Below are positions 1 through 64,000 of a stretch of 64,000 nucleotides of DNA, in pieces. The notes below the pieces were generated by a model that made no database searches, was not told the origin of the DNA, and worked only from the letters and a program-made list of their open reading frames with translations. Made by a program: the position numbers and the translations under genes. How positions within the stretch are numbered: the first letter of the stretch is position 1; each line of letters opens with the position of its first letter. The stretch covers positions 21,365-85,364 of the forward strand of contig JBEEMW010000070.1 of assembly GCA_041192445.1 (NCBI GenBank), read 5' to 3'. The DNA is from Pseudomonadota bacterium. Lineage in GTDB: Bacteria > Pseudomonadota > Gammaproteobacteria > Burkholderiales > Burkholderiaceae_C.

Positions 1-2299
1 GCGCGGGCGGCGCTTTTTGAGCAGGTACCGGCGAGCTTGCAAAAGCCGAATAATCCCGACCAAATTGGCCCTTAGCCCCCGAGTAGCCTGCGTAGTCAGC
101 TCCTGAATTAATAGCACCTGCTGCGCCAGAACCGAAGCCCCTGGCTTTGGGCGTGAGCCACTTGAGCGCCGATTCAGGCAGCTCATCAAAAAACCGGCTC
201 CGCACGTTGTAACGGGTTTGCCCATGCAACATGCGGGTTTGTGAGTGGCTCAGGTACAGGCGCTGGCGGGCGCGGGTAATGGCCACGTACATCAGGCGGC
301 GCTCTTCCTCCAGACCATCATGGTCGCTCATGGAGTTTTCATGGGGGAACAGGCCCTCCTCCATGCCGGTGATGAACACGCAATCAAACTCCAGGCCCTT
401 GCTGGAGTGCACCGTCATGAGCTGAATGGCGTCTTGCCCGGCCTGCGCCTGGTTGTCGCCGGCCTCCAGGGCCGCATGGGTGAGGAAGGCGACGAGCGGA
501 GAAAGTGTCTCACCGGTTTCAGTATCCGGGAAATCCGTTCGCACTGAGCTTGTCGAAGTGCCCGCAAGGTCTTCGACAGGACCCGTCCTGAGCCCGCCGA
601 AGGGCTCAGGCTGAACGGGATTTGCGGTTGCTCCCAGCTCATCCACCGGCAAAGCCACGGCGTCACGACCAAACCCTTCGAGAGAAACAAAACTCTCTGC
701 CGCGTTCACCAGCTCCTCCAGATTCTCGACGCGGTCAGCGCCTTCGCGATCGGCCCGGTAGTGCTCAATCAGGCCGCTGTGGTCCAGCACCAACTCGATG
801 ATTTCACGCAAGGTCATGCCTTGGGTCTGTTCGCGCAACACCTCGATTTTGGCCAGAAATGCACCAATATTGGTGCCAGCCTTGCCGCTGACACCGCTCA
901 CGGCGTCACTCAGCGAACACCCGCTGACCCGTGCCACGTCCTGCAACTGCTCCAGGCTGCGAGTGCCAATGCCACGGGGTGGGAAATTCACAGCCCGCAG
1001 AAAACTCGTGTCATCTCGCGGGTTCTCCAGCAGGCGCAGGTAGGCCAGCGCATTTTTAATCTCGGCCCGCTCAAAAAAGCGTAAACCACCGTACACCTTG
1101 TAGGGCATGGCGGCATTGAACAATGCGGTCTCAATCACCCGGCTCTGCGCATTGCTGCGGTACAGCACGGCAATCTCCTTGCGCGCCATGCCTTCTCGCA
1201 CCAACTGGCGCATTTCATCCACCATCCATTGCGCCTCGGCCAGGTCACTGGCGGACTCATACACACGCACCGGCTCACCGGGGCCTTGATCGGTACGCAG
1301 GTTTTTGCCCAGTCGCCTGGTGTTGTGGCTGATCAGTTCATTGGCGGAATCCAGGATATTGCTGTAGCTGCGGTAGTTTTGCTCCAGCTTGATCTGGTGC
1401 TGCACACCAAACTCACGCACAAAATCGGCCATGTTGCCGACCCGCGCACCGCGAAAGGCGTAGATGCTCTGATCATCATCCCCCACCGCCAGCACACTGC
1501 CGGTCGGACTGAAACTGGCCGCGTCAAGCCCGGAACCACCCGCACCAGTGCCTGCCAGCATCTTGATCCAGGCATATTGCAGCTTGTTGGTATCCTGAAA
1601 TTCGTCGATCAAAATGTGGCGAAAACGGCGCTGGTAGTGTTCACGAATGGGGTCGTTGTCGCGCAGCACCTCAAAGCTGCGCAACATCAACTCACCAAAA
1701 TCCACCACGCCCTCGCGCTGACACTGGTCTTCGTAGAGTTGATAAATCTCGATTTTCTTGCGTGTTTCTTCATCACGCACCTCCACCATATTGGGCCGCA
1801 GGCCATCCTCCTTGCAACCGCCAATGAACCACTGCGTCTGCTTGGGTGGAAACCGCTCGTCGTCGATGTTGAATTGTTTGTACAGGCGTTTGATGGCACT
1901 GAGCTGATCCTGTGTGTCCAGAATCTGAAACGCCTGCGGCAGGTTGGCCATTTTGAAATGTGAACGCAGAAACCGGTTGCACAGTCCGTGAAACGTGCCA
2001 ATCCACATGCCACGCACATTGATTGGCAACATGGCCGAGAGGCGCGTCATCATCTCCTTGGCCGCCTTGTTTGTGAACGTGACCGCCATCACACCGCCGG
2101 GTGAAACCTGCCCCGTTTGCAGCAGCCAGGCGATGCGGGTGGTGAGCACGCGGGTCTTGCCAGAGCCCGCGCCGGCAAGAATGAGGGCATGTTCGGCCGG
2201 CAAGGTCACTGCGGCGCGCTGCTCGGGGTTCAGGGTGCCGAGAAGCGGGGATTGGGTGGCGTCGGGCGACGCATCAAATAACGAAGGGGCAAGAGTCAT
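1..2299 (-). CDS. uvrD: DNA helicase II (UvrD/PcrA family); the C-terminus runs off the window start
   Basis: Hand translation of the minus strand from the ATG at 2299 gives MTLAPSLFDASPD...LNPEQRAAVTLPAEHALILAGAGSGKTRVLTTRIAWL (Walker A), ILIDEFQDTN and VGDDDQSIYAFRGA. There is no stop before position 1, so it is missing from the ORF track, which lists closed ORFs only. Confidence 0.9.
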   Translation of the reverse strand, partial: MTLAPSLFDASPDATQSPLLGTLNPEQRAAVTLPAEHALILAGAGSGKTRVLTTRIAWLLQTGQVSPGGVMAVTFTNKAAKEMMTRLSAMLPINVRGMWIGTFHGLCNRFLRSHFKMANLPQAFQILDTQDQLSAIKRLYKQFNIDDERFPPKQTQWFIGGCKEDGLRPNMVEVRDEETRKKIEIYQLYEDQCQREGVVDFGELMLRSFEVLRDNDPIREHYQRRFRHILIDEFQDTNKLQYAWIKMLAGTGAGGSGLDAASFSPTGSVLAVGDDDQSIYAFRGARVGNMADFVREFGVQHQIKLEQNYRSYSNILDSANELISHNTRRLGKNLRTDQGPGEPVRVYESASDLAEAQWMVDEMRQLVREGMARKEIAVLYRSNAQSRVIETALFNAAMPYKVYGGLRFFERAEIKNALAYLRLLENPRDDTSFLRAVNFPPRGIGTRSLEQLQDVARVSGCSLSDAVSGVSGKAGTNIGAFLAKIEVLREQTQGMTLREIIELVLDHSGLIEHYRADREGADRVENLEELVNAAESFVSLEGFGRDAVALPVDELGATANPVQPEPFGGLRTGPVEDLAGTSTSSVRTDFPDTETGETLSPLVAFLTHAALEAGDNQAQAGQDAIQLMTVHSSKGLEFDCVFITGMEEGLFPHENSMSDHDGLEEERRLMYVAITRARQRLYLSHSQTRMLHGQTRYNVRSRFFDELPESALKWLTPKARGFGSGAAGAINSGADYAGYSGAKGQFGRDYSAFASSPVPAQKAPPA
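62..117 (-). repeat. ~55-bp dispersed repeat (forward orientation on the minus strand), inside the uvrD C-terminal tail
   Basis: The reverse complement gtgctattaattcaggagctgactacgcaggctactcgggggctaagggccaattt matches the copy at 49315-49372 at 40/56 positions, ungapped and hand-counted. It is read in frame as GAINSGADYAGYSGAKGQF. Confidence 0.8.
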
Positions 2300-2388
2300 G
2301 ACCGCATTGTAGAAACCCATAAGCCGCAACCTATGCACCTCAAACCGGGGGCATATGGGGTGTCGGGTATTCATGAGTAGAATCAGCC

Positions 2389-2422
2389 ACCGGGCCCAAG
2401 CAATTGAGGCCCGGTTTTTTTT
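2389..2422 (+). promoter_or_regulatory. Terminator-like hairpin plus T8 in the guaC 5' leader (possible attenuator or 5' stabiliser)
   Basis: accgggcc (2389-2396) pairs with ggcccggt (2408-2415) around an 11-nt loop and is followed by a run of T up to 2422. It sits directly before GGAG (2423-2426) and the guaC ATG at 2435. No upstream plus-strand gene exists for it to terminate. Confidence 0.4.
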
Positions 2423-2434
2423 GGAGCCCGCATC

Positions 2435-3412
2435 ATGGAAATCTTTGATTACGACAACATTTTGCTGCTGCCACGCAAATGCCGCGTGGAGAGCCGCTCG
2501 GAATGCGACGCCAGCGTGGAGCTTGGTGGCAGGCGTTTTCGTATCCCCGTTGTCCCTGCAAACATGAAAACGGTGGTGGATGAATCCATTTGTGTCTGGC
2601 TGGCGCAAAACGGCTATTTTTACGTGATGCACCGGTTTGACCTGGACAATGTGCAGTTCGTGAAGGACATGAAGGCCAAAGGACTCTTCGCGTCGATTTC
2701 GCTGGGTGTCAAAAAGCCGAACTACGCAACCGTCGATCAATTGCTGGGCCTGGGTTTGATTCCCGAATACGTCACCATCGACATCGCGCACGGCCATGCC
2801 GACAGCGTGAAAGACATGATTGGCTATCTCAAGGAAAAAATGCCGTCCACCTTCATCATCGCGGGCAATGTGGCTACACCCGAAGCCGTGATTGATCTGG
2901 AAAACTGGGGCGCTGATGCGACCAAGGTCGGCATTGGCCCTGGCAAGGTGTGCATCACCAAACTCAAGACCGGTTTTGGCACGGGCGGCTGGCAACTGTC
3001 GGCAGTAAAGTGGTGCGCGCGCGTGGCGACCAAACCCATCATTGCGGACGGTGGCATTCGGGACCACGGCGACATTGCCAAGAGTATTCGTTTCGGTGCC
3101 ACCCTGGTCATGATTGGCTCTCTCTTCGCGGGGCACGAAGAATCACCGGGCAAAACCGTAGAAGTGGATGGCAAGCTGTTCAAGGAATACTACGGCTCGG
3201 CCAGTGACTTCAACAAAGGCGAGTACAAACACGTTGAAGGCAAGCGCATCCTGGAGCCCATCAAAGGCAAGCTGGCCGACACGCTGGTCGAGATGGAGCA
3301 GGACGTGCAAAGCTCCATCAGCTACTCCGGTGGCAAAAAACTGATGGATATCCGCAAGGTGAATTACGTTACCCTGGGCGGGGACAACGCGGGCGAACAC
3401 TTGCTGATGTAG
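2435..3412 (+). CDS. guaC: GMP reductase
   Basis: 325-aa ORF starting [16 protein letters not shown]...VVPANMKTV, with [11 protein letters not shown] and a 'GGIR..GDIAK' IMPDH/GMPR-family barrel. Length fits the GuaC type. Confidence 0.9.
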
Positions 3413-3677
3413 CCTTGCGCCCGCCGGCTCCCACTGCGGGGCCCTGGTTGATAAATGCCGTGTGATGCCTTGATGCCCCCTTTATCCGGGCATCAAGATC
3501 CCGCCATAAGGGCCGATAACCAACAGGAAGGCGTGCGTCATTGTGTGACTGCACAGGCAAGCGCCTGCTAACATCAAATTAGATGCCAAGGGTGGCTCGC
3601 GTGGTGGGCCTGTCAGGGATGCAAAAGTCTGTCGCTCTATTCTCTTGTCCACCCTATTCATGCAAGGAGGGTCAAAG

Positions 3678-4826
3678 ATGAAGATGTTGAGGCTGCCATA
3701 TGAAAAAGTGCAGCTCGGCGGGCCGCTGCCTTGGAATGTTCGTGATTCCGAGGGGCGACTGTTGCTTACCCGTGGCCACATCGTCAGTAGCGAAGAACAG
3801 CTGCAGGCCTTGCTGCAACGCGGTGCATTTGTCGATATTGAAGAAATTCGGGAAGCCGCCGGCCTGTCGAACAACCCGCCGGTATCTTCCGGGCGCTCGC
3901 TCAATTTGTTTGGTCTGTGGGAAAACACAACGCATGAGCTGGAACTGCTGCTCAGGGACGTCCCGAAGACGCATGACTTCGTCAACCGGATCGATCAATT
4001 CGCAAAACAGATTTTTGCACTCGTGGACCGTGATCCGGAGGTTGGAATTTATCGCACTGTGCGCCAGGACAAGGTACAACCCTTTCATTACGGCTATATC
4101 CACAGCGTTCATACCGCGCTCATTTGCATTTTGATGTCTCGCCGTTTGGGTTGGCCAGAAAGCAAGGGGATGAGCCTGGTCAAAGCGGCACTCACCATGA
4201 ACTTGCCAATTCTGGAGTTACAGGGACAGATGGCCAAGCAGGAGGTGTCCCTTAAAGGTGTACAAAAAGCCATTATTCGAAAGCACCCGGCGCAGGCGGC
4301 CTTGTGGCTCGAAGAGGCCGGTGTGACCGATCAGGACTGGCTGACCGCTGTATCACAGCACCATGAGCGGGCAGACGGGACGGGTTACCCGACGGGGTCA
4401 AGTGCACCATCAGAACTGGCCGTAGCGCTGCGGGTAGCCGACGTTTTCATGGCCAGAATAAGCCCGCGCACCATACGCCCGGCGCTGACGGTCCAGGAGG
4501 CGGCCCGTCAGCTGTTTCGCGAAGACAAGGGGGGTCCGCTCTCGATGGCGGTTATCAAGGAATTTGGCATTTATCCGCCCGGTGATTTTGTCAAGTTGAA
4601 ATCGGGCGAGCTGGCCATCGTCGTCAAACGCAGCGCAAATGCCAAGGCACCGCTGGTTGCCGCCATCACCGACCGTTCTGGCAAGCCGGTGAACACTTCC
4701 CTTCGCCGCGACACCGCCGAGCCGGAGTTTGTGATTATCGGTACAGTCGCAGACAAAACACTGATTGGCAACATGCCGCCGGAGCGCCTATACGGTTACG
4801 CCGAGGTCACGCCCCACCCAACTTGA
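3678..4826 (+). CDS. HD-GYP domain protein (probable c-di-GMP phosphodiesterase) with a DUF3391-like N-terminus
   Basis: Contains HHERADGTGYP (HD-GYP signature) and an upstream HD region (HSVHTALI). I chose the ATG at 3678 because AGGAGGG lies about 7 nt upstream; the ORF track's longest start is 3645. Confidence 0.8.
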   Translation: MKMLRLPYEKVQLGGPLPWNVRDSEGRLLLTRGHIVSSEEQLQALLQRGAFVDIEEIREAAGLSNNPPVSSGRSLNLFGLWENTTHELELLLRDVPKTHDFVNRIDQFAKQIFALVDRDPEVGIYRTVRQDKVQPFHYGYIHSVHTALICILMSRRLGWPESKGMSLVKAALTMNLPILELQGQMAKQEVSLKGVQKAIIRKHPAQAALWLEEAGVTDQDWLTAVSQHHERADGTGYPTGSSAPSELAVALRVADVFMARISPRTIRPALTVQEAARQLFREDKGGPLSMAVIKEFGIYPPGDFVKLKSGELAIVVKRSANAKAPLVAAITDRSGKPVNTSLRRDTAEPEFVIIGTVADKTLIGNMPPERLYGYAEVTPHPT

Positions 4827-4844
4827 GATGTCAGGCCTCCAGAT

Positions 4845-4877
4845 GAAAAAAAAGGAACCTCGCGGTTCCTTTTTTTC
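4845..4877. terminator. Bidirectional intrinsic terminator between the convergent HD-GYP and helicase genes
   Basis: A9-AGGAACC-tcgc-GGTTCCT-T7: a perfect 7-bp stem flanked by an A-run and a T-run. Confidence 0.8.
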
Positions 4878-4896
4878 TGGCTGCGAGGCGTTAACC

Positions 4897-6726
4897 TTAG
4901 CGAGCCGGTTTGGAGAAAGTCTTTTTCGCGTCGCGGGGTACAAATACTTTGCCACCATTGCCCGGCTTCGCGCCCATGGGCTTGCCAAATGCGGGTTTGC
5001 GGGCAGGTGCAGCGAAATCACCACGTGGTGCGCCAAAATCACCACGCGGCGCAGCCGACTCCTGGCGAGCACCGCCAGCAAAGCGGTCGTTAAAACCACC
5101 CTTACGCTCGTAGCTGAATCCTTCACGATCGCCACCAAAACCGCCTGGACGGCCGCCACCGTTGCCCGCACCGAAACCACCACCGCCGCCGAATTTGCGG
5201 TCACGGGATTGATTGTCGTTGGCACCGCGGCCAGTGTTACGGCCACCGAAATTCCCGGCAGGACGTGAATCAGGCATACGTTGTTTGGGTTCCATGCCGG
5301 GGACCACTTCAGATTTGATCGGCTGACGTGTGTAAGCCTCGATGTCAAAAATCTTGCGGCGATCACGAACCTCAGCAAACGTCACTGCAATGCCATCGCG
5401 ACCAGCACGGCCAGTACGGCCAATGCGGTGGGTGTAGTCTTCCGCTTTCATGGGCAGCCCAAAGTTGAACACGTGGGTAATGGTGGGCACGTCAATACCG
5501 CGAGCGGCCACGTCGGTTGCCACCAAAATCTGGACATGTCCTTCACGCAGCGCCATCAAACGGCGATTACGCAAACCCTGATTCAGGGCACCATGCAGGG
5601 CAACTGCACTGAAACCATCTTGTTGCAGGTCATTGGCCAAACCATCACACTCGATTTGTGTGCTGGCGAAAACAATCGCCTGATTGATGGTGGTGTCGCG
5701 CAACCAATGGTCAAGCAGTTTGCGTTTGTGTTGTGCTGTATCCGCCCAAAACAACATCTGTTTGATGTTTTGATGCTTTTCCTGTGGCGAATCAATCTGA
5801 ACGCGCTGTGGCTCGCGCATCACGCGGGTTGCCAGTTGCTGAATGCGTGGTGCCAGCGTCGCGCTGAACATCATGGTTTGCTTGCGTTCGATGGTGAGCT
5901 GGTTGACTTCAGCCAGGTCATCGGCAAAACCCAGGTCCAGCATGCGGTCGGCTTCGTCAACGACCAGGAACTGAACCTTGTCGAGCTTGAGCTGCATGGA
6001 GCGTTGCAGATCCAGCAAACGGCCGGGTGTGGCCACCACCAGGTTGGCGTTTTGCAGTTTTGCAATTTGCAACTGGTATGGCATGCCACCAACCACGTTG
6101 GCAACGCGCAGACCACGGCAATGACGCACCAGGTCGATGGCATCATGCGCAACTTGTTGAGCCAGCTCACGCGTAGGGCACAAAATCAGCGCGCCGGGTT
6201 CGGCCGCCTTGAAATGACGTGGATTGGTGGGGTCTTTGCGTTTGGCACGCTTGGGAGGCGCTTCGCCTTTGGCGGCAGCGTCAGCCACAGCCCGCTCGAA
6301 TTCTGCGCGTTCATCAGCCTCTGCCTGGGCTTCCTGCATCAGCAGCGTATGCAGAACCGGCAGCAAAAATGCAGCCGTTTTGCCGCTACCCGTCTGGCTG
6401 GACACCATCAGGTCAATGAAACGGCTGGCTTTGCCCGACGCACTGTCGGTTGGCAAAGCCAGGGGAATGGTTTGCAACTGCACTGAGGTTGGCTGGGTGA
6501 ACCCCAGGTCTTGCACGGCTTGCAGCAACTCAGGGCGCAGGCCGAGTTTCACGAACCCGTTGGGTACGGCCTCGACTGCTTCGACGGTGTCGGCTGCAGC
6601 AGCCACATCATCTTGCACGAGTTCGGATGGCTCAGCGAAGGTTTGCGCCTCAAACGAGTCGCTGGAATTGCTGGAAAAGGAATCAGCAAGCGAAAGATCG
6701 CCTGCAACGTCAAATGCGTCGTTCAT
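4897..6726 (-). CDS. DEAD-box ATP-dependent RNA helicase with a long Gly/Arg-rich C-terminal tail
   Basis: Motifs SQTGSGKTAAFLLP (Walker A), VVDEADRMLDLGF (DEAD), SAT and HRIGRTGRAG. The tail is rich in RGG/FGG and includes APRGDFGAPRGDFAAP. Confidence 0.92.
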   Translation of the reverse strand: MNDAFDVAGDLSLADSFSSNSSDSFEAQTFAEPSELVQDDVAAAADTVEAVEAVPNGFVKLGLRPELLQAVQDLGFTQPTSVQLQTIPLALPTDSASGKASRFIDLMVSSQTGSGKTAAFLLPVLHTLLMQEAQAEADERAEFERAVADAAAKGEAPPKRAKRKDPTNPRHFKAAEPGALILCPTRELAQQVAHDAIDLVRHCRGLRVANVVGGMPYQLQIAKLQNANLVVATPGRLLDLQRSMQLKLDKVQFLVVDEADRMLDLGFADDLAEVNQLTIERKQTMMFSATLAPRIQQLATRVMREPQRVQIDSPQEKHQNIKQMLFWADTAQHKRKLLDHWLRDTTINQAIVFASTQIECDGLANDLQQDGFSAVALHGALNQGLRNRRLMALREGHVQILVATDVAARGIDVPTITHVFNFGLPMKAEDYTHRIGRTGRAGRDGIAVTFAEVRDRRKIFDIEAYTRQPIKSEVVPGMEPKQRMPDSRPAGNFGGRNTGRGANDNQSRDRKFGGGGGFGAGNGGGRPGGFGGDREGFSYERKGGFNDRFAGGARQESAAPRGDFGAPRGDFAAPARKPAFGKPMGAKPGNGGKVFVPRDAKKTFSKPAR

Positions 6727-6744
6727 GTATTTCTCACACGCGAG

Positions 6745-6785
6745 TGCTACCGGGTAGGTAGCTACTCCGTCAATGGTTAAAAAAC
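6745..6785 (+). repeat. Possible truncated or degenerate copy of the 55-bp repeat in the helicase 5' region
   Basis: tgctaccgggtaggtagctactccgtcaat matches the forward 5' half of the 15158-15213 copy at 20/30 positions. The 3' CGGGGGCTAAGGGCC module is absent. Confidence 0.3.
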
Positions 6786-6868
6786 ATCAACCATCAAACG
6801 GAACCTGCGCTGGTCTGACCGGCGCTTGGGACTCATTTCTGCGAGTCCTGTGTGTGAGGGGAGATGTG

Positions 6869-6893
6869 CAAAAACGCTACTGTTTGTAGCGCA
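6869..6893 (-). terminator. Intrinsic terminator downstream of orn
   Basis: The minus strand reads gcgctac-aaaca-gtagcgc followed by ttttt, about 35 nt after the orn stop. Confidence 0.6.
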
Positions 6894-6926
6894 GCCTCAG
6901 ATTATGTCACGGATTCGGGTTTCTAC

Positions 6927-7499
6927 CTAATCAGTCAGTTTGAGGAAGTGTTCCCGGTAATGCATCAACTCGTCAATGGACTCATGTACGTCCGCCAGCG
7001 CCGTGTGGCTTTGCTGCTTTTTGAAGGAACTGTAGACCGACGGACGCCAGCGTTTTGACAACTCCTTAAGCGTACTGACGTCCAGATTGCGGTAGTGGAA
7101 AAAGGCCTCCAGCTTGGGCATGTACTTCACCAAAAAACGCCGATCCTGCCCGATGCTGTTGCCACACATGGGCGAGCCCCCTTTGGGCACGTACTGGCTC
7201 AAAAACTCGATCAATCGGGCTTGGGCCACCTCTTCCGACAGGCTGGATGCCTTGACCTTGTCAATGAGGCCACTCTTGCCGTGGGTGCCCTTGTTCCAGG
7301 CGTCCATCTTGTCCAGCTGGTCATTCGTCTGGTGGATGACCAGCACCGGCCCCTCGACGCGTGACTCGAGGTTGGGTCCGGTCACGACCACGGCTATTTC
7401 GATGATCCGGTCGATATCGGGCTCAAGTCCGGTCATTTCGCAGTCAAGCCAAACCAGGTTTTGGTCAGATTTTGTGAGGAGGGGGGTTGTATCAGACAT
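6927..7499 (-). CDS. orn: Oligoribonuclease
   Basis: [41 protein letters not shown] (DEDDh exonuclease motif I) ... [14 protein letters not shown]. The start is trimmed to the ATG at 7499, because the 257-aa track ORF has a non-homologous N-terminal extension. Confidence 0.9.
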
Positions 7500-7536
7500 A
7501 GCCTGCATTGTCACCGATGACCTAAACTCGGGGCTC

Positions 7537-8826
7537 ATGATTGATTCAACCGCCCCCTCCCCTTCGTCATTCACCTTGACGCTGGTCTTTGCGACCACGC
7601 TTCTTCTGGGCCTGATCCTGAAACTGTGGTTGACGTCACGCCAGATTCGGCACGTGGCCCGCCATCGTGATGCGGTGCCAACGGCGTTTGCCCACACCAT
7701 TTCGCTCCCCGCGCACCAGAAGGCAGCCGACTACACCATTGTGAAAGCACGCTTCGGTTTGCTCGAACTGGCCTTGGGCACGGTCTTGCTGCTGGCCTGG
7801 ACATTGCTGGGCGGGCTGTCTCTCCTGAATCAGGTGTTGCTGGCCTGGCTGGCTGGGGGTATCACCCAGCAACTGGCGCTGCTGGCGGCGTTTGCCGTAA
7901 TCAGCGGTTTGATGGATTTGCCAGCCACGCTGTACCAGACGTTCATCATTGAGGAGCAGTTTGGATTCAACAAGATGACGCTCAAGCTGTGGCTGCTTGA
8001 TTTGGTCAAATCAAGCCTGGTGGGTGCCGCAATTGGCCTGCCACTGGCGGCACTGGTACTGTGGCTGATGGGTGCCGCTGGCCATGCGTGGTGGCTCTGG
8101 ACCTGGGGCGTATGGACTGGTTTCAACCTTCTTTTGCTGTTCATTTATCCCAGCTTTATCGCGCCGCTTTTCAACACGTTCAAACCTCTGGACGATGAAA
8201 ACCTCAAGGCGCGGGTGACAGCCCTGATGCAACGCTGCGGCTTCGCAGCCAAAGGGTTTTTCGTCATGGATGGCAGCCGGCGCAGTGGCCATGGGAACGC
8301 TTATTTCACCGGATTCGGGACCTCCAGACGTGTTGTATTTTTTGACACCTTGCTGGCCAAACTGTCGGTGCCGGAGGTTGAGGCGGTACTGGCGCACGAA
8401 CTGGGCCACTTCAAGCACAAGCACATCGTCAAGCGCATGGTGACGATGTTCGCCATCAGTTTGCTGGGTTTTGCCGTATTGGGGTGGTTGACCACCCAAG
8501 CCTGGTTTTACACCGGACTGGGTGTTCAGCCCAATCTGGGCGCTCCCAACAATGCCCTGGCACTGCTGCTGTTCATACTGGCCATGCCGGTGTTCAGCTT
8601 CTTCATATCGCCGGTGTTCGCCCAACTTTCACGCAAGCATGAGTTCGAGGCCGACGCCTATGCGGTCACACAAACCAGTGGGCAGGACTTGTCGAGCGCC
8701 CTGCTCAAGCTGTATGAAGACAATGCATCAACACTCACACCTGATCCTGTTTTTGTCAGGTTCTATTACTCCCACCCCCCCGCGACAGAGCGTCTGATGC
8801 GTTTCAACCCGTCGGCTTCGGTCTGA
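7537..8826 (+). CDS. M48-family zinc metallopeptidase (Ste24/HtpX-like), polytopic membrane protein
   Basis: [10 protein letters not shown] (HEXXH) plus multiple hydrophobic segments. The start is set at the ATG at 7537 (MIDSTAPS...), because the longer track ORF (7114) overlaps orn on the opposite strand. Confidence 0.85.
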
Positions 8827-8843
8827 ACATTCCGATTACCGTC

Positions 8844-9179
8844 ATGAACGACACTTTGAAGAAAAAAGACTGGTCAGCCCTTGCCAGACGTGCGTTGACA
8901 GCTACTGAAATCATAGCGAATCTGGCTAAACTGGAAGGCTGGACGCTCACTGGAGACGGGGCGTCCATCGCCATTGAAAAGACCTATCCGTTCAAAAATT
9001 ACTATCAGACGATGGCGTTCGTCAATGCCGTTGCCTTCATCGCGCATGTTCAGGACCACCATCCGGATTTGTCGGTGCATTACAGCCGCTGTGTCGTGCG
9101 TTTCAACACACATGACGTCGGCGGCATTTCGGTGACCGACTTTGAATGCGCCACCCAGATTGACGCGCTAATCACATGA
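8844..9179 (+). CDS. phhB: Pterin-4a-carbinolamine dehydratase
   Basis: 111 aa, with the LEGWTL...IEKTYPFKNYYQTMAFVNAVAFIAHVQDHHPDL...THDVGGIS pattern typical of the PCD/DCoH family. Confidence 0.85.
   Translation: MNDTLKKKDWSALARRALTATEIIANLAKLEGWTLTGDGASIAIEKTYPFKNYYQTMAFVNAVAFIAHVQDHHPDLSVHYSRCVVRFNTHDVGGISVTDFECATQIDALIT
8864..8921 (-). repeat. 55-bp repeat copy (forward on the minus strand) inside the phhB N-terminal coding region
   Basis: cagcccttgccagacgtgcgttgacagctactgaaatcatagcgaat matches the 30973-31028 copy at 32/47 and the reverse complement of the 21084-21137 copy at 33/47 (ungapped, hand-counted). It uses unusual AT-rich or rare codons (aga, aca, act, ata). Confidence 0.55.
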
Positions 9180-10108
9180 GCGAGGTCCGGGCCACCCTCG
9201 AAAAGGGATTGATCGTGGCCAACTATGGCCGCCATTTTCTGGTCGAAACGCCAGAAGGCCGGCGTCTGATCTGCCACCCGCGTGGCAAGAAAAGCCAAGT
9301 GGTCGTGGGTGACCGCGTGTTGTGGCAGGCCAGCCAGGACGAAGGCACGATCGAAAAAATTGAAGACCGGCGCAACCTTTTCTACCGGCAAGACGAGATT
9401 CGCACCAAGTCGTTTGCGGCTAACCTGGATCAGGTTTTGATACTGGTCGCGGCCGAGCCCGAGTTCTCAAGCAGCCAGCTGTCGCGTGCCCTCATCGCCG
9501 CTGAGGCGGAGCACATTACCCCCATCATTGCACTCAACAAGAGTGATCTGGTAGACCCCTTTGCCCGCGCCTGGGAATGGCTGTTGCCCTACCGTCACAT
9601 GCACTATGGCGTGTTGCCACTGTCTTTAAAGCAATCGGGTGAAGTGGACCGTGCCGAACTGCTCAAACACCTGAAAGGCAAAACGACCCTGGTTCTGGGG
9701 CCGTCGGGGGCGGGGAAAAGCACACTGATCAACCTGTTGGCACCCGGCTCATTGGCCCAGACCGGCGAGATTTCACAGGCTCTGAACTCCGGCAAACACA
9801 CAACGACCAGTACCACCTGGTATTGGGTCGACACTGAGAGAACCACAGCCCTGATTGACTCTCCGGGGTTCCAGGAATTTGGCCTCAACCATATCGATCC
9901 GGCGCAACTGGCCGCTTACATGCCCGACATAAAACCCCATGTGGCCAACTGCAAGTTTTACAACTGCACGCACCTGCACGAACCAGGCTGCGGCGTGATG
10001 GCTGCCGTCAATTCAACAGAATCGGGCCCCAGCCCTGATGGAATAAGCGCAAACCGCTACAAAATTTATAGCGAACTGTTTGCTGAGCTGAAACAGTCAA
10101 AATATTGA
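9176..10108 (+). CDS. rsgA: Ribosome small-subunit-dependent GTPase A
   Basis: LNKSDL, GPSGAGKSTLINLL, and the zinc-knuckle CKFYNCTHLHEPGCGV. The ATG overlaps the phhB stop (ATGA). Confidence 0.92.
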   Translation: MSEVRATLEKGLIVANYGRHFLVETPEGRRLICHPRGKKSQVVVGDRVLWQASQDEGTIEKIEDRRNLFYRQDEIRTKSFAANLDQVLILVAAEPEFSSSQLSRALIAAEAEHITPIIALNKSDLVDPFARAWEWLLPYRHMHYGVLPLSLKQSGEVDRAELLKHLKGKTTLVLGPSGAGKSTLINLLAPGSLAQTGEISQALNSGKHTTTSTTWYWVDTERTTALIDSPGFQEFGLNHIDPAQLAAYMPDIKPHVANCKFYNCTHLHEPGCGVMAAVNSTESGPSPDGISANRYKIYSELFAELKQSKY

Positions 10109-10131
10109 CGACTCATGCCATCCAGTGGCAT

Positions 10132-11100
10132 TCACCCCAATAGGCGGGCCAATGTCAGCAACGCCAGCAGCAGCATCCACATGACGACGGTGCGCCACAC
10201 CAGACCAACAATCGTCCGCAGATGGGCAAACTCAGGCGTTTGACCGGTTCGGGGCTCCGCTCGCTGCTCGGGTTGCCGCGCTGCATCGCCGATGTCCCCG
10301 GCAAGGTCTTGCGCCCGCAGGTTCAGGTTCACCGCGCCCGCAGTCGCGGCCAGAATGACCCCATCGTTGTCGCTACCGTTAGCTTGATCAAGGTTGCGCC
10401 AGTTGTCGATGGTCTCTTCGAAGCTCCCCACCACCGCAAATCCAAGCGCAGTAATTCGCGCCGGCAACCAGTCAATGACGCCCCAGGCAACTACAGATAC
10501 ACCACGCAGCGCCGCACTAACCGGTTGACGCGACAACTCGTGACGGGGCATCCAATAACGCGCTACAAACTCGCCCAGCCGGTAGACAACTGCCCCTGCA
10601 GGGCCAAAACCAAAGGCCGCCAGCAACGAATACCAGGCCAGTACGCCAAAGACGTGGCGGTGCGCAGCCAAAACAGAATGCTCGATCACCTGCCGGACGA
10701 TTTCAGGTCCAGGAAGGTCTTTGGCATCAATTTGCTTCCAGCGCGCCAACAGCGTACGGGCCAACTCTTCATCCCCTTGCGCCAATGCATCCCGTATTCC
10801 GGTGAAATGGTGACTGAACTGCCTGAAACCCAGCGTCACGTAGAGCACCATCACGTTCCACACAATGGCCACGGGCCAGCCGAGCGTGAAAACCAGTATC
10901 CAGTGAATCCCGAGCGCCACCAAGGCAGGTACCACCACGGCAAAGCTCCAGGCAAGCCAGCCATGGGATTGACGGCCGGCGTCAAAATTGCGGGCTGTCC
11001 ATCGGACCCAAATGCGAACGCTGGTGTGGACGAGGTTGCCGCTGGTCAGGGGGCGTGCCTGCTCAAGAAGCAAGGCAATGAGGATGGCGAGAAAGCTCAT
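10132..11100 (-). CDS. CobD/CbiB (AmpE-like) family integral membrane protein
   Basis: MSFLAILIALLLEQARPL... N-terminus and polytopic hydrophobic profile. The family call is from memory of that N-terminal signature. The start is trimmed to the ATG at 11100. Confidence 0.55.
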   Translation of the reverse strand: MSFLAILIALLLEQARPLTSGNLVHTSVRIWVRWTARNFDAGRQSHGWLAWSFAVVVPALVALGIHWILVFTLGWPVAIVWNVMVLYVTLGFRQFSHHFTGIRDALAQGDEELARTLLARWKQIDAKDLPGPEIVRQVIEHSVLAAHRHVFGVLAWYSLLAAFGFGPAGAVVYRLGEFVARYWMPRHELSRQPVSAALRGVSVVAWGVIDWLPARITALGFAVVGSFEETIDNWRNLDQANGSDNDGVILAATAGAVNLNLRAQDLAGDIGDAARQPEQRAEPRTGQTPEFAHLRTIVGLVWRTVVMWMLLLALLTLARLLG

Positions 11101-11128
11101 ATAACGATCATAGCGGCCAGATGCGTGA

Positions 11129-11830
11129 TCAAGCGGACAGGAACCGGTAGAAATTACGCAGCATGCCCGCCGTGGCGCCCCAAATAAAGCGTTCAACCGC
11201 CTGGTCCTGGTAAGGCATGGAGAGCCACTCCCGCCGAACACCCGCCCACTCAAAGGCATGGCGGTGATGGTTAGCAGGATTCATCAAAAAAGCCAGCGGC
11301 ACCTCAAACACGTCTTCTACTTCATTGGCATTGGGAACCAGTGTAAAGCCAGGACGAACCAGTGCGACAACCGGGGAAATGATGAACGAAGTGCCGGTGA
11401 CATAAACCGGTAACGATCCCAATATCTGGACAAATTCAGGCTCCAGCCCGACTTCCTCCTGCGTCTCGCGCAGGGCCGTGACGAACAGGTCTGCGTCGTC
11501 AGCGTCCTGCTTGCCTCCAGGAAATGCGATCTGCCCGGAATGCGTGGACAGGTGCGCTGTGCGCTTGGTTAACAAGACTGTCGGCTCATGACGCATCACG
11601 ATCGGTATCAGCACTGACGCCTTCGTCGGCAACCGGTCCGCAAACTTCTTCTCTGCCACCAATTCGGGTTCCCAAACCGGTGGTTTGAGGAAACGCTGCC
11701 TCAGGGACTCTGGCACCAATGAGGTTGCGGCGACGGCTGGCAAATGCGCATCAACTCCCAGCACAGGAATTTTTCGGGGGTCAAAGTTGGGCAACTTTGA
11801 CAGCGGCATAACCGATTCTGGATTTGACAT
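11129..11830 (-). CDS. NUDIX hydrolase, CoA pyrophosphatase-like
   Basis: Nudix box FPGGKQDADDADLFVTALRETQEEVGL, with a length and context typical of the NudL type. Confidence 0.8.
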   Translation of the reverse strand: MSNPESVMPLSKLPNFDPRKIPVLGVDAHLPAVAATSLVPESLRQRFLKPPVWEPELVAEKKFADRLPTKASVLIPIVMRHEPTVLLTKRTAHLSTHSGQIAFPGGKQDADDADLFVTALRETQEEVGLEPEFVQILGSLPVYVTGTSFIISPVVALVRPGFTLVPNANEVEDVFEVPLAFLMNPANHHRHAFEWAGVRREWLSMPYQDQAVERFIWGATAGMLRNFYRFLSA

Positions 11831-11844
11831 GGGAACAAGACCAA

Positions 11845-11880
11845 TAAAAAAGCCGCCTCACGCAAACGCTGGGCGGCTTT
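11845..11880 (-). terminator. Intrinsic terminator after rplS (structurally bidirectional)
   Basis: AAAAAAGCCGCC...GGCGGCTTTT: a 7-bp GC stem flanked by an A-run and a T-run, 31 nt after the rplS stop. Confidence 0.75.
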
Positions 11881-11910
11881 TAGAAAGGCAAACTCGCCTA
11901 TACGATCATC

Positions 11911-12285
11911 TTATGCGACGACCGTTTTCTTGGCAGGCAGTTTTTCCTTGATACGTGCTGACTTGCCGCTACGGTCACGCAAGTAATACAACTTGGCACG
12001 GCGCACATCACCACGGCGTTTGACTTCGATGCCAGCGATCAGCGGGCTGTAGGTTTGAAACGTACGCTCGACACCTTCGCCGCTGGAAATTTTACGGACG
12101 ATGAAGCCGCTGTTCAGACCGCGATTGCGCTTGGCAATCACAACGCCTTCGTACGCCTGCACCCGCTTGCGGGTACCTTCAACGACGTTGACGCTGACGA
12201 CAACGGTGTCGCCCGGTGAAAAAACAGGGATATTCTTCCCAAGGCGGGCAATTTCTTCTTGCTCCAGGATTTGGATCAGGTTCAT
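11911..12285 (-). CDS. rplS: 50S ribosomal protein L19
   Basis: [12 protein letters not shown]...[30 protein letters not shown], canonical L19. Confidence 0.97.
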
Positions 12286-12388
12286 GGTTTCCTCAAATGA
12301 TCTTGGTCGCGCCAGTGCCGGAATGACACAAAAGGGCCCCGAAGCAAAAATGCCGGGACGGCCGAGCAGAGGATCGGTAAGCCTTACA

Positions 12389-13165
12389 TTATAGCAATAT
12401 GCTTGGGGCGGCCTTGAGATTGGCCAGCCCCGCCAAAAATAACTCGTCTTGCTGGCTTAACTTCCCGGCGAAACGGGCTTGCGAAATCAGCTCTGGCCGG
12501 AACTTCAGTGTCGTCTCCAGCGAGCGCTCCCGCCGCCAGCGTTCAATTTGAAGGTGATGGCCTGACAACAGAACCGCAGGTACCGGGTGGCCTCGCCAGT
12601 CCTCCGGACGCGTGTAGTGAGGGCAATCCAGCAAGCCGTCCAGAGCAGGATTGAAGCTGTCCTGCTGGTGACTGCCTTCGTCGTTCAAAACACCTGGCTG
12701 CAGCCGGGCTACCGCGTCAAGCACAGCCATGGCCGCAATTTCACCACCCGACAACACAAAATCGCCAAGACTGATCTCCTGGTCCACATGGGTGTCAATG
12801 AAACGCTGGTCCAGACCCTCATAGCGACCGCAAATCAGCACCGCCCCTTCGCTGGACGCCAAAGCCTGGACGCCAGCATGATTCAGGGGTCGACCCATGG
12901 GCGAGAACAGAATAACGGGCGCCTTGCTTTGCCTGTCCCGCTGGATGCTTTCAAGGCACATGGCCAGTGGCTCCGCAAGCATGACCATGCCAGGCCCGCC
13001 CCCATAGGAGCGATCGTCCACACGACGGTAATTGCCCTCGGCGAAGTCACGCAAACTTTGGAGCCGCACATCAACCTGACCAGACTCGAAAGCCCGCCGG
13101 GTAATGCCCGATGTCAGGAACGGCGCAAATAACTCGGGAAACAGTGTGACAACATCAAACCGCAT
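12389..13165 (-). CDS. trmD: tRNA (guanine37-N1)-methyltransferase
   Basis: [13 protein letters not shown]...GGGPGMVM...[10 protein letters not shown]...[11 protein letters not shown]. The start is trimmed to the ATG at 13165. Confidence 0.95.
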
Positions 13166-13175
13166 AACGGCAGGC

Positions 13176-13739
13176 TCAGAAGTCAGGCTGCCAGTCAACC
13201 GTGATTCGTCGCGCAATCAGGTCAACATCATCGATGTATACCGCCACAAAAGGAATCATGCGCTCCTGGGTTTTCCCGTCCTGCTCGCAGTCCATCACCA
13301 GGACAGTCTGGGCGCCGGTTGAGAGCAGCTCTTTGACCAGCCCCAACTCAACACCTTCACGGTTGATCACGTTCAGGCCAATCAGGTCAACCCAGTAGTA
13401 TTCATCCTTTTCGGCGGTCGGAAAGCTTGAGCGAGCCACAAAAATTCGGGCCCCGCGCAGCGCCTCGGCCGCGCTGCGGTCATCCACGTCAGTGGCCGTG
13501 GCAACAACCGTTCCGGAGTGCTCTTTAGCCTCCCGGATGGCGAGCTTGAGTACGCCGGTGAAGGTTTTTGCGCCCCGTTCCGAAGGCAGCAAATACCAGC
13601 GTTTGGAAGAAAAAAGCGCCTCAGGTGTGGCGCTGTGTGTCAAAACCTTGAACCAGCCCTTGATACCCCAAGCATCAGCGATGCGCCCGACTTCAATGGC
13701 ATCAGGCGGCAATTCAGCTGTTTCGAGTTGGGAGATCAT
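13176..13739 (-). CDS. rimM: 16S rRNA processing protein RimM
   Basis: VGRIADAWGIKGWFKV...EYYWVDLIGL (PRC barrel), lying between rpsP and trmD. Confidence 0.9.
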   Translation of the reverse strand: MISQLETAELPPDAIEVGRIADAWGIKGWFKVLTHSATPEALFSSKRWYLLPSERGAKTFTGVLKLAIREAKEHSGTVVATATDVDDRSAAEALRGARIFVARSSFPTAEKDEYYWVDLIGLNVINREGVELGLVKELLSTGAQTVLVMDCEQDGKTQERMIPFVAVYIDDVDLIARRITVDWQPDF

Positions 13740-13794
13740 GGGTCTTGGCCGACAGGCGCGGCGCTAAGGCCACGCTGTCTTCAACGGTTCAGGA

Positions 13795-14046
13795 TCAGGC
13801 TGCTTTTTTGGCGGCTTGATCGATCAGGCGCTCGACCGTAGGAGATGCCTGTGCACCCACGCCACGCCAGTAGGTCAGGCGATCCTGGGCAATGCGGATG
13901 CTCTCTTCGCTGGCGGTTGCAATCGGGTTATAAAACCCGATGCGCTCAATGAAACGACCATCACGACGGGTACGCTTGTCAGCAACGACAATATTGAAGA
14001 AGGGGCGTGCTTTTGCACCGCCACGAGAGAGCCGAATGACGACCAT
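13795..14046 (-). CDS. rpsP: 30S ribosomal protein S16
   Basis: [41 protein letters not shown]. Confidence 0.97.
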
Positions 14047-14168
14047 AATTTATCCTTTGGGGGAGGCGGAAATTACTTTCCACCCATATTTCAGCGTTGA
14101 GACACGTAACATGACCACCCGGCCAGAAACACGCTGAAAAGCCTTCTATTGTATCGCGATTGAACACC

Positions 14169-14711
14169 ATGCTCATTATTCGTCCCAGCCTTGAAGCCGA
14201 TATTGCCGCCATTACGGCCATTTACACCCACCACGTGCTGCATGGCACGGGTACTTTTGAGATTGACCCGCCCCTGGCAGCAGATATGGCGGCACGTCGG
14301 GCAGATGTCCTTGCCAAAGACCTGCCCTATCTCGTGGCGCAAGCGTCGGGGCAAGTCGTCGGGTATGCCTACTGCACCTGGTTCAAACCCCGCCCTGCCT
14401 ACCGATTTTCGGCCGAAGACTCCATTTATCTGGCTCCCGGCACACAGGGCAAAGGTATTGGCCGGGCGTTGCTGGCGGAGCTGGCGATGCGTGCCGAACG
14501 GGCCGGTGTGCGCAAACTCATTGCCGTGATTGGCGACTCCGGCAACCTTGGATCAATCCGCGTGCACCAGTCTCTTGGCTTTACCCACGTCGGTATTCTG
14601 AAGTCATGCGGCTGGAAATTCGACCAGTGGCTGGACGTGGTTTTAATGGAAAAAACCCTGGGATTGGGGAGCACAGCGCCGCCAACACCGAAAGGCGGGG
14701 AAAATGCCTAG
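14169..14711 (+). CDS. GNAT-family N-acetyltransferase (phosphinothricin acetyltransferase-like)
   Basis: IRPSLEADIAAITAIYTHHVLHGTGTFE...GKGIGRALL (acetyl-CoA binding motif A). ATG at 14169. Confidence 0.8.
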   Translation: MLIIRPSLEADIAAITAIYTHHVLHGTGTFEIDPPLAADMAARRADVLAKDLPYLVAQASGQVVGYAYCTWFKPRPAYRFSAEDSIYLAPGTQGKGIGRALLAELAMRAERAGVRKLIAVIGDSGNLGSIRVHQSLGFTHVGILKSCGWKFDQWLDVVLMEKTLGLGSTAPPTPKGGENA

Positions 14712-15158
14712 ATGAAAAACAAAACTGCCGCTGCATGGCTCGCATTTGTAGGCGGCCCTCTGGGTCTGCACCGGTTTTATTTGGCGGGGTTTGGTGATCT
14801 GTTGGGATGGTTATTGCCAATTCCCACGGCTCTGGGCTTGTATGGCGTTCAGCGGATGCAAAGTCTTGGCGTCGATGACGAATGGGCCTGGATTTTGATT
14901 CCCCTGCTGGGATTCACCATCGCAGGCTGCGCCCTCACCGCAATCGTCTACGGATTGATGACCCCGGAAAAGTGGAACGCCAAGTTCAACATTCACGCCT
15001 CGCCGGACGCGCCTGCCGGAGAAACCCACTGGTTAACGATAGGGGCAGTGGTGTTCGCACTGCTTGTTGGATCGACCGTTTTGATGTCGTCCATCGTGTT
15101 CAGTTTTCAACGCTATTTTGAGCACCAAATTGAGGAAGCGCGCAAGATTTCTCAATGA
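14712..15158 (+). CDS. TM2 domain-containing membrane protein
   Basis: AAWLAFVGGPLGLHRFYLAGFGD is a TM2-domain signature, and further TM segments follow. The ATG abuts the upstream stop. Confidence 0.7.
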   Translation: MKNKTAAAWLAFVGGPLGLHRFYLAGFGDLLGWLLPIPTALGLYGVQRMQSLGVDDEWAWILIPLLGFTIAGCALTAIVYGLMTPEKWNAKFNIHASPDAPAGETHWLTIGAVVFALLVGSTVLMSSIVFSFQRYFEHQIEEARKISQ

Positions 15159-15213
15159 AAAAGGCCTTTAGCCCCCGTCAATATTGCGCGGGTAGCTACT
15201 ATTTCGATAGCAT
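15158..15213 (-). repeat. 55-bp dispersed repeat filling the spacer between the convergent TM2 and PiT genes
   Basis: The reverse complement is gatgctatcgaaatagtagctacccgcgcaatattgacgggggctaaaggcc. It has strong similarity to the 49315-49372 copy, including both the ATGCTA...TAGCT and ACGGGGGCTAA.GGCC modules. Confidence 0.85.
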
Positions 15214-16223
15214 CAAAATAATTGCAAACTGACCCAGTAGGCGATGGCTGCGACAAAGGCGCTGGCGGGAATGGTGAATATCCATGCCCAAACAATGGTG
15301 CCCGCCACACCCCAGCGAACGGCACTGGCACGCTGGGTGGCCCCGACACCCACGATGGCACCCGTGATGGTATGCGTCGTGGAAACAGGAATACCCAGAA
15401 TGGCGGCCGTGAAGAGCGTAATCGCACCGCCCGTCTCAGCACAAAACCCATGCACCGGCTTGAGCTTGGTGAGCCGCTGCCCCATCGTCTTGACGATGCG
15501 CCATCCGCCAAACAAAGTCCCCATGGCGATGGCCGTGTAGCAACTGAGTACAACCCAGGTCGGTGGTGAGCTCTCGCCAACTGCGGTGTAACCCGTAGCA
15601 ATCAGCAGCATCCAGACAATACCGATTGTTTTTTGGGCGTCATTGCCGCCGTGGCCCAGGCTGTAAGCACCGGCAGACACCAACTGCAAGCGCCGAAACC
15701 AGCGGTCCACGCGACTTGGGGTGCTTCGGCGAAAGGTCCATGAGACGGCGATCAACATGAGCGACCCCAGCAAAAATCCCATCAATGGCGAGACAAAGAT
15801 GAACAGCACGGTCTTCATGACGCTTGCAAAGACGAGCGCCGAGGCCCCGGCCTTGGATATGACGGCACCAACAATGCCACCGATCAGCGCATGCGAAGAG
15901 CTGCTGGGGATGCCGTAATACCAGGTGATGAAATTCCAGCTGATCGCACCGACCAGCGCACCGAAAACCACATGCACGTCAACCACACCGGGCTGGGCAA
16001 GGCCCTTGCCGATGGTGGCCGCCACGCTCAAATGGAAAATGAAAATCGCAATAAAATTGAAGAACGCGGCAAAAACCACGGCCTGTCCTGGCTTTAGAAC
16101 TCCGGTGGAGACAACCGTGGCAATCGAGTTGGCTGCGTCATGAAATCCATTCATGAAATCGAATACCAGTGCCAGTGCCACCAGCAAAATGACGACCCAC
16201 AACCCCACCTGAACCGACGACAT
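15213..16223 (-). CDS. Inorganic phosphate transporter, PiT family
   Basis: FDFMNGFHDAANSIATVVST and GGNDAQKTIG (duplicated PiT signatures), polytopic. Confidence 0.9.
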   Translation of the reverse strand: MSSVQVGLWVVILLVALALVFDFMNGFHDAANSIATVVSTGVLKPGQAVVFAAFFNFIAIFIFHLSVAATIGKGLAQPGVVDVHVVFGALVGAISWNFITWYYGIPSSSSHALIGGIVGAVISKAGASALVFASVMKTVLFIFVSPLMGFLLGSLMLIAVSWTFRRSTPSRVDRWFRRLQLVSAGAYSLGHGGNDAQKTIGIVWMLLIATGYTAVGESSPPTWVVLSCYTAIAMGTLFGGWRIVKTMGQRLTKLKPVHGFCAETGGAITLFTAAILGIPVSTTHTITGAIVGVGATQRASAVRWGVAGTIVWAWIFTIPASAFVAAIAYWVSLQLF

Positions 16224-16235
16224 GACAGCCCGGTC

Positions 16236-16883
16236 TCAGGAATTTTCGAGGACGATGCCCTCGATGACATTGGCGACGTCTTCGCACTTGTCGGTGATGG
16301 TCTCCAGCAATTCGTAAATAGCCTTGAGCTTGATCACTTCCCGCACATCGGGCTCCTCGCGGAACAACTTGCTCATGGCGCTGCGCATGATGCGATCAGC
16401 GTCGGACTCAAGCTGGTCGATCTCTTCGCAGGTTTTCAGGGCGGCAGCCGCCGTCTCGGGGTCAGCAATCTTCGCCAGCAGGTTCACGGCGTCACGCACG
16501 CGCTCACAACATTTCACACTGACATCGGTCAAGCGCACGATTTCGTCAGTCATGTGACGCACGTCGTACAGCGCCATGGTTTCCGCTGAGTCCTGGATCA
16601 GGTCAGCAATATCGTCCATGGTATTGATGAGGGAATGGATCTGTTCCCGGTCAATGGGGGTGATGAATGTGACGTGCAATGCCTTGTTGACGTCGTGCGT
16701 TACGCGGTCAGCAGCCCGCTCGGCGTTGTCCACATCCTGGTTGTACTTTTGCCGCAAGTGCGCATCACTGTAATTGGCGACCAGCTTGGCAAACGCACGG
16801 GCCGCCTCCACGATCCGGTCCGCATGCTGGTTGAACATTTCAAAAAAATTGCCTTCACGCGGCAGCAACTTGGCAAACAACAT
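16236..16883 (-). CDS. DUF47 (PhoU-like, TIGR00153-type) protein, usual partner of PiT
   Basis: MLFAKLLPREGNFFEMFNQHADRIVEAA..., all-helical, immediately upstream of the PiT gene. Confidence 0.85.
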   Translation of the reverse strand: MLFAKLLPREGNFFEMFNQHADRIVEAARAFAKLVANYSDAHLRQKYNQDVDNAERAADRVTHDVNKALHVTFITPIDREQIHSLINTMDDIADLIQDSAETMALYDVRHMTDEIVRLTDVSVKCCERVRDAVNLLAKIADPETAAAALKTCEEIDQLESDADRIMRSAMSKLFREEPDVREVIKLKAIYELLETITDKCEDVANVIEGIVLENS

Positions 16884-17020
16884 TGCTCACTCCAGAGGAA
16901 ATAGAACAGAAAGACGACGATTTGGCGACAGTCGGCAGTGTAACCGCGAGCCTCCCGAATTCAGGCCCTGCAGCGGGAGAAATTGCTCAGGCACTGCGAA
17001 ATAAAGCATGGCAAACGGCA

Positions 17021-17060
17021 TAAAAGCGCCCCGTAACAACGAGGTTACGGGGCGCTTTTG
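17021..17060 (-). terminator. Intrinsic terminator after acnB (structurally bidirectional)
   Basis: AAAA-GCGCCCCGTAAC-aacgag-GTTACGGGGCGC-TTTT: a 12-bp stem at 17026-17055. Confidence 0.85.
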
Positions 17061-17102
17061 GGAAGCCACATCCAGCCGGGACTGGATCTTGCTGGAGGTG
17101 GG

Positions 17103-19712
17103 TTAAACCGTTGCGCTGTCCTTCACAGAAGCAGCAGCGTCCGTGTAATCCTGCACTTTGTCGAAATTCAGATACTGATAAATCTTGTCGCTCGCAGCGG
17201 TCAGCACGCCCATGTCGGCCAGATACTCGGTTTTCGTTGGAATCCGGCCCAACTTGGAGCAAATTGCGGCCAGCTCGGCGCTGCCCAGGTACACGAAGCT
17301 GTTTTTGCCCAGCCGATTCGGGAAATTGCGGGTGGAAGTTGAGAACACGGTAGCGCCCTCTTTCACCTGAGCCTGGTTGCCCATGCACAGACTGCAGCCT
17401 GGCATTTCCATACGCGCACCGGCAGCGCCCAGAACACCATAATGCCCCTCTTCGGTCAGCTGCTTGGCGTCCATCTTGGTCGGCGGGGCCATCCAGAGCT
17501 TGACCGGAATGTCGCGCTTGTTTTCCAGCAGCTTGGAGGCCGCGCGGAAGTGGCCGATGTTGGTCATGCAACTGCCGATGAACACCTCGTCAATCTTGGC
17601 ACCGGCCACGTCAGACAGTGTTTTGACATCGTCGGGGTCATTCGGGCAGGCAACAATAGGCTCGTGAATGTCGGCAAGGTCAATCTCGATGATGGCCGCG
17701 TACTCCGCATCTGCATCGCCCTTGAGCAATTGCGGGTCAGCCAGCCAGGCTTCCATCGCCTTGATGCGGCGATTGATGGTGCGCACGTCAGAGTAGCCCG
17801 TCGCAATCATCCACTTCAGCATGGTGATGTTGCTGGTGATGTACTCTTGAATAGGTTCTTTGTTCAGATGAACCGTGCAGCCACCCGCGCTGCGCTCGGC
17901 GGACGCGTCGCTCAACTCGAACGCCTGCTCGACCTTCAAATCTGGCAAACCTTCGATTTCCAGAATACGGCCCGAGAAAATGTTCTTCTTGCCCTGCTTG
18001 GCCACGGTCAACAATCCAGCCTTGATGGCGTACAGCGGAATGGCGTTAACCAGATCGCGCAGCGTCACGCCGGGCTGCAAGCTGCCTTTGAAGCGAACCA
18101 GTACGGATTCAGGCATGTCCAGAGGCATCACTCCCGTGGCAGCACCAAACGCCACCAGACCGGAACCGGCGGGGAAGCTGATGCCGATGGGGAAACGCGT
18201 GTGGCTGTCACCGCCAGTGCCAACCGTATCGGGCAGCAACATGCGGTTCAGCCAGGAGTGGATGATGCCGTCACCGGGACGCAGCGGCACGCCGCCACGG
18301 GTGCTGATGAAGTCAGGCAGCTCGTGGTGCATCTTCACGTCCACGGGCTTGGGATAAGCGGCGGTGTGGCAGAAGGATTGCATCACCAGATCGGCGCTGA
18401 AACCCAGGCAGGCCAGGTCTTTCAGCTCGTCGCGGGTCATCGGGCCAGTGGTGTCTTGCGAACCCACGGATGTCATCTTGGGCTCGCAATAGGTACCGGG
18501 GCGCACGCCCTGCTGGTTGCCCTTGACGACCGGCAGACCACAGGCGTGGCCCACCATTTTTTGCGCCAGCGTGAAACCTTTGTGGGTATCAGCCGGATTG
18601 TGCGGCAGGCGGAACAGCGTGCTGACCGGCAGACCCAGCGCCTCACGCGCCTTGGCGGTCAGGCCACGGCCGATGATCAGCGGGATACGGCCACCGGCAC
18701 GCACTTCGTCAAACAGCACATCGCTCTTGACCTTGAACTCGGCAATCACTTTGCCATCCTTCAATGCTTTGCCGTCATAGGGGCGCAATTCCACCACGTC
18801 GCCCATGTTCATGGCACTCACATCCAGCTCGATGGGCAGCGCGCCGGAGTCCTCCATGGTGTTGTAAAAAATCGGGGCAATTTTGCTACCCAGACACACT
18901 CCCCCAAAACGCTTGTTCGGCACGAACGGGATGTCTTCACCAGTGAACCACAGCACCGAGTTGGTGGCGGATTTGCGCGAGGAGCCGGTGCCGACGACGT
19001 CACCGACATAGGCCACCAGATTGCCCTTGGCTTTGAGCTCATCAAAGAACTTGACCGGGCCGCGTTTGCCGTCTTCTTCCGGAACGATGCCGGGGCGTGC
19101 GTTTTTGTGCATGGCCAGGGCGTGCATCGGAATGTCGGGGCGGCTGAAGGCGTCGGGCGCGGGTGACAAATCATCGGTATTGATTTCACCGTCAACTTTG
19201 AAAACAGTGAGTGTGATCGACGCGGGCACTTCAGGACGGGAGGTAAACCACTCGGCATCGGCCCAGCTCTGCAACACGGCTTTGGCCTGGGCATTGCCTT
19301 TGTCGGCCTTGTCCTTGACATCATGGAATTGATCGAACATCAACAGGGTTTTCTTCAGACCACTGGCTGCGGCTTGTGACACGGCTGCGTCGTCCAGCAA
19401 ATCAACCAGCGGGCTGATGTTGTAGCCGCCCAGCATGGTACCCAGCAACTCGGTGGCTTTTTCGCGGGAAATCAGCGTGCATTTCTCGGTGCCATGGGCC
19501 ACGGCAGCCAGATAGGATGCCTTGACCTTGGCAGCATCGTCCACGCCTGCAGGCACGCGGTGCGTGATCAGGTCTACCAAGGTGGCTTCTTCACCTGGGG
19601 GCGGGTTCTTCAACAACTCAATGAGTTCACCCGTCTGTTTGGCAGACAGGGGCAGCGGTGGAATGCCGAGGACGGCGCGTTCAGCGACGTGGGCGCGGTA
19701 GGCTTGCAACAT
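17103..19712 (-). CDS. acnB: Aconitate hydratase B (bifunctional aconitase 2 / 2-methylisocitrate dehydratase)
   Basis: 869 aa starting [26 protein letters not shown] (AcnB HEAT-like N-terminus), with the C-terminal aconitase catalytic motifs GSCMTN and CSLCMGNQA. Confidence 0.95.
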
Positions 19713-19734
19713 GGTTTTACTCCTTTAATGAACG

Positions 19735-19790
19735 AAATATGGTTCCAGCCCTCGTCAACAGGGCGTGAATAGCTATTTATTTAATAGCAC
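19735..19790 (-). repeat. 55-bp dispersed repeat in the acnB upstream spacer, overlapping the 3' end of the upstream gene
   Basis: The reverse complement ggtgctattaaataaatagctattcacgccctgttgacgagggctggaaccatattt matches the 49315 copy at 38/57 ungapped positions. The TAA stop at 19777-19779 lies inside it. Confidence 0.8.
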
Positions 19791-20271
19791 CTTCAACAGG
19801 TGCTGCGGGTTTGGCATCCAGCACACTGGCCGGTGGCGCCTTCAGCATGGCTTGGGCAACTTGTTCTTGCGACGGGCTCATGCACCCATCGTTCAGACGC
19901 TGGCCCAGCTTTTGATTCATCAACATCGATTTATTCGCCAGTTGCAGCCAGACCACGCCTGCTGCCTTGTCCTCCAGGCGAATCGCTCCGGTGGTAGTTT
20001 GTTCGGGCGACACCCGGTAATTCACGTTGCGAGCCCGCAAATTGAAAAAACCCGGCGCGCCGGGATCGGCCTGCAAAACCACCACACCGCCGTGTTCACA
20101 GGGCAAATTGCCCACGTGGACGCGTTGCGCAATTTCCAGTTCGGCAGGCGTCAAAACGGCCTTGATGTCCACCCGGCCGGCTTTAGACTGCGCCGCCACA
20201 CCGCCATACACAAGCGTGAGCAGGACCAAGGCGAACAGGCGAAAAAGAGGGGTTGAAGCGGGTGTGGTCAT
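19777..20271 (-). CDS. Hypothetical secreted protein (N-terminal signal peptide)
   Basis: MTTPASTPLFRLFALVLLTLVYGGVAAQ signal-like N-terminus. I recognise no family. The last four codons (GAIK) and the stop come from the repeat. Confidence 0.55.
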   Translation of the reverse strand: MTTPASTPLFRLFALVLLTLVYGGVAAQSKAGRVDIKAVLTPAELEIAQRVHVGNLPCEHGGVVVLQADPGAPGFFNLRARNVNYRVSPEQTTTGAIRLEDKAAGVVWLQLANKSMLMNQKLGQRLNDGCMSPSQEQVAQAMLKAPPASVLDAKPAAPVEGAIK

Positions 20272-20305
20272 GGTCGATCAGGTTATGCAATACGAAAGTT
20301 CACCC

Positions 20306-21346
20306 TCAGTGGCCAGGGACATCAAAATAGGCCCTGACCCCGGATGGCAATGCCCTGCCCGTATGATGCGCCCGCTCCAGCGTCTGCCAAAAATAGCGAT
20401 AGCTGGCCCGGTCATGCAGGCGCCCCCCAAAGCTGATGGGAGCCCATGCCACACCTTCGGCTTTCAGAATAATTTCTGAAGCCATTTCAATGTCAAGCTC
20501 GTCCGGCATGAACGCCGCAATAATCGGGCGGATCTGGTCAGGGTGAATGCTCCACATGCGCTGATAACCCATTTCTCGCGCCGCCTGTCGGGCCGCGGCA
20601 CGCAATACTGCCGTGTCCTTGAACTCGGTCACCACGCAATGCGACGGCACCTTGCCATGCGCATGGCAAGCCGATGCGATCTCCAGCTTGGCCCGCACCA
20701 CCAGCGGATGGCTGAACTGCCCCGCGCCCGACATACCCTCAGCGGGAATGGCCCCGGCATGTGCAGACACAAAATCCATGAGTCCAAAACTGATGGACTG
20801 CACACGCGGATGGGCTGCAATATCAAACGCCCGGTGCACGGCAGCGGGTGATTCGATCAGCACGTGTAGCGGCAATTGGCTGCCCGCAGGGCCCGGCCAT
20901 GCGCGATCAACAGCCTTGACCGCACGATCCACATCTGCGACGGACTCAACCTTGGGAATCATCAGGTGGCACAGCGCTGCACCAGCTTTGCCAACAACGG
21001 TGGCCACATCCTGCTCAAACAACGGATGGTCCACCGGGTGAACCCGCACAGCCACCCGGGCTGCTGCAGAATTCTTGACATTTGCTATGTTTTTTGTAGC
21101 TAATCGTGCATGATTGGCGAGGGCTGCAACCATATTGGCATGGTCAAGCTCACCCCCAACCGGTGCACCATCCTCACAATCCAGCGTGACATCAAAGACA
21201 CACACACCGAACTCTTCGGTCATCTCGGCCTGCAATGCCAAGCTCTTGCGCATCCGCGCCTCAACACCACTGTAATGGTCACACACCGGCAAGAAACCGG
21301 CGGATGCCTGGGCACCCATCAGTGCGTCGCGTGGATGCATGACCAT
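20306..21346 (-). CDS. HpcH/HpaI aldolase / citrate lyase beta-subunit (CitE)-like protein
   Basis: FDVTLDCEDGAP and LIESPAAV...ISFGLMDF resemble the CitE / malyl-CoA lyase-like fold; this is a family-level call only. The start is trimmed to the ATG at 21346, downstream of the mdh stop. Confidence 0.6.
   Translation of the reverse strand: MVMHPRDALMGAQASAGFLPVCDHYSGVEARMRKSLALQAEMTEEFGVCVFDVTLDCEDGAPVGGELDHANMVAALANHARLATKNIANVKNSAAARVAVRVHPVDHPLFEQDVATVVGKAGAALCHLMIPKVESVADVDRAVKAVDRAWPGPAGSQLPLHVLIESPAAVHRAFDIAAHPRVQSISFGLMDFVSAHAGAIPAEGMSGAGQFSHPLVVRAKLEIASACHAHGKVPSHCVVTEFKDTAVLRAAARQAAREMGYQRMWSIHPDQIRPIIAAFMPDELDIEMASEIILKAEGVAWAPISFGGRLHDRASYRYFWQTLERAHHTGRALPSGVRAYFDVPGH
21084..21137 (+). 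repeat. 55-bp repeat copy inside the CitE-like gene (antisense to the coding strand)
   Basis: ttgctatgttttttgtagctaatcgtgcatgattggcgagggctgcaaccatattg matches the reverse complement of the 30973-31028 copy at 39/56, and the first 10 nt are identical. It is translated as VAALANHARLATKNIANV. Confidence 0.7.
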
Positions 21347-21357
21347 TAACTTGCCGC

Positions 21358-22344
21358 TCAAAGCAGGTGGGCAACTCCGGCCTGCTCGTCCTGCAATTCC
21401 TTGAGCGTCTTGTTGATGCATTCCTGGCTGAACGCATCCACCGTCAGGCCTTCAACCGGTTTGTACTCGCCACCTTCGCAGGTCACGGCAAAACCAAACA
21501 TCACATCTTTCGGGATGCCGTATTGGCCGTCGGACGGGATGCCCATGGTGACCCACTTGCCATTCGTGCCCAGCGCCCAGTCGCGCATGTGGTCGATGGC
21601 CGCATTGGCAGCCGATGCGGCAGATGACACCCCACGCGCTTCAATGATGGCCGCACCACGCTTGCCCACGGTCGGCAGGAAGGTGTTGGCGTTCCAGTCA
21701 TGGTCGTTGATCATGTCCTTGACGCCGGCACCATTGATGGTGGCAAAACGGTAGTCGGGGTACATGGTTGGGGAGTGATTGCCCCACACCACCAGTTTTT
21801 CGATATCCGCAACTGCCTTGCCAGTCTTGCTGGCCAATTGGCTCAGGGCGCGATTGTGATCCAGGCGCAGCATGGCGGTGAAATTTTTGCGCGGCAGATC
21901 GGGCGCGCTCTTCATCGCGATGTAGGCGTTGGTGTTGGCGGGATTGCCTACGACCAGCACCTTGACGTTGCGGCTTGCAACGGCGTTGAGCGCCTTGCCT
22001 TGAGCCGTAAAGATCTGGGCGTTCACAGCCAGCAACTCGGCACGCTCCATGCCGGGGCCACGAGGGCGTGAACCGATCAGCAAGGCGTAATCCACGTCCT
22101 TGAACGCGGTCATCGGGTCGCCATGGGCTTCCATGCCCACGAGCAACGGGAAGGCACAGTCCTGCAATTCCATCATCACGCCCTTGAGCGCTTTTTGAGG
22201 CCCTTCAACGGGCACTTCAAGCAATTGCAATATCACAGGCTGGTCTTTGCCAAGCATTTCGCCTGAGGCAATGCGAAAAAGAATGGCGTAACCAATTTGG
22301 CCTGCTGCACCAGTAACGGCAACGCGGACGGGCTTTTTGCTCAT
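21358..22344 (-). CDS. mdh: Malate dehydrogenase
   Basis: [32 protein letters not shown]...[10 protein letters not shown]. The start is trimmed to the ATG at 22344. Confidence 0.95.
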
Positions 22345-22463
22345 GTCGAGAACTCCGGGAAGTAGGATAAAACAGGTACTGGGGAGCACTCAAACAGGAT
22401 GCGGTGCCCCTCAGAAAGTGATGGGAGTTTACTCTGGAAAACCCTAGGTCGTCAATTAATCTT

Positions 22464-22481
22464 ATGTCTTATATAAGATAT
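22464..22481. promoter_or_regulatory. Candidate operator palindrome in the mdh / gntR divergent intergenic region
   Basis: ATGTCTTATATAAGATAT has a perfect 12-bp core palindrome, TCTTATATAAGA (22467-22478). It lies about 115-120 bp from both start codons. Confidence 0.4.
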
Positions 22482-22593
22482 GATTCGTTCCCTATTCGAC
22501 CCCATTCGACTAAGCTCGGCATAAACCACACGCGCCTCCTGGCTGCCATTTTCAATGCGCACTTCATCCGCCCTTTCCATCGAAAACGCCAAT

Positions 22594-23358
22594 ATGGCCG
22601 AAGGCGTGGGCGCAGCGGAGGGCGTGGCTCAGACGCCCTCATTCAGCCCGCTGTACCAGCAGATCAAGTCCCTGATTCTGCAAAGTTTGCGCATGGGAGA
22701 GTGGAAGCCCGGTGAAGCCATTCCCAGTGAGATGGACCTGGCCACGCGTTTTCGCGTCAGCCAGGGGACCGTACGTAAAGCCATTGACGAGCTGTCGGCA
22801 GAAAATCTGGTGGTTCGGCGCCAGGGCAAGGGCACCTTTGTGGCCACCCACGCCGAGCAGCAGGTGCAGTTCCGCTTTTTGAAACTGGTGCCCGACAACG
22901 GCCCCCCGGGCAGCGAAGGACCGGCCCAGCGCGACATCATTGAGTGCCGCCGTACCCGCGCCAGTGCTGACGTGGCCCGTGCGCTGGCGCTGCGTACCGG
23001 TGACGCCGTGTTGCAGGCCCGACGGGTCTTGAGCTTTGGCGGTACACCGACGATTCTGGAAGACATCTGGCTGCCAGCTGCCCCGTTCAAGGGTCTGACA
23101 GCCGAGCGACTGGCCAACTACCACGGCCCGATGTACGCATTATTTGAAACCGAATTCAATGTCCGCATGGTTCGTGCCGAAGAGAAAATACGGGCTGAGC
23201 CAGCCACCGATGGGCGTGAGATGCTATTAAAAGTGGCGCATGGCACACCCTTGCTCAGCGTGGAGCGCATCGCCTACACCTACAAGGATGCGCCGATGGA
23301 GTTGCGTCGCGGCTATTACCGGACCGACACGCATCACTACCACAACACCCTGGGTTAA
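22594..23358 (+). CDS. GntR-family transcriptional regulator (HutC/FarR-type, UTRA effector domain)
   Basis: PLYQQIKSLILQSLRMGEWKPGEAIPSEMDLATRFRVSQGTVRKAIDEL is a winged-HTH GntR signature, and the C-terminal half is UTRA-like. ATG at 22594. Confidence 0.85.
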   Translation: MAEGVGAAEGVAQTPSFSPLYQQIKSLILQSLRMGEWKPGEAIPSEMDLATRFRVSQGTVRKAIDELSAENLVVRRQGKGTFVATHAEQQVQFRFLKLVPDNGPPGSEGPAQRDIIECRRTRASADVARALALRTGDAVLQARRVLSFGGTPTILEDIWLPAAPFKGLTAERLANYHGPMYALFETEFNVRMVRAEEKIRAEPATDGREMLLKVAHGTPLLSVERIAYTYKDAPMELRRGYYRTDTHHYHNTLG

Positions 23359-23567
23359 ACATTTGAGTATTTTGTAATCTGCGAGTCAGCCCCGGGCGAT
23401 CCTGGCGCTGGATTTGTATCCAATTGCATCGCGAACACACTTTTATGACAAAAATTAGCCGCTAAAGCCGTCCGCCCAAAACATTCATGCTGCATTGCAA
23501 TAGAATTTCGCCGGGCGCAACTTTTGTTAGTTACAAAGCAGTTACCAAATCATATAGAAAGCCAAGC

Positions 23568-24014
23568 ATGTCCGAATCAGCGACAACCGCAGCGAAGAAA
23601 CGGCCCGAATTCCGCAACATCAACGCCTTCACCGACCTTCCCTCCTATCGCTTGCCGCTGGCAGGTATCGTATCCATCCTGCACCGGGTCAGCGGAGCCA
23701 TCATGTTCATCTTGATGCCTTTCATCATCTGGATGTTTGACACCTCGATTTCCTCGGAAATCTCATTTGCAAGATTCAAGTCTGCGTTCAATGTGGGCAT
23801 GCTGGGCTTGCCGGGCATCATCTGGAAACTGGTCGCGCTGGCGCTGATCTGGGCCTATTTGCACCATTTCATTGCAGGCATTCGCCACCTCTGGATGGAC
23901 ACCCACCACGACGCCGTGAGCAAAGAATTCGGCAAATCGTCGGCCGTATTCACGCTGGCCGTGAGTATTGCCCTGGCGATCGTGCTGGGCGCCAAGCTGT
24001 TTGGCCTTTATTAA
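23568..24014 (+). CDS. sdhC: Succinate dehydrogenase cytochrome b556 subunit
   Basis: RPEFRNINAF...SILHRVSGAIMF, three TM segments, first gene of sdhCDAB. ATG at 23568. Confidence 0.88.
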   Translation: MSESATTAAKKRPEFRNINAFTDLPSYRLPLAGIVSILHRVSGAIMFILMPFIIWMFDTSISSEISFARFKSAFNVGMLGLPGIIWKLVALALIWAYLHHFIAGIRHLWMDTHHDAVSKEFGKSSAVFTLAVSIALAIVLGAKLFGLY

Positions 24015-24066
24015 ATCTTGCGGGTCGGGCTTTCGACACTGACCTCAACTAACCAGGAAATTGATC

Positions 24067-24432
24067 ATGTCTGTCAATTACGGCTCCAAACGCATCGTTG
24101 TCGGTGCACATTACGGTCTGCGCGACTGGCTGGGTCAGCGCGTGACGGCGGCCCTGATGGCCCTCTTCACCCTGCTGGTTCTGGCCCAGGTCATTTTCAG
24201 CAAAGGTCCTATTGGCTATGACAAATGGGCCGGTATTTTTTCATCGCAATGGATGAAGGCCTTGACCTTTGCCGTCATCATTGCCTTGCTGTACCACGTA
24301 TGGCTTGGCATGCGCGACATCTGGATGGACTACATCAAACCAGTGGGCTTGCGCCTGTCCCTACAGGTTTTCACCATCGTGTGGCTGGTTGCCTGCGCTG
24401 GCTGGGGCATTCAGGTCCTGTGGCGCCTGTAA
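24067..24432 (+). CDS. sdhD: Succinate dehydrogenase hydrophobic membrane anchor subunit
   Basis: GAHYGLRDWLGQRVTAALMALFTL...YHVWLGMRDIWMDY. ATG at 24067, with AGGAAA 8 nt upstream. Confidence 0.88.
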   Translation: MSVNYGSKRIVVGAHYGLRDWLGQRVTAALMALFTLLVLAQVIFSKGPIGYDKWAGIFSSQWMKALTFAVIIALLYHVWLGMRDIWMDYIKPVGLRLSLQVFTIVWLVACAGWGIQVLWRL

Positions 24433-24462
24433 GGCGTTTTTTTCCAAGACTCCATCAAAATC

Positions 24463-26259
24463 ATGACCGCTACTTCCAAACTTCCCAAGCGCAAATTTGA
24501 CGTCGTCATCGTCGGCGCCGGTGGCTCCGGCATGCGCGCCTCACTGCAACTGGCCCGCGCGGGTCTGAACGTGGCCGTGCTCTCCAAAGTGTTTCCAACG
24601 CGTTCACACACTGTTGCAGCACAGGGCGGCATTGGCGCCTCTCTGGGCAACATGTCCGAAGACAACTGGCACTATCACTTCTACGACACCGTCAAAGGTT
24701 CCGACTGGCTCGGCGACCAGGATGCCATTGAGTACATGTGCCGCGAAGCGCCCAAGGTTGTGTACGACCTTGAGCACATGGGCATGCCGTTTGACCGTAA
24801 TCCGGATGGCACCATTTACCAGCGTCCGTTTGGTGGCCACACCGCCAACTACGGTGAAAAGCCCGTGCAGCGGGCCTGCGCAGCGGCTGACCGCACCGGC
24901 CACGCCATGCTGCACACGCTGTACCAGCAAAACGTCAAGGAGAAAACCAGTTTCTTTGTGGAATGGCTGGCGATGGATCTGATCCGCGACGCCGCAGGCG
25001 ACGTGGTGGGCGTGACCGCACTGGAAATGGAAACCGGTGACGTGCATATTTTCGAGGCCAAGACCACCCTGTTGGCCACTGGCGGTGCCGGGCGCATTTT
25101 TGCGGCATCAACCAACGCCTTCATCAATACCGGCGATGGCCTGGGCATGGCCGCTCGTGCAGGCATTCCTCTGGAGGATATGGAGTTCTGGCAGTTTCAC
25201 CCCACCGGCGTGCACGGTGCTGGCGTTTTGCTGACCGAGGGCTGCCGTGGCGAAGGTGCCATTTTGCGCAACAGCAATGGCGAGCGTTTTATGGAGCGTT
25301 ATGCACCTGCCTACAAGGATCTGGCCCCACGTGACTATGTGTCGCGCTGCATGGATCAGGAAATCAAGGAAGGCCGTGGCTGTGGACCCAACAAGGACTA
25401 CATCAATCTGGACATGACCCACCTGGGCGCGGAAACGATCATGAAACGCCTGCCCTCGGTGTTCGAGATTGGCCACAACTTTGCCAACGTCGACATCACC
25501 AAAGAGTCGATCCCCGTTGTCCCCACCATTCACTACCAGATGGGAGGCATCCCGACCAACATCCACGGCCAGGTCGTCACGCAAAACGCTGACAACCAGA
25601 GCGAGGTCGTCAATGGCCTGTATGCCGTGGGTGAATGCTCTTGTGTGAGCGTGCACGGTGCCAACCGCCTGGGTACCAATTCGCTTCTTGACTTGCTCGT
25701 GTTTGGCCGGGCCGCAGGCAATCACATTGTTGAATTCAACAAGACTAATACCACACACAAGCCACTTCCGGCCGATGCAGCGGACGCCACACTGGCCCGC
25801 ATTGCACGGCTGGACGACGCCACAACGGGTGAGTATTCACAAGATGTGGCCAACGACATCCGCAGCATCATGCAGCAACACGCCGGTGTGTTCCGCACCC
25901 AGGCCAGCATGGACGAGGGTGTTACAAAAATCGCAGCCATGCGCGAGCGCGTCAACGCCATCAACTTGAAAGACAAGTCGAAGATTTTCAACACTGCACG
26001 TATCGAGGCGCTGGAAGTTGAAAACCTGATTGAGGCCGCCCAAGCCACCATGGTATCTGCCGCAGCCCGCCACGAAAGCCGTGGTGCCCATTCGGTCAAC
26101 GACTACAGCGACAGCGCAGCGCACCCGAACGGCCGCAACGACACCGATTGGCACAAGCACACGCTCTGGCACAGCGCAACCAACTCGCTGACCTACAAGC
26201 CTGTGAAGATGACCCCTTTGACCGTCGATTCTGTGCCCCTCACCGTGCGCAGCTTCTAA
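24463..26259 (+). CDS. sdhA: Succinate dehydrogenase flavoprotein subunit
   Basis: FDVVIVGAGGSGMRASL...SHTVAAQGGI (FAD-attachment His context)...HGANRLGTNSLLDL. Confidence 0.97.
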   Translation: MTATSKLPKRKFDVVIVGAGGSGMRASLQLARAGLNVAVLSKVFPTRSHTVAAQGGIGASLGNMSEDNWHYHFYDTVKGSDWLGDQDAIEYMCREAPKVVYDLEHMGMPFDRNPDGTIYQRPFGGHTANYGEKPVQRACAAADRTGHAMLHTLYQQNVKEKTSFFVEWLAMDLIRDAAGDVVGVTALEMETGDVHIFEAKTTLLATGGAGRIFAASTNAFINTGDGLGMAARAGIPLEDMEFWQFHPTGVHGAGVLLTEGCRGEGAILRNSNGERFMERYAPAYKDLAPRDYVSRCMDQEIKEGRGCGPNKDYINLDMTHLGAETIMKRLPSVFEIGHNFANVDITKESIPVVPTIHYQMGGIPTNIHGQVVTQNADNQSEVVNGLYAVGECSCVSVHGANRLGTNSLLDLLVFGRAAGNHIVEFNKTNTTHKPLPADAADATLARIARLDDATTGEYSQDVANDIRSIMQQHAGVFRTQASMDEGVTKIAAMRERVNAINLKDKSKIFNTARIEALEVENLIEAAQATMVSAAARHESRGAHSVNDYSDSAAHPNGRNDTDWHKHTLWHSATNSLTYKPVKMTPLTVDSVPLTVRSF

Positions 26260-26296
26260 GCCAACGTCAAGCGAACAAGACCAGCGAGAACACCCC

Positions 26297-27001
26297 ATGT
26301 CAAAACGCACATTCCAGATCTACCGCTACGACCCCGATACCGACGCCAAGCCCTACATGCAAACCATCGAGGTTGAGCTTGACGGCAGCGAGCGCATGTT
26401 GCTCGATGCGCTGATGAAGCTCAAGGCGCAAGACCCCAGCATCACCTTTCGCCGCTCGTGCCGAGAAGGTGTTTGCGGCTCGGATGCCATGAACATCAAC
26501 GGCAAGAACGGTCTGGCATGCCTGACCAATATGCTCACGCTGCAAGGCACCATTGTTCTGAAGCCACTGCCGGGTCTGCCGGTCGTGCGGGATCTGATCG
26601 TCGACATGACGCAGTTCTTCAAGCAATACAACTCCATCAAACCGTATCTGGTCAACGACAACGTGCCACCCGAAAAGGAACGTTTGCAGAGCCCCGAGGA
26701 GCGCGACGAGCTCAATGGCTTGTACGAATGCATTTTGTGCGCCAGCTGCTCCACGGCCTGCCCCAGCTTCTGGTGGAATCCGGATAAATTTGTGGGCCCG
26801 GCCGGGCTGCTGCAAGCCTACCGCTTCATCGCCGACAGCCGCGACGAAGCCACCGGTGAGCGTCTGGATAACCTGGAAGACCCTTACCGCCTTTTCCGCT
26901 GCCACACCATCATGAACTGTGTCGATGTATGCCCAAAGGGACTGAACCCCACCAAGGCGATTGGAAAAATCAAGGAAATGATGGTTCTGCGTACGGTGTA
27001 A
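26297..27001 (+). CDS. sdhB: Succinate dehydrogenase iron-sulfur subunit
   Basis: CREGVCGSDAMNINGKNGLAC, CILCASCSTACPSFWWN, CHTIMNCVDVCPKGLNP (three Fe-S cluster motifs). Confidence 0.97.
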   Translation: MSKRTFQIYRYDPDTDAKPYMQTIEVELDGSERMLLDALMKLKAQDPSITFRRSCREGVCGSDAMNINGKNGLACLTNMLTLQGTIVLKPLPGLPVVRDLIVDMTQFFKQYNSIKPYLVNDNVPPEKERLQSPEERDELNGLYECILCASCSTACPSFWWNPDKFVGPAGLLQAYRFIADSRDEATGERLDNLEDPYRLFRCHTIMNCVDVCPKGLNPTKAIGKIKEMMVLRTV

Positions 27002-27021
27002 GCATTACAGAAAGCCTCAGA

Positions 27022-27300
27022 GTGGACGAAGTACTGATTGGAGAGCGTGAACTCAGCAAGCTGAAATGGCGTTGCCGTCGTGGCTTGCTGGAAAACGACC
27101 TTTTCATTGAGCGTTTCTTCAAACGGTTCGAAAAAAGTCTCACAGTCACCCAGTCAGGGGCTTTGACGGTGCTGATGGATTTGAGCGATAACGATTTGCT
27201 GGACCTCCACCTGGCAAGAAAAACGCTGTTGCAGATCAATGCCGATCTGGAACGGGATGATGTGCGTGAAGTTTTAAGTATGTTGAGAGAAATCCGGTGA
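27022..27300 (+). CDS. sdhE: FAD assembly factor SdhE (DUF339/YgfY family)
   Basis: [21 protein letters not shown]...DNDLLDL resembles the SdhE RGxxE motif region. I infer the GTG at 27022 as the start, because the track's ATG at 26929 lies inside sdhB in another frame. Confidence 0.75.
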
Positions 27301-27310
27301 AAGGGAATAT

Positions 27311-28621
27311 ATGAAACTAGCTGACCATAAAGCCACCCTGTCGTTCAGCAACGGCAGCCCCAGCGTCGATTTGCCGGTTTATCAAGGCACAGTCGGTCCT
27401 GACGTCGTCGACATCCGCAAGTTGTATGCCCAGACGGGCATGTTTACTTACGATCCCGGTTTTTTGTCAACTTCCGCATGCCAGTCGGCCATCACCTACA
27501 TTGATGGTGACAAAGGCGAGTTGCTGTACCGGGGGTACCCCATTGAACAACTCGCCACCAACTGCGATTACATGGAGACCTGCCACCTGCTGCTGTACGG
27601 TAATTTGCCCGATGCAGCCGGCAAGGCGGACTTCACCAAACGTGTCTCAAACCACACCATGGTGAACGAGCAGATGCAGTTTTTCCTGCGGGGTTTCCGC
27701 CGTGATGCACACCCGATGGCCATCATGACCGGGCTGGTTGGCGCGTTGTCGGCCTTCTACCACGACAGTACTGACATCAACAATCCGGAACATCGCGAAA
27801 TTTCTGCGATTCGCCTGATTGCCAAAATGCCGACCCTGGTGGCCATGGCCTACAAGTACAGCGCAGGCCAGCCCTACATGTACCCCAGAAACAACCTGAG
27901 CTATGCCGGCAACTTCATGCACATGATGTTTGCAACGCCATGTGAGGACTACACCGTCAACCCGGTGATCGAGCGCGCGCTGGACCGTATTTTCGTCCTG
28001 CATGCCGATCACGAACAAAATGCGTCCACCTCCACTGTCCGCTTGTGCGGCAGCTCCGGCACCAACCCGTTCGCAGCCATCGCAGCAGGCGTCGCCTGTC
28101 TGTGGGGCCCTGCGCATGGCGGGGCCAATGAAGCCTGTTTAAACATGCTCGGTGACATCCAGAAAATGGGCGGCATCAGCAAAGTGGGTGAATTCATGGC
28201 CCAGGTCAAGGACAAAAATTCCGGCGTCAAGCTGATGGGTTTTGGCCATCGCGTTTACAAAAACTACGACCCCCGTGCCAAACTGATGCAGGAAACCTGT
28301 AAGGAAGTCCTGGCTGCCCTGGGCCTGGAGAATGACCCCTTGTTCAAACTGGCGATGGCGCTTGAAAAAATTGCACTGGAAGACGACTATTTTGTGTCGC
28401 GCAAGCTCTACCCCAATGTGGACTTCTATTCCGGCATCGTGCAGCGCGCGATCGGCATTCCGACCTCGCTGTTCACCGCCATCTTCGCACTGGCCCGAAC
28501 CGTGGGCTGGATTGCCCAGCTCAATGAAATGATCGGTGACCCGGAGTACAAAATTGGCCGTCCCCGCCAATTGTTCACTGGTGCAACCCGACGCGACGTC
28601 TTGCCAATTTCGCAGCGATAA
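27311..28621 (+). CDS. gltA: Citrate synthase (type II)
   Basis: [32 protein letters not shown]...[15 protein letters not shown]...[13 protein letters not shown]. Confidence 0.97.
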
Positions 28622-28646
28622 ACCGCTGCGACCTGCTGACGCCACG

Positions 28647-28675
28647 AAAACCCCGGCTGGTCCGGGGTTTTTCTT
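28647..28675 (+). terminator. Intrinsic terminator after gltA
   Basis: AAAACCCCGG-ctggt-CCGGGGTTTTTCTTT. Confidence 0.85.
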
Positions 28676-28716
28676 TGCGGGAAGCATAAAATCAGACCTC
28701 CACAGGAATCATCACC

Positions 28717-30138
28717 ATGAGCCGCACCCTTTACGACAAGATCTGGGACGAACACGTCGTCCATACCGAAGAAGATGGCACGGCCATCCTGTACATTGAC
28801 CGGCATCTGGTTCACGAAGTCACCAGCCCCCAAGCTTTTGAAGGCCTGCGTCAGGCCGGGCGCAAGGTCTGGCGCATCAGCTCGATTGTTGCTACGGCCG
28901 ATCACAACACACCAACAACGGGCTGGGAGCTGGGGTATGACGGCATTACCGACCCCATCAGCCGGGAACAGGTCACCACACTGGATACCAATATCCGCGA
29001 ATTCGGCGCGGCAGCTTATTTCCCGTTTCTCTCCAAACGTCAGGGTATCGTGCACGTTATCGGCCCAGAAAATGGAGCCACTCTCCCTGGCATGACCGTG
29101 GTTTGCGGCGACTCGCATACCTCAACCCATGGCGCATTTGGCGCCTTGGCACACGGCATCGGCACCAGCGAAGTTGAACACGTGCTGGCGACACAGACCT
29201 TATTGGCAAAAAAGGCCAAGAATCTGCTGGTCAAGGTGGAAGGGACCCTGCAGAAAGGTTGCAGTGGAAAAGACATTGTGCTTGCCATCATTGGCCGCAT
29301 CGGCACAGCGGGTGGCAACGGCTACACCATCGAGTTCGCGGGCTCCGCCATCAGGGCACTGTCCATGGAAGGCCGGATGACCGTGTGCAATATGGCCATT
29401 GAAGCCGGTGCCCGCGCAGGCCTGGTTGCGGTAGACCAGAAAACCATTGATTACCTCAAGGGCCGGCTACTGGCCCCGACGGGCGTTGAATGGGATCAAG
29501 CCTGCGCCTACTGGAAGACCCTGCAATCTGATGCCGACGCGAAGTTCGACACCGTTGTCGAACTCGATGCATCACAAATCATTCCCCAGATCACCTGGGG
29601 TACGTCGCCGGAAATGGTGCTCGGTGTGGATGACCGCGTGCCCGATCCCGATCGCGAGAAAGATCCCAACAAACGCGGTGCGATCGAACGTGCGCTGACC
29701 TATATGGGCCTGCAGCCCGGCAAATCGCTGGATGATATTTACATTGACAAGGTGTTTATCGGGTCCTGTACCAACAGCCGCATCGAGGACATGCGCGAAG
29801 CCGCGGCCATGGTCAGGAAGCTGGGTCAAAAAGTCGCCAAAAATGTTAAATTGGCCATGGTCGTGCCGGGCTCAGGGCTGGTAAAGGAACAAGCTGAACG
29901 CGAAGGTCTGGACGAAGTCTTCAAGGCTGCTGGTTTTGAATGGCGTGAGCCTGGCTGCTCCATGTGTCTGGCCATGAACGCTGACAAGCTGGAGCCCGGA
30001 GAACGCTGCGCTTCCACCAGCAACCGTAACTTCGAGGGTCGTCAGGGTGCTGGCGGTCGCACTCATCTGGTCAGCCCGGCAATGGCGGCAGCCGCGGCCA
30101 TACACGGCCATTTTGTTGATATCCGCAAATTCGCATGA
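28717..30138 (+). CDS. leuC: 3-isopropylmalate dehydratase large subunit
   Basis: [15 protein letters not shown]...[15 protein letters not shown]...[14 protein letters not shown]...[12 protein letters not shown]...CSMCLAMN. Confidence 0.97.
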
Positions 30139-30148
30139 GGACCGTGAA

Positions 30149-30280
30149 ATGAAAAAAAGCTTTTTCCTGCTGATCGTCCTCTCCCTGCTGGGGCTGGCTG
30201 GCTGCAATACCGTCAAAGGCATGGGGCAGGACCTGCAAAAAGCGGGTGAGTCCATTGAAGGTGTGGTCAAGAAGAAGTAA
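30149..30280 (+). CDS. Entericidin EcnA/B-family small lipoprotein
   Basis: 43 aa: MKKSFFLLIVLSLLGLAGCNTVKGMGQDLQKAGESIEGVVKKK. It has a lipobox LAGC and the entericidin-like GxGxDxxxxG core. ATG at 30149. Confidence 0.75.
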   Translation: MKKSFFLLIVLSLLGLAGCNTVKGMGQDLQKAGESIEGVVKKK

Positions 30281-30286
30281 CCAGCC

Positions 30287-30958
30287 ATGCAAAAATTTAC
30301 TGTGCACAAGGGCCTTGTGGCCCCCATGGATCGGGAAAACGTGGATACCGATGCCATCATTCCCAAGCAATTTCTGAAGTCCATTCGCAAGACTGGCTTT
30401 GGAGAAAATCTGTTTGACGCCTGGCGTTACCTGGATCCAGGTTATCCCGGGCAAGACCCCGCCAGCCGCAAACCCAATCCCGACTTTGTGCTGAACCAGC
30501 CCCGGTATCAACCAGGCCCCTCGGGCAGCCCGGGTGCTTCCATCCTGCTGGCGCGCAAGAACTTCGGTTGTGGGTCGTCACGCGAACACGCCCCGTGGGC
30601 ATTGGACCAATATGGCTTCAGGGCCATCATTGCCCCCAGTTACGCCGACATCTTCTTCAATAACAGCTTCAAAAACGGCTTGCTGCCCATCGTGTTGAGT
30701 GAGACGCAGGTTGCACAACTGTTTGACGACGCTCTGGCATTCCCCGGCTACCAGCTCACGGTCGATCTGGAGCGGCAGGTTATCGTCAAGCCGCAGGGAG
30801 AAGAACTGCGGTTCGAGGTCGAGCCATTTCGCAAGTTTTGCCTTCTCAATGGCTTTGATGACATTGGTCTGACCTTGCGTCAGTCGGACAAAATCAAGGC
30901 TTTTGAGGCCGCTCGTCTGGCGACCAAGCCCTGGCTCGCCAACACTCTGGCACCTTGA
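30287..30958 (+). CDS. leuD: 3-isopropylmalate dehydratase small subunit
   Basis: [31 protein letters not shown]...[15 protein letters not shown]. Confidence 0.95.
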
Positions 30959-30972
30959 TCATTTTATTGAAC

Positions 30973-31028
30973 AAATTGGCTTACAGCCCCCGTGAAACGG
31001 GCGTTAGTAGCTATAAATAACATAGCAA
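30973..31028 (-). repeat. 55-bp dispersed repeat filling the leuD-leuB spacer
   Basis: The reverse complement ttgctatgttatttatagctactaacgcccgtttcacgggggctgtaagccaattt matches the 49315 copy at 38/56 ungapped positions. Confidence 0.85.
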
Positions 31029-31030
31029 AT

Positions 31031-32098
31031 ATGAAAATCGCAGTTTTGCCAGGTGACGGCATTGGTACCGAAATTGTGGCCGAGGCAGTCAAGGTTCTGC
31101 AGGCACTTGATCTTCAGTTTGAGATGGAAACCGCCCTGGTTGGTGGTGCCGCTTATGAGGCGTATGGCCATCCGCTACCCGAAGCCACGCTCAAGCTGGC
31201 CAAAGACGCGGATGCCGTGTTGTTTGGGGCTGTCGGTGACTGGAAATACGACAAACTCGATCGCCCATTGCGTCCGGAGCAGGCCATTCTGGGTCTTCGC
31301 AAGAACCTGGGCCTGTTCGCCAACTTCCGGCCGGCCATTTGTTATGAGCAGCTCGTCGATGCTTCCAGCCTCAAGCCCGAGCTGATCTCCGGACTCGACA
31401 TCCTGATCATCCGCGAGTTGACCGGGGATATCTATTTTGGCCAGCCACGCGGCCGCCGCACAGCGGTGGATGGGCACTTTCCCGGTGCCGAAGAAGCTTT
31501 TGACACCATGCGCTACAGCCGCCCCGAAATTGAGCGGATCGCCCACGTTGCTTTTCAAGCCGCGCGCAAGCGCAGCAAGCGATTGACCAGCGTGGACAAG
31601 GCCAACGTGCTGGAGACCTTCCAGTTCTGGAAAGACGTGGTCACCGAGGTCGGCCAGCAATACCCTGACGTCGCGCTCGACCACATGTATGTAGACAACG
31701 CTGCGATGCAGTTGGTGAAGGCGCCCAAGAAATTCGATGTTGTGGTCACCGGCAACATGTTTGGTGACATTCTGAGTGATGAGGCCGCCATGCTGACAGG
31801 CTCAATCGGCATGTTGCCGTCAGCCAGCCTGAACGCCAACAACCAGGGTCTGTACGAACCCAGTCACGGGAGCGCACCCGATATCGCCGGCAAAGGTATC
31901 GCCAACCCGCTGGCCACCATTTTGAGTGCCGCCATGATGCTGCGCTTCAGCCTGAACCAGGCGTCATCCGCCGACCGCATTGAAGACGCGGTCAAACGTG
32001 TTTTGACACAAGGACTGCGTACGGCCGACATCCATAGCGAAGGCACCCGCAAAGTCAGCACCCGTGAAATGGGTGAGGCAGTTGTCAGGGCGCTGTAA
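31031..32098 (+). CDS. leuB: 3-isopropylmalate dehydrogenase
   Basis: [16 protein letters not shown]...LFGAVG...NLRP...DIYFG...[29 protein letters not shown] at 31031. Confidence 0.96.
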
Positions 32099-32311
32099 CC
32101 ACGTCGTTTACAATCAAATGGTGCAACGCAACCTGACTATTTCTACCCAAGTCCATGCCTCACAGGCAGGAATGGGTTTGAACACGTTCGCGTTTTCCAC
32201 CAAAACGACAACCATTAAAGGCTGACACAGCCCGGTTCGTCGCGCCCCACCGGCCAGACGAGCCGGGCAACTGAAATCCTTTGTATTTCCAGTTTAAAAA
32301 GGGGTAATGAC

Positions 32312-33448
32312 ATGAAAGTTGGTAACGTAGTAGGGCTTGTAGGCTGGCGTGGCATGGTCGGCTCGGTGTTGATGGACCGCATGCAAACCGAGGGCGACTT
32401 CGGCTTGATTGAGCCTGTGTTTTTCTCCACCTCCAACGCCGGCGGCAAAGCCCCGGCTCAAGCCAAAAACGAGACCACGCTCAAAGACGCGATGGACATT
32501 GCCGCGCTGAAGCAGTGCGACATCATCATCACGGCCCAGGGTGGCGACTACACCGCAGAGATATTCCCCAAGTTACGGGCTGCCGGCTGGACGGGCCACT
32601 GGATTGATGCAGCATCCACCCTGAGAATGGATGACAGCGCCGTCATCATTCTGGACCCCGTCAATTTACCGGTGATCCAGAACGCCCTGTCCAAAGGCGG
32701 CCGTAACTGGGTCGGCGGCAATTGCACGGTAAGTTGCATGCTGATGGGTGTGGGCGCCCTCTACAAGGCAGGTCTGGTCGAATGGATGACAACCATGACC
32801 TATCAAGCCGCGTCCGGCGGCGGTGCCCAGCACATGCGCGAACTGCTCAACCAGTTTGGCAGCCTGAACGCCGCGGTCAAACCCCTGCTGGACGATCCCA
32901 AATCAGCCATCCTGGAAATTGATCGGCAGGTTCTGGCCCGGCAACAATCCCTGTCCGCGCTGGAGACGGCAAATTTCGGCGCACCACTTGGCGGCAGCCT
33001 GATCCCCTGGATTGACAAGGACCTGGGCAACGGCATGAGCAAGGAAGAATGGAAGGGCGGCGCTGAAACCAACAAAATTCTGGGTCTGGGCGCAGGCGAC
33101 GCTATCGACACCATACCAGTAGACGGTTTCTGCGTGCGGGTGGGTGCCATGCGCTGCCACAGCCAGGCCTTGACCTTCAAGCTCAAGAAAGACGTTCCGG
33201 TGGCCGATATAGAAGCCATGATCGCAGCCGACAACGCATGGGTGAAAGTCGTACCCAACACCAAGGAAGCCACCCTGGCGGATTTGACCCCCGTCGCCGT
33301 CACCGGCACGATGACCATTCCTGTGGGTCGCATTCGCAAGCTGGCGATGGGTCCGGACTATGTTGGTGCGTTCACAATCGGTGACCAGTTGCTGTGGGGT
33401 GCTGCAGAGCCTCTGCGCCGCATGTTGCGCATCCTGCTCGGTGCCTGA
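32312..33448 (+). CDS. asd: Aspartate-semialdehyde dehydrogenase
   Basis: [24 protein letters not shown]...GGNCTVS (active-site Cys)...; SD AGGGG upstream. Confidence 0.95.
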
Positions 33449-33673
33449 CCCTCAACGCATGATGCCTGACGCCAACTGGAGATCCAACGCCAACACCTGG
33501 TTAGCCACAGGCCAGGCGTTGTCGATTGACAACAGCGAAACGCCTCCTTGCGCCCCTTGGTCAATATGCCTTCAAAGTTAGAAGCTTTCTGAGCTTGTCA
33601 GGCTAACATATTGATGTTAAGGTACTTTTTACGTTTTGAGTGTCGAGGCGTTTGCTCGTGTAATGAGAAATAA

Positions 33674-36298
33674 TTGCCAGTCGCCCGAACATCGGAGGCT
33701 AATAAATTGATCGCTAAGTCACATCACTGGCAGAGGACCGCCATAGCAGCGGCTGCCGCAGCATTATTGGGTTTGTGGGGCACCGGGGCGCTTGCGCTGT
33801 CTCTTGGTCGCATCAGTGTTCTGTCGGCCTTGGGCGAGCCCCTGCGTGCCGAAGTCGATGTACCCGACATCAATGCCGAGGAAGCGGGTTCTTTAAAAAC
33901 CACCGTGGCGTCCCCCGATGCATTCCGGGCAGCAGGCATGGATTACAACGCCGCGATGGCTTCCGTGCAGATCACGCTTCAAAAGCGCGCGGATGGGCGC
34001 TCCTTTCTGCGATTGAGCAGTGACAAACCCGTCACCGAGCCGTTCGTGGACCTGATTCTCGAAGCCAGCTGGGCCACCGGACGGGTCGTTCGGGACTACA
34101 CGATGCTGTTCGATCCCGCCAGCATGCGCCAACCTGCCCTGGTTGTGCCCACGGCTCCCCAGATTTCTGCCGGAACTCAGGCTCCCGCTGCACCACTGCC
34201 CGCAGTTGGTGCGACCAATGTGCCCCGAGCAATTGCGCCAGTTGCCGTAAAAAAGACACCCGCGCCTGCCAGGGCTGAAACGGTTTCAGCGCCAGGTCCT
34301 GCAGATGGCAACAAAAGTGTGACAGTCAAGTCGGGCGACACAGCCAGCAAGATTGCCGCTAATACCAAACCAGCCAGCGTCTCGCTGGATCAGATGCTGG
34401 TTGCCTTGTTGCGCGCCAACCCCGAGGCTTTCGTTGACGGCAACATGAACCGGATCAAGGCCGGTGCGGTGGTGAATGTGCCGGGTACCGAACAGATTAA
34501 GGCAGTCACGCCCGAATCAGCGTCCCAGACCGTGTTGGCGCAAAGCAAAGACTTCAACGATTTCAGAAGAAAACTGGCTACCAATGCCCCCGCAGCCCAG
34601 GTTGGCCAGGCCGACCGCCAGTCTGGTGGCTCGGTGCAGGCCAAGGTAGAAGACAAAAAACCGGCCGCAAATGTTCCGGACAAATTAACCCTGTCCAAAG
34701 GTGGCGTGCAAGCCAAAGCAACTGAAGCGATGGTTGCCAAAGAGCGCGCAGAAAAGGAAGCGGCCGAACGGGCTGCCGAATTGTCGAAAAATATCAAGGA
34801 ATTAAGCAAACTGGGCGCCGCTTCGAGTGCTGTCGCACCTTCCCCGGCAACCAGCGCCGCCAAGGCCGCAGCAGACGCTGCGCCCAAAGTGGCGGCAGCA
34901 GCCCCTGCAGCAGTCGCCGTTCCACCGGTAACGCCGTCCCCTGCCCCAGCAACAACCCCAGCAACTGCGGCCAGCGTCCCTGAGCCTGCTGCCAAAGCAC
35001 CTCCAGCACCAGTCGTCAAAGCGCCGGTGGTGGTGCCTGCCTCACCGACCGAGCCCGGTTTGATTGACCAGTTGCTTGAGAACCCGCTTGTGCCGGCTGG
35101 TGCGGGTGGTTTGATCGCCTTGTTGGCAGGCTTTGGGTTCTACCGCGCTCGCCAGCGCAAGAACGTTTCGCAAGTGGACAGCGCGTACCTGGAAAGCCGG
35201 CTTCAGCCCGACTCGTTCTTTGGTGCAAGCGGTGGGCAGCGTGTGGACACCAAAGACGGTGGCCTGACCGGATCATCCATGGTGTATTCACCAAGCCAGC
35301 TGGAGGCCGCCGATGACGTCGATCCCGTGGCAGAAGCGGATGTTTACCTTGCTTACGGCCGCGATTTGCAGGCCGAAGAGATTTTGAAAGAGGCTTTGCG
35401 GACGAACTCGGGACGCATTGCAATTCACCAAAAACTGCTTGAAATCTACGCCAAGCGTCAGGACCTCAAAGGTTTTGAGACCATCGCCAGCCAGGCGCAC
35501 AAGCTCACCGAAGGTGAAGGTCCGGCCTGGGAGCGTATCAGTGAGCTCGGGCTCAGCCTGGATCCCGCAAATGAGTTGTATCAAGCCGGTGGCGAACCCT
35601 CACCGGTTGGCAACCTGTCTCGCCCGATCCCCTTCGAGAGCCCTAGCAGCTTTACCAATAGTCCCGATACCCAACCCCTCACCATTCACCCAACTCAAAT
35701 TGGCGGTCCGGTAGACCTGGATCTGGATCTGGACTTCTCCCTGGACGACGTGGCACCCAGTGCCATCACTGAGACAACCAGTACGCGCAATCAGTTTGCC
35801 GCTGCACCCGCAATGGCGATGCCCAGTCTGGATTTATCCCTGCCCGGCGAGCGGCACGAAGCGGTCACCCATCCACCGGCCAGCCATGATTTGCCTGCCA
35901 TTCACTTCGATCTGCCGGACCTCGATCTCGAATCTCCTGAAAGCCCAGTCTCCCATGGGAACGCCGAGTTGGCGCGGCAGGCCAAAACCAGTTTTGGCAC
36001 TACCGAGCCAGCACCTCTGAATACACCCATTGCCAGAGAAGCCTCGCAGACCGGGCCCGGCCTGCTGGAGTTTGACATGGGGTCCCTGTCGCTTGACCTG
36101 GACGATTCGACTGAAGGAACTTCGGCAACGCCGTCATTGGAAAATGAAGATCCTCTGGCAACCAAGCTGGCCCTGGCTGAAGAGTTTGTGGCGATTGGTG
36201 ACAGTGACGGCGCCCGGTCCCTGATCGAAGAAGTGATTGCTGAGGCCTCGGGTGATGTCAAATCCCGCGCGCAACACGCTTTAAGCCAGTTGAACTGA
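33674..36298 (+). CDS. fimV: FimV/HubP-family polar landmark protein (LysM, Ala/Pro-rich linker, TM, acidic region, FimV C-terminal motif)
   Basis: LGRISVLSALGEPLRAEVDV N-terminal FimV motif, LysM-like VTVKSGDTASKIA, a TM segment LIALLAGFGFY, and the C-terminal DPLATKLALAEEFVAIGDSDGARSLIEEV. The start codon is uncertain; the track uses the TTG at 33674. Confidence 0.85.
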   Translation: MPVARTSEANKLIAKSHHWQRTAIAAAAAALLGLWGTGALALSLGRISVLSALGEPLRAEVDVPDINAEEAGSLKTTVASPDAFRAAGMDYNAAMASVQITLQKRADGRSFLRLSSDKPVTEPFVDLILEASWATGRVVRDYTMLFDPASMRQPALVVPTAPQISAGTQAPAAPLPAVGATNVPRAIAPVAVKKTPAPARAETVSAPGPADGNKSVTVKSGDTASKIAANTKPASVSLDQMLVALLRANPEAFVDGNMNRIKAGAVVNVPGTEQIKAVTPESASQTVLAQSKDFNDFRRKLATNAPAAQVGQADRQSGGSVQAKVEDKKPAANVPDKLTLSKGGVQAKATEAMVAKERAEKEAAERAAELSKNIKELSKLGAASSAVAPSPATSAAKAAADAAPKVAAAAPAAVAVPPVTPSPAPATTPATAASVPEPAAKAPPAPVVKAPVVVPASPTEPGLIDQLLENPLVPAGAGGLIALLAGFGFYRARQRKNVSQVDSAYLESRLQPDSFFGASGGQRVDTKDGGLTGSSMVYSPSQLEAADDVDPVAEADVYLAYGRDLQAEEILKEALRTNSGRIAIHQKLLEIYAKRQDLKGFETIASQAHKLTEGEGPAWERISELGLSLDPANELYQAGGEPSPVGNLSRPIPFESPSSFTNSPDTQPLTIHPTQIGGPVDLDLDLDFSLDDVAPSAITETTSTRNQFAAAPAMAMPSLDLSLPGERHEAVTHPPASHDLPAIHFDLPDLDLESPESPVSHGNAELARQAKTSFGTTEPAPLNTPIAREASQTGPGLLEFDMGSLSLDLDDSTEGTSATPSLENEDPLATKLALAEEFVAIGDSDGARSLIEEVIAEASGDVKSRAQHALSQLN

Positions 36299-36332
36299 AC
36301 GCGTTCAGTCACTTCCAATAACCTGATTTTCC

Positions 36333-37118
36333 GTGAGGCTGGCGCTAGGCATTAGCTACAACGGTCAGGCTTACCAGGGCTGGCAAAGTCAGCTGTCCGG
36401 TTTGACCGTTCAGGACAAGCTTGAAGCGGCGCTGGGCAAATTCACCGGTGTGCCACGCGTGTCCACTTTGTGCGCCGGCCGTACGGATGCCGGTGTGCAC
36501 GGCCTGATGCAAGTCATCCATTTCGACACGGATCTGGTGCGCGACACCAACGCCTGGGTGCGCGGTACCAATGCCCATTTGCCCCGCGACATTGCCGTGC
36601 AGTGGGCGCATGAAGTTCCCAGAGAATTTCACTGCCGCGCCAGTGCTGTGTCCCGTCGTTACGCCTATATTTTGCTGGACTCGCCGGTGCGCCCCAGTGT
36701 GGATGCGGGCCGGGTCGGCTGGGTGTTTAAAACACTAGACTTGCACACGATGCAACAGGCGGCCAGCCATCTAATTGGGGAGCACGACTTTTCGTCGTTT
36801 CGCGCCTCGGCGTGCCAGGCACTTTCACCCGTGAAGAACCTGCTTCACATCAGCATCACGCAGCGCGGAGCCTATTGGCGCTTTGAATTCGAGGCGAATG
36901 CCTTCCTGCACCACATGATTCGCAACATCATGGGCTGCCTGGTCGCCATAGGCCAGGGCAAATACCCGCCGCAATGGATTCTGGACGTGCTCGCCGCGCG
37001 AGACCGCGATGCCGCCGCTCCGACCTTTTCACCAGACGGTTTGTACTTTCTGGGCCCGCGCTACGAAGCCCATTGGGGTTTACCGGACCGCACGCCTGCG
37101 TATGATGGGCTGCCATGA
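36333..37118 (+). CDS. truA: tRNA pseudouridine(38-40) synthase
   Basis: RLALGISYNGQAYQGWQ...CAGRTDAGVHG (catalytic Asp motif). GTG start at 36333. Confidence 0.93.
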   Translation: MRLALGISYNGQAYQGWQSQLSGLTVQDKLEAALGKFTGVPRVSTLCAGRTDAGVHGLMQVIHFDTDLVRDTNAWVRGTNAHLPRDIAVQWAHEVPREFHCRASAVSRRYAYILLDSPVRPSVDAGRVGWVFKTLDLHTMQQAASHLIGEHDFSSFRASACQALSPVKNLLHISITQRGAYWRFEFEANAFLHHMIRNIMGCLVAIGQGKYPPQWILDVLAARDRDAAAPTFSPDGLYFLGPRYEAHWGLPDRTPAYDGLP

Positions 37119-37834
37119 ACACGACGCCTTTAAAAGCCCAACGCACCCGAATCAAGATTTGCGGATTGACCCGTGAACAGGACGTGGATGCGGCTGTGGC
37201 CGCCGGGGCGGATGCGGTCGGTTTTGTGCTCTATGACAAAAGCCCGCGCTACGTCCCCATCGAGCGGGCGGCTGAACTGGCCCGCCGACTGCCACCTTTC
37301 GTCACCCCCGTGTTGCTGTTCGTTAACGAGACTGCTATTAAAATAATAGCTGCTTGTGCACATATTCCGGGGGCTACAACCCAATTTCATGGTGATGAAA
37401 CACCTGAACAGTGCCAGGAGGCCACCCTGCAAGGCACCCGCGCCTACCTGCGTGCGGCGCGCATTCCGCTGGGGGATGGCGCTGCCAGCTTTGACCTCGT
37501 AAAATACGCACAAGATTACTCAAACGCCCAGGCCATATTGCTCGACGCACATGTTGAGGGTTATGGCGGCGGCGGCAAGGTTTTTAATTGGTCACTTCTT
37601 CCTCCAAGCGTCAACGTTCACCTCGTCTTGAGTGGTGGGCTGAGTGCTGCAAACGTGGCCGACGGCATTTTGCAGGTGCGGCCGCGTTGTAAAACGCTGG
37701 CCGTAGATGTCAGTTCCGGTGTCGAATCCTCCAAGGGGATCAAGGACATCGACAAAATCAACCGCTTCGTCGCTGCCGTTCGCGCAGCCGACAGGCAATT
37801 CGAAAACCTTGCGGGACAGACCAAGACGCCATGA
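37115..37834 (+). CDS. trpF: Phosphoribosylanthranilate isomerase
   Basis: RIKICGLTREQDVDAAVAAGADAVGFVLYDKSPRYV...QFHGDE...YGGGGKVFNWSLL...LSGGL...AVDVSSGVE. The ATG overlaps the truA stop (ATGA). Confidence 0.93.
   Translation: MNTTPLKAQRTRIKICGLTREQDVDAAVAAGADAVGFVLYDKSPRYVPIERAAELARRLPPFVTPVLLFVNETAIKIIAACAHIPGATTQFHGDETPEQCQEATLQGTRAYLRAARIPLGDGAASFDLVKYAQDYSNAQAILLDAHVEGYGGGGKVFNWSLLPPSVNVHLVLSGGLSAANVADGILQVRPRCKTLAVDVSSGVESSKGIKDIDKINRFVAAVRAADRQFENLAGQTKTP
37334..37387 (+). repeat. 55-bp repeat copy in frame inside trpF
   Basis: gctattaaaataatagctgcttgtgcacatattccgggggctacaacccaattt matches the era-proximal copy at 38/54 ungapped, and the 49315 copy at about 74% with small gaps. It contains a perfect 7-bp inverted repeat, GCTATTA-aaa-TAATAGC, and rare codons (ata ata tgt). 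Confidence 0.8.
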
Positions 37835-37876
37835 GCAACGCGAATGAGTTTGCTCTGTCCTCAACTGATCAAAATC

Positions 37877-39214
37877 ATGAACACCTACCAACAGCCTGAT
37901 GCGTCAGGCCACTTCGGAATTTACGGCGGCAGCTTTGTCTCGGAGACATTGACCCACGCCATCAACGAACTCAAAGCCGCTTACGCCCAGTACCAGAACG
38001 ACCCGGCCTTTATCGCCGAGTTCGAGTCTGAGCTGGCGCATTTTGTCGGCCGCCCCTCCCCGGTCTACCATGCGGCCCGCATGAGCCGCGAAATGGCAGA
38101 CGAAAAAAATGGAGGTAGAGGCCACGGCGCGCAAATCTTCCTCAAACGAGAAGACCTCAACCACACCGGTGCCCACAAGGTCAACAACACCATCGGCCAG
38201 GCCATGTTGGCCAAACGCATGGGCAAGCCGCGCGTGATCGCCGAAACCGGAGCCGGCCAGCACGGCGTAGCCACCGCCACCATCTGCGCCCGCTACGGGC
38301 TGGAATGTGTGGTCTACATGGGCAGCGAAGACGTAAAGCGCCAGAGCCCCAACGTTTATCGCATGAAACTGCTCGGTGCCACCGTGGTGCCCGTGGAGAG
38401 CGGCAGCAAGACGCTGAAAGACGCACTCAACGAGGCCATGCGCGACTGGGTGGCCAATGTGGACAACACTTTCTACATCATCGGCACGGTGGCCGGGCCT
38501 CATCCCTATCCGATGATGGTGCGCGACTTCCAGAGTGTGATTGGCAAGGAATGTCTGGTGCAGATGCCCGAGATGCTCAAAGCCCAGGGCTGCACCAACG
38601 ACCAGCCCGACGCGGTGATTGCCTGTGTCGGTGGCGGCAGCAATGCCATGGGCATCTTCTACCCCTACATCAACCACGCCAACACGCGCCTCATCGGTGT
38701 GGAGGCAGCAGGTGAAGGCCTGGACAGCGGCAAACACTCGGCATCGCTGCAGAAGGGTAGCCCTGGCGTGTTGCATGGCAACCGCACCTATGTGCTACAG
38801 GACGATAACGGCCAGGTGACCGAGACGCACAGCATCAGCGCAGGCCTGGACTACCCTGGTGTCGGCCCCGAGCACGCCTTCCTCAAGGATATTGGCCGGG
38901 CGGAATACGTCGGCATCACCGACAAGGAGGCGCTGGAAGCCTTCCATTACCTGTGTCGTACCGAGGGCATCATCCCCGCGCTCGAGTCCAGCCATGCCGT
39001 GGCCTACGCGATGAAGCTGGCCAAAACCATGCGCACCGACCAGTCAATTCTGGTCAACCTGTCCGGTCGGGGTGACAAGGACATTGGCACGGTAGCCGAC
39101 CTGAGCAACGCCGACTTTTACTGCCGCCCCAGTTGCAAGGGACAAGCCATTAAAGGCGGGGCCATGAACCTGGAGCAACCTGTGCAGGTGATCAAGGCGG
39201 GAGCATCAGCATGA
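37877..39214 (+). CDS. trpB: Tryptophan synthase beta chain
   Basis: [15 protein letters not shown]...[16 protein letters not shown] (PLP Lys)...GGGSNAMG...[11 protein letters not shown] at 37877. The C-terminal extension is unusually long. Confidence 0.95.
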
Positions 39215-40035
39215 GCCGCATCGCCACAACCCTCGCGACATTGAAGGCACAGGGTCGCAAGGCGCTGATTCCTTTTGTGACCGCCGGTTTCCCGTTTGCC
39301 GACATCACGCCCGAGCTCATGCATGGCATGGCGGCGGCTGGTGCTGACGTGATCGAGCTGGGTGTGCCCTTCTCCGACCCCAGCGCCGATGGCCCGGTGA
39401 TCCAGAAGGCGGGCGACAAGGCTCTGGCCTTTGGCATTGGCCTGGTGCATGTGCTGGAGATGGTGCGTGTGTTTCGCCAAAAGGACGCCACCACGCCGGT
39501 CGTGCTGATGGGCTACGCCAACCCGATTGAGCGCTACAACCAGAAGCACACAACAACGCAATCTGCACAGAGCCCCTTTGTGCGTGACGCAGCCGCGGCG
39601 GGTGTGGACGGTGTGCTGGTGGTGGACTACCCGCCTGAAGAATGCGAGGCCTTCGCGGCAGAACTGAAGGCCGCCAGCCTGGACTTGATCTTCCTGCTCG
39701 CCCCCACCAGTACCGACGCGCGCATGGCACAAATCGCCCGCATTGCTACCGGCTATGTGTACTACGTGTCACTCAAAGGTGTGACCGGTGCAGGCACGCT
39801 GGACACCGCCGCTGTAGAGGCCATGCTGCCCCGCATTCGCCGGTTTGTGAATGTACCGGTTGGCGTGGGCTTTGGCATTCGTGATGCGGCCACGGCCAAA
39901 GCCATAGCCAAAGTTGCTGACGCTGTGGTCATTGGCAGCAAAATCATCCAGTTGATTGATGACCAGCCGCGCGACAAAGTCGTTCAGGCGGCGGGAGATT
40001 TCCTGCGTGGAATCCGGGCCGCTTTGGATTCATAA
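39211..40035 (+). CDS. trpA: Tryptophan synthase alpha chain
   Basis: [12 protein letters not shown]...[18 protein letters not shown]...[13 protein letters not shown]. The ATG overlaps the trpB stop (ATGA). Confidence 0.95.
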
Positions 40036-40088
40036 TTCAGCCCTGCCCTGACCCGGCCTTCAACCGATCCGCTTCTGAGGAAAACCCT

Positions 40089-40961
40089 ATGTCCTGGCTC
40101 GAAAAACTGCTTCCCCCGAAAATCCAGCACACCGACCCGGCCGACCGGCGCAGTGTGCCCGAAGGCCTGTGGATCAAATGCCCAAGCTGTGAAACCGTGC
40201 TCTACAAGACCGATCTGGAGCAAAACCAGAACGTTTGCCCCACGTGCAGCCACCACCACCGCATTGGTGCACGCGCCCGCTTGAATGTGTTTCTGGACAA
40301 CGAGGGCCGGTTCGAAATCGGTCAGGAAGTGCTGCCGGTTGATGCCCTGAAGTTCAAGGACAGCCGCAAATACCCCGAGCGCCTCAAGGAAGCCATGGAC
40401 AACACAGGCGAGACTGACGCGCTGGTGGTGATGGGCGGCGCGGTGCACAGCATCAGTGTGGTGGCGGCCTGCTTTGAATTTGAGTTCATGGGCGGCAGCA
40501 TGGGCTCCGTGGTAGGCGAGCGTTTTGTGCGCGGCGTGGAAACCGCTATTGAGCAGAAAGTGCCCTTCATCTGCTTCACCGCCACCGGCGGCGCACGCAT
40601 GCAGGAAGGCCTGCTGTCCCTCATGCAAATGGCCAAAACCAACGCGTCACTGACCAAGCTGGCCAAAAAAGGCCTGCCCTACATCAGTGTGCTGACCGAC
40701 CCCACCATGGGCGGTGTGAGCGCCGGTTTTGCATTCATTGGCGATGTGGTGATTGCGGAACCCAAAGCGCTGATTGGTTTTGCCGGTCCGCGCGTGATCG
40801 AGTCCACCGTGCGTGTGACTTTGCCAGAGGGCTTTCAACGCGCCGAATTCCTGCAGCAAAAAGGCGCGATTGATTTCATCTGTGATCGCCGTGAATTGCG
40901 CAAGACCGTGGCCAGTACGCTGGCCATGCTGCAGCGCCAGCCAGCAGATGCCGTGAGCTGA
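40089..40961 (+). CDS. accD: Acetyl-CoA carboxylase carboxyltransferase beta subunit
   Basis: Zinc ribbon CPSCETVLY...CPTCSHHHR, then [14 protein letters not shown]. Confidence 0.95.
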
Positions 40962-40973
40962 CCGGCAACCCGG

Positions 40974-41534
40974 TTAAAGCAGCACAGCGCCCTGAAGGGC
41001 GCCCAGCACGATAGCCGCAACCTGCAGGAGTACCAGCAGCACCAGCGGCGACAGATCGACGCCGCCCACCAGGGGTACGACACGCCGAATGGGTATCAGT
41101 GGAGGTGCGCACAGGCGTTCAACCACATCCGAAATCACCGATTGTGTCGACACCCACGACAAGACGGCGTAGACAATGATCAGACCAGTCATGCCCGAGA
41201 GGGCCAGCCGGACCAGGCCAAACAGCGCCAGAATGGGAATAGTCACTATCCCGCCAGCGGCTCCGGCCAGTAACCACAGCACCAAAAACTGCGCCAACTG
41301 GATCAAAAAAGCCGCGACCAGACTGGCCATGTCCCATCTCCCCATCGCCGGCACAACACGCCGCAAGGGCAAAACGATCCAATCTGTCAGCGCAAAAACA
41401 AAACGCCCCAGCGGATTACCCGAACGCGCGGACATGGGTACGCGCTGGTACTGCATATACAGCCGCAACAGACAGGCGCCAGCAACCAGGCCAGACGCCA
41501 CTTCGAGCAGGAGGGAAATGATTTGATAGACCAT
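40974..41534 (-). CDS. YggT-family integral membrane protein
   Basis: Duplicated YggT pattern (L..YM.....S..NPL..F....TDW.V.PLRR..P), four TM segments. I prefer the ATG at 41534 (MVYQII...). Confidence 0.75.
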   Translation of the reverse strand: MVYQIISLLLEVASGLVAGACLLRLYMQYQRVPMSARSGNPLGRFVFALTDWIVLPLRRVVPAMGRWDMASLVAAFLIQLAQFLVLWLLAGAAGGIVTIPILALFGLVRLALSGMTGLIIVYAVLSWVSTQSVISDVVERLCAPPLIPIRRVVPLVGGVDLSPLVLLVLLQVAAIVLGALQGAVLL

Positions 41535-41656
41535 GAATTTGAAAGGGTTTGAGCGTCGAATCATAGCGCCGGCCCTTGCCGCCCAACAAAAACTTAAAAT
41601 CTCTCATTTGGAACATCTCGTGCGGCTTGCCGCTTCCCTACATTTCTTGCCCTTTC

Positions 41657-43225
41657 ATGTCAGACAACACCCTCCCCCAAGCCCCCCAGGACGAAAACCA
41701 GCTGATGATTGAGCGCCGGGAGAAACTCAAAGCCATCCGCCAGCAACAAGCACTGGGCCAGGGTGTGGCGTTTCCCAACGACTTCAAGCCTGCGCACCGT
41801 GCGGCAGACCTGTTTGCGTCGTTCGACGCGCAGACCACCGAAGACCTGGTCACACTGGCGCCAATGGCCAAGGTGGCTGGCCGCATGATGCTCAAGCGCG
41901 TGATGGGCAAGGCCAGCTTCTGCACCTTGCAGGATGCGTCGTTTGGCCCCACCGGCGGACGGATCCAGATTTATGTGAAGGGCGAAGACGTGGGTGAGGC
42001 GCTCTATGCCAGCTTCAAGCACTGGGATTTGGGTGACATCGTGGCCGCCGAGGGCCGTGTCTTCAAAACCAAAACGGGTGAATTGTCCATCCACGCCACC
42101 AGCGTGCGCCTGCTCACCAAAAGCCTTCGGCCGATGCCTGACAAGTTTCACGGCATGGCTGACCAGGAAACCAAGTACCGCCAGCGTTATGTGGACCTGA
42201 TGACCGATGAAGCCGCACGCAAGCGTTTTGTAGGACGCAGCAAAACCGTCAGTGGCATTCGCGAGTTCATGGTGGCACACGATTTTCTGGAAGTTGAAAC
42301 CCCCATGCTGCACCCGATTCCGGGTGGTGCCAACGCCAAGCCGTTCAAAACACACCATAACGCGCTGGACCAGGAAATGTTTTTGCGCATCGCGCCCGAG
42401 CTGTACCTGAAACGCCTGATCGTCGGTGGCTTTGAGCGTGTGTTCGAAATCAACCGCAGCTACCGCAACGAAGGTATCAGCGTGCGCCACAATCCTGAGT
42501 TCACCATGATGGAGTTCTACGCGGCCTACTGGAACTACCTTGACCTGATGACGTTCACCGAATCACTGATTCGTGATGCGGCCCAAAGGGCCACCGGCTC
42601 GTTACAGCTCAGCTATGCAGGCAAACCGGTCGATCTGAGCCAACCGTTTGAACGCCTCACGATTCGCGATGCCATCATCAAACACACCGAAGCCGCTGCG
42701 GCCACAGAAGACGGCTCCGGCCTGCGTGTGGACAACGCCTTGTGGTTGACAAACGCACTGCGCAAACTCGGCCTGACCGAGGCCAAACACAAATTCTCGA
42801 CCCGCTCGCTGGCCAGTCTGCAAGTGATGTACTTCGAGGAAACCGTGGAAGAAAAGCTCTGGCTGCCAACCTTCATCATGGAACACCCCACCGAGATTTC
42901 GCCGCTGGCGCGCGCCAATGACGAACGCCCCGAAGTGACCGAGCGCTTTGAGCTTTACATCACGGGCCGCGAATTCGGCAACGGATTCAGCGAGCTCAAC
43001 GATGCCGAAGACCAGGCCGCACGTTTTCAGGCTCAGGTGACCGCCAAAGATGGTGGTGACGACGAAGCCATGTTCTATGACCATGATTTTGTGCGTGCGC
43101 TGGAATACGGCATGCCCCCTACGGGCGGCTGCGGTATCGGCATTGACCGCTTGATGATGCTGCTGACCGACAGTGCCAGCATTCGTGACGTCATCCTGTT
43201 TCCGGCACTGCGCCGGGAAAGCTGA
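41657..43225 (+). CDS. lysS: Lysine--tRNA ligase (class II)
   Basis: [16 protein letters not shown]...RQRYVDLM...FLEVETPML...[19 protein letters not shown]...[15 protein letters not shown] at 41657. Confidence 0.96.
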
Positions 43226-43239
43226 AGGCACAAATTACC

Positions 43240-43770
43240 TTGCAGACGCTCAAGTACCTCACGGCCTACCCTGAATCCGTTCAGGCCCAGGTCCGTGATC
43301 TCATTGCGCAGGATGGCCTGACAGCGCTGCTGCGAAAAAAATACAGCCGTGCGCACGGCATTCGCACAGACAAAGCCTTGTACGACTTCGTGATGGGTCT
43401 TAAAAATGAATACCTGCGAAGCTCCGAGCCTTTGGCCAAGGTCACGTTTGACAGCAAGCTCAAAGTCATCCAGCACGCCTTGGGCACCCACACCACCGTA
43501 TCGCGGGTACAGGGCAACAAGCTCAAGAGCAAGCGTGAAATTCGTATCGCCACGCTCTTCAAAGACGTGCCCATCGAGCTACTCAAAATGATCACGGTGC
43601 ATGAGCTGGCGCACATCAAGGAAAAGGCCCACGACAAAGCCTTTTACAAACTTTGCGCCCACATGGAGCCCAACTATCACCAACTGGAATTTGATCTGCG
43701 CCTGTACCTGACCTGGCAAGACCTGCCCCAACCCGGCGCCGTAACTGAGGCGGTCTGGCTCACGGCTTGA
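43240..43770 (+). CDS. YgjP-like (DUF45) / M48-related metal-dependent hydrolase
   Basis: ITVHELAHIKEKAHDKAFYKL (HEXXH in a DUF45-like context). TTG start as in the ORF track, so the start is uncertain. Confidence 0.55.
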   Translation: MQTLKYLTAYPESVQAQVRDLIAQDGLTALLRKKYSRAHGIRTDKALYDFVMGLKNEYLRSSEPLAKVTFDSKLKVIQHALGTHTTVSRVQGNKLKSKREIRIATLFKDVPIELLKMITVHELAHIKEKAHDKAFYKLCAHMEPNYHQLEFDLRLYLTWQDLPQPGAVTEAVWLTA

Positions 43771-44881
43771 GCGTCACCGGCACACGCAAGTCGTCCAGAT
43801 AGTCCTGGGCAATGTTCACCGTACCCGCGACACCCAGCGCGTTGTAGTGCCTTCTCAACCAGGCCTTCGCACTCGCCTGACCCAGATCGCGTAGAGCGTG
43901 AATCAGACTGGCGCTGGTCGATGTTTTGGTGGACGCAGAAAAGGCCTCCAGCGCCTCACCCCCATCAATGCGGTGCATCAAAACGTCTTTGTAGGATGTG
44001 GCGTCCAGTTTGCCCTCGGCCAGCAAGCGTTTCACAAAATCGATGGCGCGCATCTCGGCAATCAAGCCGGCGTTAAACGTGATCTCGTTCATGCGGTCCA
44101 TGATCTCTGCACCCGTCGTAGGCAGCTTGTCGCGCTTGATCGGGTTGATCTGCACCAGCAGGATGTCGCGGCTTTGGCAGTTGTAGATCAATGGATGAAT
44201 AGCGGGGTTGCCTGAGAAGCCGCCATCCCAAAAGTGGTCACCTTCAATCTCGACCGCCTGAAACATCATGGGCAGGCAGGCCGATGCCATGACAGCATCG
44301 GCTGTCAGGCGCTTGCCCGAGAACACCTCGGCCTTGCCCGTAGACACGCGGGTTGCCACAACAAACACCTTGAGCGTTTTGAGCTGGGACAGGTGCTCAA
44401 AGTCGACCTGCCGCTCCAAAAACTGGCGCAATGGGTTGATATCAAACGGATTGCTTTGGTAAGGTGACACCGTTTGTGACCAGAAACTGGTCATCGCACT
44501 GGCCCATGCAGCAGTCGCAGAGTTGTCGGCACTGCCCTGCCCAAACAGCACATCAAATGGCCCCCGCTGCGCCTCGGACAACGCACCCATGTCAACAATG
44601 CCGTTCCAGAACCTCGCCAGGGCTTCGCGCGCCGCTTCCCGGGGGTCAGACCGGGCATTTCCGTGGGCCTGGGCAAACCCGTGCCCCAGCGCCACCGCAT
44701 TCATTGCCCCGGCGCTGGTGCCACTGATGCCTTCGATGGCGACACGGCCATCTTCAAGTAAAGCGTCCAGCACGCCCCAGGTGAAAGCACCGTGCGAACC
44801 ACCCCCCTGAAGTGCCAGGTTGACACTGGGTAAACTACCCGCAGATTGCCGGCCAGGAATAGGCTTGTTGATTGTGTTCAT
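43760..44881 (-). CDS. Patatin-like phospholipase family protein
   Basis: GGGSHGAFTWGVLDALLE (oxyanion Gly-rich loop), GTSAGAMNA (GxSxG nucleophile), DGGFSGNPA (catalytic Asp). Confidence 0.85.
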   Translation of the reverse strand: MNTINKPIPGRQSAGSLPSVNLALQGGGSHGAFTWGVLDALLEDGRVAIEGISGTSAGAMNAVALGHGFAQAHGNARSDPREAAREALARFWNGIVDMGALSEAQRGPFDVLFGQGSADNSATAAWASAMTSFWSQTVSPYQSNPFDINPLRQFLERQVDFEHLSQLKTLKVFVVATRVSTGKAEVFSGKRLTADAVMASACLPMMFQAVEIEGDHFWDGGFSGNPAIHPLIYNCQSRDILLVQINPIKRDKLPTTGAEIMDRMNEITFNAGLIAEMRAIDFVKRLLAEGKLDATSYKDVLMHRIDGGEALEAFSASTKTSTSASLIHALRDLGQASAKAWLRRHYNALGVAGTVNIAQDYLDDLRVPVTLKP

Positions 44882-44965
44882 ATCCAGAGGTTAGCAAGAA
44901 TTGCCGATAACCACCCATAGCGACGTCCAGCACCATTTTTGTCCCGCCAAAACCCAGTTACAAGC

Positions 44966-45391
44966 ATGAAGAACATCTGGCATCCGCGACTTCACCTGTT
45001 CAGAAATTCGTCTCATCTGATGCGCTGCCTGGCAGGGCTGTTTTGCGGTGTGCTTTTAATGACGGCCTGCGCCCAGGACGCGACAAACGCACCGGTTATG
45101 GCGCTGCCGGGCAGTGGCAGCACGCATCAGGTGGGCACCGCCCCCACACAGGCTATTCGGGTCATCGTGCAATTCAAGCAGGTTGTGCCCTACAGCAGCA
45201 GCGCGTTCCTGATGGACATGAAGGTGCAAACCCAGGCCAATGTCAGCTACATTGCTGCGGTGTCCGGTGATACCCATGTCTACGGCATTCAGCCGCTGCC
45301 GGGACAAACCATCACCCAAGTGCTCCAGCGTCTGGGCAATATGCCCGTTGTGCGCCGGGTTGAGGTCGATCAGCAGATGAAATTCCAATAA
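44966..45391 (+). CDS. Small secreted or lipoprotein resembling a stand-alone subtilase propeptide (inhibitor I9-like)
   Basis: Signal/lipobox-like LLMTAC. RVIVQFKQVV...VSYIAAVSGDTHVY...LQRLGNMPVVRRVEVDQ parallels the propeptide of the downstream S8 protease (RLIIKFKDQA...LSYLKSI...HVAL...LAQDPRVEYAEIDE). The start is ambiguous: 44939 TTG, 44966 ATG or 45020 ATG. Confidence 0.55.
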   Translation: MKNIWHPRLHLFRNSSHLMRCLAGLFCGVLLMTACAQDATNAPVMALPGSGSTHQVGTAPTQAIRVIVQFKQVVPYSSSAFLMDMKVQTQANVSYIAAVSGDTHVYGIQPLPGQTITQVLQRLGNMPVVRRVEVDQQMKFQ

Positions 45392-45398
45392 TCAAAAT

Positions 45399-47591
45399 AT
45401 GAAGTCCACCTTGAAACGCCTGTCAGCATTCACCATTCTCACGGTTCTTGCAACCGTGTCCATCATCGCCACCGCCCAGCTCACAACTCTGGGCGGCAAA
45501 AAGTCGACTGCACGAGCCCATGCGACCACCGGGCCCCTGGCTGGCGAAGCCCCTTTGAACCGGTTGATCATCAAATTCAAGGATCAGGCAACGGATAAAA
45601 CCGGTGCGTTCAGCGCAAGCCTGGCTCAAGGGCATGTCAAGGCCTTGAGTGCCGGTGGTGCCATGCAATCCGCAAGCACCGGGCTTGTCGAACTGTCGTA
45701 TCTCAAATCCATCACCCCGCAGTCCCATGTGGCCCTGACGACGCAAAAACTCGGCCGGGCCGAACTGTCTGCGCTGGCCAAACAGCTGGCACAAGACCCT
45801 CGGGTTGAATACGCCGAGATTGACGAGAAGGTTTATCCGTTGATGGTGCCAACCGACACCGACTTTGCGACCCAACAGTGGAATCTGAAAGCCCCCGGCG
45901 TCGCCGTGGGTGGAGCCAATCTGACGCCAGCGTGGGACCGGCAGACAGTTGGATTAGCCCCCATCAATGGGGTGGGCGTCGTGGTGGCCGTTCTGGACAC
46001 CGGGTATCGCCCTCACGCTGATTTGGCCGCCAACATTTTGACGGGTTATGACTTTATCAGCGCGGACTCCGCCGGCGTATTCACGACCGCCCGTGATGGC
46101 GACGGACGTGACGCTGATGCGCAGGACCCCGGCGACTGGGTGGCAACGGCATCGACCAACTGCCCGGTCGCAGACTCCAGCTGGCACGGAACCCATGTGG
46201 CGGGAATCGTTGCGGCCGTCGGCAACAACGGCGCCGGTGTGATTGGTGTGGCCTACGGTGCAAAGATTTTGCCTGTGCGTGTATTGGGAGTTTGTGGCGG
46301 GTATACCTCCGATATCGCAGCAGGTATTCGCTGGGCAGCTGGTCTCGCCGTGAGTGGGGTCAGCAACAATCTCAACGTTGCCAAAGTCATCAACCTGAGT
46401 CTGGGCAGCAGCGGGATTTGCTCCAGCACCTTTCAAACTGCAATCACAGCGGCCCGTGCTGCGGGCAGCGTGATCGTGACAGCGACCGGCAACGACGGTG
46501 CCCTGTCCATCGGTCAACCAGCCAACTGCAATGGTGTTATTGCGGTCACTGCACACACGCGACTCGGTGACAACGCCGATTACGCCAATGTCGGCGCAGG
46601 AACCACCATCAGTGCACCGGGAGGTGGTTATGGGACCAATATTGCGGGTGATGGCAGCTCCATTTATTCAACTGCCAACGCCGGCCTTACAACACCCGCC
46701 TCTGACAACTACACCAGTGAGGCCGGCACCAGCTTTGCAGTTCCCCACGTGGCGGGCGTGGTTGCCCTGATGTTTCAGGCCAAACCGGGCATCACACCGG
46801 ATGAAGTTCAGTCCCGCTTGGTCACCTCGGCGCGCGCACACCCTGCAGGGACTTATTGTGTTGGCATTGCGGCATGCGGCGCGGGTCTGCTGGATGCGGA
46901 TGCTGCCGTGGCGCTCACGCTGGATGCAACAGTCCCCATCACCACAGCGTCAACCGCGCCAGCGAATCCAGTCCTACGGGGCGCTACGGTGAGCCTGACC
47001 GGTGTTGCCACACCGGGGGCCAGTGCTATTTCGTCCGTGGTCTGGACTCAACTTTCCGGACCTGCCGTCACCATCACCAACGCCGCTACAAGCAATGCGT
47101 CTTTTGTGGCTTCGTCTGGTGCAGCCAGTTATGTGTTCCGTTTCAGGGCAACAGATGGCCTCGGGCACACCTCAGACAGTTGGGTCAGCGTTCTGACCAG
47201 CAATACAGCCCCGGTGCTGAACACCATTTCAGCCCAAACCGTGGTGGTTGGTCATAGTTTGAACTTCACTGTCAGTGCCACGGATACCGATGGGGATGTG
47301 GTGACCTATTCAGCCAGTGGTCTCCCGTCCGGTGCAACCTTCAACACCGTTACTGGCGCATTCAGCTGGAGCAACGCACAACCGGCTGGCAGCTACAGTT
47401 TTTTCATAGCCCCCTCCGATGGAGCGGCCTATGGTGCGGCTCAAACGGTCACTGTGACGGTTACCGCCGCCGCAGTCGCAGTCGCAACATCATCGGGTGG
47501 CGGCGCCGCCGACTGGACTGATTTGCTGGCCGTTTTGCTACTGGCCTTTATGGCTCTGGCCTTTCGCCGACGCACCCCTGCGCCACGCTGA
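45399..47591 (+). CDS. S8-family (subtilisin-like) serine peptidase with I9 propeptide, Ig-like repeats and a GlyGly-CTERM sorting tail
   Basis: Catalytic triad contexts VAVLDTGY (D), HGTHVAGIVAA (H) and GTSFAVPHVAG (S). Also a signal peptide and the C-terminal SSGGGAADWTDLLAVLLLAFMALAFRRRTPAPR. Confidence 0.9.
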   Translation: MKSTLKRLSAFTILTVLATVSIIATAQLTTLGGKKSTARAHATTGPLAGEAPLNRLIIKFKDQATDKTGAFSASLAQGHVKALSAGGAMQSASTGLVELSYLKSITPQSHVALTTQKLGRAELSALAKQLAQDPRVEYAEIDEKVYPLMVPTDTDFATQQWNLKAPGVAVGGANLTPAWDRQTVGLAPINGVGVVVAVLDTGYRPHADLAANILTGYDFISADSAGVFTTARDGDGRDADAQDPGDWVATASTNCPVADSSWHGTHVAGIVAAVGNNGAGVIGVAYGAKILPVRVLGVCGGYTSDIAAGIRWAAGLAVSGVSNNLNVAKVINLSLGSSGICSSTFQTAITAARAAGSVIVTATGNDGALSIGQPANCNGVIAVTAHTRLGDNADYANVGAGTTISAPGGGYGTNIAGDGSSIYSTANAGLTTPASDNYTSEAGTSFAVPHVAGVVALMFQAKPGITPDEVQSRLVTSARAHPAGTYCVGIAACGAGLLDADAAVALTLDATVPITTASTAPANPVLRGATVSLTGVATPGASAISSVVWTQLSGPAVTITNAATSNASFVASSGAASYVFRFRATDGLGHTSDSWVSVLTSNTAPVLNTISAQTVVVGHSLNFTVSATDTDGDVVTYSASGLPSGATFNTVTGAFSWSNAQPAGSYSFFIAPSDGAAYGAAQTVTVTVTAAAVAVATSSGGGAADWTDLLAVLLLAFMALAFRRRTPAPR
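47490..47588 (+). other. GlyGly-CTERM sorting signal (rhombosortase recognition tail) of the S8 protease
   Basis: A Gly-Gly-Gly motif, a hydrophobic helix of about 17 residues, then an RRR cluster at the extreme C-terminus. The adjacent gene is rhombosortase-like. Confidence 0.75.
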
Positions 47592-48209
47592 CACCAGAAC
47601 CACCGCGATGAGGCCACCCGCTGCACCCGCCTCATGCGCCGGGTAATAGGTCGAGAAACCCAGCCAGCCAGGCATTGCAGGGGTTCCCGGCCTGTGCTGG
47701 ACCACCAGCTTGACGATCAGGCCCAGCAAGACAATCAACGCCAGCACACGCGCTGCTTGCGAACTGTGCGCCACCAACAGGCTGGTTTGGGGCGTGGCAA
47801 CCTGGCCCGGCTTGCCCAACACCATGTGAATGGCATTGCCCGCCAGAAACCCATGCAAAGCGCCTGACGCGCCAGCGTAATAATTGCAGTGGGTGTCCAG
47901 CGCAAGGACTGTCGCTACACCCAGGTAGCCACCCAGCAAGGCCACAAGCTGGGTTCGCGTATCAACAAACCCGTGAAACGCCACCAGCATCAAAACCATG
48001 CCCGTAGCATTCACAACCGCATGCAAGCCACTCAAATGCACCCATTGAGACGTGATGAGCTGCCACCAGGCGCCCGTCTCAAAAGCCGGGCGTGAAAACC
48101 GCCATGCGTCGGGAAGCTCGGGCTCGGACCACAGCGCCAAACCGAGCGTGAGGGCAACAAAGACCAGGGAAAAACGGACCGTACCTGTCAGATGCCGCAG
48201 CGCCAACAT
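47538..48209 (-). CDS. rrtA: Rhombosortase (rhomboid-family intramembrane serine protease, RrtA-like)
   Basis: WWQLITSQWVHLSGLHAVVN (rhomboid TM2 H..H..N), GASGALHG (GxSG nucleophile), AHEAGAAGG (TM6 HxxGxxxG). About 220 aa, adjacent to a GlyGly-CTERM protein. Confidence 0.8.
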   Translation of the reverse strand: MLALRHLTGTVRFSLVFVALTLGLALWSEPELPDAWRFSRPAFETGAWWQLITSQWVHLSGLHAVVNATGMVLMLVAFHGFVDTRTQLVALLGGYLGVATVLALDTHCNYYAGASGALHGFLAGNAIHMVLGKPGQVATPQTSLLVAHSSQAARVLALIVLLGLIVKLVVQHRPGTPAMPGWLGFSTYYPAHEAGAAGGLIAVVLVSAWRRGASAKGQSHKGQ

Positions 48210-48215
48210 GTTGGT

Positions 48216-49310
48216 CTATGGAATCAGGTCAAGCGCCTGCATGTACGCCGGGTGCACCATCAGGGCGTCCCAGTCCGGCGCCGGCGTCACGGGCAGCAAG
48301 GCCAGCCGGCGCGCTTCGCTGGCGTCCATTGGCTGCCATTGACTCCTGATTTGCGCCTCCACCATGCCGTCCAGCAACTCGTCTACGGCTTGGCCACCGT
48401 CCACAGACTGGTTACACAGCAGCACCATGTCGCAGCCCGCGTTGAGCGCCACCACAGCCGCCTGCGAGTAGCTGACTTGCTGCCCGTCGATCAGGCGGGC
48501 ACCGGCCATGGACAAATCGTCGCTGAAAATCGCGCCACCGAATCCGAGCTGACCGCGCAGGATGTCGTTAAGCCATTTGGCAGAAAAACCTGCCGGGCGG
48601 GCATCGACTTTCGGGTAGATGACGTGGGCCGGCATCACGCTGGACAGCGTGGTGCTCAACCAGCCGTAGGCTGCAGCGTCATCCGCCAGAATGGCTTTGA
48701 GGCTGCGTTTGTCAACCGGGATATCGGTGTGGGAGTCGGCTTTGACAAAGCCGTGGCCGGGGAAATGTTTGCCGCAGTTGGCCATGCCGCTGATGTGCAG
48801 GCCGTGCATCAGGCTTTTGGCCAGCAGGCTGACGACACGCGGATCGCGTCCAAAGGAGCGGTCTCCAATCACACTGCTTGCACCAAAGTCCAGGTCCAGC
48901 ACGGGTGTGAAGCTTAAGTCCACGCCACAGGCACGCAGCTCGGAACCCAGAATGTAGCCGCAGGCGGTTGCCGCGTTGGTGGCGGCCATGGCCGATGCGC
49001 CCGGCCTCCCCGGCTTGTGGCCGGGCCTCTCGTCCATCCACATCTCGCCCAGCGCCCGCATCGGCGGCAAATGGGTGAAACCATCGGTCTTGAAACGCTG
49101 GACGCGCCCGCCTTCGTGGTCGACACAGATCAGCAGGTCTTGACGCACTGTCTTGATGTCGCGGCACAGGCGGGCGAGTTGCTCGCGACTGCTCCAGTTG
49201 CGGGCAAACAGGATGATGCCACCCACCAGGGGGTGCTGGAGACGCTGGCGGTCTTTGGGCGTGAGGTTCAGGCCTGCAACGTCGATGATCAAGGGGGCGT
49301 GTTGGGTCAT
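48216..49310 (-). CDS. nagZ: Beta-N-acetylhexosaminidase (peptidoglycan recycling)
   Basis: PLIIDVAGLNLTPKDRQRLQHPLVGGIILFARNW...VDHEGGRVQRF...KHFPGHG. The start is trimmed to the ATG at 49310. Confidence 0.93.
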   Translation of the reverse strand: MTQHAPLIIDVAGLNLTPKDRQRLQHPLVGGIILFARNWSSREQLARLCRDIKTVRQDLLICVDHEGGRVQRFKTDGFTHLPPMRALGEMWMDERPGHKPGRPGASAMAATNAATACGYILGSELRACGVDLSFTPVLDLDFGASSVIGDRSFGRDPRVVSLLAKSLMHGLHISGMANCGKHFPGHGFVKADSHTDIPVDKRSLKAILADDAAAYGWLSTTLSSVMPAHVIYPKVDARPAGFSAKWLNDILRGQLGFGGAIFSDDLSMAGARLIDGQQVSYSQAAVVALNAGCDMVLLCNQSVDGGQAVDELLDGMVEAQIRSQWQPMDASEARRLALLPVTPAPDWDALMVHPAYMQALDLIP

Positions 49311-49314
49311 ATGG

Positions 49315-49372
49315 ATGCTACAAAATAAATAGCTGCTCACGCATATTCTACGGGGGCTAAGGGCCAATTTTC
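49315..49372 (+). repeat. 55-bp dispersed repeat (my reference copy) occupying the acpS-nagZ junction
   Basis: atgctacaaaataaatagctgctcacgcatattctacgggggctaagggccaatttt. The acpS stop (49357-49359) and its last 4-5 codons lie inside it, and it ends 5 nt from the nagZ ATG. Confidence 0.85.
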
Positions 49373-49770
49373 TCTACGACGCAGAAGCTGGCAGCGTAAT
49401 CGGTCTCATCGGTCACACTCACGTGGGCGGTGAGGCCCCGGGCTTCGAACCAGTCTTTCAGGCCCCCATGCAGCACGATGCAGGGCTTGCCGGCGTTGGG
49501 GTGGTCTTGCGGCAGTTTGGCGATTTCACACAGGCGCCAGGTCATCGGCATACGCATGCCCAGGCCGATGGCTTTGCTGAACGCCTCCTTGGCACTGAAG
49601 CGGGTGGCCAGGTAGCGCACCCCGCGCTCCGGCCAGCGTGCGCTTCGGGCTTTCCAGGTGGTGAACTCGGCATCACTTAGCACTTTTTGTGCAAAACGGT
49701 CGCCATGGCGCTCCAGGCTGGCGCGGATTCGGCGAACGTCGCAGATGTCGGTGCCGATGCCGTAAATCAT
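49357..49770 (-). CDS. acpS: Holo-[acyl-carrier-protein] synthase
   Basis: [15 protein letters not shown]...[11 protein letters not shown]. The start is trimmed to the ATG at 49770. Confidence 0.9.
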
Positions 49771-49783
49771 GAAGCAATCCCAC

Positions 49784-50542
49784 TCACCTGCCGGCCTCTT
49801 CAATGCAGCGCAGATAGCTGTGGATGGTGTTGGTGTAGCCCATTTCCAGGGCATCCGCGATCAGGGCGTGCCCGATCGACACCTCGCGTACATCCGGCAC
49901 CTGCTTCAGGAAGGTGGTGAGGTTGTCCCGGTTCAGGTCGTGGCCCGCGTTCACGCCCAGGCCCGCCTCCAGCGCAGCCTGGGCCGCCTGCGCAAAACGC
50001 GCCAGCTGGTCCGCCTGTTGCGCGCCGCCCCAGGCCGCCGCATAGGGCTCGGTGTACAGCTCAACCCGGTCCGCACCCACCGCCCTGGCGGCGGCCATGG
50101 CCCGGGGGTCTGCGTCCATGAACAGGCTGACACGCACGCCCAGGCTTCGGGCCTCGGCAATCAGGGGGGCCAGTCGAACGGCGTCCTGGGGTAAATCCCA
50201 GCCATGGTCGCTGGTGAATTGCCCCTCCGAGTCAGGTACAAAGGTGCATTGATGGGGACGCACCTGGCGCACAAAATCCATCAAATTCTGGAACGGATTG
50301 CCTTCGATGTTGAATTCACGGTCAGGCCAGGCCTTCATCAAGGCCGCCAAATCATGCACATCGGTCGACCGGATATGGCGCTCATCAGGGCGGGGGTGCA
50401 CCGTGATGCCGTGGGCCCCGGCCTGCAGGCACAGGGTAGCGGCGCGGGTGACGCCGGGAATACCCAGATGCCGCGTGTTGCGTACCAGCGCGACCTTGTT
50501 GAGATTGACAGACAAGGCGGTTTGAAAAAACGTGGGGGTCAT
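49784..50542 (-). CDS. pdxJ: Pyridoxine 5'-phosphate synthase
   Basis: [15 protein letters not shown]...[12 protein letters not shown]...NIEGNP...VSLFMDAD...VELYTEPYA...NAGHDL. Confidence 0.95.
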
Positions 50543-50546
50543 ATCT

Positions 50547-51296
50547 CTATAACGATTGAAGATCGATCATCATTTGCCGTGTACGCAAGGTACCGACCCC
50601 ACAATGGTAAGTCAACAGCGTGCGCAACTGGGGTTTGAGCTCGGCCATCACGGCGGCACAGGCACGCAAGGTGGCGGTAAACGGTGCGTCATCGCTCAGG
50701 CTCTGCTGCAGAGTAGTCCACTGGTCTCCGCTCAGGCTGGCACGGTCTCCCACATGGGTCTGGCGCAGGCCACCTTCCGGCACCAGGCTGTAGCGCGCCC
50801 CGCCTTCCAGCTGGGCCAGGGTCATGGTCTGGGCATCCAGCATGGGCAACAGGCCAATCTCGCGCAGCAGCAGCAACTCGAAGGTGCGCAGCGCCGCCTG
50901 CAGGGCCTCGCCATGCCCGGACGCGACCACCTGCACCACGTTGGCATAAATATCAAACAGACGCGGATGCGGGTCATCCCGGGCCAGCAGATGCAGGATC
51001 AACTCGTTGAGGTAATAACCCGACATCAGCGCATCACCCGTGGGCATGACGTGCCCGCCCATCCATTCCGCCCCTTTGAGTGTGCGGATTTCGGCGTCAC
51101 CGCCAAACGACAGGTGCAGGGGCTGCAAGGGCAACAGGATGGGGCGGAAGCTGGAGCTGGGCCGCTTCACGCCCTTGGCCACCAGCGCAATACGGCCGTG
51201 ATGGCGGGTAAAGACATCCAGAATCAGGCTGGACTCGCTCCAGTCATAGCGGTGAAGAACGTAGGCAGGTTCGTCAGATATACGCAGGGCGGCCAT
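50547..51296 (-). CDS. recO: DNA repair protein RecO
   Basis: [37 protein letters not shown], in the rnc-era-recO context. Confidence 0.9.
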
Positions 51297-51424
51297 GGCT
51301 CAACACACCAGCGGCCTTGCCACCCTACCAGCGAACGCCGTAGAACCGGCTCTGCCGGGCTGCTGGCGTTGCCCCCTGCAAGGGGGAAAGCGGCTACGCG
51401 CAGCGAGCAAGCCGGGGGGAGTGC

Positions 51425-52456
51425 TCATTCGTACCCGAATGAGCGAACCCGGGCTTCATCATCCGCCCAACCCGAGCGCACCTTGACCCACATCTCGATG
51501 AACACTTTCGCGTCCAGGAGTTTCTCAAGCTCAACCCGCGTCTCGGTACCAATACGTTTGATGCGTTCGCCCTTGTCACCAATCACCATGGCTTTATGGG
51601 TGTCGCGCTCCACCACGATGGTGGCGGCGATCTTCAGCAGGCGCTTTTGTTTGCCACGTCCGGCCTCTTCCTCGAACTTGTCGATCACCACGGTGGAGGT
51701 GTAGGGCAGCTCGTCGCCTGTCAGGCGAAAGAGTTTTTCGCGCACCGTCTCGCTGGCCAGAAATTTCTCGCTGCGGTCGGTGAGTTCGTCTTCGGCATAA
51801 CGCCAAGCTTGTTCGGGCAGGTATTTTTCGCAAATGCCCAGCAATCGTTCGATATCTTTGGCGTTCTTGGCCGACATCGGCACAAACTCGTTAAAGGCGT
51901 GGCGCTGGTGCATCTCTTGCAACCACGGTGCGATGTCGGCCCGGCGGTTGACCTGGTCAAGCTTGTTGGCCACCAACAGGGTGGGAATGTCTTTGCCCAA
52001 CAGCGCCAGAACCTTGGCATCGGCCTGGTTGAACATGCCTGCTTCGACCACAAACAAAATCAGGTCCACGTCGCCGACAGCACCTTTCACGGTTTTATTC
52101 AAGGCGCGGTTCAAGGCGTTGTTGTGACGGGTCTGAAAGCCTGGTGTGTCGACGAACACAAATTGTGTCGCCCCCAGCGTGTGCATGCCGGTGATGCGGT
52201 GGCGCGTGGTTTGGGCCTTGCGTGAGGTGATGCTGATCTTTTGGCCCACCAGCGCGTTGAGCAAAGTCGATTTGCCAACGTTGGGTTTACCCACGATGGC
52301 AATCAGGCCACAGCGCTGCCCTTCCACGGGCACGCCCGCAGGTGCAGCAACACGCGACTCCCTGAGCAGGCCCTTGAGCATGCCTTCAAGGTCATTTTGG
52401 CCTTCAGCCCCCGTAGCGTCTGCATCAGCAGCTATGGTTTTAGTAGCGTTCATCAT
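51425..52456 (-). CDS. era: GTPase Era (start codon uncertain; the N-terminal ~25 codons are repeat-derived)
   Basis: [21 protein letters not shown] (G1), DTPG, NKLD, and a KH domain at the C-terminus. The alternative ATG at 52381 would give a more canonical length. Confidence 0.9.
52394..52449 (-). repeat. 55-bp dispersed repeat at the rnc-era junction
   Basis: The reverse complement acgctactaaaaccatagctgctgatgcagacgctacgggggctgaaggccaaaat matches the 49315 copy at 42/56 ungapped positions. Confidence 0.88.
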
Positions 52457-53136
52457 TTTGCCTTTGCTTTCAGGGTCTGCAACATCGCAGCGGCGGCGGC
52501 CTGTTCACCGGCACGACGTGAACCCCCAATGCCACGCTCGACAAAGTTGAATTCAATAATTTCACATTCCACATCGAAGGTCTGTTTGTGCGCCACACCA
52601 AGCGTGCCGACCACACGGTACAGCGGCAGGGTCATCTTGCGCGCCTGCAACCATTCCTGCAACTCGGTTTTGGGGTCTTTACCGATCGCATCCATTTGCG
52701 GGTTGATTTCGACCGCCTTGAAAAGGCGATGAACCAAACCCTGAGCTGTCAAAAAACCGGCATCCAGATAAACCGCACCAATCACTGCTTCCAGCGCATC
52801 CGCCAAAATGGAGGGGCGCTTCTGCCCTCCCGAGCGCACTTCCCCCTCACCCAGGCGAATCACGTCGGGCAGACCCAGACTGACTGACAACTGGTGCAAG
52901 GTATCCTGCTTGACGAGGTTGGCGCGCACGCGGGAGAGATCGCCTTCTGGCAGATCGCCCAAACGCTGGTACAGCAGATCAGCAACGGCAAGACCTAAAA
53001 CAGAATCACCGAGAAACTCAAGCCGCTCGTTGTGGTCAGCGGAAAAGCTGCGGTGTGTGAGAGCCTGACTCAGGAGGGAGACGTTGGCGAATTCGTGCTG
53101 CAACCGTTGTTGCAGCCCAACCAGCCCATCACTCAC
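52453..53136 (-). CDS. rnc: Ribonuclease III
   Basis: [11 protein letters not shown]...[13 protein letters not shown] (RNase III signature), with a dsRBD at the C-terminus. Confidence 0.96.
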
Positions 53137-53161
53137 GCCCCACAGCCTTTATGTCGACGGG

Positions 53162-53515
53162 TCATTTGGATCGCCCATCGTATTTGAGTGTCAGAAAACC
53201 GGGGCCTGCCAGGTGAATTTCCCGCTGATAGGCGAATTTGACGACGATCTTGTCGCCCTCTTTGGTCACTTCGAGGTCTTTACCCGAGATCGAACTGATA
53301 TTGTCGATTGCCCCGGCCCGGTCAAAAATGGCGCGCACGTCAGCCACGGTGGTTCCGGCGCTCGCTTTGTTGGCGGCTTTCTTGATGGCCTCAAATTCAA
53401 TGTAGGTTGGAACAATTTGCGCCCCGACCACACCACAAACGGCCAAAATGCCGCCCACAAACAACAGGCCCAAAAATGACATGCCGCCTTGCCTGGATTT
53501 GAGTTGAATCTTCAT
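53162..53515 (-). CDS. DUF4845-like small membrane-anchored protein
   Basis: MKIQLKSRQGGMSFLGLLFVGGILAVCGVV N-terminal anchor, conserved lepB-rnc spacer position. The family call is from memory. Confidence 0.6.
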   Translation of the reverse strand: MKIQLKSRQGGMSFLGLLFVGGILAVCGVVGAQIVPTYIEFEAIKKAANKASAGTTVADVRAIFDRAGAIDNISSISGKDLEVTKEGDKIVVKFAYQREIHLAGPGFLTLKYDGRSK

Positions 53516-53543
53516 GTATTTCCCCTTGACCACTGAACCAGTT

Positions 53544-54509
53544 TCAATTGAACGAACCAATGCGTTTGAGGTTGCCAAAATTCATCCAGACAAAAAACGC
53601 CTTGCCGACGATGTTTTTATCGGGAACAAAGCCCCAATAACGCGAATCCAGCGAATTATCGCGGTTATCGCCCATCATGAAATAGTGACCTTCTGGCACC
53701 TTGCAGACAACACCTTCGACGCTGTACTGGCAGTTTTGACGGTTCGGGAATTCTTCAACACCCGGAACAAACGCCGGGCGATCATCGTCATTGAGCAAAC
53801 GATGCGGCTTGTCGCCCAGAGACTCTTCAAACTGCTTGAAGTAACGCATGGCATCGCCATCAAAAAACTCGGGCACGGCGACAGTGCTGACAGCTTTCCC
53901 GTTAATGGTGAGGCGTTTGTTGAGGTATGCGACTTCATCACCCGGTATGCCAACAACCCGTTTGATGTAATCCAGGCTGGGTTTGGGTGGGTAACGGAAC
54001 ACCATCACATCACCACGCTGCGGTTTGCTGCCTTCGGTGATTTTGGCATTGATGACGGGCAAACGAACGCCGTAATGGAATTTGTTCACCAGAATCAGGT
54101 CCCCCACCAGCAAGGTGGGGATCATCGAGCCCGATGGAATCTTGAAGGGCTCAAACAGGAACGAGCGGAGCAGAAAAACAGCAATGATGACGGGGAACAA
54201 ACCGGCTGTCCAATCCAGCCACCAGGGCTGGGCCAGCAGGTGATTTTTGGCCTCCGTCATGTTGTCATCGACCTGGTTGATACCCATTTTGCCCAGGTCC
54301 TCACGGCGCCTGGCGGATTCAACCTCCAGCACCACAGCGGCCTGCTGGCGTTTTGGCAAAAAGTAAAACCGCTCAGCCAGCCAGTACACGCCGGTGACAA
54401 CCGTCGCCATGAACAAAAGCAGGGCAAAGTTGCCCTCAACAACACCAAAATACCAGGCGGCGGCGTATCCGACAAACGCCGAAAGAACAATGGAAGTCAG
54501 GAACTGCAT
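53544..54509 (-). CDS. lepB: Signal peptidase I
   Basis: IPSGSMIPTLLVGD (catalytic Ser box), GDVMVFRYP, YIKRVVGIPGD (Lys box), GDNRDNSLDSRYWGFV. Confidence 0.96.
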   Translation of the reverse strand: MQFLTSIVLSAFVGYAAAWYFGVVEGNFALLLFMATVVTGVYWLAERFYFLPKRQQAAVVLEVESARRREDLGKMGINQVDDNMTEAKNHLLAQPWWLDWTAGLFPVIIAVFLLRSFLFEPFKIPSGSMIPTLLVGDLILVNKFHYGVRLPVINAKITEGSKPQRGDVMVFRYPPKPSLDYIKRVVGIPGDEVAYLNKRLTINGKAVSTVAVPEFFDGDAMRYFKQFEESLGDKPHRLLNDDDRPAFVPGVEEFPNRQNCQYSVEGVVCKVPEGHYFMMGDNRDNSLDSRYWGFVPDKNIVGKAFFVWMNFGNLKRIGSFN

Positions 54510-56320
54510 CAGCCGTCCACCTGCAAAATGGCCAAAAAGGCTTCTTGGGGAACCTCAACCGAACCAATCTGCTTCATGCGTTTCTTGCCTTCTTTTTGTT
54601 TGTCCAGGAGCTTGCGTTTGCGTGAAATATCACCGCCATAACACTTGGCGATCACGTTCTTGCGCAGCGCCTTGATTGTCTCACGGGCAATGATATTGGC
54701 CCCGATGGCAGCCTGGATGGCCACGTCATACATCTGGCGCGAAATGACCTCGCGCATTTTGGCGACCACAGCTCGCCCACGGAACTGCGATTGCGACCGG
54801 TGCACGATGATCGACAGCGCATCCACCTTGTCACCATTGAGAAGGATGTCGACCTTCACCACGTCGGCAGTACGGTACTCCTTGAACTCGTAATCCATAG
54901 ACGCGTAGCCGCGTGACACCGACTTGAGCTTGTCAAAGAAGTCCAGCACGATTTCGGCCAGCGGAATTTCGTAGGTGAGCATCACCTGGCGACCGTGGTA
55001 CGCCATGTTCATCTGCACGCCACGTTTCTGGTTGGCCAGCGTCATGACCGAGCCCACATACTCCTGCGGCATATAGAGGTGCACCGTGACGATGGGCTCG
55101 CGAATCTCGTCCAGTCGCCCCTGATCGGGCATCTTGGACGGGTTCTCGACCATCTTCACCTCACCGTCAACCCCCACCACCTGATACACCACACTGGGTG
55201 CGGTGGTGATGAGGTCCTGGTCAAATTCGCGCTCCAGGCGCTCCTGCACGATCTCCATGTGCAGCAGCCCCAGAAAACCGCAGCGAAAACCAAATCCCAG
55301 CGCCTGACTCACTTCAGGTTCGTAGTGCAGCGAGGAGTCGTTGAGCTTGAGTTTTTCCAGGCTGTCACGCAAGCCCTCATATTGATTGGCTTCCGTTGGA
55401 TACAAGCCGGCAAACACCTGAGGCTGGATTTCCTTGAAGCCGGGCAACGCTTCAGTGGCAGTGAAGGCTGCGCCGCCGGTACCGGGCTTGATCAGGGTGA
55501 TGGTGTCGCCCACCTTGGCCGCCTGCAATTCGCGGATACCCGCAATGATGTAACCCACCTCACCCGCTTCGAGAGACTGCCGCGCCTCATTGGCAGGTGT
55601 GAACACACCCAGCGAATCGGCGTTGTACATCGCGCCTGACGCCATCATTTTGAACCGCTCGCCTTTGCCCAGACGGCCGTCAACCACACGCACCAGCATG
55701 ACAACACCGACATAGGTGTCAAACCAGCTGTCAACAATCATGGCCCGCAACGGGCCATCGGGGTTACCTTTGGGCGGAGGAATCCGGGCGACGACGGCTT
55801 CGAGAATGTCGTCCACACCCATGCCCGTTTTGGCCGAGCACGGAATCGCGTTCGTCGCGTCGATCCCGATGACATCTTCAATTTCGGATTTCGCGTTCTC
55901 TGGATCTGCATTTGGCAAATCCATCTTGTTGAGCACCGGTACCACTTCCACACCCAACTCAAGGGCGGTGTAGCAATTGGCAACGGTCTGCGCTTCAACA
56001 CCCTGACTTGCATCGACAACCAGCAACGCGCCTTCGCATGCAGACAGCGAGCGGGACACTTCGTAAGAGAAGTCAACGTGTCCAGGTGTGTCGATCAAAT
56101 TGAGGTTGTAAACCTGCCCGTCAAGCGCTTTGTATTTGAGTGCAGCGGTCTGCGCCTTGATGGTTATCCCACGCTCTTTCTCGATGTCCATCGAGTCCAG
56201 AACCTGCGCCTCCATCTCACGATCGGCGAGCCCGCCGCATCGCTGGATCAATCGATCTGCCAATGTTGATTTGCCGTGATCAATGTGCGCAATGATCGAA
56301 AAATTTCTGATGTGATTCAT
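54509..56320 (-). CDS. lepA: Translation elongation factor 4
   Basis: [20 protein letters not shown]...DTPGHVDF...NKMDL, plus the LepA C-terminal domain. ATG at 56320. Its stop overlaps the lepB ATG by 1 nt. Confidence 0.97.
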
Positions 56321-56360
56321 CAACGAGAACGCTTAAGTGATTGAATTAAAACGAACAGAC

Positions 56361-56394
56361 AAGAAAAAAGGGCGCGTCGTGTTACGACGCGCCC
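56361..56394 (-). terminator. Strong intrinsic terminator about 41 nt upstream of the lepA start codon (same strand)
   Basis: The minus strand reads GGGCGCGTCGT-aac-ACGACGCGCCC followed by TTTTTTCTT: an 11-bp perfect stem at 56370-56380 / 56384-56394. Confidence 0.8.
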
Positions 56395-56510
56395 TGAACC
56401 AACAATCTTTGGCAACTGCGAAGGTTGGAACTTCATTGTAGGGAAAAAGTGGTGGGTGTGCAGTCCCGGAAATCCCGAAACAGGGAAGTTGCGATAGAGC
56501 AACAGGTTTT

Positions 56511-56530
56511 TTATGCACAGGTTATTCACA
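56511..56530 (+). promoter_or_regulatory. Two tandem consensus DnaA-box 9-mers
   Basis: TTATGCACA (56511-56519) and TTATTCACA (56522-56530) both fit TTATNCACA exactly, in direct orientation with a 2-bp spacer. Two inverted 7/9 boxes lie at 56559-56567 and 56570-56578, next to a GATC. Confidence 0.4.
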
Positions 56531-56773
56531 AAAATTAAAAGCGACTACTTGGACAAGTTGTGGGTGATCTGTGGAGCACTGATGAAGTGACTCGATTCAT
56601 CCCATATGGTGGATTCTGGGGTTTTTGTTATGCCCATAAAACCCGATGATTTGCCTCTATTCTAACCAAAATCACAATTTGGATTTTTTTAAGTTAGTGA
56701 TTGCCCACGTCATTTTAAGAAAAATGGCATCTCAAAAAAATAAAAAAAAATGTTTTCAAGCCATTTCAATGGC

Positions 56774-56811
56774 AAAAAAGCCCCAAACCCTGGTCAGGGT
56801 CGGGGGCTTTT
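56774..56811 (-). terminator. Intrinsic terminator immediately after degP (structurally bidirectional)
   Basis: AAAAAAGCCCC-AAACCCTGgtcAGGGTC-GGGGCTTTT: an extended stem flanked by A and T runs, 15 nt after the degP stop. Confidence 0.85.
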
Positions 56812-56825
56812 ACAGACGCGTCCGA

Positions 56826-58310
56826 TCAACGCGCAGGGCGGATTAACGCGTACTGAGCCCACTCGCCACGACGAAAGAGCACGTTCACAGGCTTGCTTTT
56901 GTCAATCTTGGCGACAGCGGTTTCGAATTCTTTCACGTTGACCACTTCCATATTGGCGACAGCGACGATCACATCACCTTCACGCACGCCGGCGCGAAAA
57001 GCGCCTTCGGTTGAGGCCTCAACCTTGACGCCGCCCTTGATCTTGAGCTCTTTTTTCTGGGCGTCAAGGATCTCGCTGACAGTCAGGCCAAGCACTTGCG
57101 CGGCCGGAGAAGCCTTTGGTTTTTCTTCGCGCTCAACTACTTTCTTGACCGGCTTTTCAGGTTCAATCTCGGCAATGGTCACGGTCAGGTCTTTGGCGCT
57201 GCCACGGTGGAACACCGTCAAGCTGCTTTTGGTTCCGGGCTTGGTACTGCCCACCAGGCGCGGCAAGTCACTCGATTTCTCAATCAGCTTGCCGTCAAAT
57301 TTGGTAATGATGTCGCCCGCCTCCACACCGGCCTTCTCGGCGGGAGATCCGGCTTCGACACCGCGAACCAACGCACCCAGCGGCTTGCCCAGACCAATCG
57401 ACTCAGCGACCTCTTTGGTGACCTGGTCAATCTGCACACCGATTCGACCGCGTGAAACACGCCCCGATGCCCGCAGCTGATCGCTCACGCGAACCGCCTC
57501 GTCCATGGGAATGGAGAATGAAATGCCCATGAAACCACCCGAGCGGGAATAGATCTGGCTATTGATGCCCACGACCTCACCCCGCATATTGATCAGGGGA
57601 CCACCCGAATTTCCGGGGTTGATGGCAACGTCCGTCTGGATAAAGGGCAAATAGTCACCCGTATCGCGCTGCTTGGCACTCACGATGCCAGCGGTCACGG
57701 TGTTTTCCAGACCGAAAGGCGAACCAATGGCCATCACCCATTCACCTACCTTGAGGCGGCTCACATCGCCTACTTTCACCGCAGGCAGGCCAGTAGCCTC
57801 AATTTTGACGACAGCAACGTCGCTGCGCTTGTCGGCACCAATAATCCGGGCCTTGAACTCACGTTTGTCGGTCAATGTGACCAGCACCTCATCGGCACCT
57901 TCCACAACGTGCGCATTCGTCATGATGAAACCATCCGATGTCAGCACAAAACCGGAACCCACACCCCGGGGCTGCTGGTCTTCCTCCTGGGGTTGCGCGC
58001 GATTGCCGCGAGGAGCCTGTCGCGGGGTGTTGGGCGAATTAGGTATGGGCACACCAAAACGACGGAAAAACTCAAGCATTTCCTCGTCACCTGGATTGGC
58101 CGCGGCTGGTGTACGGGCCACTACCTTCTCCAGCGTGCGGATATTCACCACCGAGGGGCCAACCAGTTCGACCAAATCGGTGAAGTCGGGCAAGGTTCGG
58201 GTCTGTGCCAAAGCAGGCACAACCGGAACCAGCGTAGCCGTCGTGACCACTGCCAGCACCCCAACCGACACAACAGATCGCAGCTTTTTCCAATCGACTT
58301 GCAACATCAT
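56826..58310 (-). CDS. Periplasmic serine endoprotease DegP/MucD (Do family), two PDZ domains
   Basis: GSGFVLTSDGFIMTNAHVV (His), DVAVVKI (Asp), GNSGGPLINMRGEVVGI (Ser), and two PDZ-like regions. Confidence 0.93.
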   Translation of the reverse strand: MMLQVDWKKLRSVVSVGVLAVVTTATLVPVVPALAQTRTLPDFTDLVELVGPSVVNIRTLEKVVARTPAAANPGDEEMLEFFRRFGVPIPNSPNTPRQAPRGNRAQPQEEDQQPRGVGSGFVLTSDGFIMTNAHVVEGADEVLVTLTDKREFKARIIGADKRSDVAVVKIEATGLPAVKVGDVSRLKVGEWVMAIGSPFGLENTVTAGIVSAKQRDTGDYLPFIQTDVAINPGNSGGPLINMRGEVVGINSQIYSRSGGFMGISFSIPMDEAVRVSDQLRASGRVSRGRIGVQIDQVTKEVAESIGLGKPLGALVRGVEAGSPAEKAGVEAGDIITKFDGKLIEKSSDLPRLVGSTKPGTKSSLTVFHRGSAKDLTVTIAEIEPEKPVKKVVEREEKPKASPAAQVLGLTVSEILDAQKKELKIKGGVKVEASTEGAFRAGVREGDVIVAVANMEVVNVKEFETAVAKIDKSKPVNVLFRRGEWAQYALIRPAR

Positions 58311-58392
58311 CGACCTTTCAATTTAAAAAATTCACTCGGAACTGACGCAACGCAACAGAGCCATGTCACGCTGACACATCACGGATACAACG

Positions 58393-59475
58393 CTAATTGG
58401 GGGGTGTTTTTTTGCGCTCAAGCCCTTGCGCAAAAGCAGTCAGCGTCTGGGCTGGCGCCTCGCCCACCACAGTCACCCACCAGTCACCGACACGCCGGGC
58501 AAAAGTCTGTGTTGCGCCCAGGGTCATGAGACCCTCCTGAAGGTGCCGGTGCGAGTCAAATACCTCAACAAACAGGGAGATTGATGCCAATCCATCAGAA
58601 AAAACCCACTGCATCGTGTTCTTTGGGGTGCTGCCTTCTGACGCCACAGCCGGCCGTTTGTAGCAGCTCATGGCCTTGAATCCGGCCACCGGATTCTTGA
58701 GTACCCAGCCCTGCGCGACCGCAGTCGTCTTCACCAGCTCAGGTTTTTCAACCTTGTAACCATCGGTGTTGCCCATCATCTGGCTGAGCTTGCTCATGCT
58801 GACCGGCGCATCAAGCTGCAGCTCTGAAAAAGCAGACTGCTCGAGCACACGTCCTTCGGTGTCAAGCGTCTGCAGCTTCACCACCAGGCCGCTCTTTTTT
58901 TCGGTCCAGACACGGTAGCCATAGCGAAGTTTGTCTTTGGGCTGCAGCTCAACCACATCCGCATCAAAACCCGCCACACGATCCTGCCCTGAGGGTTGGG
59001 CAGCATAAAACTGGGCAATCGACGAGTCAGTGGATTTCAGCAAGTCAGGAAAAAGCCCCAGCGATTCACGCTGTTCCGCTACCGCCTGCTTGCTGCCCGG
59101 CAAAAACGTGATGACCTGGTCATCGTGCCGGAAGGTTGAGCGTGGCGCACCACTGAGCGATTCCACGCGCTCCATCTGATGCTCACCATCACACACATGC
59201 CAGATCTTCGCACTGGACATGTTGCTGCCGGACGAAACGACAAAGATGCCGATATACGCACGGCGACGGGATGCTTCGTGCATGCGCATCAACCAGTCCG
59301 TCACACCCCGGCCGGCTTGTTGGGCTTCATTTTGGGCGACTACACCAGGGGCACCCCCTGCAACGGGTGCAGGGGTTTGTGCAACCACACAAGAAGCGCC
59401 AGCCAGAGCCACCAGAGACAGCATCACACAACCCCAGCCGCGTGCCCGAGCTTTGACTATTTTCAGAAACTGCAT
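58393..59475 (-). CDS. rseB: Sigma-E regulatory protein RseB/MucB
   Basis: Signal peptide, WLMRMHEASRRRAYIGIFVV...; position after rseA. Confidence 0.85.
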   Translation of the reverse strand: MQFLKIVKARARGWGCVMLSLVALAGASCVVAQTPAPVAGGAPGVVAQNEAQQAGRGVTDWLMRMHEASRRRAYIGIFVVSSGSNMSSAKIWHVCDGEHQMERVESLSGAPRSTFRHDDQVITFLPGSKQAVAEQRESLGLFPDLLKSTDSSIAQFYAAQPSGQDRVAGFDADVVELQPKDKLRYGYRVWTEKKSGLVVKLQTLDTEGRVLEQSAFSELQLDAPVSMSKLSQMMGNTDGYKVEKPELVKTTAVAQGWVLKNPVAGFKAMSCYKRPAVASEGSTPKNTMQWVFSDGLASISLFVEVFDSHRHLQEGLMTLGATQTFARRVGDWWVTVVGEAPAQTLTAFAQGLERKKTPPN

Positions 59476-59496
59476 GACGGGCCTGATCCAGCCGCG

Positions 59497-60126
59497 CTAG
59501 CGGTTGGGCACCTCAAACGTGGCATTGCGTAAAAACCCCGCCGGCATCTGCAAGGCCGACGTGCCGCCAAACTGCTTGTGCGCCGCCAGCAACTCGTCCA
59601 GGCGCGGGTCACGAATCATGACCGGCGGCTGCCCTGCCACCACGGCGACAGACTCGGTGGCCATCCCTGCCCCCGCGAGAGTCGTACCGGGCGAAACGGT
59701 GCCGGGGCCATTCACAACACCCCAGCCCAGCACCGCCACGGCTGTGACTGACGCCAGTCCGGCCACCAGCTGCCATCGAAAGCGGGAGGCATTGGCACCC
59801 TCTTGTTTGATGCCATTCAGGTCATTAACCCTCGTATTCATTGCGCTAACAGCTATTAATACAGGAGCATCTACCGTTTGCAGGGGGATGGCCTCGCGTT
59901 GCAGGCGTTGCTGCAGACGTGCCACAAAATCCAGATCACCGGCGCTGCCCAAGGCATCCCCGGATCGGAGTACGTCGCCGACCACGTGGTAGGCGTGCCA
60001 AGTGGCCCGGGCATCGACATCCATACTGACTGTTTCAGCCACTACGGCGAATTCATTCCCGCGCAACTGCCCATCGGCCAGGGCCGACACCATTTCGCGG
60101 ATTTTCAAAGTGTCTTGCATCATCAT
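59497..60126 (-). CDS. rseA: Anti-sigma-E factor RseA/MucA-like
   Basis: REMVSALADGQLRGNEF...ARATWHAYHVVGDVLRS (RseA N-terminal domain), with a single TM segment WQLVAGLASVTAVAVLGW. Confidence 0.85.
   Translation of the reverse strand: MMMQDTLKIREMVSALADGQLRGNEFAVVAETVSMDVDARATWHAYHVVGDVLRSGDALGSAGDLDFVARLQQRLQREAIPLQTVDAPVLIAVSAMNTRVNDLNGIKQEGANASRFRWQLVAGLASVTAVAVLGWGVVNGPGTVSPGTTLAGAGMATESVAVVAGQPPVMIRDPRLDELLAAHKQFGGTSALQMPAGFLRNATFEVPNR
59815..59870 (-). repeat. 55-bp repeat copy in frame inside rseA (cytoplasmic linker just before the TM segment)
   Basis: The reverse complement atgctcctgtattaatagctgttagcgcaatgaatacgagggttaatgacctgaat matches the 49315 copy at 35/56 ungapped positions. 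It is translated as DAPVLIAVSAMNTRVNDLN. Confidence 0.7.
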
Positions 60127-60158
60127 TCACTACCTCGTGGGGGCTAAACCTGCCAGAA

Positions 60159-60785
60159 CTACCAACGTTTGCCAGACTGGTTGTCCAGCAGGGGTTTGAC
60201 CTTCTCGGAAATCGCTTCACGCGCACGGAAGATGCGCGACCGAACTGTTCCAATCGGACAGTTCATCACAACAGATATTTCTTCATAACTCAGGCCTTCA
60301 ATTTCCCGCAACGTTACCGCTTGTCGCAAATCGGCCGGCAGAGCATCCATTGCAGCATTGACCACAGCCGCAATTTCCTTGGCGGCCAGTACCGATTCAG
60401 GTGTTTCTTCAGAGGTTGGTTCATTTCCACGCCAGGAAGTTTCATCGTCATCGTCGCCTGCGCGCAAAGAACCCTCAGAAACCGTCGGATCCCGTTTGAG
60501 TTCCAGTAGGAACTTTTTTGCCGTGTTCACCGCAATACGGTAAAGCCAGGTGTAGAACTGGGCGTCCCCGCGAAACTGGTGCAGGGCACGATACGCCCGG
60601 ATGAAGGTTTCCTGGGCGATGTCCTCGACCAGGTCGACATCGCGCACCATGCGCCCGATCAGCCGCTGGATTCGGCGCTGGTACTTGATCACAAGCAGTT
60701 CAAACGCCCGCTGGTCACCCGCGACTGTCCTTTCGACCAGCATCAGGTCACTGTCTGTTGCAACGGGTGGCAGGGTGTCGGTCAC
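60159..60785 (-). CDS. rpoE: RNA polymerase sigma factor RpoE/AlgU (ECF sigma-24)
   Basis: AFELLVIKYQRRIQRLIGRMVRD...AQETFIRAYRAL..FRGD..FYTWLYRIAVNTAKK...TLREIEGLSYEEIS..M.CPIGTVRSRIFRAREA. I prefer the GTG at 60785, which overlaps the upstream stop as GTGA; the ATG at 60743 is the alternative. Confidence 0.9.
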   Translation of the reverse strand: MTDTLPPVATDSDLMLVERTVAGDQRAFELLVIKYQRRIQRLIGRMVRDVDLVEDIAQETFIRAYRALHQFRGDAQFYTWLYRIAVNTAKKFLLELKRDPTVSEGSLRAGDDDDETSWRGNEPTSEETPESVLAAKEIAAVVNAAMDALPADLRQAVTLREIEGLSYEEISVVMNCPIGTVRSRIFRAREAISEKVKPLLDNQSGKRW

Positions 60786-61252
60786 GGGGTCTGACGCGCC
60801 TGAACGCGGGGATGGGCAAACACCGCCCGGCGCAAGGCCATCCAGTTGGACGGATCCGTGCGCTGCGCCAGCCATAACCAGCGCCGACGGCCCTGCTCGC
60901 AGGTGTGCAGCAGCAAGACAAGGCGCTGGAAGTCAAGGTGAACGGAGATAGTTCCGGCTTGCGTCAAATGGTGGTTCGCCTGCCATAACCACGAGGGTCC
61001 GGTTTGCCCTGATTGCAAATTCCGGGTGTTCCACTGCAAGATGCCAGTGGGCGTGCGCCACCAGGCCCACCCAGCCACAGTGCCAGACAACAATAGCACC
61101 AGCATCGTCAACCACTGGCGCCACTGCAGGTGTTCAACCTGGAAAACCCAGGTGACCCAAAGCGCCGCAGCGGCCAGCCAGAGCAGCACCGTCATCAACC
61201 CCTGAAATCGTGATCGACCTGCGTGATAGCTGACCGACGGGGCGCTATACAT
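60782..61252 (-). CDS. Two-TM, Trp-rich membrane protein resembling the CptA/YgfX family
   Basis: Two hydrophobic helices (LMTVLLWLAAAALWVTWVF and WLTMLVLLLSGTVAGWAWW). The C-terminal RRWLWLAQRTDPSNWMALRRAVF parallels E. coli YgfX RQHLWLAADSMDEAEWRDLRRILL, which I am quoting from memory. Confidence 0.5.
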   Translation of the reverse strand: MYSAPSVSYHAGRSRFQGLMTVLLWLAAAALWVTWVFQVEHLQWRQWLTMLVLLLSGTVAGWAWWRTPTGILQWNTRNLQSGQTGPSWLWQANHHLTQAGTISVHLDFQRLVLLLHTCEQGRRRWLWLAQRTDPSNWMALRRAVFAHPRVQARQTP

Positions 61253-61275
61253 GGCAGGCGCCTGTATGACGGGAA

Positions 61276-62520
61276 TCAGACCCGTTTGAAAACGAGTGTT
61301 CCGTTTGTCCCGCCAAAGCCAAAGTTGTTTTTAACTGCCACATCAATCTTCATGTCGCGCGCAGTATTGGCGCAGTAGTCCAGATCACACTCCGGATCCT
61401 GATTGAAGATATTGATGGTGGGAGGAACTTTTTGGTGGTGCAAGGCCAGCACGGTGAACACCGACTCAATGCCCCCTGCGCCGCCCAGCAAGTGGCCTGT
61501 CATCGACTTCGTGGAGCTCACCACCATATTCCTGGCGTGATCCCCAAAGGCGCCCTTGATGGCATTGGTCTCGTTGGTATCGCCCAGCGGCGTGGAGGTG
61601 CCGTGTGCATTCAGGTAGTTGACCGCATCGGCGTTGACACCGGCGTTGCGCAATGCAGACTGCATCGCGCGGCGTGGGCCATCCATGCTCGGGGCTGTCA
61701 TGTGCCCGGCGTCGGCACTCATGCCAAATCCGGCCAGCTCGGCATAGATTTTTGCACCGCGGGCCCTGGCGTGTTCGTATTCCTCCAGCACCATCATGCC
61801 GGCACCTTCGCCAAGCACGAAGCCGTCACGATCCTTGTCCCACGGACGGCTGGCTGTTTTGGGATCGTCATTGCGGGTCGACAACGCACGCATGGCGGCA
61901 AATCCACCCACACCGAGGGGTGACACGGTTGCTTCAGCACCGCCTGCCACCATCACGTCGGCATCGCCATATTCAATCATGCGACCGGCGTCCCCAATGC
62001 AATGCAAACCCGTTGTGCATGCCGTGGCTATCGCAATATTGGGGCCTTTGAAACCGAATTTCATGGAAACGTGCCCGGCGATCATGTTGACGATCGAACC
62101 TGGCACAAAAAACGGGGTAATGCGCCGCGGGCCCCGGCTTGTCAGCTCGGCATGCGTGTTTTCGATCAGCGGCAGGCCACCAATACCCGAACCAATGACA
62201 CAACCGATGCGGACCGCGTCTTCCTCGCTCAAGGCATCGCCCGTAGGCAGGCCGGAATCCACCACCGCCTGGCAGGCCGCTGCCAGACCCAGATGAATGA
62301 AGCGGTCCATGTGACGCGCTTCCTTCTCGGCAATGTAGTCGGCAATGTTGAAGCCCTTCACCTCACCCGCGAATCGGCAGGCAAAGTTGCTCGCATCAAA
62401 ACCGGTGATGAAGTCGATACCTGACTGCCCGGCCAGCAATTGCGCCCAGGAATCATCTACCGTGTTTCCAACGGGGCTGATGCAACCCAAACCTGTAACG
62501 ACAACGCGACGACGGGACAT
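61276..62520 (-). CDS. fabF: Beta-ketoacyl-ACP synthase II
   Basis: [16 protein letters not shown]...ATACTTG (active Cys)...[11 protein letters not shown]...[11 protein letters not shown] at 62520. Confidence 0.96.
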
Positions 62521-62604
62521 AGATAGGGATGTGTGCGAATGTTTTAGGATCCAGCGCCTGCGGCATGACCCACAGGCGCGCTGCCGCAATCAGGCGTTTG
62601 GCGC

Positions 62605-62880
<276 letters not shown>

Positions 62881-62956
62881 TTAGCTGGCTAAAAGGGAGT
62901 TTCCCCAAAAGATCAACCACCGGACGGACAAACCGGTTTGTACTTGCGGCCCGTCC

Positions 62957-63703
62957 TTACATGTACATGCCGCCGTTAACGTGCAGTTCCTGCCCGGTCA
63001 CGTAAGCGGCTTGTGGCGACGCCAGAAAGGCTACTGCATGCGCGATGTCCGCCGGCTTTCCCAGATGGCCCAGCGGAATTTGACCCAGCAAAGCTTTTTG
63101 CTGATCCTGGGACAGGCTATTGGTCATGTCGGTTTCGATAAACCCGGGGGCGATGCAGTTCACCGTGATATTACGCGAGCCCAGTTCCCGGGCCAGCGCG
63201 CGGGTCATGCCCGCCACACCCGCCTTGGAGGCGGCGTAGTTAACCTGCCCCGGGTTGCCCGACGCGCCCACCACCGAGGTGATGTTGATAATGCGGCCAT
63301 ACCGCTGCTTCATCATCGTGCGCATGACAGCACGGCTCATGCGGAACACCGCCTTCAAATTGGTGTCCAGGACCGCGTCCCAATCATCGTCCTTCATCCG
63401 CATGGCCAGGTTGTCGCGCGTGATGCCGGCGTTATTGACCAGTACGTGCAGGCCTCCACGCTCCTTGACGAGGGTGTCAATCAAGGCCTCTGCGGCGGCG
63501 GCATCGGTCACATTCAGGTTTTTGCCACTGCAAAACGGGAACTCAGCCAGTGCAGCACTGATTTTTGTCGCTCCTTCGTCCGTTGTGGCTGTACCAATGA
63601 CGGTCAGGCCTTTTCGTGCCAGTTCCAGTGCGATGGCGGCACCAATACCCCGTGACGCACCGGTCACCAGAGCAACTTGGCCTTCAAATTTCGTGTCGCT
63701 CAT
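62957..63703 (-). CDS. fabG: 3-oxoacyl-ACP reductase
   Basis: ALVTGASRGIGAAIA...NNAGIT...YAASKAG (SDR YxxxK). Confidence 0.96.
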   Translation of the reverse strand: MSDTKFEGQVALVTGASRGIGAAIALELARKGLTVIGTATTDEGATKISAALAEFPFCSGKNLNVTDAAAAEALIDTLVKERGGLHVLVNNAGITRDNLAMRMKDDDWDAVLDTNLKAVFRMSRAVMRTMMKQRYGRIINITSVVGASGNPGQVNYAASKAGVAGMTRALARELGSRNITVNCIAPGFIETDMTNSLSQDQQKALLGQIPLGHLGKPADIAHAVAFLASPQAAYVTGQELHVNGGMYM

Positions 63704-64000
63704 GACAATGCTCCTTTCACCTCAGCCAGACTGGCTGGATCAAACAGTGCGACACCGGTCATCTCGGCATCAATGCGTTTGACCATGCCGCAGAGCACTT
63801 TACCGGGGCCACACTCCACCACCGTGGACAGCCCACGCGCTTTGATGGCCTGCACACACTCGACCCAGCGAACCGGACCAAAAGCCTGGCGCACCAGCGC
63901 GTCACGGATTCGTTCGACACTGGTCTCGACCGCCACATCAATATTGTTGATGAGGGCGATCCGGGGGACAGCCAGCGCGACCGAGGCGAGCTTTTCCTTC
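63700..64000 (-). CDS. fabD: Malonyl CoA-ACP transacylase; the N-terminus lies beyond the window end
   Basis: The C-terminal ...VRWVECVQAIKARGLSTVVECGPGKVLCGMVKRI... is open to the window edge. Its stop overlaps the fabG ATG (ATGA). Confidence 0.88.
   Translation of the reverse strand, partial: KEKLASVALAVPRIALINNIDVAVETSVERIRDALVRQAFGPVRWVECVQAIKARGLSTVVECGPGKVLCGMVKRIDAEMTGVALFDPASLAEVKGALS

Follow-up and report, generated by a model that had tools for sequence, protein, structure and literature searches.

A dispersed 58-bp motif of the Rhodoferax/Polaromonas group as a possible protein-read DNA signal

The 64-kb window, i.e., the whole stretch of DNA that was analysed, carries a genuine and strongly non-random family of dispersed sequences of ~58 bp. 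Because the motif occurs both between genes and, by means of rare codons, inside genes, it behaves as a DNA signal read by a protein and not as a jumping element. The explanation that we tentatively place first, at somewhat below even chances, is that of a double-stranded DNA signal recognized sequence-specifically by a protein of the clade, with copies arising in place. The binding by a protein, the type of that protein and the effect of binding are what we infer here.

All ten copies listed in an initial annotation are present within a few bases of the coordinates it gave. A search pattern of 18 defined bases (GCTA-N9-TAGCT-N6-GC-N8-CG-N-GGGCT) matches exactly these ten in the window at up to two mismatches, where none is expected, and has no such match in 100 dinucleotide shuffles. 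In a leave-one-out nhmmer search, each omitted copy was recovered with E-values between 7e-13 and 9e-6, with noise at ~0.3 or worse. The identities that had been counted by hand agree with the 62-77% found pairwise by repeat search. An eleventh, weaker copy was absent from the earlier list (nhmmer E ~1e-4; three mismatches, 0.03 expected), while a truncated candidate at 6745-6785 held up in part: its palindrome is present, but the 3' part is missing and nhmmer finds no match. The features of the window are as follows.

59..116, minus strand: gene of a UvrD-like helicase (2-3136, minus), in the part for the C-terminal tail, sense; one mismatch, leave-one-out E 1.3e-9; reads GGAGC where the consensus has RTAGC
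6746..6763: palindrome-only partial GCTACCGGGTAGGTAGCT, intergenic, 5' module without the 3' part
8861..8918, minus strand: pterin-4a-carbinolamine dehydratase gene (8844-9179, plus), antisense; encodes KKDWSALARRALTATEIIAN
10016..10073, minus strand: eleventh, weaker copy, C-terminal region of RsgA (9176-10108, plus), antisense
15155..15212, minus strand: fills the 54-bp spacer of a convergent gene pair (stops at 15158 and 15213)
19732..19789, minus strand: between co-directional genes; the end of the upstream gene (GAIK*) sits in the 5' palindrome
21083..21140, plus strand: HpcH/HpaI-family lyase gene (20306-21346, minus), antisense, within the Pfam domain
30970..31027, minus strand: fills the leuD/leuB spacer up to 3 nt upstream of the leuB ATG
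37333..37390, plus strand: trpF (37115-37834, plus), sense; encodes AIKIIAACAHIPGATTQF via rare A/T-ending codons
49316..49373, plus strand: between acpS and nagZ; the nagZ start lies 5 nt past the motif 5' end, and the acpS stop TAG is the GCTA of the copy read on the opposite strand
52391..52448, minus strand: start of era, N-terminal extension, sense; codons 3-21 if ATG 52456 is the true start
59812..59869, minus strand: rseA (anti-sigma-E; 59497-60126, minus), sense, in the linker right after the RseA_N domain; the most divergent copy (two mismatches, leave-one-out E 9e-6)
23198-23239 and 45890-45931: two possible decayed copies

Refined on 187 unique copies, the consensus reads tGCTAy-N7-RTAGCTgcttRCGCa-N6-aCGrGGGCTrgaggcc.ATTT, with a sharp 5' edge and RTAG at positions 14-17 (ATAG 68%, GTAG 30%). 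The palindrome GCTA-N9-TAGCT alone has nine matches in the window (0.02 expected), and the perfect 7-bp inverted repeat described for the trpF copy is correct. The copies can be called 'AT-rich' only by comparison with their surroundings: they have 46% GC in a window of 57.7% GC, with 21-46% GC in their first 24 bases. A/T periodicity of ~11 bp is weak (helical band p = 0.066; all periods together not significant), and a stronger signal would have backed wrapping or bending. The conserved information amounts to ~45 bits, far in excess of what is needed for specifying a few hundred sites; keeping it intact at each site implies that selection acts strongly on individual sites or that a directional drive operates.

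The initial annotation implied a repeat family of mutual copies in non-coding DNA, and this picture is not supported by how the copies relate to each other. Copies are 45-71% identical, and across the 25 variable columns the mean identity (0.367) equals that of column-shuffled controls (0.367). Mutual information is limited to adjacent columns, without subfamily linkage, and no identical or near-identical copies were found. The family is thus one without recent copying. Its genic share of 38%, in a fixed frame, and the trpF copy disagree with that picture as well. Among 80 trpF orthologues, not one has an indel in the motif region. Around 44 of them match 14-18 of the 18 pattern bases by using ATA, GCT, CAA and TTT codons, while in the remaining ones GC-ending codons specify a similar peptide and 5-12 bases match. 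For this segment, amino-acid identity reaches 0.63 among lineages with the motif and 0.39 among the others, with flanks at 0.76 and 0.74. Given the absence of indels and the split between rare and GC-ending codons, the trpF copy evidently originated in place by codon substitution, to judge from these orthologues, and transposition cannot account for it. Some other copies coincide with in-frame length changes (TrpA loop, TrpB tail); for these and for intergenic copies, insertion may have occurred.

Placement was analysed for 176 catalogued copies. Their frequency per kb is 2.5 in convergent, 1.15 in tandem and 0.48 in divergent spacers and 0.09 in coding sequence, with motif ends at a median of 10-16 nt from stop codons. 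The motif is independent of strand: genic copies are sense in 28 and antisense in 39 cases, tandem-spacer copies lie on the same strand in 32 and on the opposite strand in 33 cases, and no orientation bias relative to GC skew was detected. In the window, both orientations occur, as stated before, with three copies on the plus strand (21083, 37333, 49316) and the others on the minus strand. A tandem arrangement was never seen. The abundance of copies at the 3' ends of genes and in spacers within operons could point to an RNA-level element (mRNA 3' stabiliser, processing site, terminator or small RNA gene), which we hold to be highly improbable. The forward-strand consensus can be drawn as a pair of small hairpins, which include G-U pairs and are workable on that strand only (76% of cells pair vs. 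29-45% in slid registers), so that a single-strand structure is compatible with the consensus alone. In addition, the predicted folding of a few copies is better than that of shuffled sequences (z = -2.7 and -2.2). Nonetheless, the orientation to the host transcript is random, no base-pair covariation occurs in any register tested, the folding of most copies does not surpass that of shuffled sequences (z-scores from -2.7 to +1.2) and no U-run directly follows a stem. A comparison with Rfam gave no match even at E ≤5.

Around 38% of the 176 copies are genic. In the window, this holds for seven of the 11 copies, a point missed earlier, although the Era copy depends on the true start codon. On each strand, genic copies keep almost entirely to a single frame (18 of 20 sense, 24 of 26 antisense), and they sit in the least conserved protein segments such as tails, linkers and loops. 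GC3 is 0.39 in the motif versus 0.76 across the remaining gene and is lower in each of the 67 genic copies; across the motif, codon position 3 is conserved as strongly as positions 1 and 2. Both strands read as Ala-rich peptides, since motif positions 2, 17, 26 and 41 carry GC dinucleotides that share phase 3. Together with the partial matches of motif-less trpF orthologues (5-12 of 18 bases), this phasing would favor an account devoid of any DNA-level signal, in which the resemblance is accidental or results from GCN codons that encode Ala-rich helices. We give that account practically no credence. It is refuted by the zero expectation for the pattern, the confinement of the listed collection matches to one bacterial family, the third-position conservation and the intergenic majority (57-62% of copies, with stop codons).

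A collection of species genomes contains at least 118 matching stretches. Among the 80 matches listed, the named genera are Rhodoferax, Polaromonas, Ca. Aalborgicola, Ca. Egaibacter and (Para)Acidovorax, with no others; the other titles are unclassified Burkholderiales, beta-proteobacterial and Pseudomonadota MAGs and one 'Gammaproteobacteria' MAG. Each listed match is either from the Comamonadaceae or from an unclassified MAG, and within this listing the motif is restricted to one clade. The density of ~1 copy per 6 kb in the window and ~1 per 11 kb at other motif-bearing loci supports the earlier estimate that there are probably hundreds of copies genome-wide. Sister lineages carry variant middle parts, which in some of them form clean palindromes (e.g., AGCGCTTAT..ATAAGCGCT and CTTGCG..CGCAAG). 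Variants that change this fast are commonly associated with REP/RAYT systems or uptake sequences and less so with a core nucleoid protein.

One possibility is that the motif represents an old REP-like or non-autonomous mobile family, in which a RAYT or another enzyme of the HUH type mobilises an imperfect palindrome headed by (A/G)TAG, copies have diverged to saturation and genic ones are secondary. We consider this quite unlikely. The motif shares several features with REP, BIME and REPIN elements. Hundreds of short dispersed copies lie downstream of genes, right after stops, with convergent enrichment and short spacers filled; in Polaromonas naphthalenivorans, 34 of 101 intergenic copies are located between convergent genes (Tong et al., PMC5217627). 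The sequence varies by lineage at the genus level, as in REPs, and the RTAG tetranucleotide adjoins a partly self-complementary stretch whose consensus is pairable. The palindromic sister variants fit as well, as does one copy that is a long inverted repeat, heads included. Indels accompany some copies, and the motif is present in temperate-phage early regions, on Comamonadaceae plasmids and in an integron cassette. Unlike REPs, however, the motif lacks hairpin covariation and stability, near-identical copies and subfamily structure. Copies are singletons and not inverted doublets, 38% are genic, and in trpF the copy resulted from altered codons, with no indel in 80 orthologues. No transposase-like ORF was seen beside the paired copies examined, and a REP survey paper makes no mention of Comamonadaceae. 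The initial judgments that there are no terminal inverted repeats and that this is not a classic REP hairpin both stand.

The motif is also conserved at orthologous sites. Orthologues of the leuD/leuB spacer site occur in many lineages and vary in their middle part, and the acpS/nagZ site has an orthologous copy of another variant in a Polaromonas MAG. Further conserved sites are found in a gene common to six genomes and in ThiL, GcvP, PutA and YbiB pairs. At trpF loci without the motif, no other copy occurs in ~100 kb, compared to ~1 per 11 kb at motif-bearing loci. Conservation at orthologous sites is also a feature of the uptake sequences USS and DUS. Biased uptake as an evolutionary drive has been modelled for the Haemophilus USS and the Neisseria DUS and is the best-documented process known for the in-place convergence of many dispersed sites, genes included. 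Here, a competence or type IV pilus component would prefer motif-bearing DNA, and biased uptake with recombination would convert near-matches to matches, such that individual copies need no cis function. We regard this as unlikely, yet as the strongest of the rival explanations. Shared with USS and DUS are the substitution in place (synonymous and conservative in trpF), the fixed usable frame, the weakly conserved protein segments, the equal use of both strands, the orthologous-site conservation inside the clade with genus-level variants, and a conserved core accompanied by A/T tracts that are roughly in helical phase, a weak signal here that recalls the extended USS. Density tracks the constraint gradient, and phage contigs are poorer in copies (~1 per 37 kb vs. 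~1 per 11 kb elsewhere). On the other hand, a motif of 58 bp and ~45 bits exceeds all known uptake sequences two- to fivefold in length (10-32 bp for USS and DUS), its density of ~1 per 6-11 kb is 5-10 times below their ~1 per kb, and no inverted pairs serving as terminators were seen. A small plasmid carries dense copies that are all on the same strand, and a literature search found no sequence-specific uptake or well-studied natural competence for Rhodoferax or Polaromonas.

The preferred explanation of a recognition site draws on what is shown here: the family is real and restricted to one clade, recent copying and covariation are absent, the trpF copy originated in place, orthologous sites are conserved and the motif is independent of strand. 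Under this explanation, the Rhodoferax/Polaromonas group of the Comamonadaceae would have a binding protein that most likely dimerizes on the invariant palindrome GCTAY-N7-RTAGC and is predicted to make additional contacts along the asymmetric 3' part (GC, CG.GGGCT, GGCC.ATTT). Copies would arise and persist in place by point substitution and not by transposition, wherever the local sequence tolerates the motif; spacers free of constraint, protein tails and loops could in addition undergo small indels. Densities would then follow constraint: they would peak past stops and in convergent spacers, drop in spacers that bear promoters and reach their minimum within proteins, in the segments of least conservation. 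Inside genes, a single frame per strand would be open and rare codons would be forced. By analogy to what has been proposed for REP and BIME, the likeliest role would be a chromosome-level (architectural or topological) one; gene-specific regulation is less likely.

An earlier study had come across part of the motif, as a spaced motif that it left unexplained. Tong, Schliekelman and Mrazek (2017, BMC Genomics 18:27; PMC5217627) flagged part of it in P. naphthalenivorans CJ2 as a 'potential novel motif', with ATAGCT(N)22CAAAAG as the spaced motif (125 strict matches), 81% intergenic and 14% genic placement, many convergent, within ~50 bp of gene ends. Rhodoferax ferrireducens T118 had 140 motif pairs, the most among the genomes analysed there. 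That study gives no full consensus, genic-copy analysis, cross-genome comparison or function for the P. naphthalenivorans motif. Its pairs CGCTA_9_TAGCT, GCTAT_6_NATAG and TAGCT_32_ATTTG correspond to positions 1-19 and 52-56 here (PMC5217627). Both motifs share the 5' module, the spacings and the bacterial family, with similar copy number and location, but differ in TATTG..CAAAAG there versus aCGrGGGCT here. The P. naphthalenivorans pattern, with no matches in the window and the loci studied, is a sister variant with a different word.

Rickettsia palindromic elements (RPE) are likewise short, dispersed and in-frame in tolerant segments of genes. RPE insertions, however, add residues, while the trpF copy adds none, and RPE are palindromic and hairpin-forming. 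Another relevant system is HIP1 (GCGATCGC) of cyanobacteria, a clade-specific over-represented word in genes and spacers that is kept by substitution and overrides codon preference, and whose function is unsettled. HIP1 is 8 bp long, fully palindromic and far denser, whereas the motif here is 58 bp long, composite and only partly palindromic. BRE, the beta-proteobacterial repeat element, has also been reported as a dispersed repeat in Polaromonas, Rhodoferax, Acidovorax and Delftia, mostly intergenic with some copies in ORFs; it is ~90 bp long, has a mean of 69% GC in Bordetella and is often tandem (VNTR) (Hot et al. 2011; PMC3110155). The present motif (58 bp, 46% GC, never tandem) differs from BRE as described there. 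Taken by analogy, the best reading is that of a motif that would be REP-like in its placement and USS- or HIP1-like in its evolution.

The dispersed motif is a DNA-level signal that is specific to one clade and maintained at orthologous sites. The ten copies listed in the initial annotation are genuine: an 18-base spaced pattern (GCTA-N9-TAGCT-N6-GC-N8-CG-N-GGGCT), derived from the alignment columns in which they are invariant, returns exactly these ten from the window with at most two mismatches and has no match in 100 dinucleotide-preserving shuffles of the window. In leave-one-out nhmmer searches, every omitted copy is recovered (E-values of 7e-13 to 9e-6), with background hits starting at an E-value of about 0.3. 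The identities counted by hand agree with the computed pairwise repeat identities (62–77%); overall, the window copies are 45–71% identical. An eleventh, weaker copy lies at 10016–10073. The proposed truncated copy at 6745–6785 has the 5' palindrome (6746–6763) and lacks the remainder of the motif; the window contains nine instances of this palindrome by itself, versus 0.02 expected. The copies have a GC content of 46% compared to 57.7% for the window. Two other sites on the reverse strand, 45890–45931 and 23198–23239, carry three and five mismatches to the 18-base pattern, respectively, and are possibly decayed or nascent genic copies (a site with three mismatches is expected 0.03 times by chance). 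That the motif is a product of chance or a by-product of coding deserves virtually no credence.

Iterating a profile on the window together with 121 related loci yielded 194 matches with 187 unique cores, which give the consensus tGCTAy-N7-RTAGCTgcttRCGCa-N6-aCGrGGGCTrgaggcc.ATTT. The motif spans about 58 bp; its 5' edge is sharp, its conserved blocks are spread over 55 bp and its flanks are without information. Most loci were gathered with the 18 pattern positions, so conservation at those positions is partly circular; T1, Y6, W9-11, R14, T22, R24, C25, A28, A35, G47, C49 and the ATTT at 52-55 are conserved though unselected. Positions 14-17 read RTAG (ATAG in 127 and GTAG in 56 of the 187 cores). 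This RTAG, which may be compared with the GTAG or CGTC head at one end of REP/REPIN elements, is internal to the element and has an inverted RTAGC 7 bp upstream.

Genes were called with a simple codon-usage caller, which reproduces the calls of a near-identical metagenome contig, and 176 copies were placed as follows.

Location of motif copies relative to called genes
Inside genes, sense: 28 copies
Inside genes, antisense: 39 copies
Tandem spacers, on the genes' own strand: 32 copies
Tandem spacers, on the opposite strand: 33 copies
Convergent spacers: 24 copies
Divergent spacers: 12 copies
Near the locus edge, unclassified: 8 copies

Wholly genic copies thus make up 38% (67/176). Expressed per kb, convergent spacers hold 2.5 copies, tandem spacers 1.15, divergent spacers 0.48 and coding sequence 0.09; copy density drops with rising constraint. 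The nearest stop codon lies a median of 10–16 nt from the motif ends and is often overlapped. Orientation shows no bias with respect to GC skew or the majority gene strand, and there is around one copy per 6–11 kb. Seven of the eleven window copies are genic, and all four intergenic ones nearly fill their spacers.

Motif copies in the window
Genic: tail of a UvrD-like helicase
Genic: N-terminus of pterin-4a-carbinolamine dehydratase (PCD)
Genic, 10016–10073: C-terminal region of RsgA
Genic: HpcH/HpaI lyase
Genic: TrpF
Genic: N-terminal extension of Era (genic status depends on the true start codon)
Genic: RseA linker
Intergenic, 15155–15212: 54-bp gap between two convergent stops
Intergenic: leuD|leuB spacer
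Intergenic: acpS|nagZ spacer
Intergenic, 19732–19789: tandem spacer

The leuB and nagZ starts lie 3–5 nt past the 5' end of the motif (window 31028–31033 and 49308–49315), with no recognisable Shine-Dalgarno sequence. In the related locus L135, the Shine-Dalgarno sequence of trpA (GGAG) is formed from an RTAGC half-site of the motif that is altered to GGAGC. Between leuC and leuD, a small ORF (30113–30280) corresponds to a 43-residue entericidin-family (PF08085) gene that is called on the near-identical contig L001.

Genic copies use one reading frame per strand (18 out of 20 in sense and 24 out of 26 in antisense orientation). Both strands read as alanine-rich because the GC dinucleotides at motif positions 2, 17, 26 and 41 share the same phase, and the other frames meet TAG or TAA. 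GC3 inside the motif is lower than in the remainder of the gene for every one of the 67 genic copies (0.39 versus 0.76). In at least one gene, trpF, the motif was created by substitution and not by insertion. A set of 80 metagenomic trpF orthologues (69–94% amino-acid identity) aligns without gaps through the motif segment, and around 44 of them hold 14–18 of the 18 pattern bases by means of ATA, GCT, GCA, CAA and TTT codons, while the remaining ones, which use GC-ending codons for a similar peptide (A..[IVM].AA.A...GA..QF), hold only 5–12 of the 18. Protein conservation of the segment is 0.63 in motif-bearing lineages compared to 0.39 in the others, a contrast that is in part circular as the split was made on the pattern itself; the flanks are equally conserved (0.76 versus 0.74). 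As the segment is more conserved in the bearing lineages and the flanks are not, the DNA motif constrains the protein in trpF rather than the other way around. Loci with a motif-less trpF contain no other copy in around 100 kb, whereas bearing loci have about one further copy per 11 kb. The neighbour-joining tree of trpF is poorly resolved as to whether the motif-bearing lineages form a single clade.

Orthologous copies are not restricted to trpF. One gene shares its copy in six genomes, and orthologous pairs between genomes occur in ThiL, GcvP, PutA, a YbiB-like protein and E2/E3 linkers. Intergenic sites are likewise kept between genomes at the leuD|leuB and acpS|nagZ junctions. The leuD|leuB copy stays a few bases before the leuB ATG across genomes; in one lineage, where the copy and the LeuD C-terminus KPWLAH overlap, the latter has a rare CTA codon. 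Not all copies are free of indels: presence of the motif goes with an in-frame lengthening of a TrpA loop and of the TrpB tail. In the gltA|leuC spacer (window 28622–28716 versus 2480–2760 of the comparison locus L032), a canonical intrinsic terminator is present in both genomes, with a motif copy after it in R. saidenbachensis only, where the spacer is approximately 130 bp longer than in the window; this presence/absence difference involves an indel.

The motif is independent of the transcription strand and constitutes neither an RNA structure nor a population of recent copies. The initial annotation had implied a repeat family whose members derive from one another, which is not supported: over the 25 weakly conserved columns, the mean pairwise identity of 0.367 equals that of column-shuffled sequences (0.367). 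A slight surplus of very similar pairs is accounted for by orthologous copies in different genomes. Neither subfamily structure nor signs of recent duplication were found among the motif copies, which occur singly and not as inverted doublets.

For hairpins in RNA or single-stranded DNA, mutual information, pairing registers, pair counts and folding against shuffles provide no evidence of conserved secondary structure. Mutual information is restricted to adjacent columns. In the 5' palindrome, and in a possible second hairpin tried in seven registers, cells pair as often as multiplying the column frequencies predicts. The covariation score by pair counting is 0.127 versus 0.123 in shuffles, 123 out of 500 of which reach the observed value. 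Folding z-scores of the ten copies range from -2.7 to +1.2, most being no better than shuffles. REP elements are imperfect palindromes of 20–40 nt with a stable stem-loop; with no such stem-loop by these z-scores and no covariation in any register, the earlier statement that this is not a classic REP hairpin is borne out. Two small hairpins can be drawn in the consensus, with 76% of cells pairing compared to 29–45% in slid registers, at the cost of G-U pairs and internal mismatches; such pairing arises because the consensus itself allows it and is no evidence of selection for pairing. A/T content peaks at a period of around 11 bp, short of significance (p = 0.066 in the helical band). Rfam covariance models give no match at the gathering score and four weak ones at E ≤ 5, none of which is at a copy. 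A weak match to AsrC (antisense RNA of rseC; window 56246–56320, forward strand; 23 bits versus a gathering score of 111, E = 0.006), probably noise, sits downstream of rpoE-rseA-rseB. A small ORF within the motif was also considered and rejected: a recurrent LAxSPR..SSY peptide appears in the three frames of the reverse strand, but stops and indels interrupt it. Short translations of the motif match no Pfam family. A role of the motif at the RNA level is very improbable.

In a collection with one genome per species, the 18-base pattern matched at least 118 stretches, where roughly 17 matches in arbitrary taxa are expected by chance in 596 Gb according to our arithmetic. The named genera among the 80 matches listed are Rhodoferax, Polaromonas, Ca. 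Aalborgicola and Ca. Egaibacter, together with those of Acidovorax caeni and Paracidovorax wautersii, and no other named genus occurs among them; the other matches listed are MAGs labelled Burkholderiales, beta proteobacterium, Pseudomonadota or (once) Gammaproteobacteria. R. saidenbachensis is the closest sampled genome to the window (79% nucleotide identity). The motif is found outside chromosomes, too. In viral contigs, 40 out of 42 matches are true family members, the other two being low-GC chance matches. Several of these copies lie in early regions of temperate phages with repressors, a primase and NinB, and viral contigs have further copies at a lower density (about one per 37 kb). The motif is also carried by Comamonadaceae plasmids. 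On the Rhodoferax antarcticus plasmid CP019241 (L245, 12595–31911), six copies occur in 19 kb, above the chromosomal density; all are intergenic, on one strand and among toxin-antitoxin genes and IS1634 copies. Sister variants retain the 5' palindrome, AGCTGC and the GGCC.ATTT tail at equal spacing, while the middle part is replaced (AGCGCTTAT..ATAAGCGCT, GCGCAGG..CCTGCGC or GCGCTAC), in some cases by a clean palindrome. A sister-variant copy in locus L197 (8219–8280) is a long inverted repeat (ATAGCTGCCAGCGCTTA..TAAGCTCTGGCAGCTAT, RTAGC heads included), the most REP/REPIN-like form seen.

A further copy resides in the gcuF/orfF cassette, which is located between dfrA12 and aadA2 in class 1 integrons and is ORF-less, yet annotated as DUF1010 (PF06231). 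This cassette is matched in about 1740 plasmid records and contains motif positions 7-56 in register (nhmmer E = 1.2e-10).

Motif copy in the gcuF cassette
L244, 2995–3039 (pCTX-M3, NC_004464.2, around 66.7 kb): no counterpart in the window

The DUF1010 'protein' (FLASSPCVASASSYRF) starts with the motif translated from the reverse strand, and its C-terminus is the translated attC site of the cassette. It has 413 homologues, nearly all with names from Comamonadaceae (mostly Acidovorax, Comamonas, Alicycliphilus, Simplicispira, Melaminivora and Polaromonas) and several to a genome. Two genomes were examined (L246, 3003–12400; L247, 7944–19300), and in both the homologues lie in chromosomal integron cassette arrays beside intI. 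Because it carries a motif copy, the gcuF cassette of the globally spread dfrA12-gcuF-aadA2 array points to a Comamonadaceae source. The motif is not an integron attC site itself: it has no R'' (RYYYAAC) or R' (GTTRRRY) cores, and in the gcuF/DUF1010 cassette it lies approximately 75 nt upstream of the true attC site. One of the two genomes examined, a Polaromonas MAG, has its integron after trpB-trpA-accD in a region that is syntenic with window 37.8–51 kb, where the window has none.

A 58-bp word that is retained at hundreds of sites, overrides codon bias and constrains protein sequence implies that some protein or process reads these genomes. The most likely mechanism, which we put forward tentatively, is that the motif is a double-stranded site recognised by a protein, with a chromosome-level role. 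An uptake-type molecular drive could account for the convergence in place and the genus-level variants; it is nonetheless unlikely given the length of the motif and the lack of competence evidence for the clade, as our literature search on uptake sequences and natural transformation in Comamonadaceae returned nothing relevant. A further reading, conceivable but doubtful, treats the motif as a long composite 'self' DNA signal of a new class in Comamonadaceae, either an uptake/recombination-drive sequence or the site of an abundant DNA-binding protein. If true, this signal rewrites codon choice, constrains amino-acid sequence at hundreds of sites per genome and diversifies into genus-level variants. 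An uptake or drive sequence would be the first outside Neisseriaceae and Pasteurellaceae and several times longer than any known. Identifying the reader of the motif would reveal a new nucleoid/topology factor or a new DNA-uptake/drive system in a clade that is abundant in freshwater and wastewater. For practical purposes, the motif provides a sharp taxonomic signature when sequences are binned or the origin of DNA is traced. It also causes spurious ORFs and false 'repeat element' calls and skews analyses of codon usage and selection in the genes in which it lies.

Several known systems can be set apart. By-eye comparison with their consensuses shows that none of the sigma-70, sigma-54, IHF, Fis, Lrp and OxyR/LysR sites fits. 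The BRE of Hot et al. (PMC3110155) is, by its description, a different element in length, GC content and tandem habit. As noted initially, there are no terminal inverted repeats (TGCTAY at one end and GGCC.ATTT at the other do not pair up as such), and together with the uninformative flanks and the trpF copy without indel in 80 orthologues, this does not fit a MITE or IS-derived element. An ancient REP-like mobile family would agree with the location of the copies, the RTAG head and the palindromic sister variants. REP/REPIN elements, however, are extragenic in habit and form inverted doublets of near-identical copies around a master, whereas the motif is often genic (7/11 in the window) and consists of singletons whose similarity is at the column-shuffled level. 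The trpF result, the genic fraction and the missing hairpin signal make such a family rather improbable. REP/REPIN elements also come with a cognate RAYT gene that the repeats flank; no transposase-like ORF is evident between paired copies in loci L212 and L045. A REP survey paper includes no Comamonadaceae. Like USS/DUS, which competent cells take up preferentially, the motif is over-represented on both strands, occurs in genes as well as in spacers and evolves in place, but USS/DUS cores measure 9–12 bp and occur about once per kb, versus 58 bp and once per 6–11 kb here.

The closest precedent is a 'potential novel motif', ATAGCT(N)22CAAAAG, reported without a function in P. naphthalenivorans CJ2 by Tong et al. 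(2017; PMC5217627), who counted 125 copies, with 101 intergenic (34 between convergent genes) and 18 genic. R. ferrireducens T118 had the most motif pairs among the genomes they analysed, and their supplement lists CGCTA_9_TAGCT and TAGCT_32_ATTTG (PMC5217627). The GCTA-N9-TAGCT and TAGCT-N32-ATTTG spacings are exactly those of our consensus, and the location statistics agree as well. Their summary pattern ATAGCT(N)22CAAAAG nevertheless has no match in the window and 1.4 Mb of related loci; since the middle and 3' parts differ, the window motif is a sister variant of it. The A. ebreus pair GCTTAT(N)5AAGCG, of which the same authors found 114 copies (PMC5217627), is the core of one variant middle part. 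Taken together, the motif resembles REP elements in its location, and uptake sequences and HIP1 in its evolution.

What the first reader, a model, noticed from the sequence alone, without database searches (positions are those of the whole stretch)
8864..59870. Each orientation of the repeat has one recurrent open reading frame
Copies on the coding strand in the forward orientation are all read in the same frame:
- trpF: TAIKIIAACAHIPGATTQF
- era N-terminus: [19 protein letters not shown]
- uvrD tail: GAINSGADYAGYSGAKGQF
- rseA: DAPVLIAVSAMNTRVNDLN
- The 19777 ORF ends GAIK-stop in the same frame.

Copies read in the reverse orientation also share a frame:
- CitE-like: AALANHARLATKNIANV
- phhB: SALARRALTATEIIANL
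- The leuB-upstream copy is open as [16 protein letters not shown].

This resembles the in-frame palindromic elements described in Rickettsia (RPEs), where only frame-compatible insertions persist in genes. I am not aware of this being described for Burkholderiales.
Basis: partly seen in the sequence, partly recalled or inferred. Interest (0 to 1): 0.75.

Follow-up and report, generated by a model that had tools for sequence, protein, structure and literature searches.

The report
Dispersed DNA motif written into genes
A conserved 55-base DNA motif is scattered through this Rhodoferax-like genome and its relatives, and where it lies inside genes it has overwritten existing codons rather than been inserted, which explains why it is nearly always read in the same two frames.

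Summary
The window has 11 copies of a ~55-nt motif (GCTA-N9-TAGCT-N6-GC-N8-C-N2-GGGCT...TTT), against 0 expected by chance. Seven copies are read through by real genes.

In 120 Comamonadaceae loci, 39 of 41 intragenic copies use F2 or R2. F1 and R1 are almost unused, although 26% and 43% of intergenic copies are stop-free in them.

The RPE-like interpretation fails on its defining feature, because the genic copies are not insertions. TrpF, MutL and LolD are colinear with solved homologues. RseA matches a motif-free orthologue and Era differs by 0-5 residues. LeuRS, MurI and the CitE-like protein differ by 1-11 residues, never the 18-22 a whole element would add.

Among 83 trpF orthologues of equal length, 46 carry the motif and 37 do not. 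Carriers fix rare codons (ATA 100%, GCT 100%), with GC3 of 0.26 inside the motif against 0.70 outside.

I found no covariation, target-site duplication, terminal inverted repeats or strand polarity. Related genomes carry the motif at every compared site or at none.

Best reading: a conserved double-stranded DNA motif of unknown function, superimposed on codons by substitution. F2 and R2 are the frames that turn its invariant blocks into Ala, Ile and Gly.

The parts
62..116 (-). Motif copy inside uvrD (window 2-2401, minus strand). It lies in the variable Gly/Ser/Ala linker before the conserved C-terminal domain and is read in forward frame F2 (AINSGADYAGYSGAKGQF).
   Evidence: Many Comamonadaceae UvrD proteins carry the same peptide in this linker, followed in frame by the conserved HGLR..VFH.KFGEG domain.
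8864..8918 (-). Motif copy at the 5' end of phhB (8844-9179, plus strand), read in reverse frame R2 (KDWSALARRALTATEIIA).
   Evidence: LTATEIIANLAKLEGW is colinear with PDB 2ebb LTEEEVQALLEKADGW, and the remainder lies in an N-terminal extension.
10019..10073 (-). Motif copy in the 3' end of rsgA (9176-10108, plus strand), read in reverse frame R1 (ESGPSPDGISANRYKIYS). This is the exception to the frame rule. It is also the weakest pattern match, missing even the one-mismatch scan.
   Evidence: It is absent from the pattern scan. PDB RsgA alignments that reach the C-terminus are about 10 residues shorter.
15158..15212 (-). Intergenic copy that exactly fills the 54-nt gap between two convergent genes: a TM2-domain ORF (14712-15158, plus) and a PiT-family transporter (15213-16223, minus).
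19735..19789 (-). Copy in the spacer between ORF 19777-20271 (minus) and the 869-aa ORF 17103-19712 (minus). The upstream ORF ends inside the motif in F2 (GAIK-stop).
21083..21137 (+). Copy inside the CitE/HpcH-like lyase gene (20306-21421, minus), between the DCEDG and VRVH motifs. It is read in R2 (NMVAALANHARLATKNIA).
   Evidence: Relative to PDB 3r4i and 3qqw, the first half aligns to the native helix and 11 residues are extra.
30973..31027 (-). Copy filling the leuD-leuB spacer. It is not translated, because leuB starts at the ATG just downstream.
   Evidence: The same spacer carries a copy in Rhodoferax MAG L121 (3850-3904) and Polaromonas L122 (about 3688-3742).
37333..37387 (+). Copy inside trpF (37115-37834, plus), read in F2 (AIKIIAACAHIPGATTQF). 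It overlays the native TIM-barrel segment FVNE...QFHGDE.
   Evidence: Ungapped alignment to PDB 1lbm. The segment is conserved across Comamonadaceae TrpF. Of 83 orthologues, 46 carry the motif and 37 do not, all at equal length. Rare codons are fixed in carriers.
49316..49370 (+). Copy in the acpS-nagZ junction. It overlaps the last four codons and the stop of acpS (49357-49854, minus) and ends 5 nt before the likely nagZ start codon.
   Evidence: The orthologous copy is present in L207 and absent in L208 and L209, whose spacers are only 49 and 25 nt.
52394..52448 (-). Copy inside the N-terminal extension of era (51425-52456, minus; the start codon overlaps the rnc stop). It is read in F2 ([18 protein letters not shown]).
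   Evidence: All 120 closest Era homologues have the extension. Forms with the motif peptide and forms without it have the same length, and some have a further 40-90 aa upstream.
59815..59869 (-). Copy inside rseA (59497-60126, minus), in the linker between the anti-sigma domain and the membrane helix. It is read in F2 (APVLIAVSAMNTRVNDLN).
   Evidence: An orthologous copy is in L207. The motif-free orthologue in L209 aligns without a gap across the region.

Best explanation
**What it is.** This is a conserved double-stranded DNA motif of about 55-65 bp. It has five invariant blocks (TGCTA, TAGCT, GC, C..GGGCT, TTT) separated by AT-rich variable stretches.

**Where it occurs.** It is present at roughly one copy per 6 kb in Rhodoferax, Polaromonas and related Comamonadaceae, and absent from some close relatives. 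Most copies sit just downstream of genes or in short spacers between genes of an operon, and they avoid divergent promoter regions. About a fifth to a quarter lie inside genes.

**Shown.**
- Genic copies are not inserted elements. The motif is superimposed on pre-existing codons by nucleotide substitution, with at most small loop-length changes.
- In lineages that have the motif, its bases are then held fixed even at synonymous sites and even when that forces rare codons.
- The recurrent frames follow from this. Frames F3 and R3 always contain stop codons (TAG from the TAGC block). Frames F1 and R1 give Cys/Tyr/Ser/Pro/Arg-rich peptides. Only F2 and R2 read the invariant GC-containing blocks as Ala, Ile and Gly: A-[IT]-x-x-[IV]-A-A-x-A...G-A-x-G-x-F in F2, and N-[RW]-P-L-A-[PL]-V-x-x-A-Q-A-A-I-x-x-I-A in R2. 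These are ordinary helix or linker sequence, so only protein segments already close to those patterns can host the motif.

**Inferred.** The motif is most likely a recognition site for a lineage-specific DNA-binding factor and is maintained by selection on the DNA. An uptake-sequence-like fixation bias is the main alternative for why it accumulates.
For: **Family reality and spread**
- establish the family in the window.

**Not insertions**
- TrpF, MutL and LolD align without gaps.
- LeuRS shows only one-residue gaps.
- RseA compared with a motif-free orthologue is ungapped, and Era with and without the motif is the same length.
- 83 trpF orthologues of equal length have PWM scores from -102 to +62. 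Of these, 46 score at least 15 and 37 score at most 2.

**DNA-level constraint**
- In 46 distinct motif-bearing trpF genes, GCT74 and ATA78 are 100% conserved, CAA90 87% and TTT91 89%.
- GC3 is 0.26 inside the motif and 0.70 outside. In the 35 distinct motif-free orthologues it is 0.79 inside and 0.76 outside.

**Frame rule**
- Internal copies: R2 22, F2 17, R1 1, F3 1, F1 0.
- Openness of intergenic copies: F1 .26, F2 .75, F3 0, R1 .43, R2 .49, R3 .01.
- The pattern-only subset gives 24 of 24 in F2 or R2.
- Genes that end at the motif show no frame preference.

**A DNA-level rather than an RNA-level feature**
- No covariation anywhere. At positions 6/14 the counts are T-A 81, C-A 49, T-G 41, C-G 14.
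- No Rfam match.
- Sense and antisense orientations are about equal: 5 and 5 in the window, and 18 and 23 among internal copies.

**Ancient and lineage-wide**
- Orthologous copies occur in the leuD-leuB spacer, trpF, rseA, era and the acpS-nagZ junction.
- L207 has the motif at all three compared sites. L208 and L209 have none in 21 kb each.

**Placement**
- Convergent gene pairs flank 13 copies and divergent pairs flank 1.
Against: - The function was not tested at all, and no binding protein is identified.
- Some genic copies coincide with small length increases: CitE-like +11 aa, MurI +5 aa, RsgA about +10 aa.
- The intergenic acpS-nagZ copy involves an indel, because the motif-free spacers of 25-49 nt are too short to host it. 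Insertion-type events are therefore not excluded for part of the family.
- The trpF score distribution is bimodal with few intermediates. On a poorly resolved NJ tree, motif-bearing and motif-free orthologues are interleaved. That pattern would also fit replacement of a whole patch rather than stepwise substitution.
- The gene calls in fetched loci come from a home-made dicodon model, not from annotation.
- Loci were ascertained through the conserved blocks, so conservation of those blocks is partly circular.
Confidence: 0.72

Rival explanations
1. RPE-like or MITE-like mobile element. A small palindromic element transposes into genes, and only copies inserted in a frame-compatible way survive, adding an element-encoded peptide to the host protein.
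For: - Frame regularity in both orientations.
- Partial length gains at the motif in the CitE-like protein (+11 aa), MurI (+5 aa) and RsgA.
- The intergenic acpS-nagZ copy is associated with a longer spacer.
- Copies occur in viral or proviral contigs.
Against: - No whole-element length gain in TrpF, MutL, LolD, LeuRS, RseA or Era.
- No target-site duplication or terminal inverted repeat.
- No stem covariation.
- No near-identical copies. The best pairs in the window are 71-77% identical.
- Copies are orthologous across genera.
- At 55-65 bp the motif is far shorter than the roughly 150 bp of RPEs (PMC10969869).
Confidence: 0.07
2. Uptake-sequence-like molecular drive. The motif is preferred by a DNA-uptake or recombination step, so variants closer to the motif are fixed genome-wide without benefit to the cell. 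Selection on proteins then confines genic copies to tolerant segments and frames, as for USS and DUS.
For: - Copies arise without insertion, show frame bias, and are located mostly in poorly conserved segments: the UvrD linker, the RseA linker, the Era extension and a variable TrpF helix. These are the properties reported for coding-region uptake sequences (PMC2817400).
- Both orientations occur.
- Related genomes carry the motif at every compared site or at none.
- The motif is conserved across genera.
- AT-rich stretches lie between conserved blocks.
Against: - The motif is about five times longer than any known uptake sequence.
- By my estimate and typical coding density, copies are about 25-fold enriched outside genes, far more than reported for USS and DUS, where 34-65% lie in ORFs (PMC2817400).
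- No paper in the searched library links Comamonadaceae with uptake sequences.
- Competence of these organisms was not assessed.
Confidence: 0.2
3. Length-preserving patch conversion. A templated process such as gene conversion from other copies overwrites partially similar sequences with a full motif in one step.
For: - The trpF score distribution is bimodal with few intermediates.
- Motif-bearing and motif-free orthologues differ throughout the 19-codon segment while the rest of the protein is 72-97% identical.
- They are interleaved on the tree.
- Genic copies score as well as intergenic ones, and their variable positions are equally AT-rich.
Against: - Variable positions in genic copies still encode the native residue pattern, for example MutL [14 protein letters not shown] against E. 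coli [14 protein letters not shown].
- Partial motifs with only the 5' half exist in trpF of Polaromonas and others.
- Native targets share too little identity with the motif for known homology-dependent conversion. This last point rests on my own knowledge of recombination requirements.
Confidence: 0.12
4. Chance or compositional artefact. The genic copies are native sequences that happen to resemble an intergenic repeat.
For: The three weakest window copies (8864, 10019, 59815) had first-round nhmmer E-values of only about 1e-4. Native motif-free trpF segments already score in the top 0.1% of background.
Against: - The pattern has 0.00 expected matches per window.
- Genic copies have the same median score as intergenic ones, 31.4 bits.
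- Rare codons are 100% conserved.
- Chance pattern matches in about 40% GC viral contigs score at most 26 bits, against 30-64 for real copies.
Confidence: 0.02

Closest known systems
Rickettsia palindromic elements (RPEs)
   Same: A dispersed repeat found inside many unrelated housekeeping genes. It is always read in a frame that keeps the host ORF open and contributes a recurrent peptide.
   Different: RPEs are about 150-bp insertions that add residues (PMC10969869). Here the genic copies add no residues, or only a few, and overlay native, structurally conserved segments. The motif is 55-65 bp, shows no stem covariation, and sits at orthologous positions across genera.
DNA uptake sequences (USS of Pasteurellaceae, DUS of Neisseriaceae)
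   Same: A genome-wide over-represented motif that occurs in both orientations. Inside genes it is embedded without insertion, with reading-frame bias, preferentially at poorly conserved positions (PMC2817400). It is shared by related genera and absent from others.
   Different: Known uptake sequences have a 9-12-bp core, whereas this motif spans about 55 bp with five blocks. It is much more strongly confined to intergenic DNA. No link to competence is known for Comamonadaceae, and uptake was not testable here.
REP/BIME-type extragenic palindromes (REPINs)
   Same: A short, abundant repeat placed downstream of genes and inside operons, avoiding promoters (13 convergent against 1 divergent).
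   Different: REPs are extragenic imperfect palindromes with compensatory stem variation. This statement rests on my own knowledge. Here about 23% of copies are intragenic, and the only symmetry is a fixed 4-bp GCTA/TAGC pair without covariation.

Membership tests
RPE / in-frame MITE insertion | The genic copy is an insertion that lengthens the host protein by the element-encoded peptide, relative to orthologues without it. | tested here: not met
   TrpF, MutL and LolD are ungapped against PDB homologues. LeuRS has only one-residue gaps. RseA and Era match motif-free orthologues in length. Only partial differences occur, of +5 to +11 aa.
RPE / in-frame MITE insertion | Genic copies share one open reading frame per orientation. 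| tested here: met
   39 of 41 internal copies use F2 or R2, and 24 of 24 in the pattern-only subset. There is one R1 exception in the window, rsgA.
RPE / in-frame MITE insertion | A palindromic element able to form a hairpin, with the stem maintained across copies. | tested here: not met
   Mutual information is at most 0.15 bit for all column pairs. Beyond the fixed GCTA/TAGC pair, the next would-be stem pair shows C-A 49 against C-G 14.
MITE (mobile) | Terminal inverted repeats and target-site duplications. | tested here: not met
   Flanking k-mer identity equals the shuffled-partner control for k of 3-8 over all plausible boundaries, and no terminal inverted repeat appears in the consensus.
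MITE (mobile) | Recent copies that are nearly identical within a genome. | tested here: not met
   The best pairs among the 11 window copies are 71-77% identical, and no subfamily signal appears in mutual information. Only 64 kb of one genome was examined.
DNA uptake sequence | Embedded in coding DNA by substitution, with frame bias, at orthologous positions in related species. | tested here: met
   Compare PMC2817400.
DNA uptake sequence | A short core of 9-12 bp at about one per kb, with roughly a third to two thirds of copies inside genes. | tested here: not met
   The motif spans about 55 bp, occurs at about one per 6 kb in the window, and has about 23% of copies internal to genes.
DNA uptake sequence | The host is naturally competent and takes up motif-bearing DNA preferentially. 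| not testable with these tools
   This needs uptake assays. No paper in the library pairs Comamonadaceae with uptake sequences.
REP/REPIN | Strictly extragenic location. | tested here: not met
   7 of 11 window copies and 41 of 177 copies in related loci lie inside coding sequence.
Structured RNA family (Rfam) | A match to a curated covariance model or a conserved secondary structure. | tested here: not met
   No Rfam match at any copy at E up to 1, and no covariation.

The most novel reading that the evidence does not exclude
Comamonadaceae such as Rhodoferax and Polaromonas carry a previously undescribed genome-wide signal of about 55 bp. A lineage-wide directional process writes it into intergenic and coding DNA alike by substitution. 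That process could be a third, unusually long family of uptake-type sequences, or the recognition array of an unknown chromosome-organising protein. It is strong enough to fix rare codons in essential genes such as trpF, mutL and lolD, and it is lost wholesale in sister lineages.
Probability: 0.35. Interest if true: 0.85.

Novelty: new variant of a known kind. Interest (0 to 1): 0.68.

Why it matters
If the reading is right, several hundred sites per genome carry a second layer of information on top of the genetic code. I extrapolate that number from 11 copies in 64 kb. Some of these sites lie in conserved enzymes.

The motif dictates codon choice, and to some extent residue choice, in proteins such as TrpF, MutL, LolD, Era, UvrD and RseA. 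It appears or disappears as a whole between related genomes.

This gives a clean comparative system of motif-bearing and motif-free sister genomes. Such a system could be used to find the factor that reads the motif. It could also measure what a DNA-level signal costs proteins.

There is a practical caution as well. Repeat copies found inside ORFs should not be assumed to be insertions or RPE-like events without checking colinearity with homologues.

Tried and rejected
- **Rfam scan of the whole window at E up to 1.** Nothing at any copy. The only hit is a weak AsrC match elsewhere.
- **Covariation and mutual-information analysis of 192 copies.** No paired columns, so an RNA or DNA hairpin family was rejected.
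- **Strand polarity relative to GC skew (KOPS- or Chi-like).** 54 against 77, not significant.
- **Target-site duplication and terminal inverted repeat search.** Negative.
- **Literature search for motif strings and for Comamonadaceae repeats or uptake sequences.** Nothing relevant.
- **Exact-protein look-ups of the window's TrpF and ACP.** These returned only near-identical strains. I used homologues from the protein searches instead.
- **A codon-usage-only gene caller.** It could not separate sense from antisense frames, so I replaced it with a dicodon model.
- **NJ tree of TrpF.** Too poorly resolved to count gains and losses.
- **Resemblances recalled from memory but not supported by conservation.** These were DnaA-box, parS-half-site and OxyR/LysR-type similarities in the variable stretch 29-37 and in CTAT-N7-ATAG. 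The relevant columns carry little information.


Full report
**1. What is there**

The window comes from a Rhodoferax-like member of the Comamonadaceae. Its TrpF has best named hits in Rhodoferax and Polaromonas MAGs.

Starting from the inverted-repeat pairs, an iterated nhmmer search found 11 copies of a ~55-nt element. Their cores are listed.

A pattern built only from invariant columns is GCTA-N9-TAGCT-N6-GC-N8-C-N2-GGGCT. It matches 8 copies exactly and 9 with one mismatch, against 0.00 expected in shuffles. A PWM built from intergenic copies of other genomes scores exactly these 11 positions above 10 bits, all above 20. The window background is -88 +/- 17.

**2.

All quoted peptides are present in the stated frames. 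NCBIfam and Pfam scans identify the genes.

| Copy | Gene or context | Frame |
|---|---|---|
| 62 | uvrD | F2 |
| 37333 | trpF | F2 |
| 52394 | era | F2 |
| 59815 | rseA | F2 |
| 21083 | CitE-like lyase | R2 |
| 8864 | phhB | R2 |
| 19735, 30973, 49316 | short same-strand (co-directional) spacers | not read through |
| 15158 | fills the 54-nt gap between two convergent genes | not read through |

The open frame across the leuB-upstream copy (30973) is not evidence of translation. The leuB profile match begins at [11 protein letters not shown], right after the ATG that follows the motif.

**3. The family beyond the window**

All are Comamonadaceae by title where the title names a lineage that precisely: Rhodoferax, Polaromonas, Acidovorax, Simplicispira, Giesbergeria and Aalborgicola.

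Across the window and 120 loci, nhmmer found 194 copies. The consensus is TGCTATtaATTTAATAGCTGCTTGCGCAcgTTccACGaGGGCTAGAGGCCtATTT. Conservation runs from about -2 to +64.

There is no covariation. The maximum mutual information is 0.15 bit. Next to the fixed GCTA/TAGC pair, columns 6/14 show T-A 81, C-A 49, T-G 41 and C-G 14. There is no Rfam match. The family therefore behaves as a sequence motif, not as a structured RNA or a hairpin element.

**4. Frame statistics**

I trained a dicodon model on long ORFs. It separates true frames well on the window's known genes.

With it, 41 of 177 assessable copies are internal to a gene, meaning the same coding frame on both flanks and an open frame throughout. 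Their frames are R2 22, F2 17, R1 1, F3 1 and F1 0. They fall in 32 host protein families.

Among the 136 non-internal copies, the stop-free fractions are F1 .26, F2 .75, F3 0, R1 .43, R2 .49 and R3 .01. Stop avoidance explains the absence of F3 and R3, but not the near absence of F1 and R1.

I then used only copies found by the frame-agnostic pattern outside the window. All 24 internal copies are in F2 (11) or R2 (13). My calculation from the openness values gives P of about 3e-5.

Genes that merely end at the motif use all frames evenly: F1 11, F2 17, F3 19, and R1 13, R2 20, R3 15. The frame rule is therefore real and specific to read-through copies.

**5. Genic copies are not insertions**

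- **TrpF.** The window segment FVNETAIKIIAACAHIPGATTQFHGDE aligns without a gap to T. maritima TrpF FVNEEPEKILDVASYVQLNAVQLHGEE. It is conserved, without indels, across Comamonadaceae TrpF.
- **MutL.** In locus L119, [21 protein letters not shown] aligns ungapped to E. coli [21 protein letters not shown].
- **LolD.** In L104, the motif region aligns ungapped to E. coli LolD.
- **LeuRS.** In L051 there are only two one-residue gaps.
- **MurI.** In L047 the protein is 5 residues longer in the loop.
- **RseA.** The window and L207 proteins (motif present) and the L209 protein (motif absent) align without gaps across the region.
- **Era.** All 120 closest homologues have an N-terminal extension. 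[21 protein letters not shown]... and the motif-less MTDTKHPAEQAHASAPEGQDD... are both 338 aa. Some relatives have 40-90 further residues upstream, so the motif is internal to the coding sequence.
- **UvrD.** The motif peptide lies in a length-variable Gly/Ser/Ala linker, followed in frame by a conserved C-terminal domain. It is translated, but insertion cannot be judged there.
- **Partial length differences.** The CitE-like protein is 11 residues longer than 3r4i and 3qqw, with the first half of the motif peptide aligned to the native helix. RsgA is about 10 residues longer, with the ISANRYKIYS half native-like by my own recollection of the family. In PhhB, LTATEIIANLAKLEGW is colinear with 2ebb, and the rest is N-terminal extension.

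No case shows the 18-22-residue gain that insertion of the whole element would produce.

**6. DNA-level constraint in trpF**

I compared 83 orthologues from metagenomes and genomes, all the same length in this segment. The PWM score ranges from -102 to +62 and is bimodal: 46 score at least 15 and 37 score at most 2.

| Measure | 46 distinct motif-bearing genes | 35 distinct motif-free orthologues |
|---|---|---|
| GC3 inside the motif | 0.26 | 0.79 |
| GC3 outside the motif | 0.70 | 0.76 |

In the motif-bearing genes, Ala74 is GCT in 100%, Ile78 is the rare ATA in 100%, Ala79 is GCT in 83%, Gln90 is CAA in 87% and Phe91 is TTT in 89%. ATA makes up 0.29% of training codons, against 2.4% for ATC.

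Native motif-free segments already score far above background, at about -16 to -50 against -88. The protein pattern (x-[VI]-x-A-A-C-x-x-[VI]-P-G-A-x-x-Q-F) was therefore pre-adapted to the motif.

An NJ tree shows basal clades without the motif. Inside the main clade, motif-bearing and motif-free sequences are interleaved, but the tree is weak.

**7. Age and distribution**

The leuD-leuB spacer copy and the trpF copy are present at the same places in a Rhodoferax MAG (L121) and a Polaromonas (L122).

L207 has the motif at all three orthologous sites: rseA, era and acpS-nagZ. L208 and L209 encode Era 87-90% identical to the window's, yet they have no copy in 21 kb each.

In the flanks of motif-bearing trpF loci there are 7 further copies in 182 kb. 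In the flanks of motif-free loci there are 0 in 108 kb. Presence is therefore a property of the genome, not of the site.

The intergenic acpS-nagZ copy does involve a length difference. The motif-free spacers are 25-49 nt, too short to hold the motif.

**8. Placement and orientation**

- Flanking genes are co-directional for 62 copies, convergent for 13 and divergent for 1. The motif avoids promoter regions.
- Stop codons of upstream genes usually lie within 30 nt of the core.
- Orientation relative to transcription is balanced, at 5 and 5 in the window and 18 F against 23 R among internal copies.
- Orientation relative to GC skew is not significantly biased, at 54 against 77.
- There are no target-site duplications or terminal inverted repeats.
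- There are no near-identical pairs. The best in the window are 71-77% identical.

**9. Why these two frames**

In F2 the invariant blocks read GCT (Ala), A[TC]N (Ile/Thr), [AG]TA (Ile/Val), GCT (Ala), GCN (Ala), GCA (Ala), NGG-GCT (Gly/Arg-Ala) and TTT (Phe).

In R2 they read GCC (Ala), GCG (Ala), GCA (Ala), GCT (Ala), ATT (Ile), ATA (Ile) and GCA (Ala). This follows directly from the consensus and the translations.

Both frames give Ala-rich helix or linker sequence, which is common in these proteomes. F3 and R3 hit the TAG of the TAGC block. F1 and R1 give Cys/Tyr/Ser/Pro/Arg-rich strings. The frame rule is thus a compatibility filter on where the motif can coexist with a protein.

**10. 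Interpretation**

*Shown:*
- The family is real, ancient and lineage-wide.
- Genic copies overlay native codons.
- Motif bases are constrained at synonymous sites.
- The frame bias exceeds stop avoidance.

*Inferred:* the motif acts on double-stranded DNA. The reasons are that it shows no structure and no orientation preference. It is either a recognition site kept by selection, which I favour, or the product of an uptake-type fixation bias.

The coding-region properties match those reported for uptake sequences: no insertion, frame bias, and a preference for poorly conserved positions (PMC2817400). The length, the block architecture and the strong intergenic enrichment do not match.

Patch conversion remains possible, given the bimodal trpF scores.

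The RPE analogy fails on its defining feature. RPEs are about 150 bp and insert in frame (PMC10969869).

**11. Limits**

- Only 64 kb of the source genome and fragments of others were available.
- Gene calls in fetched loci come from my own model.
- Loci were ascertained through the conserved blocks.
- No experiment bears on function.
- I found no description of this motif in the searchable literature. That is weak evidence of novelty.

Noticed in passing
Era homologues P0258, P0269, P0295, P0307, P0358 (relatives of window 51425-52456): Many Comamonadaceae Era proteins carry a 40-90-residue Lys/Ala/Pro-rich, histone-H1-like N-terminal extension upstream of the motif-encoded peptide. The window's Era has only the short form.
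   Followed up: partly
Viral-contig loci L210-L274: The motif pattern occurs in 65 IMG/VR stretches. About 52 are in 53-66% GC contigs with strong copies (PWM 30-64 bits), and several contigs have 2-3 copies. About 12 in roughly 40% GC contigs are weak chance matches. The motif is therefore also present in phage, prophage or misassigned host DNA of this lineage.
   Followed up: partly
L208 (GCA_029866205.1) and L209 (GCA_005795945.1), syntenic with window 41-63 kb: Close relatives (Era 87-90% identical) have no motif copy in 21 kb each, including the three sites that carry it in the window and in L207. L208 also lacks the rpoE-rseA-rseB block at this place.
   Followed up: partly
Window 37388-37399 and trpF orthologues: In motif-bearing trpF genes, the preference for AT-ending codons continues about 12 nt past the 55-nt core (CAT GGT GAT GAA; GC3 0.11-0.30 against 0.70 gene-wide). 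This suggests the constrained stretch is longer than the core.
   Followed up: partly
Window 56246-56320 (+): A weak Rfam match to AsrC (antisense RNA of rseC): 23 bits against a gathering score of 111, E = 0.006. Most likely chance.
   Followed up: no
Window 19777-20271 (-): A 164-aa ORF with a hydrophobic N-terminus and no Pfam or NCBIfam match. Its stop codon lies inside a motif copy.
   Followed up: no
L122 13844-20729: The Polaromonas locus has a tyrosine-integrase gene followed by about 7 kb of small unannotated ORFs downstream of accD. No motif copy was found in that stretch.
   Followed up: no
Window 2-450 (-) and UvrD homologues P0121-P0240: The linker between the UvrD helicase core and its small C-terminal domain is hypervariable in length (about 35-75 residues) and Gly/Ser/Ala-rich across Burkholderiales. 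Oxalobacteraceae-type and Roseateles-type proteins use an unrelated GSGYAREYQ..AW.RGSG linker.
   Followed up: no

Follow-up and report, generated by a model that had tools for sequence, protein, structure and literature searches.

How can a short dispersed DNA repeat encode part of the core of an essential enzyme and leave the length of that enzyme unchanged? The question is raised by trpF (37115..37834, plus strand), which encodes a phosphoribosylanthranilate isomerase (PRAI) of 239 aa and lies in the window, the whole 64,000-nucleotide stretch of DNA analysed here. The gene order around it is truA-trpF-trpB-trpA-accD, and the identical order is present in relatives. The predicted protein carries PF00697, which was found on all TrpF homologues, and matches PDB 1lbm with E=2e-35; its AlphaFold model has a TM score of 0.80 against the solved structure 1nsj. 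The TrpF alignment shows no variation at residues C16 and D144, which correspond to C7 and D126 of T. maritima TrpF. Sequence, fold and the catalytic Cys and Asp are those of a (beta/alpha)8 PRAI.

Within this gene the initial annotation had singled out positions 37334..37387 (plus strand) as a genuine member of a repeat family, full of rare codons and placed exactly between the conserved FVNE and QFHGDE motifs. The placement is correct, and the stretch is frame-matched inside trpF, reading AIKIIAACAHIPGATTQF. Its rare codons are indeed abundant, with ATA accounting for 3% of Ile codons, GCT for 12% of Ala, GGG for 11% of Gly and ACA for 13% of Thr codons; ATA occurs twice consecutively, and GC is ~0.42 at the segment compared with 0.58 window-wide. 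Among the other window copies, BLASTN with the trpF stretch recovered five with 68-73% identity across 51-63 nt, together with two weaker ones at 62-66%. An nhmmer profile of nine other window copies scored it at 42.1 bits (E=2.8e-12), and it was the top match outside the training set for a profile of four strictly intergenic copies (36.3 bits, E=2.2e-10). On a 54-column matrix made from 96 metagenome copies, and independent of the window profiles, it reached 60.9 bits and ranked third among the window's 11 copies, the conserved columns being partly imposed because the metagenome copies were retrieved by a fixed pattern. The trpF stretch is confirmed as a true copy of the dispersed motif family.

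Chance resemblance, or ordinary ancestral coding sequence, can be given practically no credence. Shared Ala, Gly and Gln-Phe codons do give some identity, but the E-value of 2.2e-10 comes from a profile blind to the trpF copy, the matrix score stands against a background maximum of 4.6 bits, and the matches extend to synonymous third positions and rare codons. Most orthologues spell a similar peptide with unrelated GC-rich codons. A comparison of orthologues had been proposed as the deciding check: each carries one of two spellings, the motif including its rare codons or the unrelated GC-rich one, and no outgroup has the motif, which disposes of the scenario of ordinary ancestral coding sequence in all of them.

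Matrix scores in the window are bimodal. The 11 copies score 32.6-71.4 bits, the best non-copy position scores 4.6, and nothing lies between 5 and 32. With such all-or-none scores copies cannot arise through point mutation in place, and gradual in-place evolution of the motif was ruled out on this ground.

The family, which is dispersed across some Comamonadaceae genomes, has a unit ~54-60 nt long with the consensus tTGCTAttaATTTaATAGCTGCTtgCGCA..tTctACGGGGGCTAGAGgCC.ATTT, and all window copies are single units. Block spacing is fixed (GCTAY-N7-RTAGCTGC..GCGCA-N8-CGRGGGCTAGAGGCC.ATTT), also in the trpF copy. This begins with a 5' inverted repeat, GCTAT-N7-ATAGC with an AT-rich spacer (37334..37350, plus strand), a block conserved in the window; GCTAY and RTAGCT were imposed by the metagenome search pattern, and among the window copies GCTAY is present in 10/11 and TAGC in 10/11. 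The conserved blocks ATAGCTGCTTGTGCA and CGGGGGCTAC follow (37346..37377, plus strand), and just 3' of the motif the AT-ending HGDE codons CAT GGT GAT GAA (37388..37399, plus strand) are conserved alongside it.

The highest-scoring window copy is intergenic (49317..49370, plus strand; 71.4 bits) and 72.7% identical to the trpF copy. On the minus strand, another intergenic copy begins 2 nt past a stop codon (15158..15211; 62.5 bits), one copy lies upstream of acnB with the stop codon of the preceding ORF inside its spacer (19735..19788; 58.5 bits), and one fills the leuD-leuB spacer (30973..31026; 57.6 bits). Antisense copies lie over the N-terminal helix of the pterin-4a-carbinolamine dehydratase PhhB (8864..8917, minus strand; 32.6 bits), in the C-terminal part of RsgA (10019..10072, minus strand; weaker, 44.2 bits, nhmmer E=1e-4) and in an HpcH/citrate-lyase-like gene on the minus strand (20306-21361; copy at 21084..21137, plus strand, 47.2 bits). 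Besides trpF, sense, in-frame copies on the minus strand occupy the C-terminal tail of a UvrD/Rep helicase ORF, whose Pfam domains stop ahead of the copy (62..115; 52.3 bits, phase 0), the 5' end of the longest era ORF at the rnc-era junction (52394..52447; 53.9 bits), and the region after the RseA_N domain of an anti-sigma-E-like ORF (59815..59868; 42.1 bits). The era copy was placed within the longest ORF, and the true start codon of that gene is uncertain.

Residence in genes follows a frame rule. About one-third of 117 metagenome copies fall in ORFs predicted with a crude custom gene caller, 22 in sense and 16 in antisense orientation, and within each orientation a single phase predominates, shared by 20/22 sense and 14/16 antisense copies; 4/4 window sense copies use the shared phase. 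In the favoured sense frame the conserved blocks become GCT/GCA (Ala), ATA (Ile) and GGG-GCT (Gly-Ala) codons, and element peptides from unrelated hosts, e.g. AIKTVAACAHSTGATS, nearly match the TrpF segment. Net changes at the copies are about 1 residue in GcvP and +3 in MurI. The HpcH/citrate-lyase-like protein has 11 extra residues at the copy relative to PDB 3r4i, and among its homologues the short form has 38 residues over the copy stretch and the long forms mostly 47-51 (+9 to +13).

In TrpF the segment does form core structure, as had been claimed. The AlphaFold secondary structure shows helix alpha-3 (residues 74-83), a turn IPGA and strand beta-4 (88-91) at pLDDT ~95, in agreement with solved TrpF structures, so that the helix which the initial annotation wished to see modelled is found where expected. 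The segment aligns gap-free to T. maritima TrpF (1lbm/1nsj). The claim of unchanged protein length also stands, FVNE through FHGDE measuring 81 nt in 79/80 orthologues; the count of 17 against 16 residues given for it does not, as the FVNE to QxHG spacing is 17 residues in both the window and T. maritima TrpF. A Brachymonas orthologue (L051) is 12 nt longer: an element end, ...CGATTT, is followed by TGCTTA and then by the native CAATTTCATGG, a junction compatible with insertion followed by deletion.

Outgroup TrpF proteins already agree with the element consensus peptide at 6-7 of its 14 defined positions, a level (6/14) reached at just 1 of ~18,500 other positions of the window proteome. The native TrpF helix already resembled the element peptide, a coincidence that tells against an acquired copy and needs survivorship, similarity-guided conversion or reverse derivation. 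The last of these, descent of the family from a trpF fragment or a trpF copy acting as master copy, is very improbable. A coding-sequence origin would explain why the consensus spells TrpF residues (AACA..GA..QF): GCT GCT TGC GCA gives AACA as in TrpF, including that of outgroups L061, L066 and L038, and native TrpF fits the consensus peptide far above the proteome background. However, the AT-rich inverted repeat GCTAT-N7-ATAGC is not expected from a GC-rich coding ancestor, and the diverged copy from Acidovorax terminates with a GC hairpin and a T-run, a non-coding feature. Where trpF has C/G/T (Pro, Ala and Ser codons), 77% of family copies carry A and none carries C. When outgroup trpF segments are ranked at the DNA level among all positions of the same locus, 29/29 outgroup loci place them no higher than the top 1-85%. 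We infer that derivation ran from the element into trpF.

The age of this event was approached through the distribution of the motif. Neighbour-joining trees were built from 1231 columns (a four-protein concatenate) and from ~220 columns; TrpB and masked TrpF alone were too poorly resolved, and the concatenate was used instead. On the 1231-column tree the motif state of trpF is spread over no fewer than seven separated lineages, all of them Comamonadaceae, and none of the sampled outgroups shows it. The orthologous trpF segment scores from +64 to -108 bits on the matrix. In motif-less Comamonadaceae it mostly ranks higher than in the outgroups, at best in the top 0.004-0.3% of positions, and decay series are seen within Polaromonas and within the Acidovorax/Simplicispira group. 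Dividing TrpF distance, with the segment masked, by marker distance gives ratios of 1.47 for motif-motif pairs, 1.49 for no-motif pairs and 1.49 for mixed pairs, which show that the trpF gene itself was inherited vertically. Recent horizontal spread of a motif-bearing allele was rejected on these equal ratios and on the divergence of the spacers in the trpF copy, which are 54% identical among orthologues, as expected for old orthologues. Intergenic copies downstream of accD and in leuD-leuB occupy orthologous sites across genera, the latter also in L081, L083, L085 and L208, so individual copies are old. One filled site (L083, 17763) was compared with window positions 44850-45060, where the intergenic DNA was too diverged to align and no empty site was found.

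These observations bear on the possibility that trpF, as the most element-like coding site, was overwritten independently in each lineage having an active family by templated patching in the same register, with no single ancient event. Motif and non-motif lineages are interleaved in the species tree, the native segments already match the element peptide at 6-7/14, the Brachymonas junction is unlike the others, and the GcvP and MurI copies also leave length nearly unchanged. Motif-less Comamonadaceae are, moreover, no further from outgroups in the segment than outgroups are from each other (protein distances of 0.65 vs 0.63 and 0.68 vs 0.66), although such distances have no dating power, native and element peptides being alike, and do not separate a single ancient event from repeated ones. 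Against independent overwriting, the decay series connect motif and non-motif states inside clades, the copies downstream of accD and in leuD-leuB are old, and the spacers of the trpF copy have diverged as those of old orthologues. It would also require the writing of a 54-nt unit into a site of ~50% similarity, for which we know of no mechanism. On balance repeated overwriting is unlikely, and an ancient acquisition is preferred.

Copies elsewhere in the genome share the fate of the trpF copy. Loci with a motif-bearing trpF contain 17 other copies in 176 kb, other Comamonadaceae loci contain 3 weak copies in 425 kb, and in 309 kb of outgroup loci no family copies were found. At four orthologous sites the scores are 47-61 bits for the window and 6-37 for L208/L209, while in L210/L211 the copies score <=0.1 bits or are gone; the copy upstream of acnB, for example, has decayed in L209 and is missing from L211. 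These scores show that orthologous-site copies are retained or lost jointly within each genome.

The codons of trpF point to a constraint at the DNA level. In 15 motif-bearing orthologues the block codons are ATA in 14/14, GCT in 12/15, GCA in 9/12, GGG in 8/12 and GCT in 11/14, and third positions in the blocks track the family consensus, not genome codon usage, statistics that are partly circular because these orthologues were selected via motif similarity. Just 3' of the motif the same genes have CAA TTT CAT in 15/15, GGT or GGA in 15/15 and GAT in 11/14, whereas from CAA TTT CAT to the HGDE region Comamonadaceae without the motif use mixed codons. The AT-ending share of conserved-residue codons is 0.79 in the segment and 0.36 in the remaining gene, and the rare AT-ending codons are retained only where other family copies persist. 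Gene-conversion homogenisation was considered and is unlikely, as paralogous window copies are 77% identical in conserved blocks but only 36% in spacers, and conversion of whole tracts would make the spacers alike too. We infer that the segment is constrained simultaneously as protein and as DNA motif.

A selfish insertion without any role at the DNA level, a mobile relic like those of Rickettsia that is tolerated as protein and whose nucleotide similarity reflects slow decay, would dispense with this second constraint. It would be in keeping with the fixed-frame, in-frame copies in many unrelated genes and with the lyase insertion, which outlasts its DNA signal as protein, and neither promoter, terminator, RNA family nor covarying structure was found by the searches described below. 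Such a relic is nevertheless quite improbable, since synonymous rare AT-ending codons are retained across lineages with ~25% TrpF protein difference and conserved blocks stay while spacers drift. Half-decayed copies are absent from the window, where all copies score >=32 bits and other positions <=4.6, and in other genomes the four orthologous-site copies decay jointly.

The evidence is best explained, with a probability that we put at roughly 60%, if the trpF segment is an anciently acquired family copy that has since answered to two constraints, one on the protein and one on the DNA motif. Entry would have occurred by patch replacement, or by insertion and then deletion, and the copy may have survived because the native helix resembled the element peptide beforehand. 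Its Ala-rich helix, Gly-Ala turn and short strand serve as alpha-3/beta-4 of the TrpF barrel, and would have been under this double constraint since entry.

What the DNA motif might do was sought in several ways. Rfam gave no match at gathering score in the whole window, nor any credible one around two copies when hits up to E=10 were admitted. No covariation between columns was found among 103 copies (mutual information <=0.24). The consensus has fold energies of -4 kcal/mol on one strand and -1.7 kcal/mol on the other, and folding of both strands gave no supported helix apart from the fixed GCTAT/ATAGC pair. Inside trpF no promoter-like site was detected, and terminator-like sites numbered one, no more than in shuffled sequence. 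The motif may act on double-stranded DNA through a factor lost in some lineages. A possible but doubtful extension is that the family is a putative double-stranded-DNA signal (e.g. for uptake, nucleoid or self-marking) whose trans factor was lost in some Comamonadaceae, that new copies enter the chromosome by templated patching, which can overwrite helix-coding stretches of similar length, and that the trpF, gcvP and murI segments are dual-coding.

Most bacterial in-frame repeats known so far come from Rickettsia, and what they contribute to their proteins is surface peptides. In TrpF, by contrast, a helix-strand unit buried in an essential TIM-barrel enzyme is encoded by a dispersed motif, with length unchanged, and copies in GcvP and MurI appear to play much the same role. 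The genome-by-genome retention or loss of genic and intergenic spelling points to a genome-wide process, selection or drive. If the dual-coding reading is true, the same DNA stretch is selected both as enzyme core and as genomic signal. The family offers a test case for the extent to which non-protein constraint can dictate a protein core, and for what maintains large families of short repeats. An unannotated copy of the motif is present on a plasmid of Rhodoferax antarcticus, which makes experiments in a cultured species feasible.

The motif has no Rfam match and is distinct from the beta-proteobacterial repeat element BRE, and its consensus strings returned no paper in the literature searched. 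BRE has been reported from Polaromonas, Rhodoferax, Acidovorax and Delftia, where coding sequences contain some of the copies (PMC3110155). It is ~90 bp long with 69% GC and often tandem, and its sequences, TTTGCCGC..GGCCGCCCAAGGCAAAAAAGCCCCC.., have no similarity to the motif. Identity with BRE was rejected, as the supplementary sequences of Hot et al. (2011) lack ATAGCT and have no block in common with the family.

REP/BIME and MITE-type elements (ERIC, Correia, BOX) are likewise short and dispersed, and they concentrate between genes, where many directly abut a gene end. ERIC elements occasionally lie inside genes (PMC10969869). REP/BIME sequences are extragenic imperfect palindromes that usually form inverted pairs, whereas 11/11 window copies of the motif are single and a large share of copies, ~1/3 lying in ORFs, is in-frame in genes. 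Terminal inverted repeats as in MITEs are absent, the ends GCTAT... and ...CCAATTT not being inverted copies of each other.

DNA uptake sequences are probably maintained genome-wide via biased uptake and recombination, and have a 9-12-bp core at ~1 per kb. Like the motif, they are found within genes in either orientation with protein length unchanged, and favour some reading frames over others as well as protein regions that tolerate change; those of Pasteurellaceae (USS) and Neisseriaceae (DUS) occur in coding regions (PMC2817400). The motif, in contrast to a short core of point-mutation origin, has 54 informative columns carrying 32.6-71 bits, a bimodal score distribution and 11 copies in 64 kb, or ~1 per 5-6 kb.

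The closest analogue of the family is the Rickettsia palindromic element (RPE), originally reported by Ogata et al. RPEs are in-frame repeats in Rickettsia protein-coding genes (reviewed in PMC10969869). They measure ~100-150 bp, are palindromic from end to end, which gives a stable hairpin, and lengthen the host protein by a peptide segment. The motif is set apart by its length of 54-60 bp and by having no covarying structure, its only inverted repeat being the 5' GCTAT/ATAGC pair. Residues are added in the lyase (+9 to +13), but in TrpF (0), GcvP (~1) and MurI (+3) the native helix is occupied, with a net change of 0 to +3. The motif differs further in the genome-wide retention or loss of its DNA spelling and in its host clade. 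With RPEs it shares the character of a short repeat dispersed between genes and in-frame within unrelated housekeeping genes, a conserved encoded peptide that fits the fold of its host, and copies at orthologous sites across species.

Within the gene order truA-trpF-trpB-trpA-accD, which is common to relatives, trpF (37115-37834) lies between truA (36333-37118) and trpB and carries a family copy at 37334-37387 (+), in frame and translated as AIKIIAACAHIPGATTQF. The window has a GC content of 58%, its source is a Rhodoferax-like bacterium of the Comamonadaceae, and the nearest named TrpF homologs are those of Rhodoferax MAGs. The trpF stretch is low in GC and contains rare codons, with ATA (3% of Ile codons) twice running. 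Window copies are 62-73% identical to it (BLASTN, repeat finder), and profile searches run after a pattern search brought the count to 11 copies in 64 kb. The stretch matched a profile of nine other copies at E=2.8e-12 and a profile of four strictly intergenic copies only at E=2.2e-10, as the top match outside the training set. A 54-column matrix, built from 96 copies in 80 metagenome loci fetched by a degenerate pattern, gave strongly bimodal scores on the window: the 11 copies reach 32.6-71.4 bits, no other position exceeds 4.6, and the trpF copy is third at 60.9 bits. The initial annotation had assigned the stretch to the family from sequence alone; the intergenic-only profile and the matrix bear this out, and its observation and main reading, a repeat-derived segment that leaves TrpF no longer, hold.

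FVNE through FHGDE spans exactly 81 nt in 79 of 80 orthologous trpF loci, taken from one-genome-per-species contigs. In a HMMER alignment with T. maritima PRAI there is no gap across the segment, FVNETAIKIIAACAHIPGATTQFHGDE lying opposite FVNEEPEKILDVASYVQLNAVQLHGEE, and AlphaFold2 models helix 74-83 and strand 88-91 in a block with pLDDT near 95 (TM 0.80-0.83 to PRAI structures, normalised to target). The trpF copy therefore constitutes alpha-3, a turn and beta-4 with zero added length, and both the helix and the unchanged length expected by the initial annotation were recovered. In the adjacent trpB, the longest ORF begins 33 nt (37844-37876) upstream of the start used in two relatives, L083 and L085, where trpB overlaps the trpF end; the extra 11 residues precede MNTYQQP, and the true window start is probably 37877. 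A short AT-rich extra stretch in trpB (38088-38120), identical in relative L081, shorter in L083 and missing from L085, is not scored as a family copy by the matrix.

Both family copies that add length and copies with little or no length change exist. The HpcH-type lyase (citrate-lyase-like; 20306-21361, minus strand) has 11 extra residues relative to PDB 3r4i at its copy. Among its close homologs (P0121-P0240) the short form has 38 residues across the region and the long forms mostly 47-51, the latter holding a 9-13-residue stretch, absent from short forms, that corresponds to the element's antisense peptide. Many long forms retain the protein insertion alone, e.g. ANEAQAAARKAA. Copies in GcvP (locus L125) and MurI (L138) differ from solved structures by about 1 and +3 residues, respectively, and TrpF belongs with them in a near length-neutral class. 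The Gln-Phe codons coincide with the element's CC.ATTT end in all motif-bearing orthologs (those whose segment keeps the motif) except that of Brachymonas (L051), which is longer by 12 nt and reads from the element end ...CGATTT through TGCTTA into native CAATTTCATGG. This junction fits either a post-insertion deletion between ATTT repeats or a separate event.

The family consensus is tTGCTAttaATTTaATAGCTGCTtgCGCA..tTctACGGGGGCTAGAGgCC.ATTTgat, and its sole short inverted repeat is GCTAT-N7-ATAGC. The motif gave no supported secondary structure, covariation or Rfam match, and BRE, a repeat described in Polaromonas and Rhodoferax, is unrelated and was ruled out as its identity. Of the 11 window copies, seven are inside ORFs (UvrD tail, PhhB N-terminus, RsgA C-terminal part, HpcH-type lyase, TrpF, era 5' end and RseA-like linker), and 117 metagenome copies, with genes called by a simple codon-score caller, comprise 56 intergenic, 23 touching a gene end and 38 inside predicted ORFs. 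Sense genic copies share one frame in 20/22 cases, with GCT as a codon, and antisense copies in 14/16. In these preferred frames Ala, Ile and Gly codons make up the conserved blocks, and the peptides are A-[IT]-x-x-I-A-A-C-A-x-x-T-G-A-R-G-Q-F (sense) and A-P-V-x-x-A-Q-A-A-I-x-x-I-A (antisense), and unrelated host proteins hold such peptides (e.g. ATKIIAACAYYTGAMGRFG, AIKTVAACAHSTGATSHID). Occurrence of copies in either orientation to transcription, together with the lack of covariation, suggests a function on double-stranded DNA.

The 32-kb Rhodoferax antarcticus plasmid NZ_CP019241 (locus L207) has the motif three times, and its copy at 3261-3317 lies 9 nt past a stop codon with no annotated feature beneath. 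A 164-residue ORF (19777-20271, minus strand) with no Pfam match has its stop codon within the spacer of the copy upstream of acnB (GCT ATT AAA TAA), so that the copy supplies the final three codons and the stop (19777-19788). Antisense copies at the trpB-trpA junction of two relatives (L001 8087-8145 (-), L005 8072-8133 (-)) appear to encode the TrpB C-terminal tail; in the window these genes overlap and the junction has no family copy. At 52394-52456, the longest era ORF opens with ATGATG, which overlaps the stop codon of the preceding gene (taken to be rnc), and reads through a family copy; the GTPase domain begins about 45 residues further along. The era copy may be a genuine N-terminal extension or may lie within a short rnc-era spacer.

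The DNA spelling of the motif is maintained. In the 15 motif-bearing orthologs, whose TrpF proteins are about 25% different, conserved segment residues have AT-ending codons at 79%, versus 36% in the remaining gene, ATA occurs in 14/14 and CAA TTT CAT in 15/15, and GCT, GCA and GGG are as in the family consensus; these codon statistics are partly circular because the set was picked by motif similarity, but the three codons past the motif and lineage independence lie outside the circularity. Residue 78 is Ile (ATA, within ATAGCT) in 14/15 of these orthologs and Gln, Arg, Glu, Asp or Ala in most others. Homogenisation by gene conversion could also keep copies alike, but paralogous window copies are 77% identical in conserved blocks and 36% in spacers, which argues against it and for constraint on every copy. 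The HGDE codons adjoining the motif on its 3' side (37388-37399) are CAT GGT GAT GAA; across the 15 orthologs CAT is invariant, GGT/GGA is found in all and GAT in 11/14. These positions fall beyond the conserved family columns, and their spelling, near the AT-richest possible, may mimic the AT-rich 3' flank of the family.

Across orthologs the 54 nt grade continuously in matrix score from +64 to -108 bits. Sixteen sequences including the window score at least 18 bits, namely the window's clade, several Rhodoferax and Polaromonas, HGW-Betaproteobacteria-3, Simplicispira, Comamonas badia and Brachymonas. In Giesbergeria and an Acidovorax MAG scores are near zero, yet few or no other positions of the locus score above the segment; other Comamonadaceae without the motif mostly rank above outgroups, the best in the top 0.06-0.3% of the locus. 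In the 29 outgroup loci (Sphaerotilaceae-type genera, Rhodocyclaceae, Oxalobacteraceae) the segment is only in the top 1-85%. The motif state occurs in at least 7 separated Comamonadaceae lineages, spread over both sides of the family, in a neighbour-joining tree (TruA, TrpB, TrpA, AccD; 1231 columns). Passage of trpF between lineages is ruled out by equal masked-TrpF/marker distance ratios (motif-motif 1.47, non-motif 1.49, mixed 1.49). Other individual copies are old as well: that at leuD-leuB is orthologous in five genomes, and one downstream of accD (L018 9933-9986 (+), L024 9890, L009 9640, L019 9757) occupies the same site in four genera, represented by Comamonas badia, Polaromonas, Simplicispira and Acidovorax. 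In the Acidovorax MAG the second half of the latter consists of a GC-rich hairpin with a T-run behind it, resembling an intrinsic terminator.

In outgroups, native TrpF segments share 6-7 of the 14 defined positions with the consensus peptide of the element, and in the window proteome (19,571 residues) just one other position reaches 6 matches. Survivorship is a possible reason, a core helix being replaceable only where the element peptide mimics the native one, and similarity-guided conversion is another possibility. The likeness could also mean that the family derived from trpF, which is unlikely given two non-coding features of the family, its AT-rich inverted repeat and, in Acidovorax, a terminator-like variant, and given that the family has A, never C, where window-clade trpF has the C of a Pro codon. 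Native and element peptides are too alike for protein distances to date the event.

The fate of copies is genome-wide. Loci with a motif-bearing trpF hold 17 other copies in a total of 176 kb, the remaining Comamonadaceae loci 3 weak copies in 425 kb, and 309 kb of outgroup loci none. Two more genomes are collinear with the window over about 40 kb, and four orthologous sites were scored in their contigs, Ga0558075 (L208/L209) and ERZ1744392 (L210/L211). Upstream of acnB the window scores 58.5 bits, Ga0558075 11.1 and ERZ1744392 has no copy (best -30.7). The lyase gives 47.2, 5.7 and none (best -35.5), the protein insertion being kept in ERZ1744392. At leuD-leuB the values are 57.6 and 30.4, with the ERZ1744392 spacer down to about 30 nt, and at trpF they are 60.9, 37.1 and 0.1.

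The best account is that trpF anciently acquired a family copy, in frame to give helix-turn-strand, which would have been tolerated because its peptide mimics the native unit. The segment would since have been held by two constraints, on protein and on DNA motif, the latter presumably depending on something genome-wide that has disappeared from several lineages. The family fits the defining features of neither of its two nearest analogues. Overall the closest known system is the Rickettsia palindromic element (PMC10969869); among motifs that share DNA with coding sequence and leave its length unchanged, it is the uptake sequences (PMC2817400).
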